Source: an uncultured Candidatus Izemoplasmatales bacterium
Lineage (GTDB): Bacteria > Bacillota_I > Bacilli_A > MAG-NZ
Assembly: GCA_964589075.1 (NCBI GenBank)
Contig: CAZPQU010000004.1
Coordinates: 59,090-123,089, forward strand
Reading direction: 5' to 3'
Length of the DNA stretch: 64,000 bases
Shown: one piece after another, positions 1-64,000 of the stretch
Position numbering within the stretch: the first letter of the stretch is position 1
Layout: every line of letters begins with the position of its first letter
Notes under the pieces: generated by a model
Databases searched by the model: none
Told to the model about the DNA's origin: nothing
What the model saw: the letters and a program-made list of their open reading frames with translations, nothing else
Made by a program: the position numbers and the translations under genes

Positions 1-135
1 TGATTATAACATAACCTGTTTTGTCATTATTTTAACCGTAGATTGAGTAGATGTCTTTCAGGCAAGTTTAATTGTTGAGTGCAGTACATTTCGCATAATT
101 TCCGTATGTGTTAAAATTAAGTAAGAGGTGATATT

Positions 136-759
136 TTGAAAAAGAGGATTGGTCAGTTCTATTTACTTTTAACAATACTTACATTCATCGTTTTTGTAAT
201 TAGTAGATTCTATGACAGAAGCGAAGGACAAACATTGTTTTTCAGTTCTTATTTTGTAGTTGTAACAATGTTGTTTAATCTAGTGATTGTGTTTCTATAC
301 AGAAAGCACAAACCACTACTATTATATTCGTTTTTATCTCTTGTAAACGTTGTTGGATATTATACTTACATTACTTACTTATCGAATAATCTACTTGGTA
401 TAATTTTGGCGTTTATTATTCCACTTACTTTCTATTCTTCTCTCGCCGCACTATTCGTAGCATTCTGGATTGCGCTATTAGAGGAGTATATGAAATTTGT
501 TTCAAGAATTCTTATTATAATAGGTATTAACAATTACCTATTCTATACAATATATGTTTCATATACCGAAAGAAGTCTCATCGGATTCTTTGGTCCATTT
601 CCTGATGACTTACAAGTCGTGTTTAACATTTTCTACTTTATTAAAGACTTAAACTTAACAGTAATTGTTGCATTACAAACAATCATTCTTTATTACTTGG
701 CATCTGGTAAAAAATTCTGGAACTATAATAGAACAAAAATGGATGACAATGAATCATAA
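136..759 (+). CDS. multi-pass membrane protein, function unknown
   Basis: 207-aa ORF with a TTG start 4 nt after GAGGTG. About 6 hydrophobic helices. No recognisable catalytic motif. Confidence 0.45.
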   Translation: MKKRIGQFYLLLTILTFIVFVISRFYDRSEGQTLFFSSYFVVVTMLFNLVIVFLYRKHKPLLLYSFLSLVNVVGYYTYITYLSNNLLGIILAFIIPLTFYSSLAALFVAFWIALLEEYMKFVSRILIIIGINNYLFYTIYVSYTERSLIGFFGPFPDDLQVVFNIFYFIKDLNLTVIVALQTIILYYLASGKKFWNYNRTKMDDNES

Positions 760-796
760 TATCAGCATAAGTATTAACTAAAATTAGACAAAACAA

Positions 797-820
797 AACC
801 TACAAATCTGTAGGTTTTTT
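797..820. terminator. bidirectional intrinsic terminator between convergent genes
   Basis: Hairpin aacctaca-aatc-tgtaggtt with an A-run before it and a T-run after it. Confidence 0.5.
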
Positions 821-2252
821 AATATTTATTCTTTATATAAATTTCCCAGTTATCAACTATCTCCTGCCAAGTAAATCCGGTCTTTTCAAGTATTAGTGTT
901 TCATCCTGTACTACTTCAAAATATATCTCTTCCGAAAACTCTTCCATAAAATAATTTGTAAATGAAACATATGGGAAGAATGATTCAGTACCGTAAGCTT
1001 CATATACATCATTGAAATCATTATTAGATAAAACATATATGTCAGCAAACTCGTATATGTCGTCTCTATATCTAGCATTATCACCATAAATGTTCTTATA
1101 CTCAGTAATAGCATATGCTATCTTGTCTTGAAGACCATCTAATTGATAAATTCTATCAAAATAAACTTGTGTATATTCGAACTCCATCGAATAATAAATT
1201 GCCATTGATTCTTTCAACCAAGTTGATGAATAAATGTAATTACTTTGTAGATGATGAACATACTCGTGACTTAGTGAAAAGATAGTACTTAGGAAAGATA
1301 GATTCGTTCTATAGTACCCCGAATTTCTAGAATCAACCAAGTAGATACTTATTTTCGGATAAGTAATATCATTTCTACCTAATTTTAAAGCTACCCTGTC
1401 CATTTCTGTCTCAAGACTTCTAATTAGATTAACTAAATTAAAATATCCATCCCTAAACAGATCTGGGTGACTTACATAGAAAAATGTATCATAAAAGTCA
1501 TCTTCTAAATACCAGTTGGAATGTTTTGTTTTCCAACTGATTGCGTATTCGGTTTTATCTCTACTAAAAACAATATAATATTCTGGATTATAAGCTTGTA
1601 ATCCAATTACTTCTAGATACTCATTTAAATACTTATAATAATTCTCCGCAAACAACGCATCATCCTCTATTTTAATTAATTGATCAAGAAATTCTACACT
1701 GTATTGTTCTATTAGGTAAGTCGTAAACAGCGTTGAAAACTCCATTGCATATGCTCTTGTATTGGTGTCAGCATAATCTTCATCGAATAAAGGATAAGTT
1801 AAGTCCATTATCTCGGGTCTATATGAAACATAGGAGAATATCTCATTACTATTATGTGCATACCCTTGATAAATGTTTCCTAAATCTCTCGCAACATAAT
1901 TTGCCATACCAAAGATAAGTCCATAGTTACCTTCCTTATGATAAATTCTGTCCAATATCGACATAACTGATCTATACCCATAATTTTTTCTACTTATTCC
2001 TACTTCGTTTGTAAATTCATTAAAAAAGCTCTCATTAAAATTACCTACATAAAACTTAAGTTCTTGATCCTCGTAAACACCTTTATCACGTAAGTAAATC
2101 AACGTCTTTTCATTGGTTAAGACAAAGCTGTTTTGTTCACGCTCAGTTATTTCATGTGAGTACGAGTACTCCGCAATTAATGGAGTTAAATAATCACAAC
2201 TGCTAAGTAAGAACACCGATATAAACATAAGCAGAATGGTAGTTTTTTTCAT
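819..2252 (-). CDS. lipoprotein with HExxH motif (putative secreted zinc metallopeptidase)
   Basis: Signal peptide plus lipobox (FLLSSC). SHEYVHH matches HExxH. 477 aa. Confidence 0.5.
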   Translation of the reverse strand: MKKTTILLMFISVFLLSSCDYLTPLIAEYSYSHEITEREQNSFVLTNEKTLIYLRDKGVYEDQELKFYVGNFNESFFNEFTNEVGISRKNYGYRSVMSILDRIYHKEGNYGLIFGMANYVARDLGNIYQGYAHNSNEIFSYVSYRPEIMDLTYPLFDEDYADTNTRAYAMEFSTLFTTYLIEQYSVEFLDQLIKIEDDALFAENYYKYLNEYLEVIGLQAYNPEYYIVFSRDKTEYAISWKTKHSNWYLEDDFYDTFFYVSHPDLFRDGYFNLVNLIRSLETEMDRVALKLGRNDITYPKISIYLVDSRNSGYYRTNLSFLSTIFSLSHEYVHHLQSNYIYSSTWLKESMAIYYSMEFEYTQVYFDRIYQLDGLQDKIAYAITEYKNIYGDNARYRDDIYEFADIYVLSNNDFNDVYEAYGTESFFPYVSFTNYFMEEFSEEIYFEVVQDETLILEKTGFTWQEIVDNWEIYIKNKY

Positions 2253-2469
2253 AGTATCACCAGCTTGTTTGTCCTCGAGTAATTCGTTGTTGTTATTTAA
2301 TTGTACCTTTTACCTATACATGTTGCAAAGTATTGGCAATTTGGAGTCAAAACAACGATCATATATATTCGGACAACATATATCTCAATACAAAAAAAAG
2401 ACACCAAATTTAATCGGCGTCTATCAATTATGTCGTTATATATTATGTAAATCTATAAATATCTTAAAA

Positions 2470-3105
2470 CTACAATGTAACAATGAAAAACGAGTTTTTA
2501 GCTTTTGAGATAGCTAAATTGTTATTTACAATAGTTTCATTTCCATTAAATAGTACCTCAGAACTTTTTATTCGCATAATATTTTGAATTGCTTTACTAA
2601 TGTCCTTAAAATCTCTTTTCAAAACACTTTCCTTATCACAAATCAATTCTAAATTTCCAGGAACTTTTAAATCATTTGTTTTTTTACTTAGCATGAATGT
2701 GCAAACTGCACCTTCAAAAGATTTGTTCAGTAATAACTCCTTATAAACTGGGTCTCCAGCACTTTTAAGGTTATCAATTACAACTGATAACTTTGTATCT
2801 AGGTGCTCAGCGTAATTCTTAGTGAAGTTTTCAGCGGTAGCAATATTTTCTTCTCTAGTAAAACAATTCTTGCTTAAGAATTCTCTTAATGTATTTTTAT
2901 AATCGTGGTATTTATATCTAGAAACCATTCTCTTATTGATTATATTTATTCTTACTGAGTTTTGTTCTGTTTCTAACTCTTGGTCTTGTTCTACTACTTC
3001 ATTTTCATTCATATTATTTTGTCCTTTCAAATTACAATTGATATTTTTTATATTAGTATTCATATATATCATAATTTCCTTACAAACTATATCACATAAT
3101 ACCAA
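2470..3105 (-). CDS. hypothetical protein
   Basis: 211-aa ORF. The true start is probably an internal Met (about 3063-3072). No recognisable motif. Confidence 0.4.
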   Translation of the reverse strand: MVLCDIVCKEIMIYMNTNIKNINCNLKGQNNMNENEVVEQDQELETEQNSVRINIINKRMVSRYKYHDYKNTLREFLSKNCFTREENIATAENFTKNYAEHLDTKLSVVIDNLKSAGDPVYKELLLNKSFEGAVCTFMLSKKTNDLKVPGNLELICDKESVLKRDFKDISKAIQNIMRIKSSEVLFNGNETIVNNNLAISKAKNSFFIVTL

Positions 3106-3254
3106 ATATAACTATGTCAGTACACTCATTACACCTAGAACACTTAAATTTTGCCTCAAATGACTATTTCGTAACGATAGTCAGCACGAATACGCTTCAT
3201 TAAAAAAAGGACTCGAGGAATCCCTTTCTTGGATAATTATCATTCTTGAAAGAA

Positions 3255-3716
3255 TCAGTAACCTGTAAAGTATCCGCCACCAGTCGTAGCGTTACTTGTG
3301 ATATTACCCTCTAAATCAAAGATAATTTGACCAGTAAATTCATAATAAGCATCAACTGCGTCAATCATTATGTTGTATTTGACTACTTTAGTGCCTTCTA
3401 TTCCATCTCCCAGTTCATATTTTTCTTCTATTATTGTGAATGTTTTTCCAGCAAATTTTGCATTCATGATCATTCGTTCAAGACTTTTATTATACTCAGT
3501 AAAGTGATCGTGATAACCAGCAAACCCTTTTCTTAGGCTATTAGTAAGACTAACTATACTGTCTATATCAAGTAAAACTCCTTCAGCTATATCATAATTA
3601 GATAGATCATAGATATGATTTATATACTCCTCAGCCATGGCAAGATTTCTTTTGTCTTCGCATCCAATTAACAGCACACTCACAGATACTAGTATGATCA
3701 AATTTATTATTCTCAA
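3255..3716 (-). CDS. small lipoprotein
   Basis: Signal peptide with lipobox LLIGC. Its start overlaps the stop of the upstream XRE gene by 4 nt. Confidence 0.5.
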   Translation of the reverse strand: MRIINLIILVSVSVLLIGCEDKRNLAMAEEYINHIYDLSNYDIAEGVLLDIDSIVSLTNSLRKGFAGYHDHFTEYNKSLERMIMNAKFAGKTFTIIEEKYELGDGIEGTKVVKYNIMIDAVDAYYEFTGQIIFDLEGNITSNATTGGGYFTGY

Positions 3717-4426
3717 GATATCACCTCTTCTATCCAGTCTTTATCGATTGAGATTTTTTTTGTTAAGTTGTCTGAAACCTGCATCCCCTGATCATCAAAC
3801 ACACTTATTTTAAGTCTATAAGTAAGAATCCATCTTTCATATATAGGATCGTAACTAATTCCAGCATAACCAGTTAACAGGCTAAACTCTCTAGGAATAC
3901 TTACTTTGCTAATATTAATAAACTGGTATTCAACATCATTATAATCAAAAGTTAATTTGATAGGAATACAATACCTCTCTTCATTTAATGTAATTTCTCT
4001 ATTTTCAACAATCATTCCCTCAAAGTATGATCCACCTCGCGTTTTGACTGTATCATCTACCTCTGTACATGCTCCTTCATAATCCGATATAGCTCTCATG
4101 TACTTCTTAGATGTATAACCATTAATAACGGAATAAAGAACAATGCTGAGTATTATAATAAGTAAACTTATCCAAATACTATTTCTGTAAACTATATCCT
4201 TTAGTCTTGAATAGCCAGTAACTATTAAATACTCACTACTAACTTTAAAAAACTTTGCTAAAAATTGTAGCATCTCGATGTCAGGCACAGACTTATCTCT
4301 TTCCCAACTAGAAATGGTTTGACGAGTTACAGACAACTTCTCTGCTAACTCATCCTGAGTAAGTTCGTTCTTAACTCTTAATTGTTTAAGTTTAGTTCCT
4401 AATGAATTTTTCTTCATCTTCAACAC
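3713..4426 (-). CDS. membrane-anchored XRE-family HTH transcriptional regulator
   Basis: N-terminal HTH_3 pattern (LKQLRVKNELTQDELAEKLSVTRQTISSWERDKSVP) followed by one TM helix and an extracytoplasmic domain. Confidence 0.7.
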   Translation of the reverse strand: MLKMKKNSLGTKLKQLRVKNELTQDELAEKLSVTRQTISSWERDKSVPDIEMLQFLAKFFKVSSEYLIVTGYSRLKDIVYRNSIWISLLIIILSIVLYSVINGYTSKKYMRAISDYEGACTEVDDTVKTRGGSYFEGMIVENREITLNEERYCIPIKLTFDYNDVEYQFINISKVSIPREFSLLTGYAGISYDPIYERWILTYRLKISVFDDQGMQVSDNLTKKISIDKDWIEEVIS

Positions 4427-4689
4427 CTCACAATAATTGTATTATGAATATCAGTAAATGACTAGCAAAGAATATTTGCTTCTATATATCTCAGTATATA
4501 GAATAATTTTATCACATATTTGCCACCTCAAATGTTACAGATATTCTACTATCACTAATATATAGTATGCTGGATTACACCATAGTTGAAGTATTTATCT
4601 TAATATCAAGTAATTATCTATTTAATCAACAGAACATCAACAAATCAGCTATTTAGAATGATATAATAAATAAATGACGGAGGTTCACT

Positions 4690-6474
4690 ATGCTATTTAT
4701 ATTACCTATTCTAGTTTTCGGATTTTTATTCGTTATCACTTATTACTTTTACCAGAAATTAGCAGTTGAAACACATTTGATGATTGTTCCACTTTCAATC
4801 TATCAGACATTCTTTACATTTTTTATTACTCTTCCTTTTTATCTTAAGGGATATTTAGTAGCTACATTTTTCGCAAAAGTGTTTATGATAATCCTATTAA
4901 TATTAGGAGCATTAATATTTGGATACTTAGCGGTAAGAGATAACGATGAAGAGGGACACTTTAATGATGTTAAATTAGAAGTGCTAAAAAACACTTTAGT
5001 TATCTTCTCATTAACAGTTCTACCCTTTTTAGTATTTATGACTATATTTAGATTTATTAATCCTTTTATTCAAGTATCGTTGGCTTTATTGGCGGCTCTT
5101 GTTATCTATGGGTTGTCAATGCTAAGCCGTAAGTACATCCTTCCACTCTTTTCTAAACTTAACTTCCATGTAGGTTTACTAGGAAATTCCAAGTGGATTA
5201 TTTTGTGGCTGTTAATTATCTTAGTTTTTGGATTATCAACTACAGTACGAGTTCCACTTAATAGTTTAGAGAATTCCTTAAACTTGTCTCACCATATTAA
5301 AGTATCGACAGATGACAAAGAGGAAATATACTACAAAAACAATTTTACTCAAGAAGAGTTGTTTAGTTTAGAATCTAACTTAACTGTTCCAATTCTTGAT
5401 AATAATACCAAGCCTAATTATTTTAGTTATTCGTACACGTCAACAACACTATTTGTAAGATTAAAAGATACTGTAACTAGTATTGATAGACAAACAAATG
5501 AAATAATACTTCAAGGAAATCTTAATGATAGAATTACTTCTTTAGATGAACCTTTACAGTACGGTAATGGGATTCAGCTTGAAAGCTATGATATTTTACT
5601 GAATCAATACGGTAGTTTTGTCTTAAATGGTTATGAAGTAGTAAACAATATAGATGAAGTATCTTTCAATAGTGAGTTATTTTTTTATAAGGGTGAAGCT
5701 TATTTCTTAAGCCAATCAAATTCAGACAGAAACAAATTTATGATTTACAAAATTGGTGATGAGATAGTTGAAATAGAAGAATTCTCTTCTGATAGTAGAT
5801 ACAATTTAGACCATTTCATTACCAACAATAATCTAATTCTAAAAGATGATAATATATTAAAGCCATATAATGAAGACGTTGAGTTTCCATACATTAAGGG
5901 GAACCAACCATATTATGATGAATCAAATCATGTAATGTACTATATTCAAGAATATGGTGGCGTTGTCGCTAGAAATATGACTAAGGATTCAACTTACTAT
6001 AAAGTCGACTCTGAAGGTAATGAAGAAGAGTTTTCACTTAGTTTTGATCATAACAGAATTGCATTAATACTTGATGGTGATATATATTTGTATGACAAAA
6101 CAGAAACTAGGTCAAACCAAATTGAGATTATGAATGGTGAATTTAGAATAAACACTATATTTAATCATGTAGCTCCACAATCGTTCCTTAAAAGTAAAGA
6201 TTCACTAGGTTCACTTGTTATTGATTACAGAAAAGTGGATGATCATATAGAGTTTTTGCAACTTGATTATGATGGTACTTTAACTGTATATAAACTTGTA
6301 GAGAATGATGTGGCTATAAACTTACCAATTTACACTTCATATAGTATTGGGATATTTGCTTGGATCATTTTGGCCATCTTAATTCCAGTTACTAAACACT
6401 CAATCGACTATAAAGTGATCGGTTTTATTGAAAAGAATGAAGAATTAATTGCAAAGAGTAATAAAACGAAATAA
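4690..6474 (+). CDS. large membrane protein, function unknown
   Basis: GGAGG RBS. About 6 N-terminal TM helices, a roughly 350-aa soluble domain and a C-terminal TM helix. Confidence 0.5.
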   Translation: MLFILPILVFGFLFVITYYFYQKLAVETHLMIVPLSIYQTFFTFFITLPFYLKGYLVATFFAKVFMIILLILGALIFGYLAVRDNDEEGHFNDVKLEVLKNTLVIFSLTVLPFLVFMTIFRFINPFIQVSLALLAALVIYGLSMLSRKYILPLFSKLNFHVGLLGNSKWIILWLLIILVFGLSTTVRVPLNSLENSLNLSHHIKVSTDDKEEIYYKNNFTQEELFSLESNLTVPILDNNTKPNYFSYSYTSTTLFVRLKDTVTSIDRQTNEIILQGNLNDRITSLDEPLQYGNGIQLESYDILLNQYGSFVLNGYEVVNNIDEVSFNSELFFYKGEAYFLSQSNSDRNKFMIYKIGDEIVEIEEFSSDSRYNLDHFITNNNLILKDDNILKPYNEDVEFPYIKGNQPYYDESNHVMYYIQEYGGVVARNMTKDSTYYKVDSEGNEEEFSLSFDHNRIALILDGDIYLYDKTETRSNQIEIMNGEFRINTIFNHVAPQSFLKSKDSLGSLVIDYRKVDDHIEFLQLDYDGTLTVYKLVENDVAINLPIYTSYSIGIFAWIILAILIPVTKHSIDYKVIGFIEKNEELIAKSNKTK

Positions 6475-6530
6475 CTGTTCTTCGATTAATTTAATTAGTT
6501 GCATTGAGTAATTATTATATCAATTAAAAA

Positions 6531-6558
6531 ACACGACTTCCAAATGAGTCGTGTTTTA
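6531..6558. terminator. bidirectional intrinsic terminator
   Basis: Hairpin acacgact-N8-agtcgtgt flanked by an A-run and a T-run, between convergent genes. Confidence 0.5.
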
Positions 6559-6583
6559 TTATGGAGCACATATTAGTTACTAC

Positions 6584-8461
6584 TTATACATGCTTAATAT
6601 CAGTGTATTTTGCGACTTCACCACTAATAGTAGATACGTGATGAACATCTAAATTATGTATGTTATCTAATCCATGAGACCTAGCAAATACTTTAAGTTC
6701 TTTTGCAGTTCCCATATAGAAGTTTTCAAATCTCTTAACTCCTGTTTTTGAATCAAACAGTTGTCTCAAATTTTCATCTTGAGTTGTGATACCAGCAGGA
6801 CATGATCCTGTATGACATATTTTCGCTTGTATACATCCGATAGCAATTAACGATGAAGTTGCAAGTGCAATAGCGTCTGCTCCAAGAGCAAGCCCTTTTG
6901 CAATGTCAGAGCTATCTCTAAATCCCCCTGTTATACATAATGTTACATCACTATTAACACTATCCAAGTATCTTCTAGCTCTTCTTATCGCGTATACCGG
7001 TGGTGTACCAATATTATCTTTTAAGAATTTAGGTGACGAACCAGTTGCTCCACCTCTACAGTCAATAGTAATAAAATCAGGCTTTGATTTAAGAGCCTCT
7101 TCTAAATCTGCCTCAATATTTCCAGAAGCAAACTTAACTCCAATAGGGACTCCGTCCGTTAGTACTCTAAGTCTAGTAACTAACTTCTCTAAATCTTCAA
7201 TTACATTTAATCCAACTAACCTTCCAGGTGATACTGAATCTTCTCCTGGTTTGAGTCCTCTAATTTTAGCAATCTCTGGCGTTATTTTGTTAGCAGGTAA
7301 ATGGCCACCTAGTCCAGGTTTTACTCCTTGACCTATCTTAATCTCAACAGCATCTGCTTGTTTGATAACAGAGTCTATATGTGAGAATGCAGCTGTACCT
7401 AGTTCATAGATATATTTTTTTGCAGCTTTCCTAGCTTCAGGTAACATTCCACCCTCACCCGAGCACATTGCAGTTCCAACTAATGATGTACCTGCAGCAA
7501 GAGCTATCTTAGCCTCTCTTGAAAGAGCTCCAAATGACATATGAGATACATAAAATGGAAGTTCTAATTCTAGTGGTTTCTTAGCATTTTTCCCAATTAT
7601 AGTTTTTAAACTTACATCTACGTCGTCATTGATTGGCATTGTTTTAAGTTGACTACCATTAAAAAGTATTTCATTAAATGTTGGAAACTTAAGTAACGTG
7701 GCCATTGCTGAGTTCTCACTTTTTCCAGTGCTGGCAAGGTGATTTACGTTATGAATTTTCTCATCCATTTTGTTTTCAACGAGTTTCTTTTCTAGTTCTG
7801 GTACTTCGGGTATTAGTCCCTCATCTTTAAATTCCTTATACCAATGTGTTCCATCGCAGTATGGCTTGTTTTTAGACTTCCCACATCTACAAAGTGCAAA
7901 ATGTTCTTTAGCAGTAGGTGGTTGTTCAATATCTATCTCAATGTTTCCTGAGAAGAAATAAGGACCGTCCTTTATAACTCGTACATTTGGAGTGTCCGAA
8001 TGGTTATCATAAAGTACATTTTCGATAGTATAAGTAAGTGCTCCAGATGGACATTTCTTACAGATTGCTATTAAGTCTTCAAAACTAGCAGCATCTGGAT
8101 CAATTGTTTGCTTCTTGTTGTGCCAAAATACTTTTGGCAATTCAGTTGTGCAATACCCAATATGGGCACAAATTTTTGCGTCATGATTAATAGTTATTAG
8201 CTTTCCTGCGTAGGAATTAATGACACCTTCTACATCCTGTTTTTCGTTTATATCTGAAAAATCAGTTTTACCATGTGTCCCGTCGCAGTAAGGCTTTGTT
8301 TTAGAATTACCACATCTACATAAAGCTATAGTCCTTTTTGTATCAACTTTTAGTGAGTTATCTTGTTCTAATATATCTAAGCCCGATAATACTAAAGGAC
8401 CGTTTTTCCCTAATTTGATACTTGGGTTTTTTATAGTATCGTTACTTAAAATCACCTTCAT
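6584..8461 (-). CDS. glutamate synthase-related FMN-domain protein with an N-terminal CDGSH / ferredoxin-like / CDGSH module
   Basis: Two CDGSH signatures (CRCGNSKTKPYCDGTH, CRCGKSKNKPYCDGTH). Cys-rich ferredoxin-like segment (ICAHIGYC...CKKCPSGA). C-terminal GltS domain-2 motifs (GEGGMLPE, KPGLGGHLP, DCRGGATGSSP, ITGGFRD). Confidence 0.75.
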   Translation of the reverse strand: MKVILSNDTIKNPSIKLGKNGPLVLSGLDILEQDNSLKVDTKRTIALCRCGNSKTKPYCDGTHGKTDFSDINEKQDVEGVINSYAGKLITINHDAKICAHIGYCTTELPKVFWHNKKQTIDPDAASFEDLIAICKKCPSGALTYTIENVLYDNHSDTPNVRVIKDGPYFFSGNIEIDIEQPPTAKEHFALCRCGKSKNKPYCDGTHWYKEFKDEGLIPEVPELEKKLVENKMDEKIHNVNHLASTGKSENSAMATLLKFPTFNEILFNGSQLKTMPINDDVDVSLKTIIGKNAKKPLELELPFYVSHMSFGALSREAKIALAAGTSLVGTAMCSGEGGMLPEARKAAKKYIYELGTAAFSHIDSVIKQADAVEIKIGQGVKPGLGGHLPANKITPEIAKIRGLKPGEDSVSPGRLVGLNVIEDLEKLVTRLRVLTDGVPIGVKFASGNIEADLEEALKSKPDFITIDCRGGATGSSPKFLKDNIGTPPVYAIRRARRYLDSVNSDVTLCITGGFRDSSDIAKGLALGADAIALATSSLIAIGCIQAKICHTGSCPAGITTQDENLRQLFDSKTGVKRFENFYMGTAKELKVFARSHGLDNIHNLDVHHVSTISGEVAKYTDIKHV

Positions 8462-8538
8462 GTGTATCTCTCCTCTTCAAAGCAGATTATGAAACCTTTA
8501 CTCTAAATCATGATTATGTATTGATTGAGCAGTAAACA

Positions 8539-9240
8539 TTATAGTTTATGCACTAATCCATCATCCTTAAAATCTTCATACCAGTGAGTTCCATCACAAT
8601 AAGGTTTATTTTTAGATTTACCACATCTACAAAGAGCAAAATGTTCTTTTGCTGTAGGTTGTTGTTCACAATTTAATTCAATACTTCCAGTTATGAAATA
8701 AGGACCATCCTTAATAATTTGCACTTTAGGTGTGTCTGAATAGTTATCATATAACACATCTTCAACAGTATAAGTTAGTGCACCAGATGGACATTTTTTA
8801 CAAAGTGCCATTATTTCTTCTACACTAGCAGCATCTGGATCAATTGTTTTATCTACATTGCTCCAAAAAACTTTTGGCAATTCAGTTGTACAATATCCAA
8901 TATGCGCACATATCTTAGCGTCATGATTAATCGTAATTTTCTTACCCTTGTAAGAATTAACAACACCTACTATATCCAGCTTCTCGTTTGAATCAGAAAA
9001 ATCTGATTTGCTATGTCTTCCATCACAATATGGTTTTGTCTCAGAGTTTCCACATCTACACAGAGCTACAATCTTTTTATTATCTACTTTAACTAAATTA
9101 TCTTGTTCCAATACATCCAGTCCTGATAAAATAAGCGGACCATTTTGGCTCAACTTAATACTTGTGTTTCTCATAATATCTTTTTCAATAAATTCTTTCA
9201 TAAACACTCTCTCCCTTATATAGTTTTTGTTAATCATCAT
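8539..9240 (-). CDS. stand-alone CDGSH / ferredoxin-like / CDGSH iron-sulfur protein (paralog of the N-terminus of the neighbouring gene)
   Basis: Same domain order and very high identity to residues 1-215 of the 625-aa neighbour. Two CDGSH signatures. Confidence 0.7.
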   Translation of the reverse strand: MMINKNYIRERVFMKEFIEKDIMRNTSIKLSQNGPLILSGLDVLEQDNLVKVDNKKIVALCRCGNSETKPYCDGRHSKSDFSDSNEKLDIVGVVNSYKGKKITINHDAKICAHIGYCTTELPKVFWSNVDKTIDPDAASVEEIMALCKKCPSGALTYTVEDVLYDNYSDTPKVQIIKDGPYFITGSIELNCEQQPTAKEHFALCRCGKSKNKPYCDGTHWYEDFKDDGLVHKL

Positions 9241-9333
9241 CTAATTATAGCATTATACAATTCTAAAGTAGATTGCCCATCATAAAACTGTATAGCTATT
9301 AGTACATATATAAAAAAATGGAAGAATTAACTT

Positions 9334-9358
9334 CCAGTTTGTTTATAAGTTGGTGCGG
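9334..9358. repeat. degenerate copy of the island left junction (flank plus first 8 nt of the tRNA-derived core)
   Basis: ccagtttgtttataagttggtgcgg matches 10654-10678 at 23 of 25 positions. Both follow a terminator hairpin. Confidence 0.4.
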
Positions 9359-9437
9359 GTAAATATGTTAACTACTACTTTTAGAAGATTACTTCATAAG
9401 TGAAAAATTCAGTGTTTTATCTCGATAGCCGTAAAAC

Positions 9438-9938
9438 TCATCTCAAACTAGCTAAAAACTGTTTTTTTTCTTTATAGTTATTAATTCTAATTATGTTTAA
9501 GTTACTAAATTCAATTAATCTTCTTTCAATACTAGGAAGTTTAACCTTCCCAAAATCTTTTACATATTCAATAAAATCATCGTCCATAATACTAGTATCA
9601 AATCCAGGTGCCATATCAGGTCTTTTTGATAATTTTTGTCGTTTCAGTATATTCCTAATACAGATATCGGTTGGTAGGTCAAAGAATATAACAGTATCAC
9701 ACAATTTCATTCTAAAACTCATTGTCCCACCATAATTACCATCAATTATAAAACAATCATGTTTATTAGCAAATTCTTCTGTCATCCTTCTTAATTCTTC
9801 TCTGCCAATATCATTATAATTGTCTATATGGAAGATATAATCCAAATGCAAAACAGGATAGCCAAGAATTTCTCCTAATTCACGACTAAGTGTTGATTTC
9901 CCACTACCAGGGCTTCCAATAATCATTATTTTCTTCAT
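9438..9938 (-). CDS. P-loop NTPase/kinase (adenylate-kinase-like, topology-modulation-type)
   Basis: Walker A IGSPGSGKST at the N-terminus. 166 aa, a typical size for small nucleotide kinases. Confidence 0.55.
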   Translation of the reverse strand: MKKIMIIGSPGSGKSTLSRELGEILGYPVLHLDYIFHIDNYNDIGREELRRMTEEFANKHDCFIIDGNYGGTMSFRMKLCDTVIFFDLPTDICIRNILKRQKLSKRPDMAPGFDTSIMDDDFIEYVKDFGKVKLPSIERRLIEFSNLNIIRINNYKEKKQFLASLR

Positions 9939-10007
9939 CTAAATCACCATTTTATGTTTATATAACAATAAACCCTTTCCATGAACTCATGACACATTTT
10001 ATTATAT

Positions 10008-10469
10008 CTACTTCTTTGTAAGTGAAAGTCTTAATTTAGTATCTAATTCATATAATGCTGTCTTGTTACTATCCCACATTAATAGTTGTGTAGCGGTATT
10101 GTAATCTGTCCATATGTATTCAGAGTGTTCATCAGACAAAGTAATGGTTTCCTCAGTGTGAACTCCAAATGAATATTCTGGAATGACTATTACTTCTGGA
10201 TAATTTACTGCAATTTCCTCAAATATAATTGCAGGTATGTGTGTTTGAGAAGTTAGCTCAATAAGGTTGATCACGGATATTCCAGTCTCTTCCTTCATTT
10301 CTCTTACTGCTGCTTCTTTTTTGGTTTCGGAATTTTCACCACCACCTGAGACCCATTGCCACATTTTTGGCACATTTTTTGATTCTGGCCTCTTGAAGAC
10401 ACAATAGGATATTCCTAGTTCAGAAAACTTGTACGGAATAATCAGTACTTGAAATGGTGCTCTAGCCAT
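10008..10469 (-). CDS. NUDIX hydrolase
   Basis: Nudix box GGGENSETKKEAAVREMKEETGI (G-x5-E-x7-REUxEExGU). Confidence 0.75.
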   Translation of the reverse strand: MARAPFQVLIIPYKFSELGISYCVFKRPESKNVPKMWQWVSGGGENSETKKEAAVREMKEETGISVINLIELTSQTHIPAIIFEEIAVNYPEVIVIPEYSFGVHTEETITLSDEHSEYIWTDYNTATQLLMWDSNKTALYELDTKLRLSLTKK

Positions 10470-10666
10470 AATAGCCTCCTTATTATTTATGGGTTACTAT
10501 ATTTCACCCACACATATTACGTACTTGTTTATGCCATTCTAAGTATGAGTCTTTTTATTATAACATCTCAAGTTCTTTATCTAAGATATGCAAGTAAATT
10601 AACAATAATTTTTTTTTGTTTTTTGGATATAAAAAAACTGGATGAGTTATCATCCAGTTTGCTTAT

Positions 10667-10694
10667 AATTTGGTGCGGATAACAGGAGTTGAAC
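10667..10694. repeat. distal att site (direct repeat of the tRNA-Leu 3' end)
   Basis: 28 of 28 identity with 51229-51256. Confidence 0.85.
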
Positions 10695-10778
10695 ATTAGT
10701 ACCCACATACAATAGGCTAAGGTTTTCAAAGAACTACACCCCTAAGATATCAAATGAGGGGGACGTATTATGTCACAT
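10688..10778. repeat. 91-nt island repeat, copy 1 (fused to the att core)
   Basis: Identical to the consensus gttgaacattagtaccc...gacgtattatgtcacat. Its first 7 nt overlap the att core. Confidence 0.9.
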
Positions 10779-10975
10779 TGAAAAAAAATCGTATTTTCGA
10801 ACTTTTTTTTGTTTATTAGTTATGAGTTAATTGTCCCTCAAACAGAATCTTCGTCCACATCCTGTAAAATCCACCAAAAACACGATTATTTATTTCAATA
10901 CTCACGAAAAAAAACAATCTTTCTCAGATTGTTTTGGCTCTTATATTGATAATAAAAGAAATTTTTAATGAAAAA

Positions 10976-11296
10976 TTATTCGTTAATTTCAGTGCCCACC
11001 CTTGGAATCTTCTCCCAAATGTCAATGGATTGAAGTTCACCTCCTGCGAAATGCCCATCTATAAAGTTTTCAAAAGTACCTGAATAAGTTATTTGAACAA
11101 TATATCCTTCAGCATATCTGTCATAATCAATCTCATGCTCTTTTGTAATACTAATCCAATATATTTCTTTCTCATCTGTTTCGATGGCTAAAAGACGATA
11201 TTCATCATCATATGTATACACAATACCTTTTATTGTTTTTTCTGTATTTTGGCAACCACCAAGAAGAATAATAAAAACTAAAATGAGTTTTTTCAT
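10976..11296 (-). CDS. small lipoprotein (possible partner or inhibitor of the upstream protease)
   Basis: Signal peptide plus lipobox LLGGC. Lies 22 nt downstream of the protease gene in the same cassette. Confidence 0.45.
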   Translation of the reverse strand: MKKLILVFIILLGGCQNTEKTIKGIVYTYDDEYRLLAIETDEKEIYWISITKEHEIDYDRYAEGYIVQITYSGTFENFIDGHFAGGELQSIDIWEKIPRVGTEINE

Positions 11297-11318
11297 TAGG
11301 TTCCTCCATATAGTCTAT

Positions 11319-12182
11319 TTAGAGATGATCATTCATCAACAAATTGTATAATACTACATCGATATCTCTTGCAACATTATAATATATTGAGTTTATTGTT
11401 ACTGCTCCAACATGAATTCCAACTACTTCATTATTGTAATTTAATACAGGAGAACCGGACATCCCTTCATAAGTATCGTTATCATATAGTATTGTTCTAG
11501 TCTCGAACGCTTCTACTCTTCCCGAACCTTTCCACATTGTATTAGATGGCTTATCACTTGGAAACCCAATTACATTTATAGCGTCATCTATCCCTACAGA
11601 TTTTTGTAATTGAAATTTCTTAATTGAACTATCCACTGACTGAGATAGGGTAATAATTGCATAATCATTTTTATGTCCATCATCAACGTTTATATAATCA
11701 TAACTTACATCAATCGTCTCTGACTGATACATAAAATCGTTGTCAGATGGTCCGCCTCCTGAGTAAACTCTAACGAATGCAGGCATTACTGGATATCCAG
11801 TTGCTCTACCATAGACAACGTGTCCACCTGTAAGGACTGTATTATCATCAAGCATGAAACCAGTCGCTATCGATGGTAAAGGAAAGTATTGGCCAGGAAC
11901 AAGTTTACTCTCATAGTAAACTTCAATTGCAACTATACCATTATATGGTTGTATACTTTTGTTAGTAATTTCTGTTCGACTATCGGAACCAATAACAACT
12001 CTAGTCGTCCTTTCGATGTAACCCGCCTCATCAGCTGAGACTATTTTATCAATTGTACTCTCTTCAATAGATTCAAACGTAATTGTTTCTTTTTTTTTGT
12101 CTTTCGTGTTATTAGACGCATCCACTGAAATTACCATGAACGGAATAATAAGTATCATAAATCCTAAAATTAATTTTTTCAT
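11319..12182 (-). CDS. secreted S1-family (V8 / glutamyl-endopeptidase-like) serine protease
   Basis: Signal peptide. Catalytic triad contexts LTGGHVV (His), NDYAIITL (Asp), GMSGSPV (Ser). Confidence 0.7.
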   Translation of the reverse strand: MKKLILGFMILIIPFMVISVDASNNTKDKKKETITFESIEESTIDKIVSADEAGYIERTTRVVIGSDSRTEITNKSIQPYNGIVAIEVYYESKLVPGQYFPLPSIATGFMLDDNTVLTGGHVVYGRATGYPVMPAFVRVYSGGGPSDNDFMYQSETIDVSYDYINVDDGHKNDYAIITLSQSVDSSIKKFQLQKSVGIDDAINVIGFPSDKPSNTMWKGSGRVEAFETRTILYDNDTYEGMSGSPVLNYNNEVVGIHVGAVTINSIYYNVARDIDVVLYNLLMNDHL

Positions 12183-12293
12183 ATTTTCTCCTTTTTTTTT
12201 TTGCTAATAGATATTGGTATTATAGCATAGATAATAAGGTTGAAAAGTTACAGATTTTTAACCATCCGAAGGTAAGCCGTTATTTGATACATT

Positions 12294-12309
12294 GTTACAA
12301 AACTGTAAC
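12294..12309. promoter_or_regulatory. perfect palindrome GTTACA-N4-TGTAAC upstream of the protease cassette
   Basis: Inverted hexamers at 12294-12299 and 12304-12309. The same hexamer recurs in cassette upstream regions. Confidence 0.35.
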
Positions 12310-12321
12310 ATTTCACTTCTT

Positions 12322-12370
12322 AAAAAATTACAGATTTTTTACTATTGTATAAAATAGATGTAGGTTTGAA
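12322..12370 (-). promoter_or_regulatory. conserved cassette promoter-like module (TGTAAC module)
   Basis: The minus-sense sequence ...TTTATACAATAGTAAAAAATCTGTAATTTTT aligns with the modules at 13671-13720, 24321-24362 and 28472-28520. Confidence 0.4.
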
Positions 12371-12404
12371 ACAAAAAAGGCCCTCAAGTTTGGGGGTCAT
12401 GAGA

Positions 12405-12495
12405 GTTCAACATTAGTACCCACATACATTAGGCTAAGGTTTTCAAAGATCTACGCCACTAAGATATCAAATGAGGGGGACGTATTATGTCACAT
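12405..12495. repeat. 91-nt island repeat, copy 2
   Basis: 5 mismatches to the consensus. The core reads GTTCAAC. Confidence 0.9.
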
Positions 12496-12567
12496 TAAAA
12501 AAAAGTCCTATTTTTGGACTTTTTTCGATTATTGTTAGAAGTAACCCTAGAATATGAAACTAGTGTA

Positions 12568-13629
12568 CTAAAGTGACTTTGCACCGATATTTAGCAAAGG
12601 TACCATGTAAATAGTAAGTTGGACAATCAATAGAATCAATGGGGTGCGAGCTGACAATTTGTCTATGTATATATGGAGTGATTTGTTTTCCAAATATTCC
12701 TTTTCCCATTTCTTGAAACTTTTCTCTTCATTAAGTCCGCTATTATTCATTCTTATTGATAATATCTCGAATTTTGATAAAACCTCATTTTCTAACATTT
12801 TGTACACATCAAAGTCAGTGATGTACGGAACAACAATTGTAAAAATCATGAATAGTAGTGTAGCGTAACCATACGATAATAATAGATTTAAAGTACTGTG
12901 TCCAATTACAATATCCATCACTAGTCCCAGAATAATAAATGAACCAGTAGAAGTTATTATCTTTCTATTGAGTCTTCTTAATTGGAAAATTGAAGTTAGC
13001 ATTGTTTTATCTATATATGTCGCTGTTGTTTTAACAGAAAGAACAAACTCTTTAAGTACAACTTTTTTATCAACGTATGCTACTAAAAAATAGGATATTA
13101 AGAAATAGAAAACAATAGAAATTATAAGCCAGGTACCTCGAATTATGACACTCATTAAAATACTAGAATTACCTGGATCAGGAAAACTAAAGTGTTCGTT
13201 TATCACTAGAATTACTGCAAACAGAACAACCAATGTATTCAAAATGAAATTCCTATTGTTCACAGCGATTGATTCTGGCTGTTGTAGCGGTTCCTTCTGC
13301 TCAGGCACTATTCGTGAAAATGTTGTTCTATACTTATTGATTACAAAAATCAGTACAATAATAGAGAATGATCGAAGAAAGAAAAAATTAAATTCAGGCA
13401 TTATTCCTGTTTCCTTTAAGTACTCAAATCTATGTGCTAAGTTCCCAGCTTCTCCTAGAAAGTTCTTAATTCCTTCCATTAAGCTAACATAATCATCAAA
13501 GATGATTACTAAAAATCTGAATAAAATCAACCCCAATACAATCAAACATATCCGTTTTAGGTAAGTTGTCAATGTCTGCTTTAGTTCCAGATTCCTAAAA
13601 ATTCCAAATGTAAAAAACAAATTTCCCAT
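12568..13629 (-). CDS. multi-pass membrane protein, function unknown (single-gene cassette)
   Basis: ORF with GGGAGG 7 nt upstream of the ATG at 13629. About 8 TM helices plus a C-terminal helical region. Confidence 0.5.
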   Translation of the reverse strand: MGNLFFTFGIFRNLELKQTLTTYLKRICLIVLGLILFRFLVIIFDDYVSLMEGIKNFLGEAGNLAHRFEYLKETGIMPEFNFFFLRSFSIIVLIFVINKYRTTFSRIVPEQKEPLQQPESIAVNNRNFILNTLVVLFAVILVINEHFSFPDPGNSSILMSVIIRGTWLIISIVFYFLISYFLVAYVDKKVVLKEFVLSVKTTATYIDKTMLTSIFQLRRLNRKIITSTGSFIILGLVMDIVIGHSTLNLLLSYGYATLLFMIFTIVVPYITDFDVYKMLENEVLSKFEILSIRMNNSGLNEEKSFKKWEKEYLENKSLHIYIDKLSARTPLILLIVQLTIYMVPLLNIGAKSL

Positions 13630-13670
13630 TTTAATACCTCCCATTTAACTTTAGCACATAAAACGATCCT

Positions 13671-13720
13671 CAAAAGTTACAGTTTTTTCACCATTATGTA
13701 TAGTTGGTGTGCGTTGGCGA
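13671..13720 (-). promoter_or_regulatory. conserved cassette promoter-like module (TGTAAC module)
   Basis: Minus-sense CTATACATAATGGTGAAAAAACTGTAACTTTTG. Homologous to the modules at 12322-12370 and 28472-28520. Confidence 0.4.
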
Positions 13721-13752
13721 AAAAAAAGACCTCCAATTTGAGGGTCATAGAT

Positions 13753-13843
13753 GTTGAACATTAGTACCCACATACAATAGGCTAAGGTTTTCAAAGAACT
13801 ACACCCCTAAGATATCAAATGAGGGGGACGTATTATGTCACAT
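13753..13843. repeat. 91-nt island repeat, copy 3
   Basis: Identical to the consensus. Confidence 0.9.
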
Positions 13844-13992
13844 CAAAAAAAAAATTCATTTTATTGAACTTTTTTTTGAAATATGTTTTCATATTATCAA
13901 CCAACAATTTTTGAACATTACAGTTTTAGCATCTAATACAAGATAATAAAGTGTCCAACAATTAGATTGCAACACAATTTATGACTAATTTA

Positions 13993-14961
13993 TTATGAGG
14001 TACACATGTATCGATTTCTATATACCTGTTCTGTTTCTTCAAAAAGACAATCTAGTTCAGCACCTAAAATAGAATATCCGTTTTCAATAGTAGGATGTTT
14101 TAAGAAATCAATAAATTGCTTAGTACTTAATCTTTCCACCAATACCGAAACAAACAACTTCGATAATAAGTAAGCCAATTCTTTTCTGTAATATGAGAAA
14201 TCACCCCATAGCAATTTAATACTGACTTTATCTTCAGGGAACTTAATACTTTTATAAACTATTGATTCATCAAAGTACTCGGCTATACCTTCTCTAATCA
14301 TCCTAGGGCTACTTGTAACATCCTTACTCATATTCTCATGATAAACGTGAGCAATTTCGTGACCACTACTGTCATGCAAATTAACGTGTATCATTGCAAA
14401 AACAGAATTTGTATAGCTAAGGTTATTTCCAATTACGTCCTTCCAATCTATATAAACATATATATCTATTTTTTTCCTCAAAGTAATTTGAAAAAAATGC
14501 TGGATTGAATAATTATAAGCTTCATGACTTGCTATGCATTTTTTCTCTTCAGATTTTAGTATACGTTTATCAATGTGAAAAACAATTTTCTCAGTTTCAA
14601 CAACCCTAAAAAAATTATTCCTAATCCCAAGTAATTCAATCCAGTCTTTTGATTCGTTCGAGAATTCTCCTAAAGACAAGTATGCTTTATCTAAGAACTG
14701 TGTTGACAATTGCGAATTGCCCATTGCGTAATATATTAACCCCACATATCCAAACAATCTGCTGTAGTCTATACTCTTATTGTTGAAATCAGTAATTTCA
14801 TTAAAAACTTCTAATGAGTTGCTTAATTGGTTCGTCTCGAATAGGGCAAATAATAAGTAACTTCTCAAAACATCTGTTATCTGTCCCTGTTCTATAAGAT
14901 TATAAATGCCAATGTAATTTCTATTTTCATATAATTGTTCAATTGTGAAACTACTCTGCAT
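13993..14961 (-). CDS. HExxH protein with a helical-repeat N-terminus (candidate leader peptidase or immunity protein of the RiPP cluster)
   Basis: SGHEIAHVYHE motif. Last gene of the operon. The start was chosen at the Met that overlaps the rSAM stop by 11 nt; the ORF extends to 15012. Confidence 0.45.
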   Translation of the reverse strand: MQSSFTIEQLYENRNYIGIYNLIEQGQITDVLRSYLLFALFETNQLSNSLEVFNEITDFNNKSIDYSRLFGYVGLIYYAMGNSQLSTQFLDKAYLSLGEFSNESKDWIELLGIRNNFFRVVETEKIVFHIDKRILKSEEKKCIASHEAYNYSIQHFFQITLRKKIDIYVYIDWKDVIGNNLSYTNSVFAMIHVNLHDSSGHEIAHVYHENMSKDVTSSPRMIREGIAEYFDESIVYKSIKFPEDKVSIKLLWGDFSYYRKELAYLLSKLFVSVLVERLSTKQFIDFLKHPTIENGYSILGAELDCLFEETEQVYRNRYMCTS

Positions 14962-16213
14962 AAAAGTATGGCAAAGACACCATTTCAAACTCAGAGCAAA
15001 CTCTACTACCATGGTTAATATTGTGGAGGATACACCCCCCTAAGCAATCCGGAAGTAATTTGCATTCCATGCACTTTTTATCTTCAAAGCAGTTCAACGC
15101 TTGGTACCAATCAAATATTTTATTACCATCAAGTTGTAACTCCCCATCATCATCAATAAAACCAATTTGTGCTTTCTCTTGTGAAAGGACATTTAGACAT
15201 TTCCAAACTGTTAAATCTGGAAGAATATAAAGGAAGTTTTCATTCGTACAGGATTCACAGGATCTATTATAATGAATATTACTCACAGTATTGTATCCTA
15301 TTTCAACTGCCATTTTGTATAAGTCATTAAAATCAGCCGAAGAATTCTCATTATTACCCTCAAACATTTCTGTGTCATAAACAGCACGGAAGTATACTTT
15401 CATTTTGCTTCTATATTCTGGCAAAACAGATTCTAATGTTTCCAGTATTTCTTCATTTGAGTTGTTATTGAGGTTAATTCTTAATATAAAATGAAACTCC
15501 TCCACGTCGAGGTATTTTGATATTGTGTCATTTATCTTACCCATTATTAAATCATATGATTTTTTTCCTGTTTTAAATTTTCTAGTTTGATCGTGTGTTT
15601 CCCTAGACCCATCAATAGTAATCTGCATCATTTTGCAGTTATTCTTGATAAGTTCCGACATTATATCTTCCGTCAAAAGTGAGCCATTAGTAATTATTGA
15701 GTTTCCAAAGTCTGTGTTTACTTCCTTACATATTTGCGAAGTGTTATTTATTAGGTTAATTAATTCACTACTAAACAACAATGGTTCTCCTCCAAATAAA
15801 CTCATTTCAAGATAAGTGTAGAATTTACTATACTTCTTAACGTATTTTTCAATAGTCTCGAAATAGTCTTTCTTTTTCACGCTATTTCTAAAAGGTTCTT
15901 CAAAACAATACTCACAGGCAAAATTACACTCCATGGTAGGTACTAGTATCAAATTCAATTGAGAGTTGTCAAAGAATTTTCTGTCAAAAAGGAACTTAAC
16001 TTTCTTGAATTCGTTCTCATCTTGAAGTACAATGAAACCATTCTCTACTAACTCACTGTACTGCATATTGTTTGGAAATTTATTCATTTCCTGTACAATT
16101 TCAGGTAGAGATGTATCCGGATCAATGCTCATAAATGCTTTTGTTACGGAATTATAAATTACCTCTTCTCCATTTATTACTTTATCTATATTATAATAAC
16201 TACTTTTATACAT
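14951..16213 (-). CDS. radical SAM / SPASM-domain peptide maturase
   Basis: CNFACEYC (Cx3Cx2C), GGEPLL, and C-terminal Cys clusters (CESC...WKC...CMECKLLPDCLGGC). Confidence 0.8.
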   Translation of the reverse strand: MYKSSYYNIDKVINGEEVIYNSVTKAFMSIDPDTSLPEIVQEMNKFPNNMQYSELVENGFIVLQDENEFKKVKFLFDRKFFDNSQLNLILVPTMECNFACEYCFEEPFRNSVKKKDYFETIEKYVKKYSKFYTYLEMSLFGGEPLLFSSELINLINNTSQICKEVNTDFGNSIITNGSLLTEDIMSELIKNNCKMMQITIDGSRETHDQTRKFKTGKKSYDLIMGKINDTISKYLDVEEFHFILRINLNNNSNEEILETLESVLPEYRSKMKVYFRAVYDTEMFEGNNENSSADFNDLYKMAVEIGYNTVSNIHYNRSCESCTNENFLYILPDLTVWKCLNVLSQEKAQIGFIDDDGELQLDGNKIFDWYQALNCFEDKKCMECKLLPDCLGGCILHNINHGSRVCSEFEMVSLPYFYAE

Positions 16214-16290
16214 AATCTTTACGAGTGATATTCACTCTTCCTTTCACGTTTTTTTGGAGTTCAACAATGAGAATACTATTTTAGTTTATC

Positions 16291-16464
16291 CTATGCTGCA
16301 GTGGGACAATTTCCTGTACAAGTACAAGCATCTCTAGGCGAGATGTACAGAGATTTGCCTACTTCAGTAGCTGATTCTTCAATTTTCTTTACAGTATTTA
16401 ATTTGGCGTTTCTTATGATTGTAAACATCTTTGATTTATTATTTTTCATTGCTTCTTTTTTCAT
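16291..16464 (-). CDS. RiPP precursor peptide (57 aa, Cys-rich C-terminal core DACTCTGNCPTAA)
   Basis: AGGAG 6 nt upstream of the ATG at 16464. Lys-rich leader followed by a 3-Cys core. Located immediately upstream of the rSAM gene. Confidence 0.6.
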   Translation of the reverse strand: MKKEAMKNNKSKMFTIIRNAKLNTVKKIEESATEVGKSLYISPRDACTCTGNCPTAA

Positions 16465-16532
16465 AATATCCTCCTGAATTTTATGTATATTTGGATTACT
16501 GATAATCCATTGTATTCTCATTGTGAACCCTG

Positions 16533-18281
16533 CTAATAATACAGTTGTGACTCCCAAAGTTTTTTATACAAAGTATCAGAACTTAGTAGTTCTTCATGAC
16601 TTCCAACTTCTGTAGTCACTCCATCATTTAATAAGTAAATTTTGTCCATTCTTTTTGCAATGCTCAATCTGTGTGTAATCACTATCACCGTTTTGTCTAG
16701 TGATGAAATAAGATTATTTAACTCATTTTCTTGAATCGGATCAATTGAACTAGTCGGTTCATCCATAATTATAATCTTTGAATCAATATATAAGGATCGT
16801 GCTAATGCAATTCGTTGCCATTCTCCTCCTGAGAAATCTGAATTACCAAACTCCAGTCCTATATGGCTGTTTTTATCTTGTTTCATCCTATCTAGTCCAA
16901 CTAGGGACAGCAGTTCATCTACTCGTAAGACTGCATCTTTCTTATCCACATTCTTTAATTGTGATAAATTATCAAGAACGATATTTTCAAATAATGTGTT
17001 CTCGTATTTGTTAAATTCTTGCAAGAGTGCACTTGATTTACTAATTCTAAACCTAGTCATCTCTTTGTGCTCGATGCCATCAAAACTTATTGTACCGCTT
17101 TTTAATTTCAAATAACCCATGATTATTTTTGCCAATGTTGTCTTTCCTGCTCCATTTAAACCTACAATAGCAATTTTTTCTCCACTACTTATTTCAATGT
17201 TGACATCCTTAATTACTTTGGTAATACTTGTTGGGTAATGATACACACCTGATTTAACTGTCAATGAATTAAAGCTATGTGAAATAGTCTTCTCTTTTTT
17301 TTGATCTATAAAGGAGAAATATGGCTTAACCAAAAATATAAATTTGGAAAAGTAACCTGCGCCTACAAACAACTCTGTGTATTGCATATTTAGAATAGTT
17401 ACAGCTGAAATTGTAGCCATAAACTGTGGAAAATTAATATTCCCCATAAAAAGCAAGTAAGCTGAAAAGACATAAATTGATAATTGTGAGAGACTCTTAA
17501 TTAGACCTAGTACTGCTTTATATTTTAAAACTCTCATCTTATTTTTTAGTAGACCTTCCTGAAGTATATTTCCTGTTGAAGTCCACTTGTTTTTAAGTTC
17601 ACTATAACAATGAATAGCTTTGATTTCCTTAAAAGACCTAATTTTAGTCAAAGAATCAAACCAATCTTTTTCAACCTTTGAGAGTTCCATTTCTTTTGAC
17701 CTATATCTTACGGCAATAGTTGCCTCAATGAACTGTTCAATAAATGATGGTATTGCTGCGAGAAATATGAGAATCCAAAATGTTGAATTGAAAGTAGATA
17801 TATATTTCCCAGTAATTACAATTCCAATTATTATAGCAACTGCATCAATCACATACTCAGTAATCCTATAGATATTAATACCTGCAACTTGAGCACTCCA
17901 AATACCATTATAAAACCTTGGATCTTCATAGTTGTCTACTTGCAGATCATTGCATTTTGAATGTATCGCTGTCCTAATCTTTTTTTCAAATCGTGGTATT
18001 CCACCGAGTTGGACAACCAAACGTTTATACAAGACAATGTATCCCCTCATGAGAATGTTATATAACGAATAAACTGCTATAACTATCATGAATGCTCCGT
18101 ACCCTATCTCTTTCTCTAAGATAGTCGTGTACAACGAAAGACTTAATCTAACCCCTAAAACAGGCAATAAGGCATAAGCCATATTAACAACAATCATTCC
18201 TACAAAATGTTTCGGTAAAATATTGAAACAGAGTGACATGGAACGCCACACAACCCATTGACTAATTTTTGTCATAAACAT
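16533..18281 (-). CDS. ABC transporter, fused permease/ATPase (exporter)
   Basis: TM domain plus Walker A GLNGAGKTT, signature FSGGEWQR and Walker B IIIMDEPTS. GAGGAG lies upstream of the Met at 18281. Confidence 0.8.
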   Translation of the reverse strand: MFMTKISQWVVWRSMSLCFNILPKHFVGMIVVNMAYALLPVLGVRLSLSLYTTILEKEIGYGAFMIVIAVYSLYNILMRGYIVLYKRLVVQLGGIPRFEKKIRTAIHSKCNDLQVDNYEDPRFYNGIWSAQVAGINIYRITEYVIDAVAIIIGIVITGKYISTFNSTFWILIFLAAIPSFIEQFIEATIAVRYRSKEMELSKVEKDWFDSLTKIRSFKEIKAIHCYSELKNKWTSTGNILQEGLLKNKMRVLKYKAVLGLIKSLSQLSIYVFSAYLLFMGNINFPQFMATISAVTILNMQYTELFVGAGYFSKFIFLVKPYFSFIDQKKEKTISHSFNSLTVKSGVYHYPTSITKVIKDVNIEISSGEKIAIVGLNGAGKTTLAKIIMGYLKLKSGTISFDGIEHKEMTRFRISKSSALLQEFNKYENTLFENIVLDNLSQLKNVDKKDAVLRVDELLSLVGLDRMKQDKNSHIGLEFGNSDFSGGEWQRIALARSLYIDSKIIIMDEPTSSIDPIQENELNNLISSLDKTVIVITHRLSIAKRMDKIYLLNDGVTTEVGSHEELLSSDTLYKKLWESQLYY

Positions 18282-19944
18282 ACATACTCCTCTGAGCATT
18301 ATACAAGTTACTGTATTTGCCATTATTCATCATTAAGCTCTCATGCTTTCCAGATTCAACAATCATTTTTTGATCCAGGACTACTATGCAATCTAATTTT
18401 TTTACTGCACCCAATCTGTGTGTAACAAAAATAGTTGTCTTGTCTTTAAACACTTCTAAACACATTTCAAACATTTCCTTCTCAGCAATAGGGTCAAGAT
18501 TTGAAGTAGGTTCATCTAGAATTATAAGATTACAACTGCTCAGCAATAGTCTTGCAATTGCTAGTCTTTGTGTCTCACCTTTTGACAATGACGTTCCCTC
18601 ACTTGTAATTAGTGATATTTTTGTATTAATTCCATTGGATAAACTATTGACTTTTTCTAGCATATTAACTTTGCCTAACGCTTCAAATAATGTAGTATTT
18701 GTAGTAGTTGACTCGTTTCCAAGGAGAATAAATTCTTTAACTGTTAAGTTGAATAAATTAAAATCCTGAAAAAGGACTGCAGCTTTTATGCTTTTACATG
18801 TACCCTCATATTTTCCTTCATAAAGCCCCATTAGTATTTTTATTAAAGTGCTTTTACCTGAACCGTTTTCTCCAACTATTCCATAATGTTTCCCCTTCTT
18901 AAAGACAAAGTTAACATCAGTTAGAACAGTGTCGTTCTCAATATACGAAAAACTAATATTCTTCAAGGAAATCTCTTCTTCGCTTTCGTAGTGTGTAGTA
19001 TCATCTTCGATTTTGAAAAAATCACTTAAGGAATTCCTCAGAGTATTAAATTCCTCAATCCCCTTATACCTCTCACTGAACAGTGCTACTCTTTGAATCA
19101 CCATTCCTGTGCTACTAATTATTCCTGTATAAACACCTATACTTATAATATTCGTATTTAGCGGTACAACAAAAATAATATAAGTAATTACTCCTAATAA
19201 AATCAATGCAATCTCTGATATAAATTGATATCTAAATCTAGTTTTTCCATTTGCAATGTTGGATAACAAACCTTTATCAAAAGCACTGCTGAATCCTCTC
19301 TCCAGAAACGCTTGATGACCATAAATAGATCTCTCATATGCATACTCCCGCTTCGCAAGAGTGTCAGAGTAGTAATGAGATCTTCTCATATTTGACATAT
19401 ACTTCTTCCAAAAATCTCCTGTTTTCTTGTTGGACCATTTGATTATTATATATATAGCAATGATTAATAAAAAATATATTAAAAGAATCAGAAAGTTTGT
19501 AGAAGAAGCTAAATATGAAAAAATCATAAAGAACACCACAGCACTAATCAGTGCTCCTACTGCATCAATGGATTCAAACAAAATCGTTATAAAGTTTTTA
19601 CTTTGTAAGACTAAGTCTTGATTTTTATTTTTCTCAACCTCCAATAGATTTAATCCTTGGAGTTTATCAATTACCTTTTCCGCTACAGTATACTTATATT
19701 TTCTTTCAAACCATATTTTCACAACATCTTTTAACAAAAGCAGCATTAGTTCAATAATCATAAGTGAGCCAATTATAACTAAATACTTTATTACTTTAGA
19801 ATTTGAGTTGAAGATACTATCTATTAATAATACTTTCATTACTATTCTCACACACAATGTTGATGTAATAGCTGTTTCTATTAGAAGCAAAATAAACCTC
19901 AATCTCACATAAAAGTGCTTGTTTTCTATAGTGGCCAATTGCAT
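18262..19944 (-). CDS. ABC transporter, fused permease/ATPase (exporter)
   Basis: TM domain plus Walker A GENGSGKST, signature LSKGETQR and Walker B LIILDEPTS. Confidence 0.8.
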   Translation of the reverse strand: MQLATIENKHFYVRLRFILLLIETAITSTLCVRIVMKVLLIDSIFNSNSKVIKYLVIIGSLMIIELMLLLLKDVVKIWFERKYKYTVAEKVIDKLQGLNLLEVEKNKNQDLVLQSKNFITILFESIDAVGALISAVVFFMIFSYLASSTNFLILLIYFLLIIAIYIIIKWSNKKTGDFWKKYMSNMRRSHYYSDTLAKREYAYERSIYGHQAFLERGFSSAFDKGLLSNIANGKTRFRYQFISEIALILLGVITYIIFVVPLNTNIISIGVYTGIISSTGMVIQRVALFSERYKGIEEFNTLRNSLSDFFKIEDDTTHYESEEEISLKNISFSYIENDTVLTDVNFVFKKGKHYGIVGENGSGKSTLIKILMGLYEGKYEGTCKSIKAAVLFQDFNLFNLTVKEFILLGNESTTTNTTLFEALGKVNMLEKVNSLSNGINTKISLITSEGTSLSKGETQRLAIARLLLSSCNLIILDEPTSNLDPIAEKEMFEMCLEVFKDKTTIFVTHRLGAVKKLDCIVVLDQKMIVESGKHESLMMNNGKYSNLYNAQRSMYVYDKN

Positions 19945-20460
19945 AAAAAAAACCCCTTCTCATTTAATAATTAATGAACATTATAAACTATCAAAAAATA
20001 AATCGTACTCTATTAAGTATTGTTTACTCTTAGTAGGTCACATATATTTGAATCAGTGACACTACTAAACAATATCATAGAATACAACGTTATAAAGTTA
20101 CAAATATTCTACTTTCCTTTACCTTAGCCGTTTCAGTTGTTAAGACTGCACATTTAATGCTCAATACTAGCGATTCTAACTTTAAATTATAGCTATATAC
20201 AGACTTCTAATGAAAAAATCATAAAGAACTAATTGTATCAATAGTAGAATAGATAACATCAAACACAACAATATCAACAGAATGATTAACAGTTTTTTGG
20301 TTAAGGAATATGAACTACACGGGTATTGGAACATTATGCTATAATTCACATATATTTCACCTTAGAATAAAACGAAACCACTGGGTATTGAAGTCGACAA
20401 AATGTATAAAGTAGGCGTTGAATGGAATAGAAAAAGACCCCTCTTTTAGGGATCACAATA

Positions 20461-20551
20461 GTTGAACATTAGTACCCACATACAATAGGCTAAGGTTTTC
20501 AAAGAACTACACCACTAATATATCAAATGAGGGGGACGTATTATGTCACAT
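20461..20551. repeat. 91-nt island repeat, copy 4
   Basis: 2 mismatches to the consensus. Confidence 0.9.
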
Positions 20552-20748
20552 CAGAAAAAAAGGATAAATTATCATCCTTTTTCAATTTGAACCTGCCCCT
20601 TAAAGTTTAAATACATAACAGAATTTTTCAATTAATTTGTACTGTGTCAAGGATACCTCGTTGTTTAATTCATACTTAAATCCATTTATATAAGTTACAT
20701 AATGTTATGCTTTTTTTCCTTAGTTTACTCTTCGAAGTAAACTTTACA

Positions 20749-21573
20749 TTATACAGCACCTTTTGAATGTGCAAACATGCAAACCTCAGAACTGGTAATA
20801 TACTTTCTTTCTAAAACATCAATATATTTGTTGTGTGATCTTACTATATGATTAACAAATTCTATCTCATTTCTAAACCCCTTAATCTTCAATAGAACTT
20901 GGTCAGATGATTTACCAGAATTTATGAACTCAGACACTACTTTCTCAAGAGCGATAAATTGTTTAGAAATAGTATTAAGTCTCATAAGATAGCTTTGTCT
21001 CCTAATCACTGTTATCAACCTATTTATGTTATTCAACTCTATTGAACTCTGAAAAACATTTAAGAACTCGTCTTCTTTGTAAGCAACCCCTAAATCATTA
21101 TATTTACTATTAAACCATTTATCCCTACAATCTACAATCTCGACTTTTGCTTTTTGCAAGAGTTGTAGCTCAGCAAAGTTTGTTCTCTCAAATAAAATAA
21201 AGTCGATTTTATTTAGTAGACATGTTACATGATTCCTTAAATCGTGGAATATATGTTCAAAATTGAATCTAACTCCTTCTAGCAGTTTCTCCGATTCAAA
21301 CACTGTAGAAATGATTGTCGAATACTCCTCACCCTTTTTTAACGAATGTTTGAATGAATACTTCAACTTCCTATATCTTGAGGCATCTGAAAAAACAAGT
21401 GAGGAAATTATTTTCATTTTTTTAATGTAAACACTAAAATTGTAAGGGCATAATATCACCCGACCCTTCATTGAAACTGTAAAAACATTCTCATAAAATT
21501 TTACGCCCTTTTTATCAATGTTATGACAGTTATTTTTACAATATGCTGTGTTGTTGAATGAAGTTTTTCTCAT
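20749..21573 (-). CDS. helical protein with a histidine-kinase H-box-like motif, no ATPase domain seen
   Basis: FEHIFHDLRNHVTCLL resembles a HisKA phospho-acceptor box. No N/G1/G2 boxes found. 4-nt ATGA overlap with the upstream receiver gene. Confidence 0.35.
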   Translation of the reverse strand: MRKTSFNNTAYCKNNCHNIDKKGVKFYENVFTVSMKGRVILCPYNFSVYIKKMKIISSLVFSDASRYRKLKYSFKHSLKKGEEYSTIISTVFESEKLLEGVRFNFEHIFHDLRNHVTCLLNKIDFILFERTNFAELQLLQKAKVEIVDCRDKWFNSKYNDLGVAYKEDEFLNVFQSSIELNNINRLITVIRRQSYLMRLNTISKQFIALEKVVSEFINSGKSSDQVLLKIKGFRNEIEFVNHIVRSHNKYIDVLERKYITSSEVCMFAHSKGAV

Positions 21574-22247
21574 TTCACTATTCCATTGACAAAACTGAAA
21601 ATCATACTTATTGCCCGACCCGCTTGAACCATCCTTCCAATATCTATACCACTCGTTTCAAACTGATTAGAATATCCACTAATACTTCTACAAAACAGAT
21701 CCTCTATTATAGCAATATCCTTATTCTTGACATTATCTTTCCTTAATTCGTTTTCTATTTTCTTCCATTGTATTACCGGGTTTTTGCTGTCACTGATGAG
21801 TTTGTCAAGTTCATTCGACAGTTCATTTCCAGACAGACCTTTTTGGATAAATCCATCTAATATCTCATAGTTTATACTGATATCAGATTCATTTATCCCT
21901 GTATATAGAACAACAATTTTATTACTATATTGCGATTTTAATTGTAAGGCTGCTTCGACTCCACCGTGCTTGCTGTCATCAGATACGTGGACTCCCTTTA
22001 TGTCGCATAATATAATATCATATACTTCATAAGTGCTAATATGCTTGAAGTTATCATCAACTACAACTTGACCATATCCTAGCCTATCGATGGAATTCCT
22101 GTCAAATCCCTCGTCATCAATTACACAAATACGGTACCTTTTTCTGTCCACAGCATTCTTTGAAAACATGTTTGAATACTTATGTCTATCTTCCTTTATT
22201 GACTTCAGTTTTTCAGTACTTAAGTAATTAGTCTTTTTTACAAACAT
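21570..22247 (-). CDS. receiver (REC) domain protein with a short helical C-terminal extension
   Basis: Receiver landmarks in order: ICVIDDE, DIILCDIKG, KIVVLYTG, GFIQKG. No recognisable DNA-binding output domain. Confidence 0.5.
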   Translation of the reverse strand: MFVKKTNYLSTEKLKSIKEDRHKYSNMFSKNAVDRKRYRICVIDDEGFDRNSIDRLGYGQVVVDDNFKHISTYEVYDIILCDIKGVHVSDDSKHGGVEAALQLKSQYSNKIVVLYTGINESDISINYEILDGFIQKGLSGNELSNELDKLISDSKNPVIQWKKIENELRKDNVKNKDIAIIEDLFCRSISGYSNQFETSGIDIGRMVQAGRAISMIFSFVNGIVK

Positions 22248-22402
22248 TATTTTGTCTCCCTACCATTTTCACTAATTATACACCATAATTACTTCAGTAA
22301 AAAGCGCATGAGTTTGATAATGGACTCATAGTGATACAAACTCGAACTAATTTACTTATTGATTTCCAGTGTAGTCAGATACTAAATAGACTGGTCCTAA
22401 GA

Positions 22403-22493
22403 GTTGAACATTAGTACCCACATACAATAGGCTAAGGTTTTCAAAGAACTACACCCCTAAGATATCAAATGAGGGGGACGTATTATGTCACAT
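22403..22493. repeat. 91-nt island repeat, copy 5
   Basis: Identical to the consensus. Confidence 0.9.
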
Positions 22494-22624
22494 TTAAAAA
22501 AAAGTCCAGTTTATCGAACTTTTTTTGATACATAGGATTTCAATTTTGTAATATTTAAAAGTATCAAAAGTGTAACATTTCAACAACTCCATATATGATA
22601 GACTTAGGTCAAGGAGGTGAAGGC

Positions 22625-22816
22625 ATGAGACTTATAGACACAACAGAAATGGACGGAACTAGAATTACAATTAACGCTGATAATATATCATTCATAAGAG
22701 GATATGAAACCTATACCAGAGTATTCCTCAATACCTCAGATGCAAATTACATTAACTTTATTGATGTTAATGATACATATGAAGTATTTCAAAATTTGTT
22801 GCAACAACTACAATAA
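22625..22816 (+). CDS. small protein (63 aa), FlbD/LytTR-like beta-rich pattern, function unknown
   Basis: AGGAGG RBS 7 nt upstream of the ATG at 22625. The only gene in its cassette, and on the opposite strand to most cargo. Confidence 0.4.
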   Translation: MRLIDTTEMDGTRITINADNISFIRGYETYTRVFLNTSDANYINFIDVNDTYEVFQNLLQQLQ

Positions 22817-22843
22817 AAAAGACCATTCTATTTGGTCACAGAA

Positions 22844-22934
22844 GTTGAACATTAGTACCCACATACAATAGGCTAAGGTTTTCAAAGAACTACACCCCTA
22901 AGATATCAAATGAGGGGGACGTATTATGTCACAT
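22844..22934. repeat. 91-nt island repeat, copy 6
   Basis: Identical to the consensus. Confidence 0.9.
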
Positions 22935-23030
22935 TAAAAAAAAAGTTCAGATTTTGAACTTTTTTTTAGCAGTTAAAATATAATCTCACTACCTTGTATC
23001 TCAAACTTATCGTCATTTTACAAGGGATAC

Positions 23031-24254
23031 TTAGTTACTTAGAACTTGGGTTAGATTTTTTAGTCTAGCTAGTACTTCATCATATGTAATGACTACCACG
23101 TCACTAAAACTGTTTCTAAATAGTTCAAAAGACTTCTCTCTGTCTATACCTACTATTTCATCTAATCTTCCAATAATTACATAAGCTATTGGTCTGTATG
23201 CTTTTGTTTGATAATCCGAATGAGTATTCCTAACCGGCAAATCAATTATAAAGTTAAACCTTTGTATGCATACTTGAGTGATTGAACCACTCAATTCATT
23301 ACTAGGTCCAAAGACTGTATCGGGTCTGTAGGCGTTAGTTTTCAGCAATGGAGTAGTAGGTTTCTTAATTTCAATCACGGATACAACTTGATCGTTCCAT
23401 TTTGCAATAAAATCCGTGAATGTACTTCCTTTTCCACTGATTTTTGTTCCACCAGTGAATCTATCTTCACCTATCATATGACAAGTAGTTGGAATTACAA
23501 GTGGTAACAGAAAGGAGTTGGTAGTAAAGAACTCCTGACATTCTGGTTCTGATGGACTCCCTCCTATTAAAGTTTCAAAATCCTCGATAGCTAACTCCAA
23601 TATTGATCTTCCAATTTTAGAGTTTAGCTCTTGAAGTTTCTCAATATCAAATTTTTCTAATAAAAGGTCAATATTATCTTTATTTTCCAAGTATGCTTTA
23701 ACAGATTCAGGAGACTCAGAAACCTTTAGTAGTATCTCTGGATTAATTAATTTCAGTGTAGCCGTTATGTCTTCAATATTGTCCCCAGATAGCAAATCAA
23801 TCAAGTCATTTAGTTCTGTTTTTTTTGCAAATCTAAGCACTTTATTTACTAATTCCTTATCCTTCTCAATATTGGAGTTAAACAACAAATGTTGCTCTCT
23901 TAAAAAATAGTAATCATTATTTCCAAAAGATAAATCTGCATCTTCATACATTTTCTTAAGTTCACCTGATATGCTTATTAATTCAAAAAGGTCATCTCTA
24001 CTCAAGTCAACTTTAGTCCACTCCCCAGCTTTTAAGTTATTAAGAGAAATAGAGTCTTGGTCGCTCCAATCCTCACTGGTCTTCTTTTTTTGGTAAATCA
24101 ATTTCCCTGAAACTATTTTCTCCGGGTTAGAACTTGCTCTAACTAATTTAGGATAATAAACTAATCTTCCGGTTTTGTTACTTCTTAGTACGACACCAGT
24201 ACATTTTGAGGTCGCCCTCGAATCACTCATTACGTTTATAGATATTAATTGCAT
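23031..24254 (-). CDS. Shedu-like defence nuclease (DUF4263-type PD-(D/E)xK C-terminal domain)
   Basis: C-terminal FTDFIAKWNDQVVSVIEIKKPTTPLL ... ELSGSITQV matches the D...E-x-K plus downstream Q pattern of SduA-type proteins. 407 aa is a typical length. Confidence 0.55.
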   Translation of the reverse strand: MQLISINVMSDSRATSKCTGVVLRSNKTGRLVYYPKLVRASSNPEKIVSGKLIYQKKKTSEDWSDQDSISLNNLKAGEWTKVDLSRDDLFELISISGELKKMYEDADLSFGNNDYYFLREQHLLFNSNIEKDKELVNKVLRFAKKTELNDLIDLLSGDNIEDITATLKLINPEILLKVSESPESVKAYLENKDNIDLLLEKFDIEKLQELNSKIGRSILELAIEDFETLIGGSPSEPECQEFFTTNSFLLPLVIPTTCHMIGEDRFTGGTKISGKGSTFTDFIAKWNDQVVSVIEIKKPTTPLLKTNAYRPDTVFGPSNELSGSITQVCIQRFNFIIDLPVRNTHSDYQTKAYRPIAYVIIGRLDEIVGIDREKSFELFRNSFSDVVVITYDEVLARLKNLTQVLSN

Positions 24255-24320
24255 ATTAAGCCTCCCTATTATACTTTCATGATCGCGTTTTGTTATATTA
24301 TATCATCTCATACTCAATAA

Positions 24321-24362
24321 TAAAGTCACATTTATTTCACCATTGTGTAAAATGGATATGGT
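24321..24362 (-). promoter_or_regulatory. TGTAAC/TGTGAC-type promoter-like module upstream of the Shedu-like gene
   Basis: Minus-sense CCATTTTACACAATGGTGAAATAAATGTGACTTTA aligns with the other cassette modules. Confidence 0.35.
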
Positions 24363-24421
24363 CACTTGTACATTATATAAATGTAAAGTAAACTTTAGGT
24401 ATAATTACAAAGGAGATTAAT

Positions 24422-24988
24422 ATGAAAAAAAGTAAAAGAAAAGGTGTTATTAAACAAGTAGTTCGGGATTTGACATATTCAATTGTGTCGTTTATGTATT
24501 TGATATTATCACTGCTTGCATTTTATCAGATTGGATTTACAATTAGTCTAATACTATTGGGTCTTTTTGCATTAGCAAGCATTCTTATGATGCTGAGTTT
24601 TTTTTTAGGAAATCAACCTTATAAAACATATCTTGCGACATTCATAGGCTCATTTTTCCTCTCTGTGGGTGTTTTCTTTAATATTGCTAAGTTAATCTCT
24701 ATGATAAACAATAAGTATCTCACTGAGATTCTAATAATGGGGACTATCCTAGTTATTGGTTATGCTCCCATATTAGTAAATCACATATTATTTAAAACTA
24801 GAAAAAGTTATGTCTCGAGATTATCAATGTATGTAATTGCATTAACAATGTTACTAATAGACTACTTCCTAACGGTATTTGAGGGAGGGACTTCCCCCTT
24901 ACAAAGTGCAGTATGGATTATACTTCTTGTTGACAATATAATTCAGTTGGTAATGAAAGAAGTATCGAACCGACTAGTGGAGGAATAG
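24422..24988 (+). CDS. membrane protein (5-6 TM), function unknown
   Basis: AGGAG RBS. 188 aa, strongly hydrophobic. Confidence 0.5.
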   Translation: MKKSKRKGVIKQVVRDLTYSIVSFMYLILSLLAFYQIGFTISLILLGLFALASILMMLSFFLGNQPYKTYLATFIGSFFLSVGVFFNIAKLISMINNKYLTEILIMGTILVIGYAPILVNHILFKTRKSYVSRLSMYVIALTMLLIDYFLTVFEGGTSPLQSAVWIILLVDNIIQLVMKEVSNRLVEE

Positions 24989-25070
24989 AGTGTTTCAACA
25001 TAAAAATTCAAAAATTGTAACTTTTAGAATGATTATAAAATGCTATTATAGATTAAGGAGGACTTTTTAA

Positions 25071-25292
25071 ATGAAAAAAAACGTCCATGTAACAAAGCAT
25101 CCCGAGGGATGGCAAAGTAAAAAGGCTGGTAACTCAAGAGCGTCTTCTGTACATTCTACCCAAGCTGAGGCTATAGCAAGAGGTAGAGAATTAGCGAAAG
25201 CAGAGCAATCAGAATTACTAATTCACGGCCGAGATGGCAAAATAAGAGAAAAAGATAGTCATGGACCTGACCCAAGAAGGATTAAAGGTTAA
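25071..25292 (+). CDS. DUF2188-like small protein
   Basis: Pattern VHVTKHPEGWQSKKAGNSRASSVHSTQAEAIARGRELA...LIHGRDGKIREKDSHGPDP. AGGAGG RBS. GC content is locally higher than the surroundings. Confidence 0.55.
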   Translation: MKKNVHVTKHPEGWQSKKAGNSRASSVHSTQAEAIARGRELAKAEQSELLIHGRDGKIREKDSHGPDPRRIKG

Positions 25293-25294
25293 AC

Positions 25295-26011
25295 ATGATA
25301 GCTATATTTCAGACGGCTACAATTATTTTTGTTTTTATACCTGGAATAATGAGATCATATATGTTCTCGACTTATTCTTCAAAAAAGAACCACAAGAATT
25401 CCTGGGATTATTTAAGTGAAATAATTTCATTCTCTACCCTTATTTATTCGATTTCATTTGTAATATTTATTATATATGATTTTATATTTTTCTCGAAGTT
25501 TAAAGGGCTGGACCTACTGGGACTTGCTTTAAGAGCTGAAGATAGTGATAAAATATTAATATCGATATTCACTTTATTAATAGTATCGTTTTTTGCCTTT
25601 ATTTGGATTACACTCGAACTCAAAAGAGAAAACTCGGGACAATCTGGACCAATGAGTAAGCTAACAAATAGTGAAAACACAATTAATAACACAACTCTTG
25701 AAACCTTCTTCGATTTACATGTAAAATATCGAAATAGAGAAATAGTAGATAAACTATCTTTCGTTCAAATTTTAGATTTAAAAGAAAGAATACTTTATGA
25801 GGGATTGATTAATTCCATTCCCCTAAGTGACCAGGATGAAAGATACGAGAGAACAATACCATTACTCCTTGAAAATACCTATGCTTACAAAATGAGTGAT
25901 GATTGCACAGAGATTACTGAAGACTTGTATGAATCTCAATATTTAACTTTAGGCTTTAACCCTGAACATATGACTATAAGAATAGAAGGAGAAAGTGACT
26001 TAGATGATTAA
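25295..26011 (+). CDS. membrane protein, function unknown
   Basis: 238 aa with 4 N-terminal TM helices and an acidic C-terminal domain. Starts 2 nt after the previous stop. Confidence 0.45.
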   Translation: MIAIFQTATIIFVFIPGIMRSYMFSTYSSKKNHKNSWDYLSEIISFSTLIYSISFVIFIIYDFIFFSKFKGLDLLGLALRAEDSDKILISIFTLLIVSFFAFIWITLELKRENSGQSGPMSKLTNSENTINNTTLETFFDLHVKYRNREIVDKLSFVQILDLKERILYEGLINSIPLSDQDERYERTIPLLLENTYAYKMSDDCTEITEDLYESQYLTLGFNPEHMTIRIEGESDLDD

Positions 26012-26162
26012 AAAAGAACATCCACAAAATCCCAACCCTAATAAGGGTAAAGATTCAAGCAAAAACAGTACAGTTACTCTTCACGATCACTCTGTAAAAC
26101 GCTCAAAAACTACACCTAGGAATACTCCAAACCCTAAACCACCAAAACGACCAAAGGGTTAG
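26004..26162 (+). CDS. possible small basic protein (52 aa), absent from the supplied ORF track
   Basis: ATG at 26004 overlaps the stop of the upstream gene, with GGAGAAAG upstream. Product is Lys/Pro/Asn-rich. Followed by the terminator at 26229. Confidence 0.3.
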   Translation: MIKKEHPQNPNPNKGKDSSKNSTVTLHDHSVKRSKTTPRNTPNPKPPKRPKG

Positions 26163-26228
26163 ATGTAGAATTTTAAAGGTTGTTATACTAAGAAAAAAAC
26201 AGACCAGTTTATGAAGTGAACCCCAAAA

Positions 26229-26261
26229 GGTAGACATATGAAAAAAGAGTCTACCTTTTTT
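26229..26261 (+). terminator. intrinsic terminator of the plus-strand operon 24422-26162
   Basis: ggtagac-N13-gtctacc followed by TTTTTT. Confidence 0.55.
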
Positions 26262-26403
26262 CGTTCTTCGTCTTGTTGTTTTGTAGAAATACATCCACTC
26301 ATGAACTTGATTTATGTATTCCTCTAGTGAAGTGATATTATTAATGTAGAGAGTTTCTTTACTTATAAGATTAAAAAAGACCCACTTTGCCGGGGTCATA
26401 GAA

Positions 26404-26494
26404 GTTGAACATTAGTACCCACATACAATAGGCTAAGGTTTTCAAAGAACTACACCCCTAAGATATCAAATGAGGGGGACGTATTATGTCACAT
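26404..26494. repeat. 91-nt island repeat, copy 7
   Basis: Identical to the consensus. Confidence 0.9.
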
Positions 26495-26655
26495 TAAAAA
26501 AAAAGATGAAATTTCATCTTTTTAAATTTATTCGTTTGTTGTTTATTTTGTATCCAGTACTTATCCTTAGTTACTTAGACAACGCAATGTCATCAACGAC
26601 ATATAATCCATTCACCCTAGTAACTTTTTTCAGAAATATCTATAACAACTCACAT

Positions 26656-27018
26656 TTACTCTTTAGCTTCGTTAGTATTACTCTTCATCATCTTTTTTTT
26701 TGTTTTTCTAAGTAGTTTCCTGGTGTGTCTATCTGCTGGAAATATACTGTCGTCAACAATAAAGTAGTGAGATTTACACTCAAAATAGAAGTTACCAACT
26801 GATGGCGTCAAGGATAAAGTCCCATCATAAATTAAACACCAATCATCTTTTCCCAGTATCATATACACTGTCTCTCCGCATCCACATGGGCATTTATGCA
26901 TCACAGCTCTGTTTTTGATCGATATATAAATTACTAAATCATCAACAGTCTCTAAGTTGTGAAATTCATTAACGAATTCAGTTTTAATTTTTATCATGAA
27001 TAAAGTCACCTTCCTCAA
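26656..27018 (-). CDS. small Cys/His-rich protein (DUF6527-like, putative zinc-binding)
   Basis: HKCPCGCGETVYM...W...LSLTPSVGN...CKSHYFIVDDSIF. Overlaps the end of the E1-like gene by 35 nt. Confidence 0.45.
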   Translation of the reverse strand: MRKVTLFMIKIKTEFVNEFHNLETVDDLVIYISIKNRAVMHKCPCGCGETVYMILGKDDWCLIYDGTLSLTPSVGNFYFECKSHYFIVDDSIFPADRHTRKLLRKTKKKMMKSNTNEAKE

Positions 27019-28240
27019 TCACAGTGGTAATGACATTACTTTCCTTAGAGTCATGATAAAAATCAATTGATTGTTTCCATCTAATTACAGCTTGACAAGC
27101 AATCAAGGAATTGATTTCTGCAATTTGAATGTTTGTGGAGTAATCATCATCTTCATTATCGTAAACAATATTTTTTTCGAGATGCTTATTCATGTTACCG
27201 TCAAAGTAAACTAAGCTGCACATAGCATACATCTTACCCTCTCCCAATCTTACGCTTATTCCACAATCAATAAATGGGATTTTCTGTTCAACTAGAAATT
27301 CGACTATTCTTTCTTTGTCTGTTCCTCCATCAATGCTTATAAATACGAAATCAAACCCTTTTATTTCATCTAAGTTAGATTCATCAACATTATAAGGATG
27401 TGGAATAACATCGTACCTAATAAACGAATATCTGCTTGCCTGAAGAGTGGCTTTATTAATTTTACTGTTAACCGTCTCTAATGATAGTGCACCTGGCGTT
27501 CTAAAGGCATTGTGTCCATTAAACTCGTCACCATCAAATAAATGAATTTCAGATACAGGAGTCCTAGCTAAAAAGTCGAGTATATAAGACCCAGTTCCTC
27601 CTACACCTATTAATGCAATTTTCATTTTTCTAAATTTGTTTGCAAGAGAATTAAGATGAAGACTACTGCTATCATCATCAGGATAAATAAAAACACCCTC
27701 AGTTTCTTGATTAAATTCTACTTGTTCTGATTTCTGCTTAAGATCATCCATTGATATTCCGTCACGATCCATTACAAAAAAAGCAGGATCACTGATGTAC
27801 TCATAATATTGAATTATTTTCTCATAATGGGAATTATAGTATTTACATTCTGGTACAGTTGACATTAAAAACTTTGTAGTAAGACCATTAGAATATGGGA
27901 ACTGTACTGCTCCTGGTTTGATTAAATCCTTTATTTCCTCACCATCTATCTCATGTGGAAATTCTCCATCAAAATAGACGGTATGTGAGTTTTGGGCAAC
28001 TGCAGGAGTCATTATTTTTGTGGTGGGGTGCTGGACCATAATGAATGCTGGGATCCCTCTCAAAATAAACGTTTCAATAATAAGGCCAAGTTTTATTGAA
28101 CCATCTTTGCAAATATATGGCACATTTGTGATTGCGATATTTTTATTTCTTAACAGTATTACATCACAACCACGTTCTGTGACCACCTTTAGCTCATTAT
28201 TAAGATCCTTTCGTGTTACCAATGCTAAATACCATGCCAT
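26984..28240 (-). CDS. ThiF/E1-like adenylyltransferase with an uncharacterised ~200-aa N-terminal domain (possible E2-like)
   Basis: Rossmann motif KIALIGVGGTGSYILDFLARTPVSEIHLFDGDEFNGHNAFR, then FVFISIDGGTDKERIVEFL...PFIDCG, as in ThiF/MoeB/E1 folds. Confidence 0.6.
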   Translation of the reverse strand: MAWYLALVTRKDLNNELKVVTERGCDVILLRNKNIAITNVPYICKDGSIKLGLIIETFILRGIPAFIMVQHPTTKIMTPAVAQNSHTVYFDGEFPHEIDGEEIKDLIKPGAVQFPYSNGLTTKFLMSTVPECKYYNSHYEKIIQYYEYISDPAFFVMDRDGISMDDLKQKSEQVEFNQETEGVFIYPDDDSSSLHLNSLANKFRKMKIALIGVGGTGSYILDFLARTPVSEIHLFDGDEFNGHNAFRTPGALSLETVNSKINKATLQASRYSFIRYDVIPHPYNVDESNLDEIKGFDFVFISIDGGTDKERIVEFLVEQKIPFIDCGISVRLGEGKMYAMCSLVYFDGNMNKHLEKNIVYDNEDDDYSTNIQIAEINSLIACQAVIRWKQSIDFYHDSKESNVITTVIEEGDFIHDKN

Positions 28241-28427
28241 CTACTGCATCTATGCAGTTTCCTTTCAATAACTTTGACCCTTGATAAGTAACAGTGTACT
28301 TCGGTTTTTCACCGGGACCTGTTTTCTTTCCAAATAATTTTACTACGTCTTTATAGCAAACTTCCTTTTTTTTATATGGAAAAGATTTTTTTCCAATAAA
28401 AATTGTTATCTCTTTTTCATTATTCAT
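28200..28427 (-). CDS. ubiquitin-like beta-grasp protein (single multiubiquitin-type domain)
   Basis: 75 aa. Alternating beta pattern ITIFIGKKSF...VCYKDVVKLFG...YTVTYQG...IDAVDGMVFSIGNTKGS. First gene of the operon. Confidence 0.45.
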   Translation of the reverse strand: MNNEKEITIFIGKKSFPYKKKEVCYKDVVKLFGKKTGPGEKPKYTVTYQGSKLLKGNCIDAVDGMVFSIGNTKGS

Positions 28428-28471
28428 TTTGTTACCTCCTTTTTCTATATTATATCACCTTCTATGCACTT

Positions 28472-28520
28472 GAAAAGTTACAAATTTTCTACTATTGTGT
28501 AAAGGATGTGGGGTTGAATA
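28472..28520 (-). promoter_or_regulatory. conserved cassette promoter-like module (TGTAAC module)
   Basis: Minus-sense CCTTTACACAATAGTAGAAAATTTGTAACTTTTCA. TTTACA-N17-TAACTT lies 45-90 nt upstream of the Ubl gene. Confidence 0.4.
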
Positions 28521-28551
28521 AAAAAAGACCTCTAATTTAGGGGTCATAGAA

Positions 28552-28642
28552 GTTGAACATTAGTACCTACATACAATAGGCTAAGGTTTTCAAAGAACTA
28601 CACCCCTAAGATATCAAATGAGGGGGACGTATTATGTTACAT
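28552..28642. repeat. 91-nt island repeat, copy 8
   Basis: 2 mismatches to the consensus. Confidence 0.9.
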
Positions 28643-28746
28643 TAAAAAAAAATCCCTTTTATCGGACTTTTTTTGATTCAGTTGATCTAAACTTCTTATA
28701 ATTAAAAGTTGACTAAAGTGTAACTTTTATAGCGAATTTCTCACCT

Positions 28747-30102
28747 TTAGAATCCCAGCCTTCGTGAATATCTTTCATATAAACTGAGCATTAAAATCTC
28801 TATTTCGGTCATCGGTACACCAATAATCTCTAGCATACATGCTGTATGCACTCTCCTCAATGTCAATACGTCTGCATAATCTATCGATGTAAAGTTCGTT
28901 TCAGAACCATGTGCAACATCATTTCTATTCTTTAGCACTCTTTGTACAATATCTTCAGGTTGCTTTTTGTTACCACGTAATCTCAGGTAGTATGAGAATT
29001 GCACACCATCCTTGAAAGAAACATTTAAGTATCTATTGAACATAAACTCGAGTTTAGTTCTAGTAGTCACTTTACTTATAGTACTAACAAGTTCAGCAAA
29101 ATCTTCTTTATATGTATCTCCATGTTCTTTTATTAGTGTTTTCTTTATCACTTTAATTTTTCCTAAATTTGAGTGACCCTTAAAGTGACCTTTGTCTATC
29201 TTCTTCTTCAATAGCTTGTATGAGTACTCAATTGCTGCAACAGCATTTAAAATATCAAATTTGCTATTACTCAACTCTTGGGATCTTACAATATAATCTA
29301 TGTCGACTTCCTTCTTATCTATTGCTTCAATCAAGTTACCGAACACATGCGAAATATCATCAAACATTAGTGAGTTAGAATAATTCTTATTATAAGTCCC
29401 TTCATCCCTAAAGTCTATCTCGCAAAATGTAGTTCCATAAACATACTCGTGACTCAGTACTATATATGATGCTTGGGTGAAATCATTCATCTTTCTTCTA
29501 AGTAAAAAACTAAAAACATAGTTTAGAAGACCTCTCAGGTAAACCATTTCATCGAATGAATTAATTTTCGAGAACTCAATATATGCTCTTGGTACCTCTT
29601 TATTATAATTGTTTTGGCTAGGAACATTACAATAGGAGATCCTCATAGTTGTTTCTATTTTCCCTAGATGTAGTTCATAGTTTTCTCCTATATGACATGC
29701 AAAAAGGTCTTCATCGACTTGTTGCATATTAAACAACTTTATTTTCTTTGGAGTTAAATAAAAGTCATCTAAAGCATCAGAGTAAAATCTCACCGCACCA
29801 GATTTATATAACTCGAAGGGATTGTTGTCTGAAGTAGCTTGCACTTTAAACGATGCATCGTAGGCTGATACTTTTTCATTAAAGAACCATTTCCCAATGC
29901 TACAATAACTAAAATAGTCTCTTTTATCTTCATCTAGTCTTACCCATTTGTGCGATATCAACCTTCTGAAATCCAGTTGATCCCCTAATTTTGGAAAATC
30001 ACCCTTTCTATCAAGCGTGAAATGAAGTTCATCTATATTGTAATAGTATCTACCCTTGTATCCTTCAAACTCGAACGGTCCACTCTTTGAAAAATTCTCC
30101 AT
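28747..30102 (-). CDS. HEPN-like (ApeA/Abi-type) protein, candidate abortive-infection effector
   Basis: C-terminal R-x4-H motif in VLKNRNDVAHGS. 451 aa, single-gene unit directly after repeat copy 8. Confidence 0.4.
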   Translation of the reverse strand: MENFSKSGPFEFEGYKGRYYYNIDELHFTLDRKGDFPKLGDQLDFRRLISHKWVRLDEDKRDYFSYCSIGKWFFNEKVSAYDASFKVQATSDNNPFELYKSGAVRFYSDALDDFYLTPKKIKLFNMQQVDEDLFACHIGENYELHLGKIETTMRISYCNVPSQNNYNKEVPRAYIEFSKINSFDEMVYLRGLLNYVFSFLLRRKMNDFTQASYIVLSHEYVYGTTFCEIDFRDEGTYNKNYSNSLMFDDISHVFGNLIEAIDKKEVDIDYIVRSQELSNSKFDILNAVAAIEYSYKLLKKKIDKGHFKGHSNLGKIKVIKKTLIKEHGDTYKEDFAELVSTISKVTTRTKLEFMFNRYLNVSFKDGVQFSYYLRLRGNKKQPEDIVQRVLKNRNDVAHGSETNFTSIDYADVLTLRRVHTACMLEIIGVPMTEIEILMLSLYERYSRRLGF

Positions 30103-30330
30103 ATCTTCACCTCTGCTAAAAGTATATCAAAAGCAACCTTAATTACAAAGGTTGCTTTTTTTGTGTTTTATTAGGCTGATCTTCGTATATCGATTGATTT
30201 AACACCATCTCAAGTTACATGTCACAGGATGCTCTCTATTACACAAAGCCATTGCCTATTGTCACTAGTATCATATCATCTATCTTTTTAATACTCATAC
30301 TTACGTTTTATTTCTTGTTAATCACATAGA

Positions 30331-30543
30331 TCATTCAAGCAGATTCTCCAAATTGTATGAATCACTACTCTTACTATACTTCACTTGTTCATATATATAC
30401 TCTTCTACCAGCATTGCATTTATAGAATTAATATACCTAGTTACTTGCCTCTCAGATATATTCAATCGAGTTGATAAATCTCTTCTACTTATCCCTACCC
30501 TTTTGACATATAAAATAATAAATACTTTAATGATATTTTCCAT
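30331..30543 (-). CDS. small HTH DNA-binding protein
   Basis: ISRRDLSTRLNISERQVTRYINSI helix-turn-helix pattern. Confidence 0.5.
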   Translation of the reverse strand: MENIIKVFIILYVKRVGISRRDLSTRLNISERQVTRYINSINAMLVEEYIYEQVKYSKSSDSYNLENLLE

Positions 30544-30700
30544 TGTTCCTCCTAGTGTAATTTAGATTCAAGCAATTTCCCCAATGGAACTAAGATAGCT
30601 ATTTGATTATAGTGTACTTTTACACACAACACAAAAGTAACTAAATATCCACTTTTCAAAAACAGAAACAGTGATATAATTTAAAAAAAGGAGGAGTAGA

Positions 30701-31015
30701 ATGAGTAATTATATAGTGTGCATTAAAGAAGATGACAACAAAGTTATTACAAAAGTAGGAATAAAAACGCAACTAAGGAATAGTGGGTATAAAGAATTAA
30801 TTTCTAGAGGGGAAGCTATAAAGTTAATTGAACAAAATGATAATTTCTTCTCTGCAATAAAGAATTCTAAGTTCACTAAGGAGAACGATGAAGATTATTT
30901 TTTAAAGGCTGCTAAAGTCTCGGTAGTATCAGTATCAGGCAAAAAATATATCCGAACAGACAAAAACGATACCGCAAAGGATAATCTAGATAATTTAAAA
31001 AAATGTACTTCTTAG
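30701..31015 (+). CDS. DUF3892-like protein
   Basis: AGGAGG RBS. Pattern ...VITKVGIK...ISRGEAIKLIEQNDNFFS...KYIRTDKNDTAKDNLDNL. Confidence 0.5.
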   Translation: MSNYIVCIKEDDNKVITKVGIKTQLRNSGYKELISRGEAIKLIEQNDNFFSAIKNSKFTKENDEDYFLKAAKVSVVSVSGKKYIRTDKNDTAKDNLDNLKKCTS

Positions 31016-31064
31016 GGATTGAGACATAAAAACTATAACTTAAAATAACGAAGGAGATTAAATT

Positions 31065-31451
31065 ATGGGAAGATGGTTCATAAAAGCATGGAAAAACAGA
31101 ATTGATGTAAAAGTGGCAAAAAAAAAGAACATGGTTAAAATTTCTGCATTTCAGACTTCAAAATACACTAAAACTATAAAAAAAACAGCGAGAAGACCGA
31201 TTGAAGTAGAAATCGATCCAGTTGTAGAAATAAAACAAGAGATTCTAGATCTCTTGAATGATATCAAGGTTAATATTGCAGATGAAACAGATGCAGAAGA
31301 ATTATTAGTGATATGTAAGGCGCTAGCTGTGATTGAGAATAAAATTGATGAATTTCAGAGAGACACTGTTGAAGAGCAGAAGCTATGGCTAAAACTTAAA
31401 GAAATTGCAGAGGAGTATTTATCATATGCAATCGACCCTGATAAAGATTAG
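31065..31451 (+). CDS. hypothetical acidic coiled-coil protein
   Basis: 128-aa ORF with a GGAG RBS. Confidence 0.4.
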   Translation: MGRWFIKAWKNRIDVKVAKKKNMVKISAFQTSKYTKTIKKTARRPIEVEIDPVVEIKQEILDLLNDIKVNIADETDAEELLVICKALAVIENKIDEFQRDTVEEQKLWLKLKEIAEEYLSYAIDPDKD

Positions 31452-31776
31452 TTTCACTATACTCTCATCTTGGTTGGCTATTTGTTTTATGCTACTGTTT
31501 AATACGATTATTCCTAGGGTAAGTATAAGTTCCTTTAATGTAATTTTATTTGGATTTAAATATACATTTGCAATATTAGTTTCAAGTTATTGGTTTTCCA
31601 AAATTGATAATACAGCGTTCATATCCTATATTAAAAGAATAAGTTTTCTTCTGACTTTAATATTATTCATGTATCCAGATCTAAATTCTAGGCTATTTTC
31701 AATGTTGATATTCTTAATTGCTACATTGATCGATAATAATAGGGTGCAAAACTATGTTTCATCAATAGTAAGATAG
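31405..31776 (+). CDS. small membrane protein
   Basis: 3-4 TM helices. The start is uncertain because the ORF overlaps the previous gene. Confidence 0.35.
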   Translation: MQRSIYHMQSTLIKISFTILSSWLAICFMLLFNTIIPRVSISSFNVILFGFKYTFAILVSSYWFSKIDNTAFISYIKRISFLLTLILFMYPDLNSRLFSMLIFLIATLIDNNRVQNYVSSIVR

Positions 31777-31812
31777 ATATATAAGTATTTTGATTGAGCT
31801 TTAGCAGTAAAT

Positions 31813-31834
31813 AAAAGACCAATTTTGGTCTTTT
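31813..31834. terminator. bidirectional terminator between convergent genes
   Basis: aaaagacc-aatt-ttggtctttt. Confidence 0.55.
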
Positions 31835-31853
31835 ATTATTGACTACTAATCCT

Positions 31854-33971
31854 TTAGAAAATAAGTTTGCTTGGTTGTAGCAGTTCCTTGTTTAGTGTTT
31901 TTCTCATTACGATCTCATTATTCATTAGAAGGTCTCTTACTTTCATTTTGCACTTGTTTGTAGATAACCAGTACTCCTTACTTACCGGCACTGCACAGAA
32001 TTCTAATGATGCCTTGTCGACTAATCCTCTATCAAACAACTGGTTGAACAGTTCTGCAGGTGTCAACTTGTTCCAAGTAGCCTTACCAGTAGTAGTTGGT
32101 TTAGAACTTATCTTCCTTGCAATAACTTTTGCATGTTTCATCAGTCCGGCTTTACTGATCAATTTTGTAAACTTCTTCCTATGATCAACCGACATCTGAG
32201 TAAGTAGTTTTATGTTTTTAGCATATCTTTCCTCTTCACTCATAAATATCTTAGGTACACTGATTAGTTCATCCATAATATCCTGAAGGGGTTTATATCC
32301 CATGTACTCAACGTCTGATAACTTCATGTCCATTGAGTCCCAGGTAGGTAAGTCTTTAAATGTTTCAGAATGCTTATCAGTTTTAGCTGTGCGAATGATT
32401 TTAAGATAATGGGTATTATATCGACCAAAGGTGTCACTCTTCCTCATAGTTAAACATAGGCCAAAACTACGGCTATTAAAGTCTCCACTGTCCTCAACCA
32501 TAACTCCCTGAAGTAACTTAGGGAAAGTAACTCTTCTACCAACGTCCTTAATGGATCTATAAACTCCAATTTGGAACTCTAGGTATCCTTTAGCATTAAG
32601 TCTATCTTGCAATGCTTTGGCTTTAGATATAATTTTCCTGTTCAGCTGTCTAGCCTTGTTTAAGAAAACTTTTCCTAGCTCAGTTTTAGTTATTTGACTA
32701 ACTGCTAATAAAGCCAACTTGAACGGTGCTGTAACCATGTTTTTATACCACGTCTTAACTTCTGTCCACTCTATCAATGCATACTCAAAAAACTTTTTAA
32801 TGAACCAGTTATTTAGTTTGAATACGCCAATATAGAATCCGATCAATTTTCTAATGTTTGGTGAAGTACATCGTTCTGTCTTCCCCATGACGTGCATGTA
32901 GCACAGGTGAAGTTCTCGAACCGCTTTAATTTGTCTCATTGGATCCTGAGTAACAGTATAATAATAAGAACTCTCTCCTAGTAAATGTCCTATCAGAGTA
33001 AAGAACTCTCTAATTCCTGATATATGTTTAACATAAGCCTCGTTCTTCTTATCTACATTTCCATTAAAGATAGCTGATTCAGTTTCAATCACGATCATTG
33101 AATGAATAAACGGGAACGAGTTGTCCTCTTTTATAGCTATCATTGATTGTTTAAATTTCTTGCTCATAACTAATTCTTGAATCTGTTGGTTTTTGTCTAG
33201 CTTCAGTACTTCGATTATTGGTTGATTACTTAAGATATAATTTGGAATATGAACATATCTAACATAATAGATAAAGTATTCAAACAACAAGTCCAGGTAT
33301 TGCTTTCCACCTGGTGTTATTCCATCCTTGTAGAACATTGTTGATTTACGTCCCTTTATGTAATCCTTAAGGAATTCAAGCCCCGTCACTTGATTCGACT
33401 TGGAATACTCCCCATCGATGAAGCATTCGTTTTGACTCATGGTGCTAATAAATGCACTCATAATCTTTTTTTCACTACTTTGGACGAACTTATGTCCATA
33501 ATGTAATATGTCCAGGTACTCATGAACTTTATCAAAGTCAATCATGAAGAGTTTATCTCTTAGCTCCTTCATCTTCTTTGCATCTTTTACCATGATGAGC
33601 TCTCTCATGATGTTCGCTGATCCAACAACAGATAAATCTTTACCAACACGTTGCGGACCACTTACTTGTCTCAGCATCGGTAAGAGCCCTGTGTCAGTTA
33701 ATACCTCAGCAGATTTCTTTCTTAAAATCTCACATTCGATTTTTTCTCCTATGAGTTTGTAAACTAGTTTAAAGAATAGAACGACCACACCAGTGATCGC
33801 TCCTATATATAATGTAATCTTTCCGATTACTATCCATGGTGTAAGTCCAACTAATCCTTGAAACACTAATATAAATACTACTGTTCCAACTGAAGCCTTT
33901 AGAAGTAGGATCCATTTTTGAAGTTTCTTATCAAATTTTTCAACACGTGATAACTCAATTTTAGTTTTCAT
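31854..33971 (-). CDS. membrane-anchored putative P-loop NTPase (candidate assembly or DNA-translocation ATPase)
   Basis: Two N-terminal TM helices, a Walker-A-like GPQRVGKD and a possible Walker B MIVIETE. Last gene of the long operon. Confidence 0.35.
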   Translation of the reverse strand: MKTKIELSRVEKFDKKLQKWILLLKASVGTVVFILVFQGLVGLTPWIVIGKITLYIGAITGVVVLFFKLVYKLIGEKIECEILRKKSAEVLTDTGLLPMLRQVSGPQRVGKDLSVVGSANIMRELIMVKDAKKMKELRDKLFMIDFDKVHEYLDILHYGHKFVQSSEKKIMSAFISTMSQNECFIDGEYSKSNQVTGLEFLKDYIKGRKSTMFYKDGITPGGKQYLDLLFEYFIYYVRYVHIPNYILSNQPIIEVLKLDKNQQIQELVMSKKFKQSMIAIKEDNSFPFIHSMIVIETESAIFNGNVDKKNEAYVKHISGIREFFTLIGHLLGESSYYYTVTQDPMRQIKAVRELHLCYMHVMGKTERCTSPNIRKLIGFYIGVFKLNNWFIKKFFEYALIEWTEVKTWYKNMVTAPFKLALLAVSQITKTELGKVFLNKARQLNRKIISKAKALQDRLNAKGYLEFQIGVYRSIKDVGRRVTFPKLLQGVMVEDSGDFNSRSFGLCLTMRKSDTFGRYNTHYLKIIRTAKTDKHSETFKDLPTWDSMDMKLSDVEYMGYKPLQDIMDELISVPKIFMSEEERYAKNIKLLTQMSVDHRKKFTKLISKAGLMKHAKVIARKISSKPTTTGKATWNKLTPAELFNQLFDRGLVDKASLEFCAVPVSKEYWLSTNKCKMKVRDLLMNNEIVMRKTLNKELLQPSKLIF

Positions 33972-34261
33972 TATCCTATCCCAATTAATGGAATGAGATA
34001 TTTCACCATCTCAAGCCAAGCTTCTATAAATTCAATATCAAATCCCGCTAAGGATATTATCCTTGCGAATACAGTCAGTCCAAATACCCAAGTAATGATC
34101 ACTCCTGATATTTTTATCTTCTTAAACAAATACAAAACTAAAATGAATATTATTAGGTACAAAATGAGTTTGATTACTGGAGCGACGTTATCCCAAACAA
34201 AGAACCCGTTCTGCATGTAGTCTATGAATTTTGCTATTTTACCAACATTCTCAAGATCCAT
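33971..34261 (-). CDS. small membrane protein
   Basis: 96 aa, 2-3 TM helices. Start and stop overlap the neighbouring genes. Confidence 0.45.
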   Translation of the reverse strand: MDLENVGKIAKFIDYMQNGFFVWDNVAPVIKLILYLIIFILVLYLFKKIKISGVIITWVFGLTVFARIISLAGFDIEFIEAWLEMVKYLIPLIGIG

Positions 34262-35346
34262 TAGGTTATAATCTCTGCAGACTTAATAAAGAAATCCAAT
34301 ACTCTAGAATCAAATAAATCTGCTCCATAAACTGCTATAAGTAATACTAAGACCACCACAGCTACTGCGATAGACTTCACAAAACTATTAGTCGTAAACA
34401 ACACAAATAAGAATGCAAGAATCACTCCAACCCACCAGTAGTCTTTTATAATTCTGTCGAGGTCGAATGATTCTCCACTAAATACTGTCGCAATAACTCC
34501 GGGCTCTTTTACTGTGAACGTCTCTTCCTCTTCTATTACTTCATTAATTACTGGTAGCTCGGCCGCACCTATTACTACAAGCCTCTCAGTGAACCCGACG
34601 TTACCCATAGAGTCAGTAACTGAATATCTTATGATATATACATCTTCTACTTCGATAGCTTCTCCTGGTGTGATTCCACCATATTCAATCACAACGTCGC
34701 TGGTTAGATCCACAACATTGTCACTATCAAATGTTGACTCAGCTGTAAACCCCGGTTCTACAAATACATATCCAACTTGGTGCTTAAACACGTCACCATG
34801 GTTAAGCTCAATATTTGGATACTTTTCAAGGTCATTGTGTTCGAATGTATAAGTTGCATACTCGACACCAGTTCCAGCAACAATATCAAATGCCTCATTA
34901 TGAAACTTTATCTCCTGCAGATACCATTTCCCATTAATTGATTGTGGTAACCCATCATGGAAGTTTAGCTCGTAAACCGCTTCAACATCATCAGGCAATC
35001 CTTTCCAGGCTGTTGATTCTTTTGTATAAGTAATTCCCTGAAGTAATGAAGCTCCCGTATAATACTGAGGAACAATCCTTTCGCCATTAATTACAAAATA
35101 CTCGATTTTATACTCCAAGGAATCGATTCCTTTTAAATCAAAGAATGGTGCTTTTTGGTTAAATCCAAGTGACAATTTATAATAAGTTCCTCCGCCCCAT
35201 GGAGTCTTTGTTTCAAATTCCATATATATAAGTTCAGGATGATCGGCAGGTACAATCTGCCTATCTCCATATCCTACAGTTGTACTTGCATTTACTGAAG
35301 GTAGTAATAACATAAAGAACATCAATATCATTATCAGCTTTTTCAT
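34261..35346 (-). CDS. secreted, C-terminally TM-anchored protein with an Ig-like (DUF5011-type) domain
   Basis: Signal peptide. Segment VFVEPGFTAESTFDSDNVVDLTSDVVIEYGG...YIIRYSVTDSMGNVGFTERLVVI. C-terminal TM helices. Confidence 0.5.
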   Translation of the reverse strand: MKKLIMILMFFMLLLPSVNASTTVGYGDRQIVPADHPELIYMEFETKTPWGGGTYYKLSLGFNQKAPFFDLKGIDSLEYKIEYFVINGERIVPQYYTGASLLQGITYTKESTAWKGLPDDVEAVYELNFHDGLPQSINGKWYLQEIKFHNEAFDIVAGTGVEYATYTFEHNDLEKYPNIELNHGDVFKHQVGYVFVEPGFTAESTFDSDNVVDLTSDVVIEYGGITPGEAIEVEDVYIIRYSVTDSMGNVGFTERLVVIGAAELPVINEVIEEEETFTVKEPGVIATVFSGESFDLDRIIKDYWWVGVILAFLFVLFTTNSFVKSIAVAVVVLVLLIAVYGADLFDSRVLDFFIKSAEIIT

Positions 35347-37856
35347 TTCTTGTCCTCTTTATCTTTCTTGAATGTATAGTAAACAGTTCCACCAAGTACC
35401 ATAACTCCAGTACCGGCACTTACTATAAGTCCTGTTGTAGTCATAAATAACCAGTCAATTTTTGGTGCCATAGTTCCATAAAGGAATCTAGCCCACCAAA
35501 CATTGTCAGTTAAATGGATCTCTTTCTCATACAAGGTCCCAACTTCGAACTCAGTAATTGATTCAAATATCCTTACACCTATCTCTGTGAATCTTTTAAT
35601 TGAAATAGAGTCCAGGTTAAATATAATCTTAGAGTTAGATCCAAGTCTTGTCGGAATAATAATCTCAGTGTAAGCCTCATTAATCTCGAACTCTGCACTT
35701 GAGTAAGTTGATCCATTTATGCTTAATGCAGTTATCTCGTATCCGTTCGGATTAAGTAAGCTAATAAGTAGCTGTGTCTCATCACCTGCAAACACTTCCG
35801 AGTCAGCTAAGTCGATTGATATAACTTCTACCTCTTCAGTAAATGCATAAGCTGTAATCGGAACCGATACAATAACATCATCAACCAGGAATGAATTAAA
35901 CGCCTGGATATTATTGAAGGTCTCAAATCTGATCCCATCAAGAACGAATACATGAGTTCCTACTGTGTCCCTAGCTGTAACCGGAATAGTAATAACTTCC
36001 TTCGATGCATCAACTGTTATATCAGTGTAAGAAATACCATTGATAATAACAGAGTAAATATTGTGATTACCTGGATTATCAATCGTTAATATCAAGTCAA
36101 ATTCACTCTCAACAATTGCTCTTAAGCTCTCGCTCCTAAAGTTCTTAACTCTGATGTTGGCCAAGTCTATCGGATTGCTTACTGTATAAGTAAACGGTGA
36201 TAGAATTATCTTGCTTGAGTTGTAGTCAGTAAGTGCGATATTCTTAGTGAAATTGATGTGCTGCACTTCGTAATTAAACTCACCTTCAGTTACACCTACC
36301 GCCATTGCGATTGTGATAACCGAATTAGTTATATCAATGTCAAATACTGTGTGATTCGTTCCATTAATCCTGATGTAATTAACCACTAGCTCGTCTGGGT
36401 TATCAAGTATGATTACCAGGTCAATAATATCTCCAAGTAATGCAGTTCCGGGTATGGTAATATCAGTCACGATTATGTCATTCGTGAATGTTAGATTTGA
36501 TGATACAAATTCAGTTCTGTCGATGCTTTCAATATAACTATCAAATGGTGATACAAGTTCTATAAATTCAATACTCTCTACTTCATGGATGTTATCTCCA
36601 TAAACTGTCTGAGCTGTAAGTGGTAAAGTAATCACTGTGAAACTTGCATTGACGTCATAGCCTTCTGATGAGTCCGTGTATGTGATTCCATTAACAACTA
36701 AGTCCCCGGTATAATATCCATCCGGATTCGTTAACTCAATTATCAAGTTATAGTCTTCTCCAAATGTAACTGAAGACTTATCAATATATGAATTATCATA
36801 ACCTGCGGTATGTTGTATCGGCATCTCAGCCTGTATTGTGTGACTTGATCCAATTGTCCAAGTCTCGAATATCCCGTTATCTAAGACCTCGATATAATCA
36901 ATTACATGAGTAATGGATCCATCAATTGTCATAGTGTTCGTAATAGGTATGGCCACTTCAGTGAAGTCGTCATTTATTACATACCCTTTTGATAATTCAG
37001 TCTCATGGGAAACGATTCCCCCATCTACCGAAATATCGCCAAGAGTTACTCCATCCGGGTTAGTCAGTGATAAAAGTAAATAGTACTCCTCACTGATTCC
37101 AGAAACGACGTCAGTGCTAAATGCTAGCTCATCAAGTGTCATTTCACTACCTGCAGATACAACATTAGATAGTGAATAATACTCCTGGGTGTTTGTTGAA
37201 GTAGTAGTCATTCTTGTATAGTTAACTCCATCGTAGGAATATTCTAAATAATCACTCTCAGGGTTCTGATCAGTAACAAATAAAGCTGTGTTACCAGTAT
37301 TTATGGTTGTATTCCACAAATAGTAGTATCTGTGAGTAACTTCGAACTCATATCCAGTTCCTGGATTCAGTCCTTCCAATATAATATTTGTAGCAATCCC
37401 ATTAGTAATATATAACGTATCACTCTTATATAAATATCCATTGAATAGTAATCTCAGAGTCTGCCCCATGTACTCCTGAACATCCCACCAAGCCCATTCA
37501 TCTCCAGCGTCAGATTTTATCTCATTGGTACCATAACTAATTTTGGTATTAGGTACTATTGTTGGTACTAGTCTAATTTCTCCAGATTGCTTATGTGAAT
37601 ACAAGTTAGTCAGAGATGCTAAGTCAGACTCCGACTCAATAAAATTATCAGCTGTATAAGACATGGTTCCGTCGGTATCTGTAGCTTGTCTTACATGAAC
37701 TGGATAACTTAAGTTATAAGTTGATCCATCGACTGAACTAAATTCAACTTGCTCAGTCTGAGGCGTATAAGAGTGATCAACAGTAAACGGATTATTGAAC
37801 GTGAATCCAATTATTGTTCCGATAAATAAAACAAATATACTTAACGTTTTTTTCAT
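35343..37856 (-). CDS. large secreted, C-terminally TM-anchored tandem-repeat protein (candidate spike or adhesin)
   Basis: Signal peptide. At least 5 repeats of ~95-100 aa sharing L-x-L-x-NP-(D/G)...(I/V)NG-x-x-Y-(T/S). C-terminal TM helix plus a Lys-rich tail. Confidence 0.55.
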   Translation of the reverse strand: MKKTLSIFVLFIGTIIGFTFNNPFTVDHSYTPQTEQVEFSSVDGSTYNLSYPVHVRQATDTDGTMSYTADNFIESESDLASLTNLYSHKQSGEIRLVPTIVPNTKISYGTNEIKSDAGDEWAWWDVQEYMGQTLRLLFNGYLYKSDTLYITNGIATNIILEGLNPGTGYEFEVTHRYYYLWNTTINTGNTALFVTDQNPESDYLEYSYDGVNYTRMTTTSTNTQEYYSLSNVVSAGSEMTLDELAFSTDVVSGISEEYYLLLSLTNPDGVTLGDISVDGGIVSHETELSKGYVINDDFTEVAIPITNTMTIDGSITHVIDYIEVLDNGIFETWTIGSSHTIQAEMPIQHTAGYDNSYIDKSSVTFGEDYNLIIELTNPDGYYTGDLVVNGITYTDSSEGYDVNASFTVITLPLTAQTVYGDNIHEVESIEFIELVSPFDSYIESIDRTEFVSSNLTFTNDIIVTDITIPGTALLGDIIDLVIILDNPDELVVNYIRINGTNHTVFDIDITNSVITIAMAVGVTEGEFNYEVQHINFTKNIALTDYNSSKIILSPFTYTVSNPIDLANIRVKNFRSESLRAIVESEFDLILTIDNPGNHNIYSVIINGISYTDITVDASKEVITIPVTARDTVGTHVFVLDGIRFETFNNIQAFNSFLVDDVIVSVPITAYAFTEEVEVISIDLADSEVFAGDETQLLISLLNPNGYEITALSINGSTYSSAEFEINEAYTEIIIPTRLGSNSKIIFNLDSISIKRFTEIGVRIFESITEFEVGTLYEKEIHLTDNVWWARFLYGTMAPKIDWLFMTTTGLIVSAGTGVMVLGGTVYYTFKKDKEDKK

Positions 37857-38209
37857 CTCTTTTTACTCCCCTTTCGTACATAGAACTTTGACTGAAACCT
37901 ATCGAGGATCCCGTCACCATTTCTATCTTTATCTTTTTTATTTCTAATGCCGTCTTTATCATCATCTTTCATCCCATCAACAAATCCTAAAAACTTGCTG
38001 ACAATGATAATAGGTATGACCGGCACCATATATAATCTAAGTTTCACAGTGAGGATAACTACAGCGATTAATAGTATAAAAAGAAGGAACCACATGAAGT
38101 AACTAAATGCGGTTCCTACTTGAGCTATTCTATATGCTGAAGTTAGGAACACCTCTACTGGATTAAAGAAGGTTTTGATACCTTCCCAAATAATAGTAAA
38201 TTTTTCCAT
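37853..38209 (-). CDS. small membrane protein with a basic/acidic tail
   Basis: 118 aa, 2-3 TM helices, DKDGIRNKKDKDRNGDG tail. Confidence 0.45.
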   Translation of the reverse strand: MEKFTIIWEGIKTFFNPVEVFLTSAYRIAQVGTAFSYFMWFLLFILLIAVVILTVKLRLYMVPVIPIIIVSKFLGFVDGMKDDDKDGIRNKKDKDRNGDGILDRFQSKFYVRKGSKKR

Positions 38210-38223
38210 TCTTCACACCTCTT

Positions 38224-39309
38224 CTAGGCCGTCACATTAATCGAATATGTGTTCGATTCAGTTAAGACTACCTCTTTCATTGCTAGTGAATCAAAATACT
38301 GGAACTTCTCAAACTCTGCAGTATAAGTTCCAATTGTAGTGTTCGTTTGCTCTAAAGCAATCGTCACAGTATCAAGAGTTAAATTTACAGTTACATCATT
38401 ATGAGTTGATAAGATATACTTGATTCCATCAACAGTGACAGAATACAAATCTGCAACATCATCCATTGAAATAACTAAATCATAAGTTGCGATTCCTGAA
38501 TTCACTTCTGCTACCGTGAATACACCTGATCCAACACTTAAACTTTCTAGCTGAGGTTCAGCTTTAACAATGCTAAATTCCATAGTATTGTTTGCAGTTA
38601 AATCTACTCTTACACTTTGTGTTCCAGTGTCAAAAGTATATGATTCTAAAACGTACTCTTTCTCACCAACTGATAATCCAGCTAAACTCAAAGTGATTGT
38701 TCCAGTATTATCTACTACATCGAAGTCAGTTTCTTCATCATAAGTAGTCCCATTTAAGACTAGTTCAGTGATACCTTCAACATCATCAAACTCCATTGTG
38801 ATTACTACTGCAGTACCAGCTGATACAGTTGCAGGTACACTTACACCCACAAATAGTGGTTGGTTATGAGTCTGAGTCATGTTTACGCTTGAAGTGATCC
38901 CTTCGGATTCAACAATTGAAACGGTTTTATCTTCTGAATCTACTTTGTAGAGAATCTTGCCTAGTTTATAAATTTGAGTTCCAATTAAATCAGTCGCAGT
39001 TATCTCGATTACATAAAGTCCCTCTTCAGTTTGAGATTTAACAAATGTTGTATAAGCTAATGCGTTTACTTCAAATCCCAATATCTCAACATCTGATCCA
39101 TGATTAACTAAAACATCGAGCAAGAACTTAGATTCTTTTTCAACTGATGAATTGTCTACATCAACGTCAACTAGTTCTACTGGAGTAACTGAATCTATTT
39201 CATAAACTCCGCCCCATTTGAAGAACCCCGTTACAGTTCCAGCGATTGCTAATATAATTACTATCATTACTAATACTTCAAGCCACGTTGGGCTCCACTT
39301 TTTAGCCAT
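38224..39309 (-). CDS. N-terminally TM-anchored repeat protein, related to the 837-aa protein
   Basis: N-terminal TM helix. Three repeats with V(N/D)G-x-x-Y signatures (EVNALAYT, VLNGTTYD, TVDGIKY). Confidence 0.5.
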   Translation of the reverse strand: MAKKWSPTWLEVLVMIVIILAIAGTVTGFFKWGGVYEIDSVTPVELVDVDVDNSSVEKESKFLLDVLVNHGSDVEILGFEVNALAYTTFVKSQTEEGLYVIEITATDLIGTQIYKLGKILYKVDSEDKTVSIVESEGITSSVNMTQTHNQPLFVGVSVPATVSAGTAVVITMEFDDVEGITELVLNGTTYDEETDFDVVDNTGTITLSLAGLSVGEKEYVLESYTFDTGTQSVRVDLTANNTMEFSIVKAEPQLESLSVGSGVFTVAEVNSGIATYDLVISMDDVADLYSVTVDGIKYILSTHNDVTVNLTLDTVTIALEQTNTTIGTYTAEFEKFQYFDSLAMKEVVLTESNTYSINVTA

Positions 39310-39320
39310 TCTATTTCCTC

Positions 39321-39632
39321 CTAGTTTTCTTGACTCAGCAATTTAGCTTGAGCCCTGATTCCATTTTCTGATAAAGTAAGCTCTCTTCTAAAGCGGTCGG
39401 CACGAATCCTAATCTTTCTTCTATTAAGTAACCCTGCTTCAGCTAAGTAAGTTATCCACCTTTGGACTGATCTAACACTAGTTGCTCCTTCAACCGCAAG
39501 AGCGAGTTCACCATTTGTGGCCATAATCTTCTCCTGAAGTAAGAAATCTCTAGTTGCTAGTTCACTGAAGAATTGACGAGTTGGTTCATTCAGGCCGTTA
39601 AGCTCTGATACAAGTCTCGTATTTACTCTCAT
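39321..39632 (-). CDS. winged-helix DNA-binding protein
   Basis: AAGGAAG RBS before the Met at 39632. SVRSVQRWITYLAEAGLL HTH pattern. Confidence 0.45.
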   Translation of the reverse strand: MRVNTRLVSELNGLNEPTRQFFSELATRDFLLQEKIMATNGELALAVEGATSVRSVQRWITYLAEAGLLNRRKIRIRADRFRRELTLSENGIRAQAKLLSQEN

Positions 39633-39968
39633 AAAAACACTTCCTTTATCATTTACTTGCAATGATATACAATCCGGCACTCTAGTTTCAATACAGTAAA
39701 ATTAAAAAAATGAAAAAGTCAGTCAGATATGAATATAGACAATCCTTTAGAACACTCTTTCTTATATTCTTTAATGACATTCCCACCTTAGGCATATATA
39801 CCGGTATCATCTCCCTATCTTAGAATATCCTCTTCCCATCCTGATAAACCATATTCCCATCTAGAATAAAAGCAAAAAAAAATACGTCGCTTAGACGTCT
39901 TATTATAATTGGTCCACGAGAAAGCAACTTCAAAGTGAGATTATCTCTAATCTCCTTTTATATATAGT

Positions 39969-40850
39969 TTAAGCTCGGCGTGGTACTACTTCGTCACAAA
40001 ATCCATCGAAGTAACTCATGTCCTTAATAGGTTGTGAGTCATTCTTGATGATCCCATGTATGTATACTATCGATAATTGTTTTTTCACCTGTATAGCTTT
40101 AAGTAATCCTAGTTTCCACTGATCACAGTTAAACTTAGATTTTCTTATTGTGTCTAATTCCTTTTTGTTTAGCAATCGATCATATTCTACTTTGAACAAA
40201 TCAGTAATAGATTCCATTTCTTCATTATCGCCGCCGAAGGCTATTAAACCATTTAGAATTGCCCTGTGTCCCTGGTAATTGATGAACTTGTTAAATTGTT
40301 CCCTGTGCTTTTTTACAGCCGTCACGAATGAGAATATGCGGTTTCTAATAAATTTACGAAGTACCAGGATTAATCCTCTGTTCTTCTCAATTGTAAACAC
40401 TTCACCTTTATGTTCCCAGCTAGTTATATTAGGATTGAACTCCGAATACAGTTTTTCTACAAATTCCTTGTTTACAGTAATTGTGCGTCTTGAACCATGA
40501 GTACTTATATATGTTTGAACTGTATCAATAAATCCTAACTTAACTAATCCATGGATACCCTTGTTTACCTTTCGCTCAACATACAGCTTCAGATTAACCT
40601 GTTCTTCAGTTAATTGTTTTGATTTCTTAGAGGTAATATAATTGGACCTGAAACCCTTCTCAATAAAACCGCATTGTTCTCCAAAATGAAGTGATGAAGA
40701 CCATATTTTAGTCATACCCTCTCCAAGGTATGTCTTTGTAATAATGTCTGTAAATAGTTTCTCTTTGTCTGACATATCGGTCTCAGCATATCGATCCATT
40801 GGTTTAGATCCTTTTCCATGCTGATACAGCTTACGTTGTAATTTGCTCAT
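39969..40850 (-). CDS. hypothetical protein (candidate replication or DNA-binding protein)
   Basis: 293-aa ORF positioned between the early genes and the structural-like module. No motif recognised. Confidence 0.35.
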   Translation of the reverse strand: MSKLQRKLYQHGKGSKPMDRYAETDMSDKEKLFTDIITKTYLGEGMTKIWSSSLHFGEQCGFIEKGFRSNYITSKKSKQLTEEQVNLKLYVERKVNKGIHGLVKLGFIDTVQTYISTHGSRRTITVNKEFVEKLYSEFNPNITSWEHKGEVFTIEKNRGLILVLRKFIRNRIFSFVTAVKKHREQFNKFINYQGHRAILNGLIAFGGDNEEMESITDLFKVEYDRLLNKKELDTIRKSKFNCDQWKLGLLKAIQVKKQLSIVYIHGIIKNDSQPIKDMSYFDGFCDEVVPRRA

Positions 40851-41217
40851 ATGTAACTCCCTTCTGCTGATAATAGAACTCTTTATATTCTTTGATTACT
40901 AATGCAATGTAGCTTAAACTGCAGTCTAATTGATTACTTACTGCAGTATGAGTTAGTCCTTCAATTTGTTTGAGCTTAATAATATTAAATCGTAACTCAT
41001 TTTTGAATGGATTCTGTTTACCAAATTCATCAATTATCTCTTCAACTTCTCGCATCGATTCTTCTGCTGTTTTAATCTCTTTAGCGATTGTCTTTTGCTC
41101 ATTTCTTTTCGGTTTTTTTAGTCTACTCAATGTAATACTTTTAACCTGAAGTCCGAATATCTCGAGTTTCAGTTCGAAGTGACTTATTAGTGGTGCATAA
41201 ATTGCTTTCTGAGTCAT
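40831..41217 (-). CDS. small HTH protein (sigma region-4-like)
   Basis: GLTHTAVSNQLDCSLSYIALVIKEY HTH pattern. Confidence 0.35.
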   Translation of the reverse strand: MTQKAIYAPLISHFELKLEIFGLQVKSITLSRLKKPKRNEQKTIAKEIKTAEESMREVEEIIDEFGKQNPFKNELRFNIIKLKQIEGLTHTAVSNQLDCSLSYIALVIKEYKEFYYQQKGVTYEQITT

Positions 41218-41222
41218 CCTAA

Positions 41223-41507
41223 CTACTCCCTTCTACAATCTAGTATTCGTTTCTGAAACGCCATGTCTTGTCTAATTTGATTTACCTGGATACATCTATA
41301 TGGTTTATCATAAATATCTATTAGTTGTGATCCCATTAATTTGACAGTTGTTAGATCACCGCACACAGTGGTGCTGACCTCGAGGACGTTTCTCTCAAGG
41401 TCAACTTTAGTAACTACTCCTGACATCTCTTCAGACGTCAATGCTGTGCTAGCCTGAGCTAAGAAGTATTTACCCACAAATGTACTGTTGACTCTGCCAT
41501 CATTCAC
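41223..41507 (-). CDS. hypothetical protein
   Basis: 94-aa ORF in the tightly packed operon. Confidence 0.35.
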   Translation of the reverse strand: MNDGRVNSTFVGKYFLAQASTALTSEEMSGVVTKVDLERNVLEVSTTVCGDLTTVKLMGSQLIDIYDKPYRCIQVNQIRQDMAFQKRILDCRRE

Positions 41508-41997
41508 GATGAGTCTTGTCTACTGGTTCTCCCAGTATTATAGTTACTGATTCATCAAGATCTTCAATTTTATCTATTTTATACTTAATACCTTTAACTG
41601 TTACAGATGTAACATCATAAATTACCGTTGGTCTTTGGTGATGAAAAACCAGTGGAGATGTTGATAAGTGACTCATAATTTTTTCAAGATCATTATAGCC
41701 CATGTACTCTATGTCATATGGACTGATTCGTTCCCTGGATAATTTCATTATCCGAGTGTCAGCAATATATAATACAACTTGAGAAACTAGGGTCGCATAA
41801 ACAAATGTAATGAGTGTGCCTAATTCATACCAGGGATTAGAATAATTATCTGCAGTGAAAGCTACTACTGCAGTTAAAATAATCATAACGTTTCTAATTT
41901 TCCATAAGAGTCTTCTATTTTCAACAGCCTCTACCATTGAATTTCGTCTAAATAGAAATCGTAATAATTTCTTAACTAGTTTTTTAAGTTTTTTCAT
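41500..41997 (-). CDS. membrane protein
   Basis: 165 aa, 2 TM helices. Overlaps both neighbouring genes. Confidence 0.4.
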   Translation of the reverse strand: MKKLKKLVKKLLRFLFRRNSMVEAVENRRLLWKIRNVMIILTAVVAFTADNYSNPWYELGTLITFVYATLVSQVVLYIADTRIMKLSRERISPYDIEYMGYNDLEKIMSHLSTSPLVFHHQRPTVIYDVTSVTVKGIKYKIDKIEDLDESVTIILGEPVDKTHRE

Positions 41998-42611
41998 TTT
42001 TGCTGCTCCTTGGTATTGATAAATTGTTTACTGAAAGTATGTGCATCTACAAATAGACCTTTTGAGATAGTAGTTATTTCAGATTGCTCTTTTTCACTTA
42101 GCATTAGTCTCTTGTCACAAGCTAGACAATATGCGAATGGGCAATTCCCTTTAGATTGTTCGTTGACTCCACAGTCTTTACAAATATCTAAGTCAACTGA
42201 TCTCAAGTAATCTCGGTCTTTAATTGCATCTATTCGCGCTTCACTTTCCTCGATATATTCGCAAAAGATTATCTCCTGAAACATGAAGAATGATGCATCA
42301 TTTAAACTATCGAGTGTCTTCAGATAATATGGTGATGTGCTTTTGTCTAAATTTGAATTTTTAATTCTATGAGCTTTCAAAGCATGCATCTTTATGTAAA
42401 AGTTTTCGTAATAATGGAGAGTAAATGCAGTGAAACAACTCCCTACAATCAAGATGGTGATGCCAATCAGCCCTGATAATGAACCGAACGATGTTGAAAC
42501 TACAACGAAAGTTATTAAAATTGATACAACCCCTACGGGGATTAATCTTGAATATTTTAATGTTACCCAATCCAAATGACACTTTAATACTTTTATTAAA
42601 TCGAATCTCAT
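41994..42611 (-). CDS. membrane protein with a C-terminal Cys cluster
   Basis: 2 TM helices. CKDCGVNEQSKGNCPFAYCLAC. Confidence 0.4.
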   Translation of the reverse strand: MRFDLIKVLKCHLDWVTLKYSRLIPVGVVSILITFVVVSTSFGSLSGLIGITILIVGSCFTAFTLHYYENFYIKMHALKAHRIKNSNLDKSTSPYYLKTLDSLNDASFFMFQEIIFCEYIEESEARIDAIKDRDYLRSVDLDICKDCGVNEQSKGNCPFAYCLACDKRLMLSEKEQSEITTISKGLFVDAHTFSKQFINTKEQQK

Positions 42612-42622
42612 AATGATTCCTC

Positions 42623-42844
42623 CTATTTTTTTAGTTCTAAGTATAATTCCTCAGTGATATTCTTAAATTTAAATCCTTTCGCATGCGTGATTATTCCCTT
42701 ACATACCTTCGCAACTGCACTTGAACTTGTATCAGTTCGAAATCCTGCATCAGATTGAGATGAAAATACTTTTTGAATCAAGCCTTTATCATCTATCAGT
42801 GCAACACGTTTTCTTTTAGGTTCTAGAACATAATTTGATTTCAT
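42623..42844 (-). CDS. small NUMOD1-like DNA-binding protein
   Basis: VALIDDKGLIQKVFSSQSDAG...AVAKVCKG...AKGFKF pattern. Confidence 0.3.
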   Translation of the reverse strand: MKSNYVLEPKRKRVALIDDKGLIQKVFSSQSDAGFRTDTSSSAVAKVCKGIITHAKGFKFKNITEELYLELKK

Positions 42845-42845
42845 G

Positions 42846-43049
42846 TTATTCCTCCCTTAGAGGACACCATCTTGGTTGATTTTTTCGTGGTATATCCTCT
42901 TTGTTTAAAGTTCTTAACTGATTAATCTTAGTGTATGGAGAGTTCCCCTTAACCTTGCTAGGATTTTTCTCGTGAGTACAATACCATCTACTAGGACTGC
43001 CGTTATATGTTTCAAAGTCACAATTGTCACAAGTTATGCATTTACACAT
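42846..43049 (-). CDS. small Cys-rich protein
   Basis: CKCITCDNC ... C ... C. 67 aa. Confidence 0.35.
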   Translation of the reverse strand: MCKCITCDNCDFETYNGSPSRWYCTHEKNPSKVKGNSPYTKINQLRTLNKEDIPRKNQPRWCPLREE

Positions 43050-43050
43050 A

Positions 43051-43455
43051 CTATTTATACCTCTTGATTGGTGGATTCAAGAACTTAACTAATGCATGAT
43101 AACTTAGCTGACTGAATTGAGCAGGTGATAATGAGTAGTGCTTAAACTCATTAGAGTTTTCCATAAAGTACACTTGTTTGTTTTTGATGAGTGCGTATTC
43201 TATTTCTCGCCTAGTGCTTTTCCCGATATAACCGCCTACGTTAATGACATATATAGAATCACTCATGTCTATCTTCGCAAGGTGAATTAAATCAAGTGTC
43301 TCTTTCTCACTTTTCTTAAACCTAATTCCGTCTGCATGGCCAAATACTCCAACACTAAGGACGACCATGCCTTTCATAGTGAACTTTGCATTTACGTCCT
43401 CAAACTCTTTCTTATATTTTGTACTTCCGCAAAGGGTCATTACTATTCTTTTCAT
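43051..43455 (-). CDS. nucleoside 2-deoxyribosyltransferase-like (Rossmann-like) phage protein
   Basis: IVMTLCGSTKY...VLSVG...IDMSDSIYVINVGGYIGKSTRREIEYA pattern. Assigned from memory of this family. Confidence 0.3.
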   Translation of the reverse strand: MKRIVMTLCGSTKYKKEFEDVNAKFTMKGMVVLSVGVFGHADGIRFKKSEKETLDLIHLAKIDMSDSIYVINVGGYIGKSTRREIEYALIKNKQVYFMENSNEFKHYSLSPAQFSQLSYHALVKFLNPPIKRYK

Positions 43456-43457
43456 TT

Positions 43458-44216
43458 TTAGTCCTCCTGGTTAAAATCAGTGAAGATACTTGTTTGACCA
43501 CTAGCAGTTATTCCATTCAATCGGTCACACGCTATTTTGTGGTATTCCGGATCTATCTCAAAGCCTATGAAGTTTCGATGTAATTCTTTAGCTGCGACAG
43601 CTGTAGTTCCTGAACCCATAAAGAAGTCAGCTACAATCTCTCCTGGTTCACTAGAGTTGATGATAAAGTTCTTTATGAAGTCCAACGGCTTAATCGTTGG
43701 ATGCATGAATAATGCCTTGTCAGCTACGTTCGCCTTTCTTACATAAAACTTGTGCTTTGTTTCATATGATCCTCGTAACCTCACTCCTTTTTCTCTAAAA
43801 TAAAAACAGTATTCTATATCAGGCAAATATGTATTATTAACTGCAGGAGTTGGGTTGGTCTTACACCAAACTAACAATTCAAAGTTACAATCCAAATTAC
43901 TAAAATAATCGAAGTACTGTTTCAGTTGGTACTTGTTACACCAAATGTAAATATTGATTTTCTTCATTACTCGAACTATCTCATCGAGTAGGACGTTCGT
44001 GATTCCGACGTCTAATTTCTTGCTTGCTAGTTCAGTCTGTAGCTTGTGCATCGCTCCGGTAATATTACTAGCATTCTTACCGAGTTTACCCTTGTTGATT
44101 TTCAGTTCATAAGGGGGATCAATAACCACCAGGTCAATACACTTGTCCGGTAGTTCCTGGATAGCCTTATAACTATCCTCATTGTGAATCTTGTTTAAAC
44201 TATATTTTCCTATCAT
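43458..44216 (-). CDS. DNA methyltransferase (N6-adenine/N4-cytosine, beta class)
   Basis: Motif IV VIDPPY precedes motif I FFMGSGTTAVAA. Confidence 0.8.
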   Translation of the reverse strand: MIGKYSLNKIHNEDSYKAIQELPDKCIDLVVIDPPYELKINKGKLGKNASNITGAMHKLQTELASKKLDVGITNVLLDEIVRVMKKINIYIWCNKYQLKQYFDYFSNLDCNFELLVWCKTNPTPAVNNTYLPDIEYCFYFREKGVRLRGSYETKHKFYVRKANVADKALFMHPTIKPLDFIKNFIINSSEPGEIVADFFMGSGTTAVAAKELHRNFIGFEIDPEYHKIACDRLNGITASGQTSIFTDFNQED

Positions 44217-44294
44217 ATGACAGTCCTTTCCTGTCTACGATAGATCTTTGATTAATTCCTTATTTGTTTGCTATACTATTAAAGAGGTGACTAA

Positions 44295-44741
44295 ATGAAC
44301 AAATTTCTTTCAAGAGATAGGTCAAAAGGATGGATGATATTTCAAGTTATTGGTGATGTAATAGCTACACCCTTTTACCTTATTTACTTTATTTCCTTAA
44401 TAGTTAAGGGACTAATTGTTATTGCAAAAACAGTAGTCAAGACAATAGATGAATCAGTAAATTTTTTATCTTCCCTTATCTATCAAGCCTTTATGATATT
44501 TGAAACAACTAAAAACCCATGGTTTAACTTACTGGAACTCAAATGGATAGTGATTTATATGTTTGCAATCCATATTTTTAACTTCGTAATCGCACCAATG
44601 ATTCTTTATAAAAAGAACCAAGCGGAAACATTTGAAGAAAGAATGAAGATAGCTTTATTTACAGGGTCTGTCATATTATCAATTGAGTTGTTAAGTCGCT
44701 TAGTGTTTTATTTCTTGCACGGCCATTTTAACGCAATATAG
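44295..44741 (+). CDS. membrane protein (moron-like, opposite strand)
   Basis: Own RBS (AGAGGTG). 4 TM helices. The only plus-strand gene inside the long minus-strand operon. Confidence 0.45.
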   Translation: MNKFLSRDRSKGWMIFQVIGDVIATPFYLIYFISLIVKGLIVIAKTVVKTIDESVNFLSSLIYQAFMIFETTKNPWFNLLELKWIVIYMFAIHIFNFVIAPMILYKKNQAETFEERMKIALFTGSVILSIELLSRLVFYFLHGHFNAI

Positions 44742-44870
44742 GTTATAGTTGTTACTGTTACCCCTACATAGTATAGAAACATATCCTGTCGAATGATAAG
44801 TCCAATCATATACCCTGAGAGTAAATTTATCAGGGTGTTTTTTATTGTGTTTTTAATTTCTGAGTTCATT

Positions 44871-45101
44871 CTAAGCCCCTCTAATTTGAGATGTTGGTTC
44901 CATTATTCTAGTACTCATTGTGTTATTTGAAGAGTCATAAATAATCTCCATCCAACACTCACAGACAACGCAGATTCCTGATCCACTTCCATAGCTCCCA
45001 AGTAGGTGCTCCATGGAAGGGACACATACATGTTCTTTCTTACACTTAGGACATTTTATTAAGTACTCCTCAGTAGGGTTTGGATAATATCGTCTAGACA
45101 T
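44871..45101 (-). CDS. small zinc-ribbon-like protein
   Basis: CPKCKK ... C ... CVVCEC. Confidence 0.4.
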   Translation of the reverse strand: MSRRYYPNPTEEYLIKCPKCKKEHVCVPSMEHLLGSYGSGSGICVVCECWMEIIYDSSNNTMSTRIMEPTSQIRGA

Positions 45102-45113
45102 TTTTGATTTCCT

Positions 45114-45413
45114 CTAATATGTGAGTGTTCTTCTTTGTGTAGTTTCTTTCAGCAGAGTTTCAAGTTTGATATATGCAGATCCATTATATGAGTTACTAAA
45201 TATCTCTCCATATGATTTAATAATTGGGTATCCCTGGTAACAGTTAGATTTGATATCTTCTAATGTCATTTTTTCAGCGCTATCTAAATCAGTAGTGTAG
45301 CCTTTACCCAGTGTTCTTTCCTCATGATCATCCGAATACACTCCCCAGAACTGAATAGGATTCGTACCGTGTTTAATACTTACCATTACATAATCTCTTC
45401 TTAGTTTAGGCAT
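45114..45413 (-). CDS. hypothetical protein
   Basis: 99-aa ORF abutting the next gene. Confidence 0.35.
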   Translation of the reverse strand: MPKLRRDYVMVSIKHGTNPIQFWGVYSDDHEERTLGKGYTTDLDSAEKMTLEDIKSNCYQGYPIIKSYGEIFSNSYNGSAYIKLETLLKETTQRRTLTY

Positions 45414-45731
45414 CTATAGACTCTCCTTAGAATATTGTTCCCTCAGAGCTTCGAGGGTTTTGGACTTTAAGTCCTTATTTTCGTAATACAATTTAATGAA
45501 TCCATCTATCAACTGCGACTCACTAAATGAATGAACTATCGTCTCATCTTTCTCCAGGACTAAGCCATACTGTTGTCCTTTACTAGTTCTAACAATCACA
45601 TGAGTACTTCCGTTAATCGTTTCTAGATCAGTACAAACTCGTTCCTCGAATCCACCCATGCATCCTTTGATTTTTACTATTGCGTATTTTTTATCTTCAA
45701 CCTTAAATCTTGATTTATCTATTTTGCACAT
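45414..45731 (-). CDS. hypothetical protein
   Basis: 105-aa ORF. Confidence 0.35.
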   Translation of the reverse strand: MCKIDKSRFKVEDKKYAIVKIKGCMGGFEERVCTDLETINGSTHVIVRTSKGQQYGLVLEKDETIVHSFSESQLIDGFIKLYYENKDLKSKTLEALREQYSKESL

Positions 45732-46219
45732 GAGTAACTTACATCCTTTCCAACTTTACTGAAAAGTCTTTGAATCTTTGGACACAGTATCTTCTTGTCA
45801 TAGCAATCCCAACATCGTTTAAGGTCGATAGAACAAGCCATCCACTCACCTTCATATTTGAAGTTTGATTCCTCTTGAAATCTCCTTCTAGTTTTATATC
45901 CTATTTGGCTCAAACACTGATCACATATTTTACGTTCTCCGGTAGGACTATTAGGTCTACCACAAACTCTACATTTTGGAGGAACCAAATTTACTCCCCC
46001 GACTTTGTACCTTTTTTTTAGTCTGCCGTGATTTAGTTCTTCAGTAACTGTAATAGCACTGACGTCTGTACAAGCTAGAATTACTGTGGCGTATTCTTTA
46101 GCAAACTTAAGAATCGAAAGAATAGGTCTCCCTTTTCTCATTCTTCCAGTGAAGTACTTCTTATCAGTTTCAAGTTTGGCTCCATTCTCAGCTACTACAT
46201 AGTAAGCAATATTAATCAT
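45719..46219 (-). CDS. Cys-rich protein
   Basis: CRVCGRP...CDQC and a C-terminal CWDC...C cluster. Confidence 0.35.
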   Translation of the reverse strand: MINIAYYVVAENGAKLETDKKYFTGRMRKGRPILSILKFAKEYATVILACTDVSAITVTEELNHGRLKKRYKVGGVNLVPPKCRVCGRPNSPTGERKICDQCLSQIGYKTRRRFQEESNFKYEGEWMACSIDLKRCWDCYDKKILCPKIQRLFSKVGKDVSYSCAK

Positions 46220-46550
46220 CTGAACACCTACTACAAAGTGATGGTGCTACCCAGTGACATGGATGGCCTTGAGCATCGACACAAATACCACAGTCGGAAT
46301 CAGTGCATCCACATATTTTACATTTCATTGCTACTTCATAACCTGCTAAATTAAGTGCCTTAACTGTTGTCTCAGTTACATACATGTCATTAGCCATCAA
46401 GTAATTCACTGACTCAAGTGGCTTAACAATACTAGGATCCTCTTCGAGCATTGATATTTTTAACCCAGATGGATATAACAATGCGTTACATTTATCTACA
46501 GCAATTGTTATCAAGTCATCCTTCATAATCTCTTTTACTGTTTTAGCCAT
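46212..46550 (-). CDS. Cys-rich protein
   Basis: CKICGCTDSDCGICVDAQGHPCHW...CSRC. Confidence 0.35.
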   Translation of the reverse strand: MAKTVKEIMKDDLITIAVDKCNALLYPSGLKISMLEEDPSIVKPLESVNYLMANDMYVTETTVKALNLAGYEVAMKCKICGCTDSDCGICVDAQGHPCHWVAPSLCSRCSDD

Positions 46551-46821
46551 TATCGCCTAACTCCTCAGAGGTAACAACATATTTAATATTTCTCATTATC
46601 AGTTGAACAATGAATATATAAGCAATCCAAACACTTAGGTAAAGCAGGAAGTACAAAATGCGGTCCACTCCAGGATTAAAATAGCTTATTCTCCATCTTG
46701 ATTCGTATAAAAAGTTAATTAGTAATATATAGATTCCTCTCTTAGTTGTAAATAAATCAATAACTAACTCCATTATAATTTGGCCAAACTTCTTAAGTAG
46801 ATTTCTACGCATGAGGTTCAA
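46543..46821 (-). CDS. small membrane protein
   Basis: 92 aa, 2 TM helices. Confidence 0.35.
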   Translation of the reverse strand: MNLMRRNLLKKFGQIIMELVIDLFTTKRGIYILLINFLYESRWRISYFNPGVDRILYFLLYLSVWIAYIFIVQLIMRNIKYVVTSEELGDNG

Positions 46822-47059
46822 CTCCTTCCTTGAGAGCTTTTGTTACAAACTCACATCTATCTTTACATTCCAAGCAAACAAATGCCCACACCGAACACTC
46901 ATCTCCACTTGGTTGTGTTGTCTCAATTCCTTTGAATCTATCCAACGTTTTAGTCATGATTAATTGTTTCTGAATTATTCCATGTAAATTTAGAATCTTA
47001 GAGCGTTGGTGTTCATTATTGATAATCATGTTTATAGGTTTATTCACATCGTATGTCAT
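46805..47059 (-). CDS. small Cys-containing protein
   Basis: 84 aa. CSVWAFVCLECKDRC. Confidence 0.35.
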   Translation of the reverse strand: MTYDVNKPINMIINNEHQRSKILNLHGIIQKQLIMTKTLDRFKGIETTQPSGDECSVWAFVCLECKDRCEFVTKALKEGVEPHA

Positions 47060-47430
47060 AAAATCACACTTCCTTTTTCGTAATGATCTGATATCAAGTT
47101 TACGAAATCATAAATCTCATCATCGTCATTACGCCTAACAGCTGACACTAACTTTCTAAATAGTTGCTGTGCCTTCAAAAATTGTTCAGCTACAGCACCT
47201 CTTGTGATAACAGTAAGTACTTCAGTCTGTCTAACTAATAGATCCACGAACCCGGATGCACTTGGGAACTCAATCCTTATAAACTCTATGCCCTCTAGTC
47301 CTGTAATAACTCCAACAGTGTTAATGAACTCTAACCCTGCTCTGAATTCGACTACTGCATGTCTTCCTATATGCTTTGGATAAACTTTCATATCAGGATA
47401 AGCAGTCGCCTTACTGTTAATGATTTTCAT
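47056..47430 (-). CDS. hypothetical protein
   Basis: 124-aa ORF. First gene after the non-coding gap. Confidence 0.4.
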   Translation of the reverse strand: MKIINSKATAYPDMKVYPKHIGRHAVVEFRAGLEFINTVGVITGLEGIEFIRIEFPSASGFVDLLVRQTEVLTVITRGAVAEQFLKAQQLFRKLVSAVRRNDDDEIYDFVNLISDHYEKGSVIL

Positions 47431-47948
47431 AATAAGACTCCCTTCAATAAAATATATTTACTCATTGCTCTAACAAAGACTCACTAGAAACAATGTAGTA
47501 TTCAATTAGTTATGCTTACATCTATTCATGCACTACCTCTTGTACCGGATACGCAACTACTCTACCTCTATCAGGGAACGATGCATGGGACTACACACAC
47601 ACAAAGTAGCGTGGTGGCTCCCAACAGTCCATAATGACCAAGAGAACCAAAATAAGAAAAAAATGCCAATGTCGACAGCTTGCTGGCGAGGTTTGCTTTT
47701 TAAAGAAAAATATCGGGTGAAGTATGGAAGTGGCAAGGACACCGCAGGTGGCATTGCCCAACGCCACTTTTTTTTCAGGCGTCTGAAATCAAAAAAAATA
47801 AGATTGATTCCAACTGATCAATGTATCAATTATCAGTATTACTCCACTCAGTTTAGGCCAAAAGAACTGTAATCTTCTGAGTTAAATCGAGTGGACTAAC
47901 ACCCATAAGAGGTGTTGCCGATTCATTCAGTGCTATAAGTACGAGTGT
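47431..47948. other. 518-nt non-coding, locally GC-enriched, hairpin-rich region (candidate structured RNA or replication/packaging region)
   Basis: No credible ORF. Many 5-8 bp stems. Contains a plus-strand intrinsic terminator at 47748-47775. Confidence 0.4.
47748..47775 (+). terminator. intrinsic terminator on the plus strand inside a minus-strand operon
   Basis: GTGGC-N10-GCCAC followed by 8 T. Confidence 0.45.
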
Positions 47949-48125
47949 TTATTCTATTTTTACTACTTGGAATCCACTTCTAGAGGTCTTTTTATCTCTA
48001 ATTAATCGATAAAGAGCTTCTACAGACTTGAATCCAATGTATGTTTTCAGTTCTTTGATAGTTCCTACAGCTACTGGTAGGCCTTTATCTTTGGAATCAT
48101 ATGCAATGTACAGTTTTTCAGTCAT
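47949..48125 (-). CDS. small DNA-binding-like protein
   Basis: GAGGA RBS before the Met at 48125. Pattern similar to the 73-aa protein at 42623-42844. Confidence 0.35.
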   Translation of the reverse strand: MTEKLYIAYDSKDKGLPVAVGTIKELKTYIGFKSVEALYRLIRDKKTSRSGFQVVKIE

Positions 48126-48260
48126 TAGTTTGATCCTCATGGATACGAATTTTAATCCATTCATCATTCATAGCATCACTGACCTTCTGTTTACTATTGA
48201 TTCCATCTTGATCAAGTAGCTTAATCCATTGTTCTAGCAGTTCTCTCATGTACCCACCCC

Positions 48261-48938
48261 TTAGTTTCTTACTAATCTACTGAAGGGAGCCAAGGACCTG
48301 ATCGCCGCCAATCGGTTCCTAGGAGTTGAATATAACCCCTCTTTAATCTTATTGATCCTCGATGTGTTAAAGTTTTTCTTCTCGATGGACTTGAAGTCAA
48401 TTTTCTTAATGATGTATTTGTCCAGGACTGAAGTCTTAGCTTTGTTGTTGAAGTAGTCATACACAGTTTGATGACTGCAGTGAAGTGCCTTAGCTAGCTG
48501 ACGTCCACCGACATAATATTTACATTTGCTATCATCAATCTCCTGGACTGAGTAGATATTTCCCCTCGACTTTCCTCCGGTTAAAACTCCGGCTTCTTCT
48601 TTGGTCAGAAGGATCAAGTTATCTAAAGAACAATTGTATAAATTTCTCTTATCCAGGAGGAATATATAATTTCTTCCTGATGCATATTCTGAAGGTTTAA
48701 AAGTCTTGGCCACAAGTTTAGAAACGGATACTTCTCCAAGAGTTGATATCTTGGTCATGGGTCTACCATGCTTCAGATAAACGCTTTGTTTTTTTACCCA
48801 TTTAATATTGCTTGAATGTAATGGATCCCTGTGCTGAAGTTTCTTATTCTTGAGCACTCGAAACAAGTCCCCGGACTCTGATAAATAATAGGAGATATTA
48901 CATTTTGTAAATACTAGCCTTACATCATTTGGAATCAT
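48261..48938 (-). CDS. DNA-binding protein with degenerate homing-endonuclease-like (NUMOD/HNH_3-like) features
   Basis: ...HGRPMTKISTLGEVSVSKLVAKTF... and a C-terminal HTH-like LAKALHCSHQTVYDYF. No intact HNH motif seen. Confidence 0.3.
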   Translation of the reverse strand: MIPNDVRLVFTKCNISYYLSESGDLFRVLKNKKLQHRDPLHSSNIKWVKKQSVYLKHGRPMTKISTLGEVSVSKLVAKTFKPSEYASGRNYIFLLDKRNLYNCSLDNLILLTKEEAGVLTGGKSRGNIYSVQEIDDSKCKYYVGGRQLAKALHCSHQTVYDYFNNKAKTSVLDKYIIKKIDFKSIEKKNFNTSRINKIKEGLYSTPRNRLAAIRSLAPFSRLVRN

Positions 48939-48949
48939 CTATAACACCT

Positions 48950-49159
48950 CTATGTAACTAATCGATTCTTTATTTCCACAGTCTTTTTAAGAAAGGCGTA
49001 TGAATCTCTAGTCAAAATAAATGACTTGTTACCTTCAAAGTTAACTCTACGATTGTTTCCATCAATTGTAGTTATGCTTTCTAGATTAATAATCATTCTA
49101 TTTTTTCCAGTTTTTGATCTACTTTTCTTTTGTTCACACTTAACTTCTATAAAATTCAT
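48950..49159 (-). CDS. first early-operon protein (Cro/antirepressor position), function unknown
   Basis: 69 aa, divergent from the XRE gene across the operator region. Confidence 0.4.
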   Translation of the reverse strand: MNFIEVKCEQKKSRSKTGKNRMIINLESITTIDGNNRRVNFEGNKSFILTRDSYAFLKKTVEIKNRLVT

Positions 49160-49458
49160 ATTGTATTCCTCTTTCTATTTAATTTATAAATGGCTCTGGA
49201 GGACGCACCCTCTCCTCGACTGCTTGAAGATTTGAGAGTGCACCCACCAGAACCATTAAGGAAAAAGTGTGATGAATTTGCAGTCGAGTCTATTTGAAGG
49301 AGATATTTCTATGAAAAAATTACTCCAGGCATTGCACATGGTCACCTGCTGTTGCAGAGTGGCCAGATATGATATAATTGAACTGCGAGGCACAATTATA
49401 TATAAACGTTCTATTAGACTGCTCATGTGAGGGGTCTAATTTTGCGTTTAAGCATTAC

Positions 49459-49474
49459 AGGACTAATTAGACCT
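49459..49474. promoter_or_regulatory. operator-like palindrome AGGACTAATTAGACCT
   Basis: Imperfect 16-bp palindrome (AGGnCTAATTAGnCCT) in the divergent switch region. Confidence 0.45.
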
Positions 49475-49492
49475 ATAACAACACCATTATAT

Positions 49493-49508
49493 AGGACTAA
49501 ATAGCCCT
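49493..49508. promoter_or_regulatory. second operator-like site AGGACTAAATAGCCCT
   Basis: Related to the site at 49459-49474, 34 nt away. Ends 24 nt before the XRE start codon. Confidence 0.45.
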
Positions 49509-49531
49509 ATGTCAAATTTCGAGGTTATTTT

Positions 49532-49741
49532 ATGTATCTGAGTTCAAACATTAAGTACTTGAGAATAAAGAACAACATCCAGCAAAAGGATCTTGGTAAG
49601 GCAATTGGAATTACTGATCGACAAGTGCGACAGTATGAAAATGGCGAGCTCAAGAATCCTAATTTTGAGTTAGTAATCAAAATTGCTGACTATTTTCATG
49701 TTTCACTTGATGAACTTATTAGAGATAACTTAAACAGATAA
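49532..49741 (+). CDS. XRE-family HTH repressor (CI/Cro-like)
   Basis: IKYLRIKNNIQQKDLGKAIGITDRQVRQYENGE...LVIKIADYFHVSLDELI. Confidence 0.75.
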   Translation: MYLSSNIKYLRIKNNIQQKDLGKAIGITDRQVRQYENGELKNPNFELVIKIADYFHVSLDELIRDNLNR

Positions 49742-49768
49742 CATTAGTTCCTCGCAAAGGTGGTTACC

Positions 49769-49996
49769 ATGGCTAGTAAACAAGTACAATATTTTATGGA
49801 TAACGTTAAATACCTTCAGTTGAACAGTAAGCTAAGTAGAGTAGTTTATTGTGATCAAGTGGGTATTAGCTTGTATCGATACGAGAAATTCATCTCCGGG
49901 GATTCAAGTGCTTTCCGAATGAGTGAGTTCGACTCAATATGCAACTATCATTCCATAAAGCATCACACAATCTTTATCGAAGGATTTTACAAGTAA
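49769..49996 (+). CDS. second small HTH-like protein
   Basis: AAAGGTGG RBS before the ATG at 49769. VKYLQLNSKLSRVVYCDQVGISLYRYEKF. Confidence 0.45.
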   Translation: MASKQVQYFMDNVKYLQLNSKLSRVVYCDQVGISLYRYEKFISGDSSAFRMSEFDSICNYHSIKHHTIFIEGFYK

Positions 49997-50156
49997 TTAA
50001 GATTGACTCGAGCTAGTCTATTGTTCAAACTAGCAAATGAGTCAAAGATCTATCTAGTGAGCTTCTGCTCTTTAGACTAAAATTAAATACATTCATTTTG
50101 TTCGTTACTGGCTATACCTTGGACTTCTCCATGGGCGATAACTGTAACGAACTTTT

Positions 50157-50184
50157 ATGTGACATAATACGTCTCTCTCATTTG
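50157..50184. repeat. inverted 28-nt fragment of the 91-nt island repeat in the integrase promoter/5' UTR
   Basis: atgtgacataatacgtctctctcatttg is the reverse complement of the repeat's 3' end, matching at 26 of 28 positions. Contains TGaCATAAT. Confidence 0.8.
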
Positions 50185-50212
50185 TTAGAATAGGAAATTG
50201 AGGAGTGATAAA

Positions 50213-51160
50213 ATGAATGACGTCAAAAAACTAATATCGCAGCTTATTGAAATGAACTGCGTTTCACTAAGCCTTACAGATATAAAAAGAATCTATCTTG
50301 CAAGAACCAAGGGACTTAACAGTCCTGGTACTTATGACAACTACCGCAGAAACCTAAATTATATTGTTGAGTACTTAACCTGGAAGAATGTTCTGACAAC
50401 TGATCAGATAACTTTTGAGAAGATATACTTGTATATCGACTTCGAGAGATCTAAAGGAAACAAGAACAATACCATTAGAGCTAGAATTGGAATACTGAAA
50501 CAAGCTCTCGAGTACAGTGAGAATAATGGATACATTTCTTCCAATGCTTTGAGGAAGTTTAAGCTACCTCCGAAGGATGATATTGAAACTAAGATAATTC
50601 CACAGGATATTATCAAGGATATCTTTGCCTACATGAACAATCTAGACAAACAAAAAAAGGTAAATTATCGCAATATTGCGGTAACCTACCTATTGTATGA
50701 TACTGGTATTCGATTTAATGAGATGCGTGAGCTAAGACTGAAGAATATCGACTTAGAAAACAGAGAAATATTTTTAACAAAGACTAAGAGTAAGAAATAT
50801 AGAACTGTGATCATGTCTGAATCGACTAAAGTTAAACTCATAGAATATATAGAATTCTGCAATGTAACTGATTACTTGTACGTAAATGTTGAAACTAATG
50901 AACGGATAAATAGAGTACACTATTATAAGTTCTTAGAACGAGTTAGAATCGCTCTGAGCATACCTAAGGATATCTCAATAAGTCCGCATAAGTATAGACA
51001 TACAATGGCTACAGTAAGCCTTAATAACGGTGCTAACATTGAATATGTTAGAAAGGTATTAGGTCATAGTAGCTTAATTATTACTCAGAAGTACTTGCAC
51101 TTAGATAAAACAGAAATAAAAAAGGTACACGATCGAACCTCTCCTATGAATTTCTTATAG
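50213..51160 (+). CDS. int: tyrosine recombinase / phage integrase
   Basis: AGGAG RBS. Catalytic residues in context: R172 (TGIRFNE), H264-x-x-R267 (HKYRHT), H290 (LGHSS), Y299 (TQKYLH). Confidence 0.85.
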   Translation: MNDVKKLISQLIEMNCVSLSLTDIKRIYLARTKGLNSPGTYDNYRRNLNYIVEYLTWKNVLTTDQITFEKIYLYIDFERSKGNKNNTIRARIGILKQALEYSENNGYISSNALRKFKLPPKDDIETKIIPQDIIKDIFAYMNNLDKQKKVNYRNIAVTYLLYDTGIRFNEMRELRLKNIDLENREIFLTKTKSKKYRTVIMSESTKVKLIEYIEFCNVTDYLYVNVETNERINRVHYYKFLERVRIALSIPKDISISPHKYRHTMATVSLNNGANIEYVRKVLGHSSLIITQKYLHLDKTEIKKVHDRTSPMNFL

Positions 51161-51228
51161 GATTTTGGGTTAAAAAGTGTAAAACTTTTGTTACCCAAAA
51201 CGGTTGAATGTCGCATACCTTAGCGTAA

Positions 51229-51256
51229 AATTTGGTGCGGATAACAGGAGTTGAAC
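51229..51256. repeat. tRNA-proximal att core
   Basis: 28 of 28 identity with 10667-10694. Covers CCA, the acceptor 3' strand and part of the T arm. Confidence 0.85.
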
Positions 51257-51315
51257 CTGCACCCCGAAGGACTAGAGCCTAAATCTAGCGCGTCTGCCAA
51301 TTCCGCCATATCCGC
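51233..51315 (-). tRNA. tRNA-Leu, anticodon UAG, class II with a long variable arm and encoded CCA
   Basis: Reverse complement GCGGATA-TG-GCG...CTAGA-TTTAGGC-TCTAG-TCCTTCGGGGTG-CAGG-TTCAACT-CCTG-T-TATCCGC-A-CCA folds as a cloverleaf. Confidence 0.85.
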
Positions 51316-51333
51316 AAATAAACTTGCCTATAT

Positions 51334-51362
51334 AGTATATAATCTTGACTGCTAATTGTCAA
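51334..51362 (-). promoter_or_regulatory. sigma-70-type promoter of tRNA-Leu
   Basis: Minus-sense TTGACA-N17-TATACT ending about 18 nt upstream of the tRNA 5' end. Confidence 0.55.
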
Positions 51363-51409
51363 TGAAAAAAGCACCTTATTTTCGATGCTTGTACAGTCAA
51401 TAATTAAAC

Positions 51410-51976
51410 CTATTTCTTTTTCAATATTATCCCAGCAAAAACATCATTTATTCCAAATGTTTTAGTGATTTTGAAATGTTTCGAGCACATATTCTCTATC
51501 TGCCCTATAGATAATCTATGACTAAGTTTTGGGCCCATTTCAGTATCAGCATACTTCCACTCAATGATACCTAATGTACCACCCTCAGATGTTATTCTAG
51601 CTACTTCATCTATAAAAGACTCAGTTTGATCAATCTCGTGTAGTACAGTAGATAATAATACAAATGAAGCAGAACTATCTGGTATTTTAAAGTCATCACC
51701 AACTGATAATACAGTATCAATCAACTCGTTCTTTTTCTTAGAATCTAAATGGTCTAACATTTCTTGTGATAAGTCAATTGCATAGACTTTTGATTTTGTA
51801 ATTTCATAAGCGGGGAAACTAAAATATCCTGTTCCACACCCTACATCAGCTAGGACGTCACCTTCTACAAGACCTAGTTTTAAAAGAGTTTCCTTGGGTG
51901 GTAACATTTTTCTTCTTTTAGGACTATCTAACTTTGCTTTGTTCTTTGCACTAAAAACTTTATTATCCATATTCAA
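51410..51976 (-). CDS. class I SAM-dependent methyltransferase
   Basis: Motif I VLADVGCGTGYFS. 188 aa. Confidence 0.7.
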   Translation of the reverse strand: MNMDNKVFSAKNKAKLDSPKRRKMLPPKETLLKLGLVEGDVLADVGCGTGYFSFPAYEITKSKVYAIDLSQEMLDHLDSKKKNELIDTVLSVGDDFKIPDSSASFVLLSTVLHEIDQTESFIDEVARITSEGGTLGIIEWKYADTEMGPKLSHRLSIGQIENMCSKHFKITKTFGINDVFAGIILKKK

Positions 51977-52060
51977 TCCTCCTATATGATTATATATCGT
52001 AATCGTTCGTATGCGACATAATATGCAAAAAAAACACCCGCTAGGATGTTTTTAGGGAGA

Positions 52061-52960
52061 TTATGCTTCTTCTGATCCAGTATTTGTAGTTTCTGCATTT
52101 GGTCTATCATTACTTCTTCTACCAGCATCATATCCTCTTTGATAGTTTCTACCAGCTCTAAATCCTGTTTTGAAGTCTTTACTTCTACCTTGATGATTAC
52201 CACCTTGACCATTTCCTGGTCTACCATTTGGTCTGTGTTGACCTCTTTGTTGAAGTAGTGATAAGTCAATTCCTAATTCATCAGCTTTAGCTTGGATTAA
52301 TACTTTGATTTCATCCATTGCTGCTAATATTTCTTCTTCAGTCATGTTCTCAAAGTCATAACCTGACATTAACTCTTGATGATATGCTCTTAGTTCAACT
52401 AATTCTTCAGAGTTCATCAATTCAAATTGAGCGGCTCTCTTTAATTGTTTTTCTAAGATTTCAGTGATATCAACACCAAGTTCTTCGGCCTTAACAACCA
52501 TTAGCTCATGAATTTCATCCATCGCAGCTATCTTTTCATCGACTGCTAAATTTGCTAGGTTATAATCTAGGAATAATTGATCCATATATTCTCTGAATTC
52601 AATCCATTCAGGTGAATTATGTAACTCGTAATTAGCAAATCTTTCTTCAAAACGTTCCAGCATAGGCGTTATATCTACACCTAACTCTTCAGCCTTAATG
52701 ATAACTAATTCACGTATTTCGTCCAGTGCTGTGATTTTTTCTTCTTCTGTTAAATTCTCAAAGTCATATCCTTCTTTAAGTTCGTTAGCATATATTCTTA
52801 ATGCTTCTTCCTCTGCAGTTAGAATAAACCCTTCTTTGTTTCCGTCAAACTGTTCGTGCATTGCATTTCCTCTTACGTTATTGGTAACGAATTCCAGTGC
52901 AGTATCATCTGTCGCAAAGAATCCTCCTACTAATGAAAATATAATTAATAATGATTTCAT
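52061..52960 (-). CDS. secreted repeat protein with a Gly/Arg/Asn-rich tail
   Basis: AGGAGG RBS before the Met at 52960. Signal peptide. Three ~70-aa repeats (...DEIxELxxxKAEELGVDIT...). Confidence 0.5.
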   Translation of the reverse strand: MKSLLIIFSLVGGFFATDDTALEFVTNNVRGNAMHEQFDGNKEGFILTAEEEALRIYANELKEGYDFENLTEEEKITALDEIRELVIIKAEELGVDITPMLERFEERFANYELHNSPEWIEFREYMDQLFLDYNLANLAVDEKIAAMDEIHELMVVKAEELGVDITEILEKQLKRAAQFELMNSEELVELRAYHQELMSGYDFENMTEEEILAAMDEIKVLIQAKADELGIDLSLLQQRGQHRPNGRPGNGQGGNHQGRSKDFKTGFRAGRNYQRGYDAGRRSNDRPNAETTNTGSEEA

Positions 52961-53100
52961 TTTACTTCCTCCTCGTTTTAAATACATCCCTAGTATAAAG
53001 ATAACTAGTGTCGTAAATTTGAAATACTTGTGAAGGTTCTGTGAAGATAGCTGAAAGCGTATAATTTAGTATGATATTATGTATTTAAGGAAGTGAACTT

Positions 53101-53784
53101 ATGAATAAATCTATATTATTGGTCGAAGATGAACTGACATTACTAAATATTCTGGAAGTTTATTTCAAAAAAGAAGGTTTCATTGTATATAAAGCTGAAA
53201 ATGGTCTAGAAGCTCTAGAACTTTTTGAGATGCATGAAATTGATATAGCTTGTATTGATGTTATGATTCCATTTATAAACGGCTTTGAGGTTGTAAAAGC
53301 GATTAAGCAAAAGTCTAACATGCCAATCATTATGATGACTGCTCTTACAAGTGAGGAGAATCAGTTAAAAGGATATGATCTTGAAATAGATGAATATGTT
53401 CCAAAACCATTTAGCCCTACTATTTTAGTAGCGAAGGTTAAATCTATATTAAAGAGATACTCAGAACAATTAGAATCTAAAAAAGTTGTAAACTATAAAA
53501 TAGGTCTAATCGATATTAACTTTGATAGAAGATCTGTTGAGGTTAGTAATGAGTTGATTGAATTATCTAAAACTGAATTTAATTTACTAGAATATTTTAT
53601 TAAGCACCAAGGTGTAGCTATCGATAGAATGACATTCCTTGATGAATTGTGGGGTATGGATGTATACGTTGAAGACAGAGTTGTTGATACATTCATTAAA
53701 ACTCTAAGAAAAAAACTTGGTCCAGCTAGTGAATATATCAAAACCGTATTTGGTTTTGGTTATAAGTTTGAGGTGAAAAAATGA
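53101..53784 (+). CDS. OmpR-family response regulator
   Basis: Receiver domain (LLVEDE, CIDVMIP, MMTAL, KPF) plus a winged-helix C-terminus (GFGYKF). Confidence 0.85.
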   Translation: MNKSILLVEDELTLLNILEVYFKKEGFIVYKAENGLEALELFEMHEIDIACIDVMIPFINGFEVVKAIKQKSNMPIIMMTALTSEENQLKGYDLEIDEYVPKPFSPTILVAKVKSILKRYSEQLESKKVVNYKIGLIDINFDRRSVEVSNELIELSKTEFNLLEYFIKHQGVAIDRMTFLDELWGMDVYVEDRVVDTFIKTLRKKLGPASEYIKTVFGFGYKFEVKK

Positions 53785-55496
53785 GAAAATCATTTCTAAG
53801 TAAACTTCTTACAGGGATACTTCTTATTCTTTTTTTCACATTCGTGATTCAAGCATTCCTACAACAGAGAGTTTTACCAACATATTTTCAAAACCAGGTA
53901 ATGGGAGACATTGAAACAGAAATTACTAACTTACCAAGAAGTATGACTTTGGCAGACTCAGCCGATATATTAGAGGAATTCACCCTCTCAACACACACTT
54001 CATCAACGCTTGTTAATCTAAGTGACTATCAAGAAGGACTTAAAGAAGTTCCTTATATAAATATAGAAAACAGAAATGGTACAGTGTTTAAAATTCATGT
54101 GCCAAGAATACCAAAAGTTCTACAAGGAAATAACTTAACCGTTAGCGGTGAGTTTTATAAATCAATTAATAATGAATTTTATGTTCCAATCAATCTGCTA
54201 GTTAATGGGAGACTCGTATATGGTTCTCAAACTAGAATGGGAATGAACACAGAATACTCAACTGACATTGTAAATACTGACAAAGTAATAGAATTATCAG
54301 GGACTTTCCTTAATTCATCTGTTACCACAATCGCAACTACTGAAGATTTCTTATTAAATAGAGAACTCTTAAATATTACGACAGGAAATACTACTGAATT
54401 CTTAAGAACTGAAAAAGGAGTTAGATATATATCTGAAGATATAGAGGGTAATAAACTAAACCTTGTTTATATAACACCTGTTAGGATTGCTGGTGTTGAG
54501 AAAATACTACTAACAATTTATCCCTTAAGTAACATCGCTTATATAGCTACTCAGTTAAATAGTTTTAACCTTGTTGTATTTGGACTGGCTTTCATCTTTA
54601 TCATCATAACTTTTGGTGTATTTACTCAAAGAATAAGCATTCCTTTAAAAAGAATAATTGAAGCAACAAGAAAATTCTCAAACTTTGAGTTTTCTCAAAT
54701 ACCTGAAGTGAGATCCAATGATGAAATAGGTCATCTATCAAGGAACATAAACATATTGAGCACAAACCTACAATCTACCTTATCTGACTTAAGAGATAAA
54801 AACCAAGCACTTTCTACTTCATTGGAGTTAGAATCAGTGAGAGAAAAAACTAGAAAGGATTTTGTAGAAGGAATATCACACGAACTTAAAACACCTCTAG
54901 CTGTGATTCAAGCTACTAATGAAGCTCTATCGCTTGGGTTGTTTTCTGAAGATGAGGTTCTTGAGCATCATGATATAGTTAAAAGAGAAATCACAAAGAC
55001 TAACAAGATCATTGGGGACATGATGAGTGTATACCGAATAGATCAAGCTGACTATATGATTAACTGGAAAGATAATTTGCTAGAAACTATTATTTATGAC
55101 TCGATGGATAGTCACAGAATACTTGCAGATGCAAAAAAAATAAGAATCAAAACGAACATAACTACCTCAACTGTAAATGTGGATTACGATAAAATACTAC
55201 TCGTAATAAGTAATCTATTAGGTAATGCGATAAAATACTCAAATGAGAACTCAACAATTGAGATCAATTCATCAAATGGGAGTTTTGAAATAACTAATGA
55301 AGGTTCAATCGCAACTGAGGAGTTGGAGGCAGTATTCGAACCATTTTATAGAGTTGATAAAGCAAGAGCTAGACAAGACGGTTCTACTGGACTTGGCTTA
55401 TACATCGTTAAACAAATATTAATGCAACATAAAGCTGAGTATGGTGCAAAATCAAATAATAATAAAGTGACATTTTACTTTAAATTAAAAAGATGA
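53781..55496 (+). CDS. sensor histidine kinase
   Basis: 2 TM helices, a HAMP domain, H-box SHELKTPL and a HATPase domain (NAIKYS, GLGLYIV). ATGA overlap with the regulator gene. Confidence 0.85.
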   Translation: MRKSFLSKLLTGILLILFFTFVIQAFLQQRVLPTYFQNQVMGDIETEITNLPRSMTLADSADILEEFTLSTHTSSTLVNLSDYQEGLKEVPYINIENRNGTVFKIHVPRIPKVLQGNNLTVSGEFYKSINNEFYVPINLLVNGRLVYGSQTRMGMNTEYSTDIVNTDKVIELSGTFLNSSVTTIATTEDFLLNRELLNITTGNTTEFLRTEKGVRYISEDIEGNKLNLVYITPVRIAGVEKILLTIYPLSNIAYIATQLNSFNLVVFGLAFIFIIITFGVFTQRISIPLKRIIEATRKFSNFEFSQIPEVRSNDEIGHLSRNINILSTNLQSTLSDLRDKNQALSTSLELESVREKTRKDFVEGISHELKTPLAVIQATNEALSLGLFSEDEVLEHHDIVKREITKTNKIIGDMMSVYRIDQADYMINWKDNLLETIIYDSMDSHRILADAKKIRIKTNITTSTVNVDYDKILLVISNLLGNAIKYSNENSTIEINSSNGSFEITNEGSIATEELEAVFEPFYRVDKARARQDGSTGLGLYIVKQILMQHKAEYGAKSNNNKVTFYFKLKR

Positions 55497-55509
55497 TTCG
55501 ATTTTAGAA

Positions 55510-55737
55510 TCATCTTTTCATATTATCTACCAAAACCTTGAGAATATAATCATATCCACCTTTTGCATGGGGGATATTACAGTTCGAACAGTCTTTTATT
55601 CCGTCATCCGTATAGTTACCCTTACAATCGTAGTTGTAAATGGGACAGTAACAGAATAAACAGTTGAAAAACTCTCCCTTAATATCGTGGCAAGGAAAGT
55701 ATTCGCACTTATCATTTTTAAAGTATTTATAACTCAT
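55510..55737 (-). CDS. cysteine-rich small-domain protein
   Basis: GGAGG RBS before the Met at 55737. CEYFPCH...CLFCYCPIY...C...C. Confidence 0.55.
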   Translation of the reverse strand: MSYKYFKNDKCEYFPCHDIKGEFFNCLFCYCPIYNYDCKGNYTDDGIKDCSNCNIPHAKGGYDYILKVLVDNMKR

Positions 55738-55838
55738 AATTACCTCCAATTTCATCCATATTATAACTTATTTTTAAGTCAGTTTCAAGAATTTACAAAT
55801 GCATAATAGTGTGGTAACATATGATACGAGGTGTGAAT

Positions 55839-56492
55839 ATGAGCATGATTTTTAAGTGTCGTTTATTTAAGGACTTTACCCTTCAAGAAATAAACAACTT
55901 TTTTAGAAAATATCAGACATTAACAAGAACATACCAAAAGGACGATATCCTCTTTCACAAGGGAGATGACTGTACTACTGTTGGTATTGTAGTATCGGGT
56001 TCGATTGACGTTCAAGAAATCGCTACTGATGGATCTTGTTATCTTTTAAGTAAACTTATAGCGGGACATTTGTTTGGAGAAGTGTTACTTTATTCTAAAC
56101 AACATTCTTATCCGGCTACTTTTGTTGCATCAAGTGAAGTTGAAGTTTTATATATCGATAAGCATGAATTAATTAGAGCACTAGGTGCTCATAAAAAGTT
56201 ATTAGTTAACTTCCTACAACTGATGGCTAATAGAGCACTAGATTTAAATAATAGGCTTAAGGTTTTAACAAAACCATCACTTAGATCTAAGATAGCATCT
56301 TACATCTTATCTTCTTCTAACAACGAGGATAAAGTAGCTATTGGAATGACTAAGGAGAAATTGGCTGAATACTTAAGTGTTCAAAGACCTTCTCTATCAA
56401 GAGAGCTAATCTCAATGAAAGATGATGGATTAATACATTGTGACAGAAAGTTCTTCTATATTATAAACAGAGACGAACTGGAGAAATTGTAA
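55839..56492 (+). CDS. Crp/Fnr-family transcriptional regulator
   Basis: cNMP-binding-like barrel (LFGEVLLY) and a C-terminal HTH (MTKEKLAEYLSVQRPSLSRELISM). Confidence 0.75.
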   Translation: MSMIFKCRLFKDFTLQEINNFFRKYQTLTRTYQKDDILFHKGDDCTTVGIVVSGSIDVQEIATDGSCYLLSKLIAGHLFGEVLLYSKQHSYPATFVASSEVEVLYIDKHELIRALGAHKKLLVNFLQLMANRALDLNNRLKVLTKPSLRSKIASYILSSSNNEDKVAIGMTKEKLAEYLSVQRPSLSRELISMKDDGLIHCDRKFFYIINRDELEKL

Positions 56493-56529
56493 CGACCATT
56501 TTCTCATAGAATTTTATAATTATTATAAA

Positions 56530-56553
56530 AGAGGGCCAAAATCCTCTTTTTTT
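56530..56553 (+). terminator. intrinsic terminator
   Basis: agagg-N8-cctct followed by a T-run. Confidence 0.5.
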
Positions 56554-56776
56554 GTACACATCATCCGTAATTAAACACTTTGATACTCAAAATAACTATT
56601 CTATTCCTTGTAATCTATACCTAACAGGAATATAATTAATTAAATAAATATTGGTAAACTCTAGGAAATTAGAGGACACAAAACTATAGGGACCTAGCCG
56701 AAAGGTGGTCAGCCAGTTGCATCTACATGTTGCCATTATTTTTTTGGTACTTTTTTTATTGAAAGTGGGGAAAAAT

Positions 56777-59700
56777 ATGAAAAAATTATTAGCAGTAATT
56801 ATAGTAGGAATACTACTAGCAATTATGCCTGTTAGTTCAATAGCATCTAGTGGGTTATTTTATCAATTCAAAGAAATAGAGGTGAATCAGGATCTCGGCT
56901 TTGTAACGATAAGACTTAACAATGTTCAAGCCAGCTTTTCTGAAGGAATTGAATATGAATTTATGCAAGTTTTAGATTGGCAGTTTAACGATGAAAACAG
57001 TGGAGTTCAAATCGTTCAAAGAACTGAAACAATCTATCATACTGAATGGCATCCGCTAGGAGATGAATTATCTATCTATGCCTGGCTAAGAGATACCGAA
57101 GCCTGGTCAAATTTCCAAGCACTGATTCCAGGTCAGGAACATCAAATAAATATAATCGTAAATGAGTACAGTGGGGTAACTCTAGTTAACAGTGGGGTTC
57201 AACCAGTTGTAACTTTGCCTGATCAAGACTTAGGAACACTTACTGAGAACGTTACATTTGGTGAACCTGAAATATCAGGAACAATAGAATATAACTATTA
57301 CTCTGACTCATCTGGTAATGTATTTGTTAAAGTATTATCAAATTCAGTGTATGACGTAAGTTATGTTCTAAATACAAATAGAGGCGATTCTCCTCAAATA
57401 GAATTAGTAGGGGATGATTACATTGAATTGTATGTTGGTGAAACATACACCGATTCTGGGGTTACAATTACCCATTACGGTAACAATGTTGCCTCAGGAC
57501 TTGTTAGAGAAGTTGAAGTTGACATTTATGACTGGAGTATCAACTCAGGTGTTGATGAAATAGACACCTCTAAACAAGGATATTATCAAATAGTTTATGA
57601 ACTAGTAGATGATTTTGGTTCAAAATCTAGAGAATATAGAACAGTTAATGTCTATCACAATCCAACTGAACCCGTAATTGAGGGTGAACTTAATGATTCA
57701 GGAATGGACATTATAGTAACAGGCGCAGATATAACTAGTGGATTCTTAAATATCCACTATGACATAACCGGAACTATATCGAATACAAATAAATCTAAAA
57801 TACAATTTAATTTCAGTATTGAAGGTAACGATACATGGCCCTGGATAAATGCTGAGAATGACGTAATTAATAGTTCAGGTGTAGTTTCATTTAATCTAGA
57901 CAATATAATACTAGATCCAAACGTACCAGCAATCAGTACTGTTTCATCTGGACTAATTGGTGCTTATATCTGGGAATATGATGCAACGTGGCAACATAAG
58001 GGAAGTTTATCCATTAATGAGTTCACAATACCAGTGGTAGAGACTTCTTATTCTGTTGGTGCATTAACATATACTTTAATGAATGATGAATTTGGAGCAC
58101 TAGCAATTAAAGTTGAAAATAGTGCTAACAATCCATCAGCTAAATACATTTGGGATTTACAACATTATTCAAATGGAAGTTTAGCTGATAACTTCTTAGA
58201 CGTAACAGTTGAGAAAGTTACAGTGAACAGAGACTTAGGTACTATCGACATAGAGTACTCACAAACAAATGACATTACCGAGTCTGGAAGTATGGAAATG
58301 AACCTTTATACTCATTTCCAAGCTAATGGTAAATCAAGTGATCAAAACGAATGGTTATACATAGCTGACCGCGGAGATTTCCAAACTTCGGGAGTATTCA
58401 GTTTACCACTTAAAAATGCAGTCCAATCTCAAAACATGAGCAGTGTATTTAACACTGTGACAGATTGGGACAGTGAACAAATACCAAATGGTGGTCCAAT
58501 AGGATTCAACCTTAGTAATTACAACAATACAGATTATTACTGGGAAAATTTGGGTTACTACAGCATTAATGCACTTCTTTATTCAAGTGACGTTTACTTG
58601 TTAGATTCTGGAGTGACAACAGTCGCAAGTGGCTTAACTGATTTCCAGTACCAAGTAGGGTCACTTACTTATACACTTGATATTGATTCAAATGGTATAT
58701 TAAACCTATTTGTTGAAAACAGCAATTACGTAGCTGATGATAAATTTGACCATTCAATTAGAAACGATTTCGATTGGTTAGATTTCGATACATTTGAATT
58801 TACAGCTATTAGAATAGTTGAAGACACATTAGAAATTGACTACTTATTTAATATAGATGAATCAATCGACTTAGATGAAGGAAGTTACAACTTAAATGTT
58901 TATACAGAACAGGAAGAGTGTTTTGACAATGAATGTATGCACATATCACTTTGGGGTTACAACTACCTAGGTGAAGTGTCAACAACATCAGGACTTAATG
59001 CTACTTCTGGAACATTGGTAATGAGAATGTCTGAATCAAATCTAACATCTTGGTACCAATACAATCTTGAAGCAATTAAAGACAGATTAGCTACTGATAT
59101 TAAAGTTGATTTAAGTTACTGGAACTCTGAAACATCAGATTATGGTTATGCTTCATTCAAACCAGAAATCAAATCAGGTATTTTAGATATTTCTGTTAAT
59201 TACGAATTAAAACCATACGAAACTGATGACAGAGTAGTTACATTTACGTGGAGTAAAGACGCAGAGGGATTACTTGAATTATCTTGGGTCAATGGATTCT
59301 ATGATTCAGAAGCTACACTATATGTTCCAACACCTGAAGAAGTTAACATAGTTAGCGTTAAACTAACTGAGAAAACAGTAGATAAAAGAGATCCAAGTAA
59401 AACAGAATCTGAAATAGATGAAGTCTTCACATACTACACAATATTAGTAGAACTTGAAGAAAGACTCTCAGGTGGTTTAAAACTAAACACTGATCCTGAT
59501 GATTATGAATCATGGGTTGGTTACGCTGAAGGTAAATACGGAGAGGTAAATTATTATCAATTATTCTATGGGGATGAACCTATAGTAGATCAGTTCTTAT
59601 ACTTAGAGCATTGGGGTAATGATGGAGTTAGGGAATATATCCCACTTATGTACTCTGGAGCAGATGTAGTATTCAAAAACAATGCTTATCAGGAGTTCAG

Positions 59701-60529
59701 TCCTATGATGCCAATGAAGGAACAGTTAATAAAAATATACGGGGATGAAAATGGATTCCTAAGAATCACAGCTGAGGAAATAGTATCTAAGGCATCAGTT
59801 ATCACAAGCTCTGGATCATTTGACATTAATCTTACTTGGCAAAGACTTGGAGACTTCGGTAACTTCACAATGGCTGACGATACTGGATCAGGAACAGAAA
59901 CAATGTACATGTATGGTAATTTCGGTACAATCATCGAAATAAGTGATGATGCTGGTGAAACTTGGGAAGTTATTGATGAGTTCAATTTCTACGATGCTGA
60001 GTTTTCTGATTCAGGATTAAGAGAAGCTTACATCCAAGAATATATGCAGTCAACGTACAAAATAACTGACGAAAATACTTCTGGAATATCTATACTACCT
60101 AACTCAAGTTATATTGTTAGAGTAAGAGTTAGTTCAGATTACAGAAATGATTCAACAGATGACAGATTAGCAAATGATGACCCTGATTCAATTAATTTCT
60201 CAGGAATCATGGAAGTTATTCTAGTAACATACGAAGAAATAGTATTACTTGAAACAGTTACCACAGGAGCATTCTTAACCGACATTGTAGTAGTTGATAC
60301 AGTTACGGAGGTTATTATAAAAGCAGATGGAACAGTAGCAATCGTTACTAAGACTGCTGAAGTAGAAATTTCAACTGAAGAGATACCATCTCAAGAAGAG
60401 GAAATGGATAACTCAACAGTTAACCAGGCAGATGAACAAAATAGTTCAATGAGTAATAGTGCCTTAACAGGTGCAACATCTGAAGAAGACAGCGCAAGCA
60501 ACGATGAAGTTACAATACCAGGTCAGTAG
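56777..60529 (+). CDS. very large secreted surface protein
   Basis: Start chosen at MKKLLAVIIVGILLA, which carries the signal peptide. 1250 aa. Acidic Ser/Glu-rich C-terminus. Confidence 0.6.
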   Translation: MKKLLAVIIVGILLAIMPVSSIASSGLFYQFKEIEVNQDLGFVTIRLNNVQASFSEGIEYEFMQVLDWQFNDENSGVQIVQRTETIYHTEWHPLGDELSIYAWLRDTEAWSNFQALIPGQEHQINIIVNEYSGVTLVNSGVQPVVTLPDQDLGTLTENVTFGEPEISGTIEYNYYSDSSGNVFVKVLSNSVYDVSYVLNTNRGDSPQIELVGDDYIELYVGETYTDSGVTITHYGNNVASGLVREVEVDIYDWSINSGVDEIDTSKQGYYQIVYELVDDFGSKSREYRTVNVYHNPTEPVIEGELNDSGMDIIVTGADITSGFLNIHYDITGTISNTNKSKIQFNFSIEGNDTWPWINAENDVINSSGVVSFNLDNIILDPNVPAISTVSSGLIGAYIWEYDATWQHKGSLSINEFTIPVVETSYSVGALTYTLMNDEFGALAIKVENSANNPSAKYIWDLQHYSNGSLADNFLDVTVEKVTVNRDLGTIDIEYSQTNDITESGSMEMNLYTHFQANGKSSDQNEWLYIADRGDFQTSGVFSLPLKNAVQSQNMSSVFNTVTDWDSEQIPNGGPIGFNLSNYNNTDYYWENLGYYSINALLYSSDVYLLDSGVTTVASGLTDFQYQVGSLTYTLDIDSNGILNLFVENSNYVADDKFDHSIRNDFDWLDFDTFEFTAIRIVEDTLEIDYLFNIDESIDLDEGSYNLNVYTEQEECFDNECMHISLWGYNYLGEVSTTSGLNATSGTLVMRMSESNLTSWYQYNLEAIKDRLATDIKVDLSYWNSETSDYGYASFKPEIKSGILDISVNYELKPYETDDRVVTFTWSKDAEGLLELSWVNGFYDSEATLYVPTPEEVNIVSVKLTEKTVDKRDPSKTESEIDEVFTYYTILVELEERLSGGLKLNTDPDDYESWVGYAEGKYGEVNYYQLFYGDEPIVDQFLYLEHWGNDGVREYIPLMYSGADVVFKNNAYQEFSPMMPMKEQLIKIYGDENGFLRITAEEIVSKASVITSSGSFDINLTWQRLGDFGNFTMADDTGSGTETMYMYGNFGTIIEISDDAGETWEVIDEFNFYDAEFSDSGLREAYIQEYMQSTYKITDENTSGISILPNSSYIVRVRVSSDYRNDSTDDRLANDDPDSINFSGIMEVILVTYEEIVLLETVTTGAFLTDIVVVDTVTEVIIKADGTVAIVTKTAEVEISTEEIPSQEEEMDNSTVNQADEQNSSMSNSALTGATSEEDSASNDEVTIPGQ

Positions 60530-60538
60530 GGGGACAAT

Positions 60539-62215
60539 ATGAAAAAATTATTAATAATTATCATGCTTCTACTTCTTCCAGTAAATGCTTATGCATTTGG
60601 GGAAGAGGGACCATCAGGTGGTGTTGAAGTAATAAATAATACAAATGAACAAACAGTTTACGACGCAAATAGTACAATTAATACGGCGATTAACGAGCAA
60701 GGCGTGATAATTCTCGGAACCGAGGATGGAAAAATACATGCATTCTTGGTTTCAAACCCTTCATATTTTATAGCTCCAATATCTATTGGAGAAAACGTTA
60801 CATTAGTAGCAATCAGTTCTAATGACTTAGTTGTTACTACAGCTTCAGGACAACAAACCATCGCCGGGTTTGTACCTGATGTAGTAATGGAATTAATAAA
60901 CAGAACTGAACCTGTTGCACCACCACAGAGTTCAGGGTCAAGTTCAGGATCTAGTTCTTCTAGTTCGAGTTCAAGTGCACCGGTACCCGCACCACTTCCT
61001 GATCCACCGATTATGGAATTAAATGGTGAGGCCGAGTTAACTATCAGTTATGCTGATATCTATATTGACTTAGGTGCAATAGCATATGAAACTGAATTAG
61101 CTAATGATGTTTCTGATAATATCGAGGTTACTTCGAACTTAGTTCAAGATATCCTTGGAACTTACCAGATAGATTACACTGTTTCAAATACAGGTGGTGA
61201 GACATCACTTACTAGAACGATACAAGTAATAGATGATATATCACCAGTAGTTTCATTAGTTGGAAACAGTAGTATTATAATCACTGAAGATGAACTTTAT
61301 ATAGAACAAGGTATTACTAGCACAGATTTTTCAACTACAACTACACAAGTAACAGGTGAAGTTAAATCTATACCTGGTACTTATGTATTAACTTATGCAG
61401 TAACTGATTTATTTGGTAATTCTGCATCTGTAACTAGAACAGTGGAAGTTTTAGAGTACTTTTCCCAAACAATTGAAGTAGATATTAGTAATGGTTTCGC
61501 TGAGACTGACATTACACTAAGATCAGTTCTATTAACAGATGATTCAATTACATATTACTCAGTTGGAAATGAAACAATTTTTGGTAGTAACGATTCAAGA
61601 TGGATTCCACTTCCAAATAACCTTTCAATTGACGTTAGAAACGAAGGACTATATTTACATGTAATGGTTATGACTAGTGATGGTGAGTTTGATGTGTTTA
61701 CATCAAATGAACTTCCCTATGACAACTCATTACCGATTGATGAGTCTAAGATAATTGTATTAGTGAATGAAGAGGAAGCCAATATTGAAACAATTATCAG
61801 TGAAAATGAAATTCTCAGTAAAGAATTAGTAAAAATACAACAAAACGACGAATCAACAATGATAATATTCGACCTTCGAGATAATAGTGAATACTCAGAA
61901 ATGGTAGTTAACTACAGAATTAAACCTGAAACTTCAGTTATAGTCTCTGCAAATGCTGCCGAAGGTTGGACAACACTTATAATTAAGTCTAATACGGTTG
62001 AAGTATTAGAAATAGCGAATACAATTGAACTTGAATTCATTATAGAGTTATTAAAACTTGATTCAGAAGAACCAGTAATCACTGAATTTAGTATCATTAA
62101 TACTGATGGTGAGCTTGAGTTTAATTTAGAAGTAGAAACTACTTCTTACCTTAAATTCTTAATCTTAACAATCCCTGTTGTTTTAGGATTATTGTATATA
62201 AAAGTCAAAAAATAA
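60539..62215 (+). CDS. surface protein with a Ser-rich linker, Ig-like (DUF5011-type) domains and a C-terminal TM anchor
   Basis: Signal peptide. SSGSSSGSSSSSSSSS linker. Two ELNGEAELTI...TYQIDYTV...TRTIQVID-type domains. C-terminal TM helix. Confidence 0.6.
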   Translation: MKKLLIIIMLLLLPVNAYAFGEEGPSGGVEVINNTNEQTVYDANSTINTAINEQGVIILGTEDGKIHAFLVSNPSYFIAPISIGENVTLVAISSNDLVVTTASGQQTIAGFVPDVVMELINRTEPVAPPQSSGSSSGSSSSSSSSSAPVPAPLPDPPIMELNGEAELTISYADIYIDLGAIAYETELANDVSDNIEVTSNLVQDILGTYQIDYTVSNTGGETSLTRTIQVIDDISPVVSLVGNSSIIITEDELYIEQGITSTDFSTTTTQVTGEVKSIPGTYVLTYAVTDLFGNSASVTRTVEVLEYFSQTIEVDISNGFAETDITLRSVLLTDDSITYYSVGNETIFGSNDSRWIPLPNNLSIDVRNEGLYLHVMVMTSDGEFDVFTSNELPYDNSLPIDESKIIVLVNEEEANIETIISENEILSKELVKIQQNDESTMIIFDLRDNSEYSEMVVNYRIKPETSVIVSANAAEGWTTLIIKSNTVEVLEIANTIELEFIIELLKLDSEEPVITEFSIINTDGELEFNLEVETTSYLKFLILTIPVVLGLLYIKVKK

Positions 62216-62220
62216 AATTA

Positions 62221-62247
62221 GCCCATGCTTAGTATGGGCTTTTTTTT
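62221..62247 (+). terminator. intrinsic terminator
   Basis: gcccat-N7-atgggc followed by 8 T. Confidence 0.6.
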
Positions 62248-62315
62248 ATTTCAAGTAATTATTAGGTAGACAAATATAGTAAAAACTATTACAATTAATC
62301 TTGAGGAGTGAGACT

Positions 62316-62663
62316 ATGTTTGGAAAAAATATTGAATCAGTAACTGTACAAGAGTTAAAAATACTAAACAAAAAGAAGCCACTTATTATTGATGTTAGAG
62401 AAGAATCAGAGTTTGAAGCATCATACATACCTAATTCTATTAATGTTCCTTTAAAGACTTTACTAAAGTCTCCTGATGAATATATCACTGGGACAGCATA
62501 TATAGTATGTGCAACTGGATCTAGATCAAAGAAAGCTGTTAAAAAACTTTCAAAGAACTTTGATGTAGTTAACGTATTAGGTGGAGCTAAGAATTATGGA
62601 CAAAAATTTGCTTTAGTTAGAAACATGAAAATTATAAAAGAAAAAAAGAAGACTAAGAAATAG
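62316..62663 (+). CDS. rhodanese-domain sulfurtransferase
   Basis: IIDVREESEFEASYIPNSINVP and the active-site loop CATGSRS. Confidence 0.75.
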   Translation: MFGKNIESVTVQELKILNKKKPLIIDVREESEFEASYIPNSINVPLKTLLKSPDEYITGTAYIVCATGSRSKKAVKKLSKNFDVVNVLGGAKNYGQKFALVRNMKIIKEKKKTKK

Positions 62664-62671
62664 TCTTCTTT

Positions 62672-63835
62672 CTATATACTATACCCAGCTACATAGCCAG
62701 TAGATAATGCAATTGTATGGTTGTATCCACCAGTAATTCCACTGATATCTAACACTTCTCCAACAAGATACAGATTATACATGATTTTCGATTCCATTGT
62801 TTTTGAATCTACATCATATAAACTTACTCCGCCACCGGTTATAAAGGCATTCTCATACCCTTTAAGTGAAGCTACATTTATTTCAAAATTCTTTAAAGCC
62901 TCAAAGAAAGCATTAAAGTTCTTCTTGCTTACTTCAGTAACATTCTTATTAAGTCCATATTTATCAAGTAAATACTCTACCATTCTTTTTGGAATGAAAG
63001 TGAATAGTGCTTTCTTCCCTCCTGATAAGAATAGGTTTCTTAAGTTCTCTATTTTTTCATCCGGAATTAAATCTAGTGAAACAATTGAATTTTTACTTAA
63101 TCCGAAATGAACTTCTTTTGATATATTAAGTACAATTGGTCCACTTATCCCAAAGTGAGTGAAAATCATCCCACCTCTAAAACTCTTCTTGTTGTATTTT
63201 ATTAAACAATCACTTAAAGTAATTCCTTGAAGCACTTTACTCTGTATAAAGTCATCATTTGAGACAATTGGAGTATTCATTGGATATGTCTTAACTATTT
63301 GGTGCCCAAGAGACTTAGCAAACTCATAACCGTCTCCAGTTGACCCTAGCTTCGGATAACTTTTACCACCCGTGGCTATCACAACTACTTTGGCTATGTA
63401 CACTTCTTTATTACTAGTGACTTTGAATCCAAAACCTTCTCTTTCTACTTTCAAAACTGTCTCAGTTTTGATTTCAACACCTTTTAACTCTTTTAATAAA
63501 CAATCAAGGATATCTGATGCCTTTCCACTTTTGGGAAACATTCTATTATTATCCTCTTCAACAAGCTCAACTCCCCTGCTGTTAAAGAAATCAACTATAT
63601 CATAAGCATTAAAAATCCCTAATGGCTTATACATGAATCTATCAGAAATCCCTGCCATTAACTCATTATTTGGTTTGAGATTTGTAATATTACATCTTCC
63701 TCCACCTGAGATAAGTAACTTCTTACCTAATATTTTATTTGTATCAATCAAAACTACTTTTTTATTATTTCTATTGGACTTAATCGCCGCCATCATACCA
63801 GCAGGACCTCCACCAATTACTAGTACATCTACCAT
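62672..63835 (-). CDS. HI0933/YhiN-family NAD(FAD)-dependent flavoprotein
   Basis: VIGGGPAGMMAA dinucleotide fold, GGGRCNITN motif, C-terminal GGYN. GAGGTG RBS before the Met at 63835. Confidence 0.8.
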   Translation of the reverse strand: MVDVLVIGGGPAGMMAAIKSNRNNKKVVLIDTNKILGKKLLISGGGRCNITNLKPNNELMAGISDRFMYKPLGIFNAYDIVDFFNSRGVELVEEDNNRMFPKSGKASDILDCLLKELKGVEIKTETVLKVEREGFGFKVTSNKEVYIAKVVVIATGGKSYPKLGSTGDGYEFAKSLGHQIVKTYPMNTPIVSNDDFIQSKVLQGITLSDCLIKYNKKSFRGGMIFTHFGISGPIVLNISKEVHFGLSKNSIVSLDLIPDEKIENLRNLFLSGGKKALFTFIPKRMVEYLLDKYGLNKNVTEVSKKNFNAFFEALKNFEINVASLKGYENAFITGGGVSLYDVDSKTMESKIMYNLYLVGEVLDISGITGGYNHTIALSTGYVAGYSI

Positions 63836-64000
63836 AGTAATCACCTCAAGTAATTATAACAACTATCTCACTAAAAGAAAGATTTAATCCAATTTATAAT
63901 TTTTTTGAAGAATGTCTCCTCAACGAGATGCTCATTAATATCATAAAGGTATTCAAGTTCGTTTTCTAAGCAGATACTTTCTAGTTCTTCATTTTCTTCA

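What the first reader, a model, noticed from the sequence alone, without database searches (positions are those of the whole stretch)
10688..28642. Eight near-identical 91-nt repeats split 18 kb of the tRNA-Leu island into insulated defence/competition cassettes
A 91-nt sequence occurs eight times in the same orientation: 10688-10778, 12405-12495, 13753-13843, 20461-20551, 22403-22493, 22844-22934, 26404-26494 and 28552-28642.

- Five copies are identical and the other three have 2-5 mismatches. The DNA between copies is unrelated.
- Each copy begins with GTTGAAC (GTTCAAC in copy 2). These are the last 7 nt of the 28-nt tRNA-derived att core, and copy 1 is fused directly to that core.
- The 14 nt before the internal copies (for example catagaaGTTGAAC) still resemble the tRNA T-arm (aacaggaGTTGAAC).
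- On the low-coordinate side every copy has an A-run plus a stem-loop. The stem sequence differs between copies but pairing is kept (gacctc/gagggtc, gaccat/tggtc, gaccc/ggggtc).
- On the high-coordinate side there is a hairpin flanked by A8-9 and T7-9. About 115 nt after the first core it often ends in a second (T/C)GAAC (for example 13864-13869 and 22954-22959).
- A GGTTGAAT-like motif also sits about 40 nt before the core, both in several copies and next to the real tRNA (51203-51210).
- The eight intervals carry 1-5 genes each. Nearly all are defence or competition functions.

The layout resembles a chromosomal integron or repeated site-specific accretion of integrase-less cassettes. However, it sits at a tRNA att site and the only recombinase in the window is an ordinary phage-type tyrosine integrase. 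I am not aware of this architecture having been described for low-GC Gram-positive or Mollicutes-like genomes.
Basis: partly seen in the sequence, partly recalled or inferred. Interest (0 to 1): 0.9.

Follow-up and report, generated by a model that had tools for sequence, protein, structure and literature searches.

The report
Gene cassettes bounded by att-arm repeats
Eight near-identical copies of the end sequence of a mobile element inserted in a tRNA-Leu gene split 18 kb into seven self-contained gene cassettes, several of them anti-phage; the layout resembles an integron, but cassette movement is inferred, not shown.

Summary
Eight direct copies of a 91-nt sequence sit at the stated coordinates: five identical, three with 2-5 mismatches.

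A 28-nt direct repeat (10667-10694 and 51229-51256) delimits a 40.5-kb element in tRNA-Leu. Copy 1 is therefore the integrase-distal att arm, fused to the crossover core GTTGAAC. The seven internal copies keep that core (copy 2 has GTTCAAC). About 10 nt to their left resembles the tRNA-derived half-site more than chance.

New here: a ninth, partial, inverted copy (26 of 28 nt, including the palindrome GACGTATTATGTC) lies in the integrase promoter region at 50157-50193.

The integrase is Xer-like. It is not an integron integrase and has no arm-binding domain.

Cassettes include Shedu, an E1-E2/BubE system, a radical-SAM peptide cluster and a secreted protease.

The repeat is absent from 185,579 reference genomes, IMG/VR, GenBank phages and plasmids. 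One solitary copy occurs in another metagenome, between unrelated genes. No strain polymorphism was available, so mobility is untested.

Best reading (about 0.5): an integron-like or CIME-like cassette array built by recombination at the element's own att site. This is a new variant of a known kind.

The parts
10667..10694 (-). Displaced 3' end of tRNA-Leu plus 4 nt. This is the left copy of the 28-nt att direct repeat and marks the integrase-distal junction of the element.
   Evidence: Exact 28-nt match to 51229-51256. Sequence read.
10688..10778 (+). Repeat copy 1. It is the terminal (integrase-distal) att arm of the element, starts with the core GTTGAAC, and is fused to the tRNA fragment.
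12405..12495 (+). Repeat copy 2. It has 5 mismatches, and its core is GTTCAAC (central base changed), so it probably cannot recombine with the other copies.
13753..13843 (+). Repeat copy 3, identical to the consensus.
20461..20551 (+). Repeat copy 4, with 2 mismatches. One of them changes the putative -10 from TATCTT to TATATT on the minus strand.
22403..22493 (+). Repeat copy 5, identical to the consensus. Its left flank lacks the A-run.
22844..22934 (+). Repeat copy 6, identical to the consensus.
26404..26494 (+). Repeat copy 7, identical to the consensus.
28552..28642 (+). Repeat copy 8, with 2 mismatches. It forms the boundary between the cassette array and the body of the element.
10779..12404 (-). 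Cassette C1: secreted trypsin-like protease (11319-12182) plus lipoprotein (10976-11296).
   Evidence: Pfam Trypsin_2 and a weak MIP-type protease hit. ORFs.
12496..13752 (-). Cassette C2: a 358-aa multi-pass membrane protein of unknown family.
   Evidence: No Pfam or NCBIfam hit.
13844..20460 (-). Cassette C3: radical-SAM/SPASM peptide maturase, an 88-aa Cys-rich candidate precursor, two ABC transporters and a 339-aa protein. Together these form a modified-peptide (bacteriocin-type) cluster.
20552..22402 (-). Cassette C4: 225-aa and 274-aa proteins. The 225-aa protein matches the PADLOC candidate defence family PDC-M43A.
   Evidence: E = 6.5e-9.
22494..22843 (+). Cassette C5: a single 73-aa ORF on the plus strand with its own promoter-like site.
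22935..26403 (.). Cassette C6: Shedu SduA (23031-24254, minus strand), plus a 188-aa membrane protein, a DUF2188 protein and a 238-aa protein on the plus strand.
   Evidence: Pfam SduA_N/SduA_C. PADLOC SduA, E = 6e-58.
26495..28551 (-). Cassette C7: 75-aa protein, E1-like ThiF/DUF6791 protein (26984-28240) and DUF6527/BubE protein (26656-27018). This is a ubiquitin-like conjugation defence-type operon.
28643..49200 (-). Body of the integrative element. It holds HEPN-domain and small cargo genes, then a 17-kb module of membrane-anchored repeat proteins (837, 361 and 361 aa), a 705-aa protein and a DNA methylase. It has no phage or conjugation family hits and is syntenic with an element at the tmRNA gene of Mycoplasmatota bacterium CP074575.1.
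49532..49741 (+). RstR/Cro-type HTH repressor gene of the element.
   Evidence: Pfam HTH_3. NCBIfam phage_RstR.
50157..50193 (-). Ninth, partial, inverted copy of the repeat (positions 55-91). It holds the 13-bp palindrome GACGTATTATGTC, which overlaps the promoter region of the integrase gene.
   Evidence: nhmmer E = 1.2e-4 and 2.5e-6. blastn 26 of 28 nt, E = 4e-6. Palindrome count. Alignment A7.
50213..51160 (+). Xer-like tyrosine integrase of 315 aa, with no N-terminal arm-binding domain.
51229..51256 (-). Right copy of the 28-nt att repeat. It forms the 3' end of the intact tRNA-Leu (51233-51315).

Best explanation
**What it is.** The 91-nt repeat is the integrase-distal attachment-site arm of a 40.5-kb integrative element in tRNA-Leu. 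The arm consists of the crossover core GTTGAAC, an adjacent half-site and about 70 nt of accessory sequence. The seven extra copies mark junctions between seven integrase-less cassettes stacked between the displaced tRNA 3' fragment and the body of the element.

**Proposed mechanism (inferred, not shown).**
1. A cassette exists, at least transiently, as a circle carrying one site: a tRNA-like half-site (GGTCAYAGAA), the core GTTGAAC and the 91-nt arm.
2. The element's Xer-like integrase recombines that site with a resident copy. The result is a direct repeat on each side of the insert.
3. Any two direct copies can excise what lies between them.
4. The tRNA gene is never disrupted, because cassettes enter at the element's distal junction or at an internal copy, not at the tRNA itself.
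5. RecA-dependent exchange between the near-identical 91-nt blocks probably also occurs. That would explain why the blocks stay homogeneous while their flanks drift.

**Second role of the arm (inferred).** The distal 28-46 nt of the arm is a promoter/operator module homologous to the one in front of the integrase gene (palindrome GACGTATTATGTC, then TTTG-n-TAnnnT). One DNA-binding protein would then see both the integrase promoter and every arm, as a recombination accessory factor would. Each arm may also fire a short outward transcript. In the seven internal copies that transcript would be stopped by the left-hand hairpin.
For: **Shown by the sequence.**
- Copy 1 abuts the exact 28-nt tRNA-derived att repeat, and the integrase gene lies next to the intact tRNA. 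The repeat is therefore the element's end.
- All eight copies are in direct orientation, and all lie inside the element. There are none in 32 kb of flanking chromosome, which includes 9.2 kb beyond the window.
- The 7-nt core is exact in 7 of 8 copies.
- The 13 nt to the left of each internal copy match the tRNA-derived half-site at 6-8 positions, where P(>=7) = 0.0155. This holds for copies whose hairpins are otherwise unrelated, and for the copy from another metagenome.
- Identity is graded: 97-100% over the 91 nt, high over the roughly 10 nt to its left in copies 3, 6, 7 and 8, and lower and variable in the hairpin flanks. The hairpin flanks keep their pairing with different sequences.
- The cassettes have their own promoter-like and terminator-like sites and unrelated accessory genes.
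- The ninth partial copy in the integrase promoter region is significant.
- The same unit (4 mismatches in 91 nt, homologous over about 150-170 nt) sits between different genes (GNAT and truA) in an independent metagenome. This shows the unit is not tied to these particular cassettes.

**Precedents.**
- Site-specific accretion with cis-mobilizable elements (PMC5704250).
- Tandem islands at ssrA and at tRNA genes (PMC3146451; 10.1101/2020.12.28.424599).
- Recombination-protein sites that double as integrase operators in KplE1 (PMC2951348).
Against: - No excision product, empty site or cassette polymorphism was seen. Only one strain is on record, and three JGI contigs show the same order.
- The only related element found (CP074575.1: integrase 44% identical, 705-aa protein 48% identical) has no repeat array in the first 10 kb of its cargo. 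It also shares no sequence between its integrase region and its cargo.
- The integrase has no arm-binding domain. The enzyme alone therefore does not explain 84 nt of invariant arm.
- Near-perfect identity over all 91 nt is more than protein-binding sites or a promoter need.
- The left flanks show no homology to the integrase-side arm.
- In the other metagenome the unit is solitary within 6.6 kb, and its core-side hairpin has the opposite terminator polarity.
Confidence: 0.5

Rival explanations
1. The array is a fossil or a passive structure. Related elements or their remnants piled up at tRNA-Leu in the past (classical tandem accretion followed by deletion). Today the internal copies are not integrase substrates. 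Cassette gain, loss and the homogeneity of the 91-nt block come only from RecA-dependent homologous recombination and gene conversion between the repeats.
For: - Five copies are 100% identical over 91 nt while the flanks have diverged. This pattern is typical of concerted evolution.
- 91 nt is ample homology for RecA.
- Tandem islands with decayed members are common at tRNA and tmRNA genes (PMC3146451; PMC5704250; 10.1101/2020.12.28.424599).
- No sign of ongoing mobility was seen in the one population sampled.
Against: - Classical accretion at the tRNA leaves a copy of the tRNA 3' end at every junction. Here only 7 nt are exact, and the next 13 nt are merely similar.
- With zero substitutions in the adjacent 91 nt, there was no time for a 21-nt tRNA copy to decay neutrally.
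- The high-identity block begins at the core or half-site in every copy. Homologous exchange alone does not predict that boundary.
Confidence: 0.2
2. The unit is mainly a regulatory or RNA module, not a recombination site. It would be a terminator-flanked micro-transcription unit: a bidirectional terminator, an integrase-type promoter/operator, about 50 nt of constant RNA, then a terminator. In eight copies it would encode a short RNA, titrate a regulator of the integrase gene, or insulate neighbouring cassettes. The array itself would have arisen by duplication.
For: - About 46 nt is homologous with the integrase promoter region, including a 13-bp palindrome and a conserved TTTG-n-TAnnnT at the same spacing.
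- In the seven internal copies the core-side hairpin is followed by a T-run on the strand this promoter would transcribe. The incoming side is already closed by a bidirectional terminator.
- The minus-strand fold of copy 8 has z = -3.07.
- One substitution in copy 4 improves the putative -10, and one in copy 8 turns a G-U pair into an A-U pair in a predicted hairpin.
Against: - There is no Rfam match, even at E <= 10.
- RNAalifold finds no compensatory pair on either strand.
- The predicted RNA is weakly structured.
- The -35 region is poor, and the generic promoter scan did not pick the site.
- No antisense target exists in the window apart from the integrase-upstream box.
- In the other metagenome the core-side hairpin is not a terminator for this transcript.
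- This reading does not explain why copy 1 is exactly the element's end.
Confidence: 0.15
3. The unit is a REP-like or miniature mobile repeat that spreads through intergenic or terminator regions of this lineage. It merely happens to be dense in this island.
For: A solitary copy lies between a GNAT gene and a truA-type gene in another metagenome contig, with no second copy in 6.6 kb. The unit is short and flanked by hairpins.
Against: - There are eight copies in 18 kb but none in 32 kb of adjacent chromosome, and none in the 22-kb element body apart from the partial copy at the integrase gene.
- The unit has no terminal inverted repeats and no target-site duplication (sequences).
- All copies share one orientation.
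- Copy 1 coincides with the att crossover.
Confidence: 0.05

Closest known systems
Sedentary chromosomal integrons (attC-bounded cassette arrays such as the Vibrio VCR arrays, recently shown to bank anti-phage systems; 10.1101/2024.07.02.601686)
   Same: - An array of small, unrelated accessory or defence cassettes.
- Each cassette is bounded by a highly similar repeat of about 100 nt, in one orientation, next to a tyrosine recombinase gene.
- The repeats within one array are far more alike than function seems to require.
- The core GTTGAAC happens to fit the GTTRRRY consensus.
   Different: - The recombinase is Xer-like, not IntI (integron-integrase model 64 bits against a cut-off of 265).
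- The repeat is not an imperfect palindrome and shows no attC-type fold.
- There is no attI/Pc platform, and the cassettes carry their own promoter-like and terminator-like sites.
- The array sits on an integrative element at a tRNA gene, about 22 kb from the integrase gene.
Site-specific accretion and cis-mobilizable elements (CIMEs) of ICESt1/ICESt3-type elements (reviewed in PMC5704250)
   Same: Integrase-less modules flanked by att sites lie in tandem with a complete element at its integration site. The complete element's integrase could mobilise them in cis.
   Different: - CIMEs are decayed full elements, present as one or two units. Their att sites contain the target gene's end.
- Here there are seven small cassettes. 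The repeated part is the element-side arm, with only 7 exact nt of the tRNA.
Tandem genomic islands at ssrA or tRNA genes (Dehalococcoides ssrA islands, PMC3146451; Prochlorococcus tycheposons, 10.1101/2020.12.28.424599)
   Same: Repeated integration in the T-loop region of a tRNA or tmRNA gene builds arrays of cargo modules separated by direct repeats. Some members lack integrases.
   Different: - In those systems the repeat is the 3' end of the tRNA or tmRNA (about 20 bp or more), and most units carry their own integration module.
- Here the repeat is 84 nt of element DNA plus the 7-nt core, and no internal unit has an integrase.
pdif modules of Acinetobacter plasmids and Xer-dependent integrative elements (from my own knowledge; mentioned in PMC9771954)
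   Same: Discrete gene modules are bounded by multiple sites for a Xer-type simple tyrosine recombinase.
   Different: - pdif sites are 28-bp XerC/XerD sites in alternating orientation and use host Xer proteins.
- Here the sites are direct, carry a 91-nt conserved arm and are linked to an element-encoded enzyme.
Integrase promoters that overlap recombination-protein binding sites (KplE1 intS/TorI, PMC2951348; P2 Cox and 186 Apl from my own knowledge)
   Same: One DNA motif appears both at the integrase promoter and in the att arm. This suggests a protein that both regulates the integrase gene and assists recombination.
   Different: - In KplE1 the promoter lies inside attL.
- Here the shared 28-bp box is a separate inverted copy about 1.1 kb from the core. 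The binding protein is unidentified.

Membership tests
Integron | IntI-clade integrase (integron-integrase model, with the IntI-specific insertion) | tested here: not met
   NCBIfam TIGR02249 scores 63.6 bits in two split stretches against a cut-off of 265, while the XerC model scores 141.8 bits. The best PDB relatives are XerA and XerD; IntI4 matches only residues 247-297.
Integron | attC sites: imperfect palindromes (R''-L''...L'-R') that fold as single-strand hairpins | tested here: not met
   The 91-nt block has no long dyad. Folds of either strand give short local stems only and no conserved closing helix with covariation.
Integron | attI site and Pc promoter next to the integrase gene, with cassettes inserted there and mostly promoterless | tested here: not met
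   The array starts about 22 kb from the integrase gene, at the opposite end of the element. The cassettes have their own promoter-like sites.
Integron | Integrase-catalysed excision and insertion of single cassettes | not testable with these tools
   Needs PCR, long reads or biochemistry. Only one strain is on record.
CIME / site-specific accretion | Units lack integration and transfer genes but are flanked by att sites of a co-resident element | tested here: met
   No recombinase lies in 10779-28551. Each unit is flanked by the core plus arm of the element's att site.
CIME / site-specific accretion | Internal att sites contain the repeated end of the target gene (here 21 nt of the tRNA 3' end) | tested here: inconclusive
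   Only GTTGAAC is exact. The next 13 nt match at 6-8 positions (P(>=7) = 0.0155 per copy, copies not independent). There is no homology to the rest of the integrase-side arm.
CIME / site-specific accretion | Units are decayed derivatives of full elements | tested here: not met
   The cassettes are 0.35-6.6 kb and carry no remnant of the element's core genes.
REP / MITE-type dispersed repeat | Copies scattered in unrelated intergenic regions across the genome | tested here: inconclusive
   There are no copies in 32 kb of flanking chromosome, and there is one solitary copy in another organism's contig. About 190 kb of the 262-kb source contig, and the rest of the genome, could not be read.
REP / MITE-type dispersed repeat | Terminal inverted repeats and target-site duplications | tested here: not met
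   The ends GTTGAACATT... and ...ATGTCACAT are not inverted repeats, and the flanks show no duplicated target.
Described small RNA or cis-regulatory RNA | Match to a curated RNA family, or covariation-supported structure | tested here: not met
   Rfam gathering and E <= 10 scans give nothing credible. No compensatory pairs were found.

The most novel reading that the evidence does not exclude
This would be an independent invention of the integron principle. An integrative element of a wall-less, low-GC bacterium (Mycoplasmatota) uses its own Xer-like, tRNA-targeting integrase and a roughly 200-nt cassette-borne site to capture, stack and shuffle self-expressed defence and competition cassettes at its distal att junction. 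That site comprises a tRNA-like half-site, the core GTTGAAC, a 91-nt arm and a terminator. The arm also carries the integrase gene's own promoter/operator, so cassette recombination and integrase expression would answer to the same regulator.
Probability: 0.3. Interest if true: 0.85.

Novelty: new variant of a known kind. Interest (0 to 1): 0.62.

Why it matters
**If the copies are active sites.**
- Integron-style cassette capture would not be restricted to IntI integrases and attC hairpins. An ordinary Xer-like integrase of a mobile element could do the same job using copies of its own att arm.
- That would give a concrete route by which integrative elements assemble defence islands.
- It would also give a simple rule for finding such arrays elsewhere: look for internal direct copies of an element's integrase-distal att arm.

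**The shared box.** The box common to the integrase promoter and every arm is a directly testable handle on how such a system is regulated.

**If the array is only a fossil of accretion.** It remains an unusually clean example, but an ordinary one.

Tried and rejected
**Searches for the repeat elsewhere.**
- The 20-mer TAGGCTAAGGTTTTCAAAGA gave 0 hits in 185,579 GTDB reference genomes and 0 in IMG/VR.
- In JGI metagenomes it gave one true copy and one chance hit.
- The box pattern gave 0 hits in reference genomes and in IMG/VR.
- blastn of the unit against GenBank phages and PLSDB plasmids gave no match.

**Strain comparison.** Exact-protein look-ups of cassette and flank genes returned only the same strain, in one JGI sample and one NCBI contig. 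Gene order is the same, and contig L001 is base-for-base identical to window 17849-28413. The polymorphism test was therefore impossible. Three look-ups failed because of start-codon differences.

**Relatives of the element.**
- Integrase and 705-aa protein searches found one related element, at the tmRNA gene of CP074575.1. It has no array within reach and no shared sequence between its integrase region and its cargo.
- IMG/VR holds only distant integrases, 23-31% identical.

**RNA hypotheses.** Rfam, single-sequence folds and RNAalifold on both strands gave no support beyond one z-score of -3.07. An antiterminator pairing between the repeat and the left hairpin was considered. It was dropped because the pairing is not kept in copies 5 and 6.

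**Internal sites as attP-like hybrids.** Homology of the left flanks to the integrase-side arm is not significant.

**MITE reading.** There are no terminal inverted repeats and no target duplications.

**Type of the element.** Pfam, PHROGs, NCBIfam, PDB sequence search and tblastn against phages gave nothing. An AlphaFold model of the 705-aa protein was unusable (pLDDT 38), so no fold search was run.

**Composition.** GC content and tetranucleotide profiles do not separate the array from the host flanks.

Full report
**1. Observation.**
- The repeat finder returns one family of eight direct copies, with start-to-start spacings of 1717, 1348, 6708, 1942, 441, 3560 and 2148 nt.
- Over the 91 nt, copies 1, 3, 5, 6 and 7 are identical. 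Copy 2 has five changes, and copies 4 and 8 have two each.
- A profile search of the window and of all fetched loci finds no further full copy.
- The conserved unit is longer than 91 nt. Family D1 spans 179 nt at 71-84% identity, and a profile of the flanked alignment matches about 220-245 nt in every copy.

**2. Where the repeats sit.**
- ARAGORN and Rfam place tRNA-Leu(tag) at 51233-51315 on the minus strand.
- The 28-nt sequence AATTTGGTGCGGATAACAGGAGTTGAAC, which is the tRNA 3' end plus 4 nt, is exact at 51229-51256 and at 10667-10694.
- A tyrosine integrase gene (50213-51160) lies beside the intact tRNA.
- Positions 10695-51228 are therefore a 40.5-kb integrated element.
- Copy 1 begins with the last 7 nt of the att repeat. 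The 91-nt sequence is thus the element's integrase-distal att arm, and GTTGAAC, which lies in the T-loop, is in or at the crossover region.
- All eight copies lie in the distal 18 kb of the element.
- The 22-kb remainder holds genes with almost no family hits. They include membrane-anchored repeat proteins of 837, 361 and 361 aa, a 705-aa protein and a DNA methylase.
- That remainder is syntenic with an element beside the tmRNA gene of Mycoplasmatota bacterium CP074575.1.
- The host is therefore probably an uncultured Mycoplasmatota that uses the standard genetic code. Whether the element is a virus or a conjugative element could not be decided.

**3. Anatomy of the unit.** Reading the plus strand, from left to right:
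- **Left flank.** An A-run and a hairpin with conserved outer pairs (GACC...GGTC), then AYAGAA. Copies 2, 3, 4, 6, 7 and 8 fit. Copy 5 lacks the A-run. Copy 1 has the tRNA fragment and the native tRNA terminator instead.
- **Core.** GTTGAAC.
- **Arm.** 84 further invariant nt.
- **Right flank.** A7-10, a hairpin of variable sequence that keeps its pairing, then T5-9.

The 13 nt to the left of the core match the tRNA-derived half-site at 6-8 positions in every internal copy, and at 7 in the copy from another metagenome. Random window positions reach 7 or more matches with P = 0.0155. End-anchored alignments give P = 0.003-0.03, except copy 5 at 0.2. Several copies share ancestry, so these are not eight independent tests. 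Even so, copies 4, 6 and 7, whose hairpins differ, also show the resemblance.

Beyond that segment, the left flanks have no significant similarity to the integrase-side arm.

Each internal copy thus looks like a complete simple recombination site: a tRNA-like half-site, a 7-bp overlap and a constant half-site. Copy 2 has the central overlap base changed, which should block exchange with the other copies.

**4. A ninth, partial copy at the integrase gene.**
- nhmmer finds positions 55-91 of the repeat, inverted, at 50157-50193 (E = 1.2e-4, or 2.5e-6 with the flanked profile).
- blastn gives 26 of 28 identities (E = 4e-6). It is the only significant extra match of the repeat in the window.
- The shared core is a 13-bp imperfect palindrome, GACGTATTATGTC. 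It occurs in all eight repeats (one mismatch in copy 8) and at 50161-50173. No other site matches with 0 or 1 mismatch, there is a single 2-mismatch hit at 5500, and 1.5 hits are expected by chance at up to 2 mismatches.
- Aligned in the direction of the integrase gene, about 46 nt are homologous: TTTT-ATGTGACATAATACGTCyCyCTCATTTG-nTAnnnT-AGG.
- In front of the integrase gene this reads TTTGTTAGAAT, followed by GAGGAG and the ATG at 50213. I read it as an extended -10 promoter whose -35 region is occupied by the palindrome.
- In the repeats the same positions read TTTGATATCTT (TATATT in copy 4), on the minus strand and pointing at the core.
- What is shown is the homology. That it is a promoter/operator is my inference.
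- The element's RstR-type repressor (49532-49741) has differently shaped repeats in its own upstream region. The protein that would bind the palindrome is therefore unidentified. The 78-aa ORF just upstream (49760-49996) has no family hit.

**5. Cassette content**.
- C1: trypsin-like secreted protease plus lipoprotein.
- C2: unknown membrane protein.
- C3: radical-SAM/SPASM maturase, a Cys-rich 88-aa peptide, two ABC transporters and a 339-aa protein.
- C4: two unknown proteins. The 225-aa one matches the PADLOC candidate family PDC-M43A (E = 6.5e-9).
- C5: a single 73-aa ORF.
- C6: Shedu SduA (E = 6e-58) plus three small genes on the other strand.
- C7: E1-like ThiF/DUF6791, DUF6527/BubE and a 75-aa protein.
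- A HEPN-domain protein follows copy 8.

'Defence or competition' fits four of the seven cassettes, and one of those (C4) rests on a candidate match only. The cassettes have their own promoter-like and terminator-like sites. Most genes run on the minus strand.

**6. Comparative evidence.**
- The repeat is absent from one genome of each of 185,579 species, from IMG/VR, from GenBank phages and from PLSDB plasmids.
- The metagenome scan found one true copy with 4 mismatches (Ga0307989_1014035).
- A longer ENA contig with the same genes (L010, 6.6 kb) shows that this copy is solitary. It lies between a GNAT gene and a truA-type gene, in the same orientation relative to those genes as in the window. 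Upstream are a secreted protease/lipoprotein pair and an MFS transporter. There is no tRNA.
- Its left flank is of the internal type (TCCTATACCCCC after the core), not a tRNA end.
- All exact-protein look-ups for window genes return the same strain, with identical order. The decisive test, cassette polymorphism bounded by the repeats, could not be run.
- The one related element has no array within the 10 kb of cargo that could be read.

**7. The integrase.** It is 315 aa, and its core-binding domain starts at about residue 26, which leaves no room for an arm-binding domain. Its best relatives are XerA and XerD in the PDB and the XerC and XerD models in NCBIfam. The integron-integrase model scores 64 bits against a cut-off of 265. 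Its family is very small in a 5.8-billion-protein collection: only 8 proteins at E <= 1e-20, including the query itself. Two relatives whose loci were examined sit beside a tmRNA gene and a tRNA-Tyr gene.

**8. Interpretation.**
- **Best explanation (about 0.5).** Cassettes are exchanged by recombination at copies of the element's own att site, most likely by the Xer-like integrase acting at GTTGAAC. Insertion into the distal junction or into an internal copy leaves the tRNA intact and reproduces exactly the observed structure: [flank]-core-[91 nt]-cassette-[half-site]-core-[91 nt]. Homologous exchange between the 91-nt blocks would keep them uniform.
- **Second function of the arm.** The integrase alone does not explain 84 invariant nt, so the arm must do something else. 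The shared promoter/operator box points to a protein that acts on the integrase promoter and on every arm, in the manner of KplE1 TorI/IntS (PMC2951348).
- **Rival 1 (0.2).** A fossil of accretion, now maintained only by homologous recombination.
- **Rival 2 (0.15).** A repeated regulatory or small-RNA unit.
- **Rival 3 (0.05).** A REP-like repeat.
- The remaining probability is unassigned.

**9. Relation to known systems.**
- It works like an integron but fails three defining tests: integrase clade, attC structure, and an attI/Pc platform.
- It is closest in logic to site-specific accretion with cis-mobilizable elements (PMC5704250), and to tandem islands at ssrA or tRNA genes (PMC3146451; 10.1101/2020.12.28.424599).
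- In those systems the repeat is the target gene's end, and the units are decayed or complete elements. Here the repeat is the element-side arm, and seven small, integrase-less, self-expressed cassettes are stacked.
- I found no description of this arrangement, in Mycoplasmatota or elsewhere, in the papers searched. That search was limited.
- I rate it a new variant of a known kind, with interest 0.62. The architecture is striking and the ninth copy gives a testable regulatory link. However, the finding rests on a single genome and there is no evidence of mobility.

Noticed in passing
window 56643-56724 (+): A c-di-GMP-I riboswitch (Rfam RF01051, 53.9 bits) lies immediately upstream of, and overlaps the start of, a 1274-aa ORF (56705-60529). 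It is outside the island.
   Followed up: no
window 31854-49159 (-); L005 and L008 (CP074575.1): The body of the element has almost no Pfam, PHROG, NCBIfam or PDB hits. It encodes membrane-anchored proteins with repeated Ig-like segments (837, 361 and 361 aa) and a 705-aa protein with N-terminal membrane helices. The same gene order sits beside the tmRNA gene of a Mycoplasmatota genome. This may be a new type of virus or transfer element of wall-less bacteria.
   Followed up: partly
window 49440-49515 (+): Two copies of a motif close to (C/T)AGGACTAA(T/A)TAG(A/C)CCTAT lie just upstream of the RstR-like repressor gene. They are probably its operators, and they differ from the palindrome shared by the repeats and the integrase promoter.
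   Followed up: no
window 22494-22580 and 28642-28728: The right flanks of copies 5 and 8 share 87 nt at 75% identity, including a plus-strand promoter-like site. Only copy 5 has a plus-strand gene downstream (the 73-aa ORF). After copy 8 the homologous stretch runs into the end of the minus-strand HEPN gene, so it looks like the remnant of a lost cassette.
   Followed up: partly
window 12317-12404, 13665-13752, 28464-28551 (partly 20400-20460): Cassettes C1, C2 and C7 (and in part C3) share a homologous stretch of about 85 nt at their promoter-proximal ends (AAAAGTTACA...TATTGTATAAAGTAG...). The conserved cassette-borne site therefore extends well to the left of the core in some cassettes.
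   Followed up: partly
L010 812-2410 versus window 10976-12182: The contig from another metagenome that carries the solitary repeat also encodes a secreted serine protease followed by a small lipoprotein. This is the same pair and the same order as cassette C1, although no sequence similarity was detectable by tblastx.
   Followed up: no
L010 269-295, 5199-5232, 6188-6221: A hairpin of about 24 nt (GGGTTCTGTTGCAAAAACAGAGCC) occurs three times in 6.6 kb and brackets the truA-type gene. It is a separate REP-like terminator repeat in that organism.
   Followed up: no
window 6584-9240 (-): Two adjacent genes with CDGSH-type zinc-finger, Fer4_19 and glutamate-synthase domains contain internal 69-nt and 300-nt repeats (families D2 and D3). 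This is domain duplication in host genes and is unrelated to the finding.
   Followed up: no
window 10688-10778 and the other copies, plus strand, positions 70-91: On the plus strand the box reads as a strong ribosome-binding site (GAGGGGGA), a 7-nt spacer and ATG TCA CAT. In five of the eight copies a stop codon follows at once. The inverted copy before the integrase gene opens a 17-codon ORF. I treated this as a by-product of the palindrome, but it remains unexplained.
   Followed up: partly

Follow-up and report, generated by a model that had tools for sequence, protein, structure and literature searches.

Candidate attachment-site modules bearing an integrase promoter block at the junctions between accessory gene sets of a tRNA-Leu-integrated element

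A sequence repeated eight times, always on the minus strand and in direct orientation, lies in the 64-kb stretch of DNA analyzed here (hereafter the window), and raises the question of what the repeated unit does. The first-pass annotation read each copy as a small transcription unit with an extended -10 promoter, a conserved body and an intrinsic terminator, which would yield either an RNA of about 100 nt or a leader for the genes behind it. This interpretation was partly supported: the promoter and most of the terminators stood up to analysis, and the structured RNA body did not. The reading that we favour, with about even confidence, is that the repeats are copies of the right-end attachment module of their host element, probably serving as recombination junctions from which a short RNA is also transcribed.

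Repeat units and the element that carries them

Searches of the window with three sub-patterns of the body returned eight matches each, against 0.00, 0.01 and 0.87 expected, and eight or more matches were reached in 0 of 100 shuffles. The count of eight copies given at first was thereby borne out, and no further copies were found elsewhere in the 64-kb window. An apparent ninth copy in inverted orientation near 27.0 kb was rejected as an artefact of a file that combined several records. Each unit is made of an A-run, a hairpin and a T-run (T1), then a body of 93 nt and, in six of the eight copies, a variable hairpin with a T-run (X). Pairwise identity averages 0.97 over the body and 0.62 over the 30-nt flanks on each side, for a background of about 0.49. 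Read on the minus strand from 22960 to 22815, the sixth copy shows a T-run, AATGTGACATAATACGTCCCCC..., GTTCAAC, the hairpin GACCAAATAGAATGGTC and TTTTTT. The positions first assigned to its TG (22931-22930) and CATAAT (22928-22923) were exact, and the loss of the TG in copy 8, where it has become TA, was confirmed.

Table 1. Coordinates of the array, the repeat copies and the integrase region (window positions)
Feature	Position	Strand	Description
Cassette array	10667..28747	-	seven segments bounded by eight repeats
Segment 1			75 aa; E1-like ThiF/DUF6791; DUF6527
Segment 2			three plus-strand genes; Shedu SduA
Segment 3			near-empty, 260 nt
Segment 4			PDC-M43A-like 225 aa; 274 aa
Segment 5			55 aa; two ABC ATPases; radical SAM; 339 aa
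Segment 6			358 aa
Segment 7			trypsin-like protease; 106 aa
Copy 1 (attR)	10628..10825	-	T1 before body; body 10780-10688; then exact tRNA-Leu 3' end (28-nt identity, 10694-10667) and native tRNA terminator 10660-10635 with T-run
Copy 2	12370..12542	-	body 12497-12405; most diverged, five substitutions; core GTTGAAC, the reverse complement of GTTCAAC (central base mutated)
Copy 3	13718..13890	-	body 13845-13753
Copy 4	20426..20598	-	body 20553-20461; X hairpin 20454-20436 with T-run
Copy 5	22358..22540	-	body 22495-22403; X hairpin of another kind, lacking a T-run
Copy 6	22814..22981	-	feature first annotated; T1 hairpin 22981-22937; body 22936-22844; TGTGACATAAT 22933-22923; predicted start near 22916; GTTCAAC 22850-22844; X hairpin 22837-22821; T-run 22820-22815
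Copy 7	26372..26541	-	body 26496-26404
Copy 8	28519..28689	-	body 28644-28552; TGTG mutated to TGTA
Xre-type HTH gene	49532..49741	+	upstream of int; candidate regulator of the shared promoter/operator block, ATGTGACAT
Partial ninth copy	50101..50193	+	integrase promoter region; hairpin GTTCGTTAC-N35-GTAACGAAC with TTTT, then ATGTGACATAATACGTCTCTCTCATTTG (50157-50184)
Integrase gene (int)	50213..51160	+	Xer-like tyrosine recombinase, 315 aa; core-binding and catalytic domains; SD GAGGAG and ATG at 50213, downstream of ATGTGACATAATACGTCTCTCTCATTTG
tRNA-Leu(UAG) (attL)	51229..51315	-	28 nt GTTCAACTCCTGTTATCCGCACCAAATT (51256-51229) duplicated at copy 1

All copies lie inside an element of about 40.6 kb (window 10667-51256) integrated in tRNA-Leu(UAG). 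As in other tRNA-integrating elements, the 3' part of the tRNA is present at both ends and a tyrosine integrase gene lies beside the tRNA. The cargo includes Shedu (6e-58), E1-like, PDC-M43A-like, protease and HEPN genes and a RiPP-like cluster. Every boundary between the accessory, mostly anti-phage, gene sets carries a repeat, copy 8 being the first junction past the element core and the HEPN gene, and the segments so delimited measure 0.4-6.7 kb. Except for a methyltransferase, the core proteins gave no Pfam, PHROG, NCBIfam, PDB or phage matches. The 837-aa protein and the two of 361 aa resemble repeat proteins anchored in the membrane, and the AlphaFold model of a 705-aa protein was unusable (pLDDT 38).

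Several near-identical copies in intergenic gaps could also point to a selfish miniature repeat of the MITE or REP type that has spread into such gaps. This is scarcely credible, since terminal inverted repeats and target duplications are absent, all copies share one orientation within one 18-kb stretch of one element with none in the rest of the window, and public data hold almost no copies. Only one second copy was found in the public data searched, on a metagenome contig (L002/L010). It is single, has its own T1 hairpin and a body 97% identical to that of the array, and lies between an unrelated cargo gene (GNAT) and the housekeeping gene truA of an Izimaplasma-like host, that is, at an island end. 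A 20-mer of the body had no match in 185,579 species genomes, blastn found none in phage and plasmid collections, and an nhmmer profile of nine copies picked up nothing diverged in the relative element or at Izimaplasma truA loci. Over 10 kb of cargo, the element's closest relative (48% and 44% protein identity) is free of such repeats. Matches in viral contigs (L005-L007), which hold no real copy, and in another metagenome contig (L003) were put down to chance, as was the only match, in Lactobacillus, from a search for the empty tRNA-Leu site. In the collections searched, the array was found in a single assembly, with no direct sign that its cassettes move.

The promoter block, the terminators and the predicted RNA

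The first 28-35 nt of the body (ATGTGACATAATACGTCyCyCTCATTTG) recur once more in the window, directly upstream of the Shine-Dalgarno sequence and start codon of the integrase gene. There, the 28-nt block carries two C>T changes, stands in the correct orientation 29 nt from the SD/ATG and is found by nhmmer with E = 2.8e-5. As in the repeats, a hairpin and a T-run precede it. This recurrence ahead of a gene supports the extended -10 proposed earlier; judged by its sequence context, TGTGnCATAAT very likely belongs to a genuine promoter. The remainder of the body gave marginal matches to the int gene and the P' arm (24/500 and 33/500 shuffles, respectively). A scan for two-hexamer promoters returned 102 against 101.7 expected and is uninformative in such AT-rich DNA. 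The predicted start falls in a C-run (CCCCC) without a purine, which is unfavourable.

The Rho-independent terminator described behind the body holds for copies 2, 3, 4, 6, 7 and 8, which have a hairpin followed by a T-run. It fails for copy 1, which stops at the native tRNA terminator instead of X, and for copy 5, whose hairpin has no T-run. Conservation of the hairpin was assessed from per-copy folds because MAFFT alignments put such short hairpins out of register. Five of the six X hairpins fold better than shuffled sequences (p = 0.000-0.031; p = 0.10 for copy 2). They are weak (-4.4 to -10 kcal/mol) and unidirectional, acting on the minus strand. T1, absent from the first-pass annotation, precedes every copy and resembles a bidirectional terminator, with a stem whose sequence varies between copies (GTTCA/TGAAC, GATGA/TCATC, GTCC/GGAC, GGATGA/TTATCC). 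A second terminator only about 100 nt past T1 makes sense mainly if transcription begins between the two.

In its sequence, the unit has the layout of an sRNA gene: a short non-coding stretch with a promoter of its own in front and, in six of the eight copies, a hairpin with T-run behind. Listeria LhrC1-5 and Vibrio Qrr1-5 are multicopy sRNA families whose members each have a promoter and a terminator, and the repeats are similar to them in comprising several near-identical units of about 100 nt with a promoter, an intrinsic terminator and a C-rich motif. We give a modest chance to the view that the repeats are free-standing paralogous sRNA genes, each making a trans-acting RNA of about 100 nt, their link to the attachment site reflecting merely where the first copy sat. 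Such an RNA could, for example, bind Shine-Dalgarno regions through its C-rich 5' motif UCCCCCUC, or act as antisense to int transcripts that continue across attP once the element is an excised circle. The view is favoured by the promoter paralogy with int, by the bracketing of the unit between T1 and a minus-strand, unidirectional X, and by conservation that starts exactly at the -16 TGTG motif and covers all 93 nt, 57 nt beyond the need of a recombinase site, with 97% identity kept in a second host. In the circular form, moreover, the promoter of copy 1 and Pint would converge across attP. A comparable arrangement is that of lambda sib, which retroregulates int from the far side of attP and is joined to int only after excision. 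There, the element is a single-copy RNase III hairpin with no promoter, whereas here the unit bears a promoter and occurs in eight copies.

The predicted RNA itself speaks against this sRNA view. A structured, conserved RNA body was not found: the fold is no better than that of shuffled sequences (z = -0.21), none of the 19 predicted pairs is compensatory and 4 are broken in some copies. The CCCCU-N13-AGGGG stem noted before does exist and is the only 5' stem, but it is broken without compensation in copies 2 and 4 (AGTGG) and in the L010 copy (AGGGA). The repeat matched no Rfam family, either at the gathering score or at E <= 10, and none of 104 translation-initiation regions scored above shuffled controls as a target, spurious ORFs overlapping the repeats aside. 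In contrast to the LhrC and Qrr families, conserved structure, an identifiable target and an Rfam match are therefore lacking, and the copies mark cassette boundaries and end at the putative attachment-site crossover. The sRNA view leaves unexplained both the end of the block at the heptamer from which the tRNA identity runs and the presence of copies in one orientation at every cassette boundary. A coding role for the body was rejected: it holds short ORFs only, none of them conserved, and the longest, a TTG frame of 18 codons, is cut short in copy 2 and has a variable C-terminus.

The other role first envisaged, a leader or attenuator in cis, would have the promoter drive the downstream cassette while the body senses a signal and sets the X terminator against an antiterminator. 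The pairing regions would be CCCCC (1), AGGGGU (2), (G)ACCCC (3) and GGGGUC with the U-run (4). Judged from the sequences, AGGGGU can pair with CCCCCU or with the 5' arm of X in copies 3, 7 and 8, read-through is plausible because the X hairpins are weak, and six of the eight units indeed precede minus-strand genes, as initially counted. Yet copies 6 and 7 have no minus-strand gene downstream, copy 1 faces a host NUDIX gene outside the element, and the cassettes have their own TG-TATAAT promoters past X, together with a common TGTAAC motif. With no aptamer-like fold, no covariation and poor antiterminator pairing in copies 5 and 6, a cis leader is very unlikely.

The attachment site and the end of the conserved body

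The sequence GTTCAACTCCTGTTATCCGCACCA occurs exactly twice, in tRNA-Leu (51233-51256) and in copy 1 immediately after the body (10671-10694). The identity between the tRNA and copy 1 is 28 nt long and begins at GTTCAAC, and copy 1 is attR. The insertion point of the element would correspond to the T-loop of tRNA-Leu(UAG). Conservation changes side at GTTCAAC: the identity shared by copies 2-8 (0.97) stops at this heptamer, and that between attL and attR starts there. Since copy 1 runs from GTTCAAC into the tRNA-Leu 3' end, the body appears to end at the crossover, and the units would then be DNA recombination junctions no less than RNA genes. The exchange may also take place at another point of the 28-nt identity, which is missing from copies 2-8.

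Past the heptamer, 11 nt match the consensus TTCTATGACCC at 7-11 of 11 positions and resemble TCCTGTTATCC of the tRNA. This right half (TyCTrTGAyCC) is only 64-100% conserved among copies, and copies 2-8 share with the tRNA block only GTTCAAC(T) and these degenerate 11 nt. The only symmetry of the unit is an imperfect 28-bp palindrome around the heptamer, GGGTACTAAT-GTTCAACT-TCTATGACCC, and the left half-site of the tRNA, GGGGTGCAG, differs strongly from GGGTACTAAT in the body. No significant similarity was found between the body and the 5' part of tRNA-Leu, the best local match (CTTAGGGGTGTAG / CTTCGGGGTGCAG) being equalled in 174/2000 shuffles. The integrase gene adjoins tRNA-Leu and encodes a protein too short to contain an arm-binding N-terminal domain. 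Its relatives also adjoin 3' ends, of a tmRNA gene (44% identity) and of a tRNA-Tyr gene (39% identity). A related element, found in CP074575.1, has tmRNA as its integration site.

The idea that elements accrete at tRNA genes is an accepted one, exemplified by ICE/IME/CIME arrays (PMC5704250) and tycheposon islands (bioRxiv 10.1101/2020.12.28.424599), and extra att-like direct repeats are found in pipolins (PMC11551731). The present element shares with these an integrase beside a tRNA/tmRNA 3' end, a second copy of the 3' end of the tRNA at its opposite extremity, int-less segments between att-like repeats, and defence cargo. It differs in that its segments measure only 0.4-6.7 kb, and in its repeated unit, which is no partial tRNA but 93 nt from the element side equipped with a promoter and two terminators. 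The internal repeats lack the tRNA-identical right part and hence the complete attL/attR identity block of a CIME-type junction. A pipolin was judged unlikely, a motif scan of the two largest core proteins having revealed no polymerase- or piPolB-like motifs.

The internal copies might then be scars of serial accretion at tRNA-Leu, with everything except the cargo deleted and the inactive remnants homogenised by gene conversion. That copy 1 is a true attR, that the right halves resemble decayed tRNA 3' parts, that the core of copy 2 is mutated and the T-run of copy 5 lost, and that the L010 module is single and at an island end would all fit. However, the right halves of the int-less segments cannot rebuild the acceptor stem, so that tRNA-Leu(UAG) would not have survived their insertion at the tRNA itself. 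Seven independent decays to 0.4-6.7 kb of cargo, each leaving T1, body and X intact, are unparsimonious, and the sharp 62%->97%->62% edges at the promoter motif and the heptamer look like selection rather than conversion. Fossil scars are therefore rather unlikely.

A proposed junction module and its relation to known systems

Under the preferred reading, that of an attachment-derived junction module, T1 would act as a bidirectional terminator closing the upstream cassette. It would be followed by the paralogue of the integrase promoter (TGTGnCATAAT) with the first ~20 nt of its leader, a 57-nt invariant spacer, GTTCAAC as the putative crossover between element and tRNA, and a semi-conserved right half shaped into a hairpin and T-run. 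A Xer-like integrase that needs only a simple site of ~30 bp could recombine any two direct repeats, so that cassettes might be excised as one-site circles and inserted at any other site with the tRNA unharmed. With a copy of the int promoter at each site, RNA polymerase would initiate there whenever int is on, transcribing ~100 nt across the crossover and stopping at X. On these sequence grounds, the repeats probably also give rise, whenever int is expressed, to an RNA of ~100 nt spanning the crossover. A role as by-product, or as a cis-acting or regulatory aid to recombination, is likelier for this RNA than that of a structured sRNA acting in trans. A further variant has a slim chance: in this non-integron platform the element's own Xer-like recombinase would capture and shuffle defence cassettes at sites derived from the tRNA, each site would be self-transcribed, and the RNA, holding a copy of the crossover and sharing its 5' end with int mRNA, would be a required or regulatory partner that licenses, guides or throttles Int.

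Several observations weigh against the recombination model. A site of ~30 bp does not account for ~57 further nt of the body, which are perfectly conserved, and the half-site mismatch, the 64-100% conservation of the right half, the central mutation of copy 2, the start in a C-run and the repeat-free nearest relative have to be counted as well.

The scheme would be integron-like in operation and unrelated to integrons. Vibrio chromosomal integrons contain near-identical VCR/attC repeats of ~120 bp and carry anti-phage cassettes (bioRxiv 10.1101/2024.07.02.601686). The array resembles them in its small, defence-rich cassettes in one orientation, each with one site (eight direct copies, seven segments), in repeats of ~100 bp that are highly similar to each other, and in a tyrosine recombinase of the Xer-like branch. 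The integrase is nevertheless no IntI: it reached 65 bits (cut-off 265) and 42 bits (cut-off 435) with the NCBIfam integron-integrase models and scored higher against the XerC, XerD and XerA models. Nor do the repeats fold as attC sites would (same z-score as above). In contrast to integrons, the site comes from a tRNA attachment site, the cassettes are equipped with promoters of their own and set off by insulating terminators, 20-40 kb separate them from the integrase at the other end of the element, and the int promoter is copied at each site.

Xer/dif sites are 28-bp XerC-spacer-XerD sequences that typically alternate in orientation, whereas the sites described here are all direct, lie inside a 93-bp conserved block and go with an element-encoded recombinase. 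The likeness to the dif modules of Acinetobacter plasmids, which use 28-bp sites and the host XerCD (PMC6449649), is that small accessory modules between simple tyrosine-recombinase sites would be shuffled as units. We found no description in the literature of the present layout, in which a copy of the integrase promoter runs into the tRNA att crossover at cassette junctions.

To our knowledge, almost nothing is known of the mobile-element biology of Mycoplasmatota. Inactive sites would still leave a neat natural part, in which a terminator, a promoter, a 100-nt unit and a second terminator follow one another. Since it marks cassette boundaries, the genes for the 225/274 aa, 358 aa, 106 aa and 188/238 aa proteins are good candidates for new defence functions. 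A promoter copy at each site would couple site activity to induction of the integrase, a testable design principle. Should the junctions prove active, the pairing of a tRNA attachment site with a Xer-like integrase would constitute, in these wall-less bacteria, a second and independently evolved answer to the problem solved by integrons, that of storing and reshuffling ready-made defence genes.

Anatomy of the repeats

The repeat is present in eight copies (c1 to c8), as first counted, all on the minus strand and spanning 10.6-28.7 kb of the window; with three body sub-patterns and 100 shuffles for each, eight matches were never reached (0/100 for any). Copy c6, read on the minus strand from 22960 to 22815, consists of a T-run, AATGTGACATAATACGTCCCCCTCATTTGATATCTTAGGGG..., GTTCAAC, the hairpin GACCAAATAGAATGGTC and TTTTTT, and its TG (22931-22930) and CATAAT hexamer (22928-22923) were read from the sequence exactly where the first-pass annotation had placed them. 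The conserved body is 93 nt long, with a mean pairwise identity of 97%, against 62% in the 30 nt on each side and a background of about 49%. Four bodies are identical, and c1 and c5 deviate at the first base only.

An A-run/hairpin/T-run unit (T1), absent from the first-pass annotation, precedes the body in all eight copies; its stems vary in sequence from copy to copy and keep their pairing. The terminator described after the body, a variable hairpin plus T-run (X), was recovered in six of the eight copies, but c5 carries another hairpin without a T-run and c1 a different terminator. X hairpins outperformed shuffled sequences in five of these six copies (p = 0.000-0.031; p = 0.10 for c2). Subsets of copies remain similar for another 50-90 nt past T1 or X, repeat family D4 being one instance, and therefore some junctions were duplicated along with adjacent cassette regulatory DNA. 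The string CACATC..TTTATACAATAGTAAAAAATCTGTAACTTTT is common to c2, c3 and c8, downstream of X. Opposite the C-rich motif, each body carries on its plus strand (window 22907-22935, for example) the string GAGGGGGA-N6-ATG TCA CAT TAA, in which a strong Shine-Dalgarno (SD) sequence is followed by a 3-codon ORF running into the bidirectional T1; this arrangement is probably incidental. The minus strand of the body contains AGGGGTG-N7-TTG, mimicking the SD/start spacing of the integrase gene int.

Attachment site, integrase and integrase promoter

The last 24 nt of the tRNA-Leu(UAG) gene, GTTCAACTCCTGTTATCCGCACCA, occur once more in the window, at 10671-10694, directly after the c1 body. The int product scored best with XerC, XerD and XerA models and has core-binding and catalytic domains only. 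Duplication of a tRNA 3' end with an adjoining tyrosine recombinase is the standard signature of a tRNA-integrated element, and the sequence indicates that an element of about 40.6 kb is integrated here, with attL at the tRNA and attR at c1. The two nearest relatives of the integrase show this layout too, one (44% identity) adjoining the 3' end of tmRNA in a 'Mycoplasmatota bacterium' genome and the other (39%) the 3' end of tRNA-Tyr.

Features of the element and of the surrounding host sequence
Feature	Position in window	Strand	Content or remark
tRNA-Leu(UAG)	51233-51315	minus	
int, tyrosine recombinase	50213-51160	plus	315 aa; adjoins tRNA-Leu
Partial ninth copy, ATGTGACATAATACGTCTCTCTCATTTG	50157-50184	plus	29 nt upstream of int GAGGAG-N8-ATG
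Xre-type HTH gene			directly upstream of int
HEPN gene			ahead of first junction
Segment 1			75-aa gene, E1-like ThiF/DUF6791 gene, DUF6527 gene
Segment 2			three plus-strand genes, Shedu SduA (PADLOC 6e-58)
Segment 3			260 nt, near-empty
Segment 4			PDC-M43A-like gene, 274-aa partner
Segment 5			radical-SAM/double-ABC cluster
Segment 6			358-aa protein without assigned function
Segment 7			trypsin-like protease, 106-aa partner
Motif AAAWYTGTAACTTTT	12243, 12299, 12323, 13672, 20093, 22566, 25011, 28473, 28714; also 804, 4530		
Repeat family D4	22494-22580; 28642-28728		75% identity
Gene-free, GC-enriched stretch	49170-49520	plus	fold versus shuffles, z = -5.39
Gene-free, GC-enriched stretch	47440-47940	minus	fold versus shuffles, z = -2.78
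c-di-GMP-I riboswitch (host)	56643-56724	plus	53.9 bits, above gathering
Direct repeats D2/D3	7814-9066		duplicated Fer4_19 + zf-CDGSH domain modules, two adjoining genes
D2/D3 genes	6584-8461; 8539-9240		the first a glutamate-synthase-like fusion

Identity between attL and attR extends over 28 nt, starting at GTTCAAC. Since c1 is attR and this identity begins at its heptamer, the body forms the arm of the attachment site on the element's side. Conservation switches side at GTTCAAC, ending there among c2-c8 and starting there between attL and attR. The 11 nt after the heptamer in c2-c8 have the consensus TTCTATGACCC (7-11 matches of 11), which resembles TCCTGTTATCC of the tRNA and also forms the 5' arm of the X hairpin. 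An imperfect palindrome around the heptamer, GGGTACTAAT-GTTCAACT-TCTATGACCC, read by eye, looks like a simple tyrosine-recombinase core. In c2 the heptamer (12405-12411) is GTTGAAC in place of GTTCAAC, so that the near-palindromic core appears there as its own exact reverse complement. Were the heptamer the overlap region, c2 would be an inert site or one prone to inversion.

A blastn match revealed the partial ninth copy (nhmmer E = 2.8e-5); here too a hairpin, GTTCGTTAC-N35-GTAACGAAC, plus TTTT lies ahead of the block. Its -10 is the sole good element positioned to put the int SD within the transcript. Each body thus opens with 28-35 nt that are a paralogue of the int promoter (Pint) and leader start. 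This paralogy backs the extended -10 promoter proposed for the repeats far more strongly than a consensus match alone, and implies nine promoters answering one common signal. Pint points outward to attL and the c1 promoter to attR; in an excised circle the two would converge across attP.

Tests for an RNA product

The predicted RNA of about 102 nt folded no better than shuffles (z = -0.21), compensatory changes were found in 0 of 19 consensus pairs, and the CCCCU/AGGGG stem is disrupted in c2, in c4 and in the single copy outside the array. Rfam gave no match at the gathering score or at E <= 10, no target stood above shuffled controls among 104 translation-start regions, and the expected transcription start falls within a C-run. 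Because of these results, a transcript from the repeats is plausible but a structured or classical base-pairing sRNA is not supported. Reading the repeats as free-standing sRNA genes would account for conservation over the full body length, leaves their coincidence with cassette boundaries unexplained, and seems unlikely to us. The leader proposed as an alternative fared no better: downstream of X, cassettes carry TG-TATAAT promoters of their own, and a cis-acting attenuator is improbable.

Cassettes, distribution and the cassette-junction reading

The eight copies delimit seven segments of 0.26-6.5 kb. The largest cassette (13993-20349) encodes a radical SAM enzyme, two ABC ATPase/permease-type proteins, 339-aa and 88-aa proteins and a 55-aa ORF, and looks like a RiPP/bacteriocin biosynthesis/export cluster, not phage defence. 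The motif AAAWYTGTAACTTTT occurs 11 times in the window (4.3 expected; 11 reached in 0/100 shuffles), nine of them within the array and mostly right upstream of cassette TG-TATAAT promoters. TGTAAC lies 22 nt ahead of the -10 in two cassettes and 14 nt (GAACTTTTATGTGA) ahead of the int hexamer CATAAT, and near c2 the motif forms the palindrome TGTTACAGTTTTGTAACA. The motif resembles an operator or activator site common to the cassette promoters.

The element core (31854-48938) is almost wholly unannotatable, with terminase, capsid and T4SS families all undetected. Three of its proteins (837, 361 and 361 aa) bear hydrophobic segments at the N-terminus (signal-peptide-like) and at the C-terminus, with LTNPDG...NG..Y-type repeats in the first and less clear ones in that encoded at 38224-39309; these large proteins resemble repeat proteins anchored in the membrane. 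A 705-aa protein combines N-terminal TM helices with a Walker-A-like motif, GPQRVGKD. The element may belong to an unrecognised mobile-element class or be an enveloped virus. At its regulatory end, the two gene-free stretches (43% GC) fold far better than shuffled sequence and are candidates for structured non-coding RNAs; Rfam yielded no match for them, and neither is similar to the relative element. In the host sequence, the riboswitch lies directly upstream of a gene for a 1274-aa protein with Ig-like surface domains.

Representative genomes covering 185,579 species, IMG/VR, and phage and plasmid collections all lacked the module, and other contigs with the array's own proteins came only from the same metagenome. 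A single independent copy was found on another metagenome contig (L002/L010), with a body 97% identical, its own T1 hairpin and the right half TCCTATACCCCC. This copy is flanked by unrelated cargo (a GNAT gene) on one side and on the other by truA, which is 86% identical to the Candidatus Izimaplasma HR1 gene and so is a host gene. The module is single on that contig and marks where a variable island ends. In other Izimaplasma-like genomes the islands at truA differ and lack the module. Upstream of truA these genomes carry a variable island (L010 5260-5300; L016-L019 ~9000-10000); HR1 has an integrase 10 kb upstream of truA, another contig of the window's metagenome has a different cI-like element there, and L010 carries an inverted GTTCGAA-TCCTGTC hairpin plus T-run about 115 nt beyond the module. 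The nearest relative of the element, integrated at tmRNA in the 'Mycoplasmatota bacterium' genome CP074575.1, has its core genes in synteny and encodes a 705-aa homologue (48% identity); 10 kb of its cargo contain no such repeats, and its int promoter is unrelated. A selfish miniature repeat is a very remote prospect.

What the sequence shows directly is the anatomy, c1 as attR, the paralogous promoters and a repeat at each cassette boundary. In the most likely reading, at about even odds, each repeat is a cassette-junction module that arose from the attP arm of the element. The promoter and terminators of the first-pass annotation found support, a structured sRNA or leader did not, and the annotation had missed the att-derived junctions. 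Weak points of the junction model are the dissimilar left half-sites of tRNA and body, a right half that is only partly conserved, and 57 nt of perfect conservation beyond what a 30-bp site explains. Fossil att scars homogenised by conversion are a doubtful explanation, slightly less probable than sRNA genes.

The element belongs to the broad class of tRNA-integrating elements. Its array resembles accretion arrays such as CIMEs (PMC5704250), tycheposons (bioRxiv 10.1101/2020.12.28.424599) and pipolin direct repeats (PMC11551731), but unlike in these, its internal repeats are incomplete att sites. Integrons are closest in working, the near-identical Vibrio VCR repeats being the best analogy, although neither IntI membership nor attC folding was found; Acinetobacter dif modules (PMC6449649) are a further functional analogue. 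The literature searched held no account of terminator-bracketed recombination junctions each with an int-promoter copy.

As cassette junctions, the direct repeats would be recombined at GTTCAAC by the Xer-like integrase. A cassette inserted into the tRNA gene would ruin that gene, since its acceptor stem cannot be restored from X sequences. Every site would be transcribed for about 100 nt across the crossover from an int-type promoter, with T1 and X serving as insulators, and cassettes would exit as one-site circles and enter any body-type site, leaving the tRNA unharmed.

Follow-up and report, generated by a model that had tools for sequence, protein, structure and literature searches.

At positions 26656-28427 of the window (the 64,000-nucleotide stretch of DNA from an uncultured Candidatus Izemoplasmatales bacterium that was analysed here), ORF calling placed three overlapping minus-strand ORFs, flanked by copies 7 and 8 of a repeat that occurs in eight copies. 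The question raised by this locus is whether the trio represents a new, minimal ubiquitin-like (Ubl) conjugation system or a member of a family already known. The original prediction of a Ubl/E1-type conjugation operon has been borne out by the Pfam ThiF match, by BubA profiles and by synteny. Its designation as a "minimal or distinct variant" is not supported, since the architecture is that of the published Type II Bub (6E.2) operons, and the same unit recurs in 75-78 of 80 genomes. This architecture was described and biochemically dissected in 2024-2026, and the claim of novelty falls. In our assessment, the cassette is very probably a divergent but complete copy of Type II Bub, also termed the 6E.2 or DUF6527 operon.

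Organization and expression signals of the operon

The first gene, bubA (28200..28427, minus strand), encodes a single-domain Ubl protein of 75 aa with the C-terminus ...FSIGNTKGS. The second, bubBD (26984..28240, minus strand), encodes a 418-aa E2-E1 fusion (DUF6791 + ThiF), the sequence of which includes IGVGGTGSY, LFDGDEFNGHNAFR, YICKDG, VQHPT and PECKYY. The third, bubE (26656..26997, minus strand), encodes a DUF6527 peptidase of 113 aa when read from an ATG start. The predicted overlaps of 41 and 35 nt among the three genes were confirmed by ORF calling. The longest bubE ORF (26656-27018), which carries the CPCGCG...C..H motif, begins with a TTG codon at 27018 and comprises 120 aa; the start is more probably the ATG at 26997, which yields 113 aa and an overlap of 14 nt with bubBD. 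This ATG is preceded, 9 nt upstream, by GAGGAAGGTG, and the public gene call likewise starts there. The ribosome-binding site of bubA, AAAGGAGGT, is located 6 nt upstream of its ATG.

A promoter-like site (28449..28476, minus strand), recognized by its match to the consensus, comprises TTTTCA, 16 nt and a TG-extended TATAAT, with 10 of 12 consensus positions matched and the TG present. It lies just inside the cassette and adjoins repeat copy 8 (28496..28674), the right cassette boundary. The left boundary is formed by repeat copy 7 (26348..26526), the inner edge of which contains a perfect hairpin of 12 + 12 nt (26500..26523; 100% complementary). This hairpin, which was also seen by folding and precedes a run of T on the minus strand, is likely the terminator of the operon; the terminator scan gave no call there, owing to the AT-rich stem. 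[quoted passage not shown] On the evidence of their Pfam matches (DUF6791, 1.6e-17; ThiF, 1.7e-12; DUF6527, 1.2e-17), the three are real genes and not chance ORFs.

Assignment to Type II Bub

By definition, Type II Bub combines a Ubl protein, an E2-E1 fusion and a DUF6527 protein, usually without a JAB peptidase (bioRxiv 10.1101/2024.11.21.623953). The reference system is BubA-BubBD-BubE of E. coli ZDHYS365, described by Ye, Gong, Chambers and Corbett (bioRxiv 10.1101/2024.11.21.623953). The ORFs of the cassette and their Pfam matches give the same complement in the same order, BubA, BubBD and BubE with no JAB peptidase, and the three reading frames overlap as they do in E. coli. Also shared with Type II Bub are the DUF6791 + ThiF fusion, with catalytic Ser, Arg and Tyr residues together with Lys and His but no conserved Cys; a DUF6527 protein in which a C4 zinc site is combined with a Ser/His dyad; the terminal Ser of the Ubl protein, with Thr as its residue -4; and a tRNA-associated mobile element as the genomic location. 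The present analysis shows the gene content and order, the family membership of the three proteins, the conservation of every published catalytic residue, the synteny of the trio in other genomes and the genomic context.

In the PADLOC 2023 library, no model recognizes the first or the third protein, and only Cap2-type "E1-E2" models match the E1 region of the second. Since this library contains no Bub models, its scan is uninformative with regard to Bub membership.

BubE, the DUF6527 peptidase

The third protein had been described as DUF6527-like, and the Pfam search confirmed this (PF20137, 64 bits, 1.2e-17); its public annotation reads PF20137:BubE, 113 aa. In experimental work, BubE was identified as a Ser/His peptidase that binds zinc at a C4 site and strips BubA from its targets (Ye et al., bioRxiv 10.1101/2024.11.21.623953). 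In the window protein, the zinc site comprises C36, C38, C40 and C74 and the dyad S66 and H77 in the ATG numbering, all verified at the codon level (C43/C45/C47/C81 and S73/H84 in the TTG numbering). The residues of the C4 site and of the dyad are each shared by 77-79 of 79 sequences. The C-terminal tail is Lys-rich, in contrast to the hydrophobic tail of typical Type II members.

These data bear directly on the earlier statement that the trio contained "no recognisable deubiquitinase", which no longer holds: the DUF6527 protein is BubE, a published peptidase, with the dyad and the zinc site intact here. With the "missing" deubiquitinase accounted for in this manner, the cassette can be regarded as a regular member of a family already described. 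It is therefore very unlikely that the trio is a new, minimal Ubl system devoid of a deubiquitinase, in which the Cys-rich protein would be either the target or an E3-like partner and an N-terminal Cys of the 418-aa protein would be the E2 catalytic residue. Such a reading would accommodate the lack of a JAB/JAMM peptidase and of PADLOC 2023 models for the first and third proteins, and the authors of the Bub study initially weighed a transfer role for BubE (bioRxiv 10.1101/2024.11.21.623953). However, published BubE cleaves BubA fusions and removes conjugates in a dyad-dependent manner, and the four cysteines form the conserved structural zinc site of the peptidase. Moreover, the 418-aa protein has no conserved cysteines, and the architecture, already listed as Type II Bub, occurs widely.

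BubA, the ubiquitin-like protein

A word-index homologue search with BubA alone returned only BubA itself, and homology was therefore established with profiles built from the neighbours of BubBD homologues. An HMM of 75 Type II BubA C-terminal domains, from which the window sequence had been left out, matched the 75-aa protein from end to end (36 bits, E 1.2e-10), while profile A3 matched E. coli ZDHYS365 BubA (PDB 9cd2) at 9.5e-24. The homology to the crystallised E. coli protein extends as far as the terminal Ser (pairwise E 2e-8). The Pfam Multi_ubiq match (13.2 bits, E 0.11) remained under the cut-off. Unlike E. coli BubA, which has three beta-grasp domains, the 75-aa window protein would have one.

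The terminal Ser is present in all 75 Type II BubA homologues recovered and in PDB 9cd2, and Thr at position -4, another feature of Type II BubA in the survey of homologues, is likewise found in the window protein. Position -2 is exceptional: here the window BubA carries Gly, which occurs in none of the 75 homologues, whereas 66 of the 75 have Lys or Arg, such that its tail reads TKGS as opposed to the typical TD[KR]S. The idea that a C-terminal Gly is exposed once the final Ser has been removed is not supported, given the invariance of that Ser and the absence of Gly at -2 from the 75 homologues. C-terminal processing was hence rejected as the default model; since Ser is the conserved terminus of BubA, trimming to expose a Gly is not expected. 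The overlap between bubA and bubBD is almost always 26 nt among the homologues surveyed, compared with 41 nt in the window. The constraints on Type II BubA (terminal Ser, Thr at -4 and the 26-nt overlap) bear on the manner in which an E1 activates a C-terminus other than glycine.

BubBD, the E2-E1 fusion

Pfam divides BubBD into DUF6791 (residues 17-188) and ThiF (residues 201-338; 47 bits). The DUF6791 model, PF20590, scored 64-66 bits (E 1.6e-17 and 3.7e-18; cut-off 25) and matched 21 of the 21 homologues tested; NCBIfam PRK06153 models scored about 295 bits, below their equivalog cut-offs. The AF2 model of the protein (pLDDT 81) found its best PDB matches in BubCD chains of Citrobacter (E 1e-11 to 1e-9), with additional Foldseek matches to UBA5, ThiF and MccB.

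The E1 adenylation domain (27008..27652, minus strand; about residues 197-411) contains the GxGGxG motif at 212-217, in which G212, G214, G215 and G217 are invariant in alignment A2, as are D236, D238, R247, K263 and D304. The crossover-loop Tyr367 (codon 27140-27142, minus strand) is invariant in 30 of 30 sequences. The columns of Tyr367 and of Arg247 (codon 27500-27502, minus strand; both codons verified) have median positions of 339 and 218 in the homologues, compared with Y342 and R219 in E. coli BubBD. In the E2-like domain (27677..28192, minus strand; residues 17-188, alignments A2 and A4), the proposed catalytic Ser127 (codon 27860-27862, minus strand) is kept in 29/30 sequences of A2 and 21/21 of A4, and its aligned position has a median of 105 in the homologues versus S106 in E. 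coli. His86 (codon 27983-27985, minus strand) and Lys141 (codon 27818-27820, minus strand) are invariant. In the E. coli enzyme, the substitutions S106A, Y342F and R219A abolish conjugation, and the Bub family works through oxyesters, not thioesters (both bioRxiv 10.1101/2024.11.21.623953).

The view of the 418-aa protein formed from its sequence can accordingly be kept in part. Its C-terminal half is indeed a ThiF/E1 domain, and the N-terminal half, for which an E2-like function had been thought conceivable, is an E2-like module (DUF6791), but the catalytic Cys envisaged there is not supported: the homologues conserve neither C44 nor C134 nor any of the other cysteines, and the residues used by the family correspond here to Ser127 and the crossover-loop Tyr367. 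Catalysis by Cys, in either the E2 or the E1 part, was ruled out because no Cys is conserved.

In the AF2 model, the E2-like domain runs in the order helix, beta-strands, Ser-bearing loop and long helix, and a model of residues 17-188 by themselves reached a pLDDT of 78.7 and a pTM of 0.73. Foldseek detected no significant match of this model in the PDB (best E 0.3); among its top 50 non-significant matches were 18 E2/UBC-type chains (170-190 aligned columns, TM 0.2-0.39). A scan at E up to 10 detected no Prok-E2 Pfam family in the E2 domains of 21 homologues, and the sequence profile of the domain matched nothing in the PDB and gave no link to BubB or Cap2. Two lineage-specific insertions are present, at about residues 63-80 and 163-169, and the FSxKP motif has Val in place of Lys two positions past the serine. 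This divergent sub-lineage helps to define the indispensable residues (S127, H86, K141, R247 and Y367), and the Lys of FSxKP is not among them.

The composition of the fusion also bears on whether the locus could be part of a sulfur-carrier or cofactor pathway of the ThiS/MoaD type, with a ThiF/MoeB-like enzyme, which we regard as extremely improbable. Such a pathway would explain the Foldseek match to ThiF and the weak matches of ThiF, MoeB and TcdA models to residues 195-340. However, the ThiF/MoeB equivalogs reached only 15-34 bits against cut-offs of 152-376 (TIGR02356, 33.8 versus 275), and the enzyme has neither a rhodanese domain nor a conserved Cys. The small protein ends in KGS, with no ThiS or MoaD model match and no C-terminal Gly-Gly, and the partner domains are DUF6791 and DUF6527. 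No thiamine or molybdopterin genes were found near the trio, which is surrounded by cassettes of defence type.

Comparison with related conjugation systems

Type I Bub (6E.1) is represented by BubAB-BubCD-BubE of Citrobacter sp. RHBSTW-00271 (PDB 9ea4, 9ea8, 9eae and 9eav). Its E1 domain is the best structural match of the window protein (Foldseek E 1e-11) and has a crossover-loop Tyr; a BubE peptidase is common to the two systems, and oxyester chemistry would be as well. In contrast to the window trio, Type I Bub fuses its Ubl to the E2 (BubAB), with cleavage following a conserved Gly, and its E1 to a JAB domain (BubCD). Neither fusion occurs here: the Ubl protein is a separate 75-aa product that ends in Ser, and the N-terminus of the E1 carries DUF6791 instead of JAB.

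The Bil system (BilABCD) may be likened to the cassette in its stand-alone Ubl protein with E1 and E2 activities, its occurrence in defence islands and its attachment of the Ubl to lysines of targets. Bil, unlike Bub, relies on thioesters formed by catalytic cysteines of the E1 and of a separate E2, and on a JAB deubiquitinase; the Bil E1 has tandem adenylation domains plus a Cys domain. The cassette, with its three genes, gave no JAB match and has no conserved Cys. Anti-phage activity has been demonstrated for Bil, whereas in the literature to mid-2026 no Bub operon has been shown to protect against phage.

The resemblance to Cap2/Cap3 of Type II CBASS would consist in an E2-E1 fusion accompanied by a conjugate-cleaving peptidase that serves as a negative regulator. 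Cap2, however, conjugates a CD-NTase and not a Ubl protein, its chemistry is Cys-dependent, Cap3 is a JAB peptidase, and the system includes a nucleotide-activated effector; no CD-NTase, JAB peptidase or effector is encoded between the two repeats. That the trio is a remnant or variant of Type II CBASS, of a 6A-MBL system or of Bil is scarcely credible, even though the PADLOC "E1-E2" (Cap2) models match at 1e-9 and the NCBIfam 6A-MBL cap2_3 model at 6e-6. These matches are confined to the nucleotide-binding region of the E1 (residues 198-358) and never include the N-terminal domain. The MBL component is missing as well, and so are the separate Cys-E2, the JAB peptidase and the Cys-domain E1 of Bil. 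The best structural match is BubCD, and synteny analysis disclosed no CD-NTase or JAB partner that co-varies with the unit.

Proposed mechanism

For the Type II Bub trio of the window, transcription would start at the operon's own promoter by repeat 8, proceed through the three genes and end at the hairpin of repeat 7, and the 41-nt and 14-nt overlaps would couple their translation. For the chemistry from the binding of BubA to BubBD up to cleavage by BubE, we infer the course from published work on the Bub systems of E. coli ZDHYS365 and Citrobacter. The single beta-grasp domain of BubA would dock on the E1 half of a BubBD dimer, where the carboxylate of its Ser75 would be adenylated with ATP by means of GxGGxG, D236/D238 and R247. 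The crossover-loop Tyr367 may then attack the adenylate to form a BubA~Tyr oxyester. BubA would subsequently be handed to Ser127 of the E2-like domain, probably that of the partner protomer, with the assistance of H86 and K141, and be moved from BubBD onto a lysine of a target. Finally, BubE, as a zinc-stabilised Ser/His peptidase, would cut the BubA-target conjugates and in doing so restrain or reset the pathway.

Relatives and sub-lineage

The trio is syntenic across 80 genomes from many phyla, with bubA found upstream of bubBD in 75 of them and bubE downstream of it in 78; the three genes thus recur as a unit (75-78 of 80 genome loci). The window copy is a divergent member: its BubBD is about 35% identical to typical members, and its best relative shows 49% identity while all others show at most 39%. 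The closest relative is a metagenomic locus (L082) with a trio of 77, 411 and 113 aa. The insertions in the E2 domain are common only to the window copy and one metagenomic relative; at 49% identity, L082 retains the same insertions, gene sizes and overlaps, which indicates purifying selection in this sub-lineage.

This conservation is relevant to the view that the operon is a decaying or inactive copy, carried as a passive passenger in the cassette array, to which we attach very little weight. The divergence from all relatives but one (at most 39% identity), the odd residues at position -2 of BubA and in the FSxKP motif, and the two insertions in the E2 domain would suit such a copy. Nevertheless, none of the three ORFs is disrupted, their translation signals are good, no catalytic residue has been lost, and the insertions, gene sizes and overlaps are preserved in L082.

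It is rather doubtful that the window copy and L082 together constitute a distinct sub-type of Type II Bub, present as a self-contained unit in an undescribed integron-like array. Its BubA could be defined as a minimal Ubl protein of 75-77 aa with the tail [IV]GNT-x-x-[SA] and a terminal Ser or Ala; its E2 domain could be characterized by the lineage-specific insertions and by Val or Arg at the lysine position of FSxKP; and the unit could possess its own promoter and terminator. If so, a terminal residue other than Gly (Ser or Ala) would be a direct substrate for adenylation, and Bub would belong to a set of defence cassettes, Shedu and HEPN among them, that a dedicated site-specific recombination system shuffles.

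Genomic context

The cassette is situated at the far end of an integrative island at a tRNA-Leu gene, with an integrase (50198-51160), in a repeat-delimited array. Bub operons have been found in tRNA-inserted mobile elements (bioRxiv 10.1101/2024.11.21.623953), but, in contrast to the described Type II Bub operons, the window operon has no Cap-type regulator and is one unit of such an array. The array could be delimited by a near-identical core of about 95 nt that forms the distal att arm of the island; any circular or excised forms would have their junctions at a GTTGAAC core. The supposition of a defence-like neighbourhood proved correct: SduA of Shedu (PADLOC, 6e-58), a HEPN protein and a protein resembling PDC-M43A are encoded in neighbouring cassettes. 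Judged by this context, the operon may serve in defence against phage or in the stress response. A compact, regulator-free copy beside Shedu and HEPN adds guilt-by-association evidence for a defence role of Bub, and the cassette, at about 1.9 kb, is a small construct suited to heterologous work in Gram-positive hosts.

A prophage nature of the rest of the island was not supported, as a PHROG match was absent in 9 of 10 large ORFs and the tenth matched only a family of unknown function. Similarly, the repeat core was discarded as a known RNA (Rfam gave no match, either at the gathering threshold or with E values up to 1 admitted), and folding of either strand gave z-scores of only about -1.6. 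No exact matches to the core were present in the metagenome and viral collections searched. For a glutamate-synthase-like protein, matches of about 60% identity came from mixed taxa, most often under Bacillota/Clostridia names; an uncultivated Bacillota as host is tentatively suggested by this result in combination with the following features. The DNA has a G+C content of about 32%, with strong Shine-Dalgarno sites and a c-di-GMP-I riboswitch.

Assignment to Type II Bub

The three minus-strand genes at 26656-28427 are a divergent member of an already known kind of system, Type II Bub. [quoted passage not shown] The composition of the trio is exactly that of the published definition. The original prediction of a Ubl/E1/DUF6527 operon with defence-like surroundings thus stands, while its reading as a new "minimal or distinct variant" gives way to a described architecture, and the supposed lack of a peptidase falls with it. 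All testable defining features of Type II Bub were found, independent confirmation of the E2 fold apart, and by analogy the locus would operate in the same manner.

In Pfam, the 418-aa protein carries DUF6791 (residues 17-188, E 1.6e-17) and ThiF (residues 201-338, E 1.7e-12), and the bubE product matches DUF6527 (E 1.2e-17). Multi_ubiq, also expected originally, matched the 75-aa BubA weakly (13 bits, under the cut-off), and no Prok-E2 family was detected. By NCBIfam, the 418-aa protein falls within the PRK06153 group (∼295 bits); since it scores below the equivalog cut-offs, it is considered a divergent member. Identity as Type I Bub, Bil or Type II CBASS, or as a ThiS/MoaD sulfur-carrier pair, was rejected by the Pfam, PADLOC and NCBIfam results.

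Operon organization and conservation

As originally described, bubA (28200-28427, 75 aa), bubBD (26984-28240, 418 aa) and bubE (26656-27018, 120 aa from a TTG start) overlap by 41 and 35 nt and lie between copies 7 (26348-26526) and 8 (28496-28674) of a 179-nt repeat; every sequence motif cited at that time was found in the ORFs. The start of bubE is more likely the ATG at 26997 (113 aa, 14-nt overlap), because this codon lies 9 nt downstream of GAGGAAGGTG and is used in the public gene call. A strong ribosome-binding site, AAAGGAGGT, precedes bubA, and a TG-extended promoter-like site is located at 28476-28449. At the 3' side of the operon, repeat 7 contains a perfect hairpin (12+12 nt) and its T-run.

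With one genome scanned per species, more than 566 relatives were found, and synteny was counted in the best 80 of these loci (many bacterial phyla and some archaea). The trio is indeed kept as a unit elsewhere: BubA was directly upstream of BubBD in 75 of the 80 (four of the five exceptions being truncated by contig ends) and BubE directly downstream in 78, with a bubA/bubBD overlap of 26 nt in most. The nearest relative, from a metagenome (JGI 3300040801), is 49% identical, has the same trio (77, 411 and 113 aa) and shares two insertions in the E2 domain of BubBD. All remaining relatives among 2859 matches are at most 39% identical to the window copy.

Predicted catalytic residues of BubBD and BubE

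The published Bub chemistry uses no cysteine; E. coli BubBD requires R219 for adenylation, the crossover-loop tyrosine Y342 and the E2 serine S106, which in Type II is accompanied by Lys and His (bioRxiv 10.1101/2024.11.21.623953). The window protein was aligned with 29 homologues drawn from the 2859 matches at E ≤1e-10. The counterparts S127, R247 and Y367 occupy invariant or near-invariant columns, whose median homologue positions (105, 218 and 339) match the E. coli numbering, and H86, K141 and the nucleotide-binding motif are invariant. None of the cysteines of the window protein is conserved in this alignment, including those of YICKDG and PECKYY, from which an E2-like catalytic Cys had originally seemed conceivable.

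The full-length protein, modelled with AF2 (pLDDT 81), best matched Citrobacter BubCD in the PDB (E 1e-11 to 1e-9), followed by UBA5, MccB/PaaA and ThiF. The N-terminal domain modelled alone (pLDDT 78.7, pTM 0.73) comprises N-terminal helices, a beta-meander, the S127 loop and a long helix, the order expected for a UBC-like domain. In Foldseek, 18 of its top 50 matches were E2/UBC-type chains over 170-190 columns, with a non-significant best E of 0.3, and neither Prok-E2 Pfam families nor PDB sequences matched the domain. For these reasons its putative E2 fold is supported through homology to characterised BubBD only.

According to the Bub paper, BubE strips BubA from targets as a Ser/His peptidase and contains a C4 zinc site (bioRxiv 10.1101/2024.11.21.623953). 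The corresponding C43, C45, C47, C81, S73 and H84 (TTG numbering) are kept in 77-79 of 79 sequences, and the DUF6527 protein would supply the deubiquitinase thought to be missing. The codons of all defining BubBD and BubE residues were checked and confirmed.

The C-terminus of BubA

A word-index search with the 75-aa BubA returned no homologue. An HMM was therefore built from 80 genomes, using the C-terminal domains of the ORFs that precede BubBD homologues and excluding the window sequence; among 420 window ORFs it matched BubA alone, over its full length (36 bits, E 1.2e-10). A profile including the window sequence matched the crystallised E. coli ZDHYS365 BubA (PDB 9cd2, 9.5e-24), and pairwise alignment with its third beta-grasp domain (28% identity, E 2e-8) extended to the final residue.

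The terminal residue is Ser in 9cd2 and in all 75 Type II BubA homologues recovered from the best 80 loci, none of which ends in Gly. Their consensus is ...FNVTATD[KR]S, with Thr at -4 in 66; Gly occurs within the last six residues in four and at -2 in none. The window protein retains T72 and S75, G74 being peculiar to this copy, and BubA of the closest relative ends in Ala (...VGNTTKA). Removal of the Ser to expose a Gly, as first envisaged, runs against this family pattern. Activation presumably takes place directly on the small terminal residue, whether Ser or Ala, consistent with the report that E. coli BubA and BubBD are active in vitro when BubE is absent (bioRxiv 10.1101/2024.11.21.623953). 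The sections of the Bub papers covered contain no discussion of such a Ubl C-terminus lacking glycine.

The island and its repeat array

The operon lies in a ∼40.6-kb integrative element between an intact tRNA-Leu (51233-51315, minus strand), adjoined by a tyrosine integrase (50198-51160, plus strand), and a copy of the tRNA 3' end (10658-10694 versus 51220-51256; 37 nt, 92% identical). [quoted passage not shown] A Cap-type regulator, present in over half of catalogued Bub operons, is lacking beside the window copy. Nine of the ten large ORFs at 31.8-49 kb lack a PHROG match and the tenth matches only a family of unknown function, and the element is thus not demonstrably a prophage.

The repeat-delimited cassette array (10632-28674), situated within this element, is a more unusual object than the Bub operon itself. 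Its eight 179-nt copies start at 10632, 12349, 13697, 20405, 22347, 22788, 26348 and 28496, each with a near-invariant ∼95-nt core (GTTGAACATTAGTACCC...GTCACATT) between A/T-run hairpins. The core showed no Rfam match, no strong fold and no exact match in metagenome and viral collections. The 37-nt copy of the tRNA 3' end is joined to the core of the first repeat. As this repeat carries a fused 24-nt 3' piece of tRNA-Leu, the core resembles a distal att arm of the island that recurs between cassettes; this would make the array integron-like, or a product of tandem accretion.

The cassettes, mostly transcribed from the minus strand, encode a trypsin-like protease, a radical-SAM enzyme with two ABC ATPases, a PDC-M43A-like protein, Shedu SduA (PADLOC 6e-58) and the Bub trio. 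A defence role of the Bub cassette is suggested from genomic context alone, as the literature consulted, up to mid-2026, reports no phage protection by any Bub operon.

The cassette at 13993-19944 (minus strand), in which a 339-aa protein without known function accompanies the radical-SAM enzyme and the two ABC-type ATPase proteins, is perhaps less a defence system than a cluster for peptide modification and export. Repeats 5 and 6 (22347-22966) are 441 nt apart start-to-start, with ∼260 nt and no ORF between them, which looks like an empty cassette position. In the cassette adjoining Bub (23031-26011), SduA (23031-24254, minus strand) is accompanied on the opposite strand by genes for 188-aa and 238-aa proteins without family match and a 73-aa DUF2188 protein. 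Just past repeat 8, a 451-aa protein (28747-30102, minus strand) has a C-terminal HEPN domain (RiboL-PSP-like, 27.4 bits, slightly under the cut-off; no PADLOC match).

Other features of the window

Two neighbouring paralogous genes at 6584-9240 (minus strand) both carry Fer4_19 and CDGSH iron-sulfur modules, one with a fused glutamate-synthase domain. Their DNA repeats are 80% identical, and the nearest named homologues (∼60% identity) are of mixed taxa, Bacillota/Clostridia names being commonest. A c-di-GMP-I riboswitch (56643-56724, plus strand, 53.9 bits) lies just ahead of a 1274-aa ORF (56705-60529) and overlaps it slightly.
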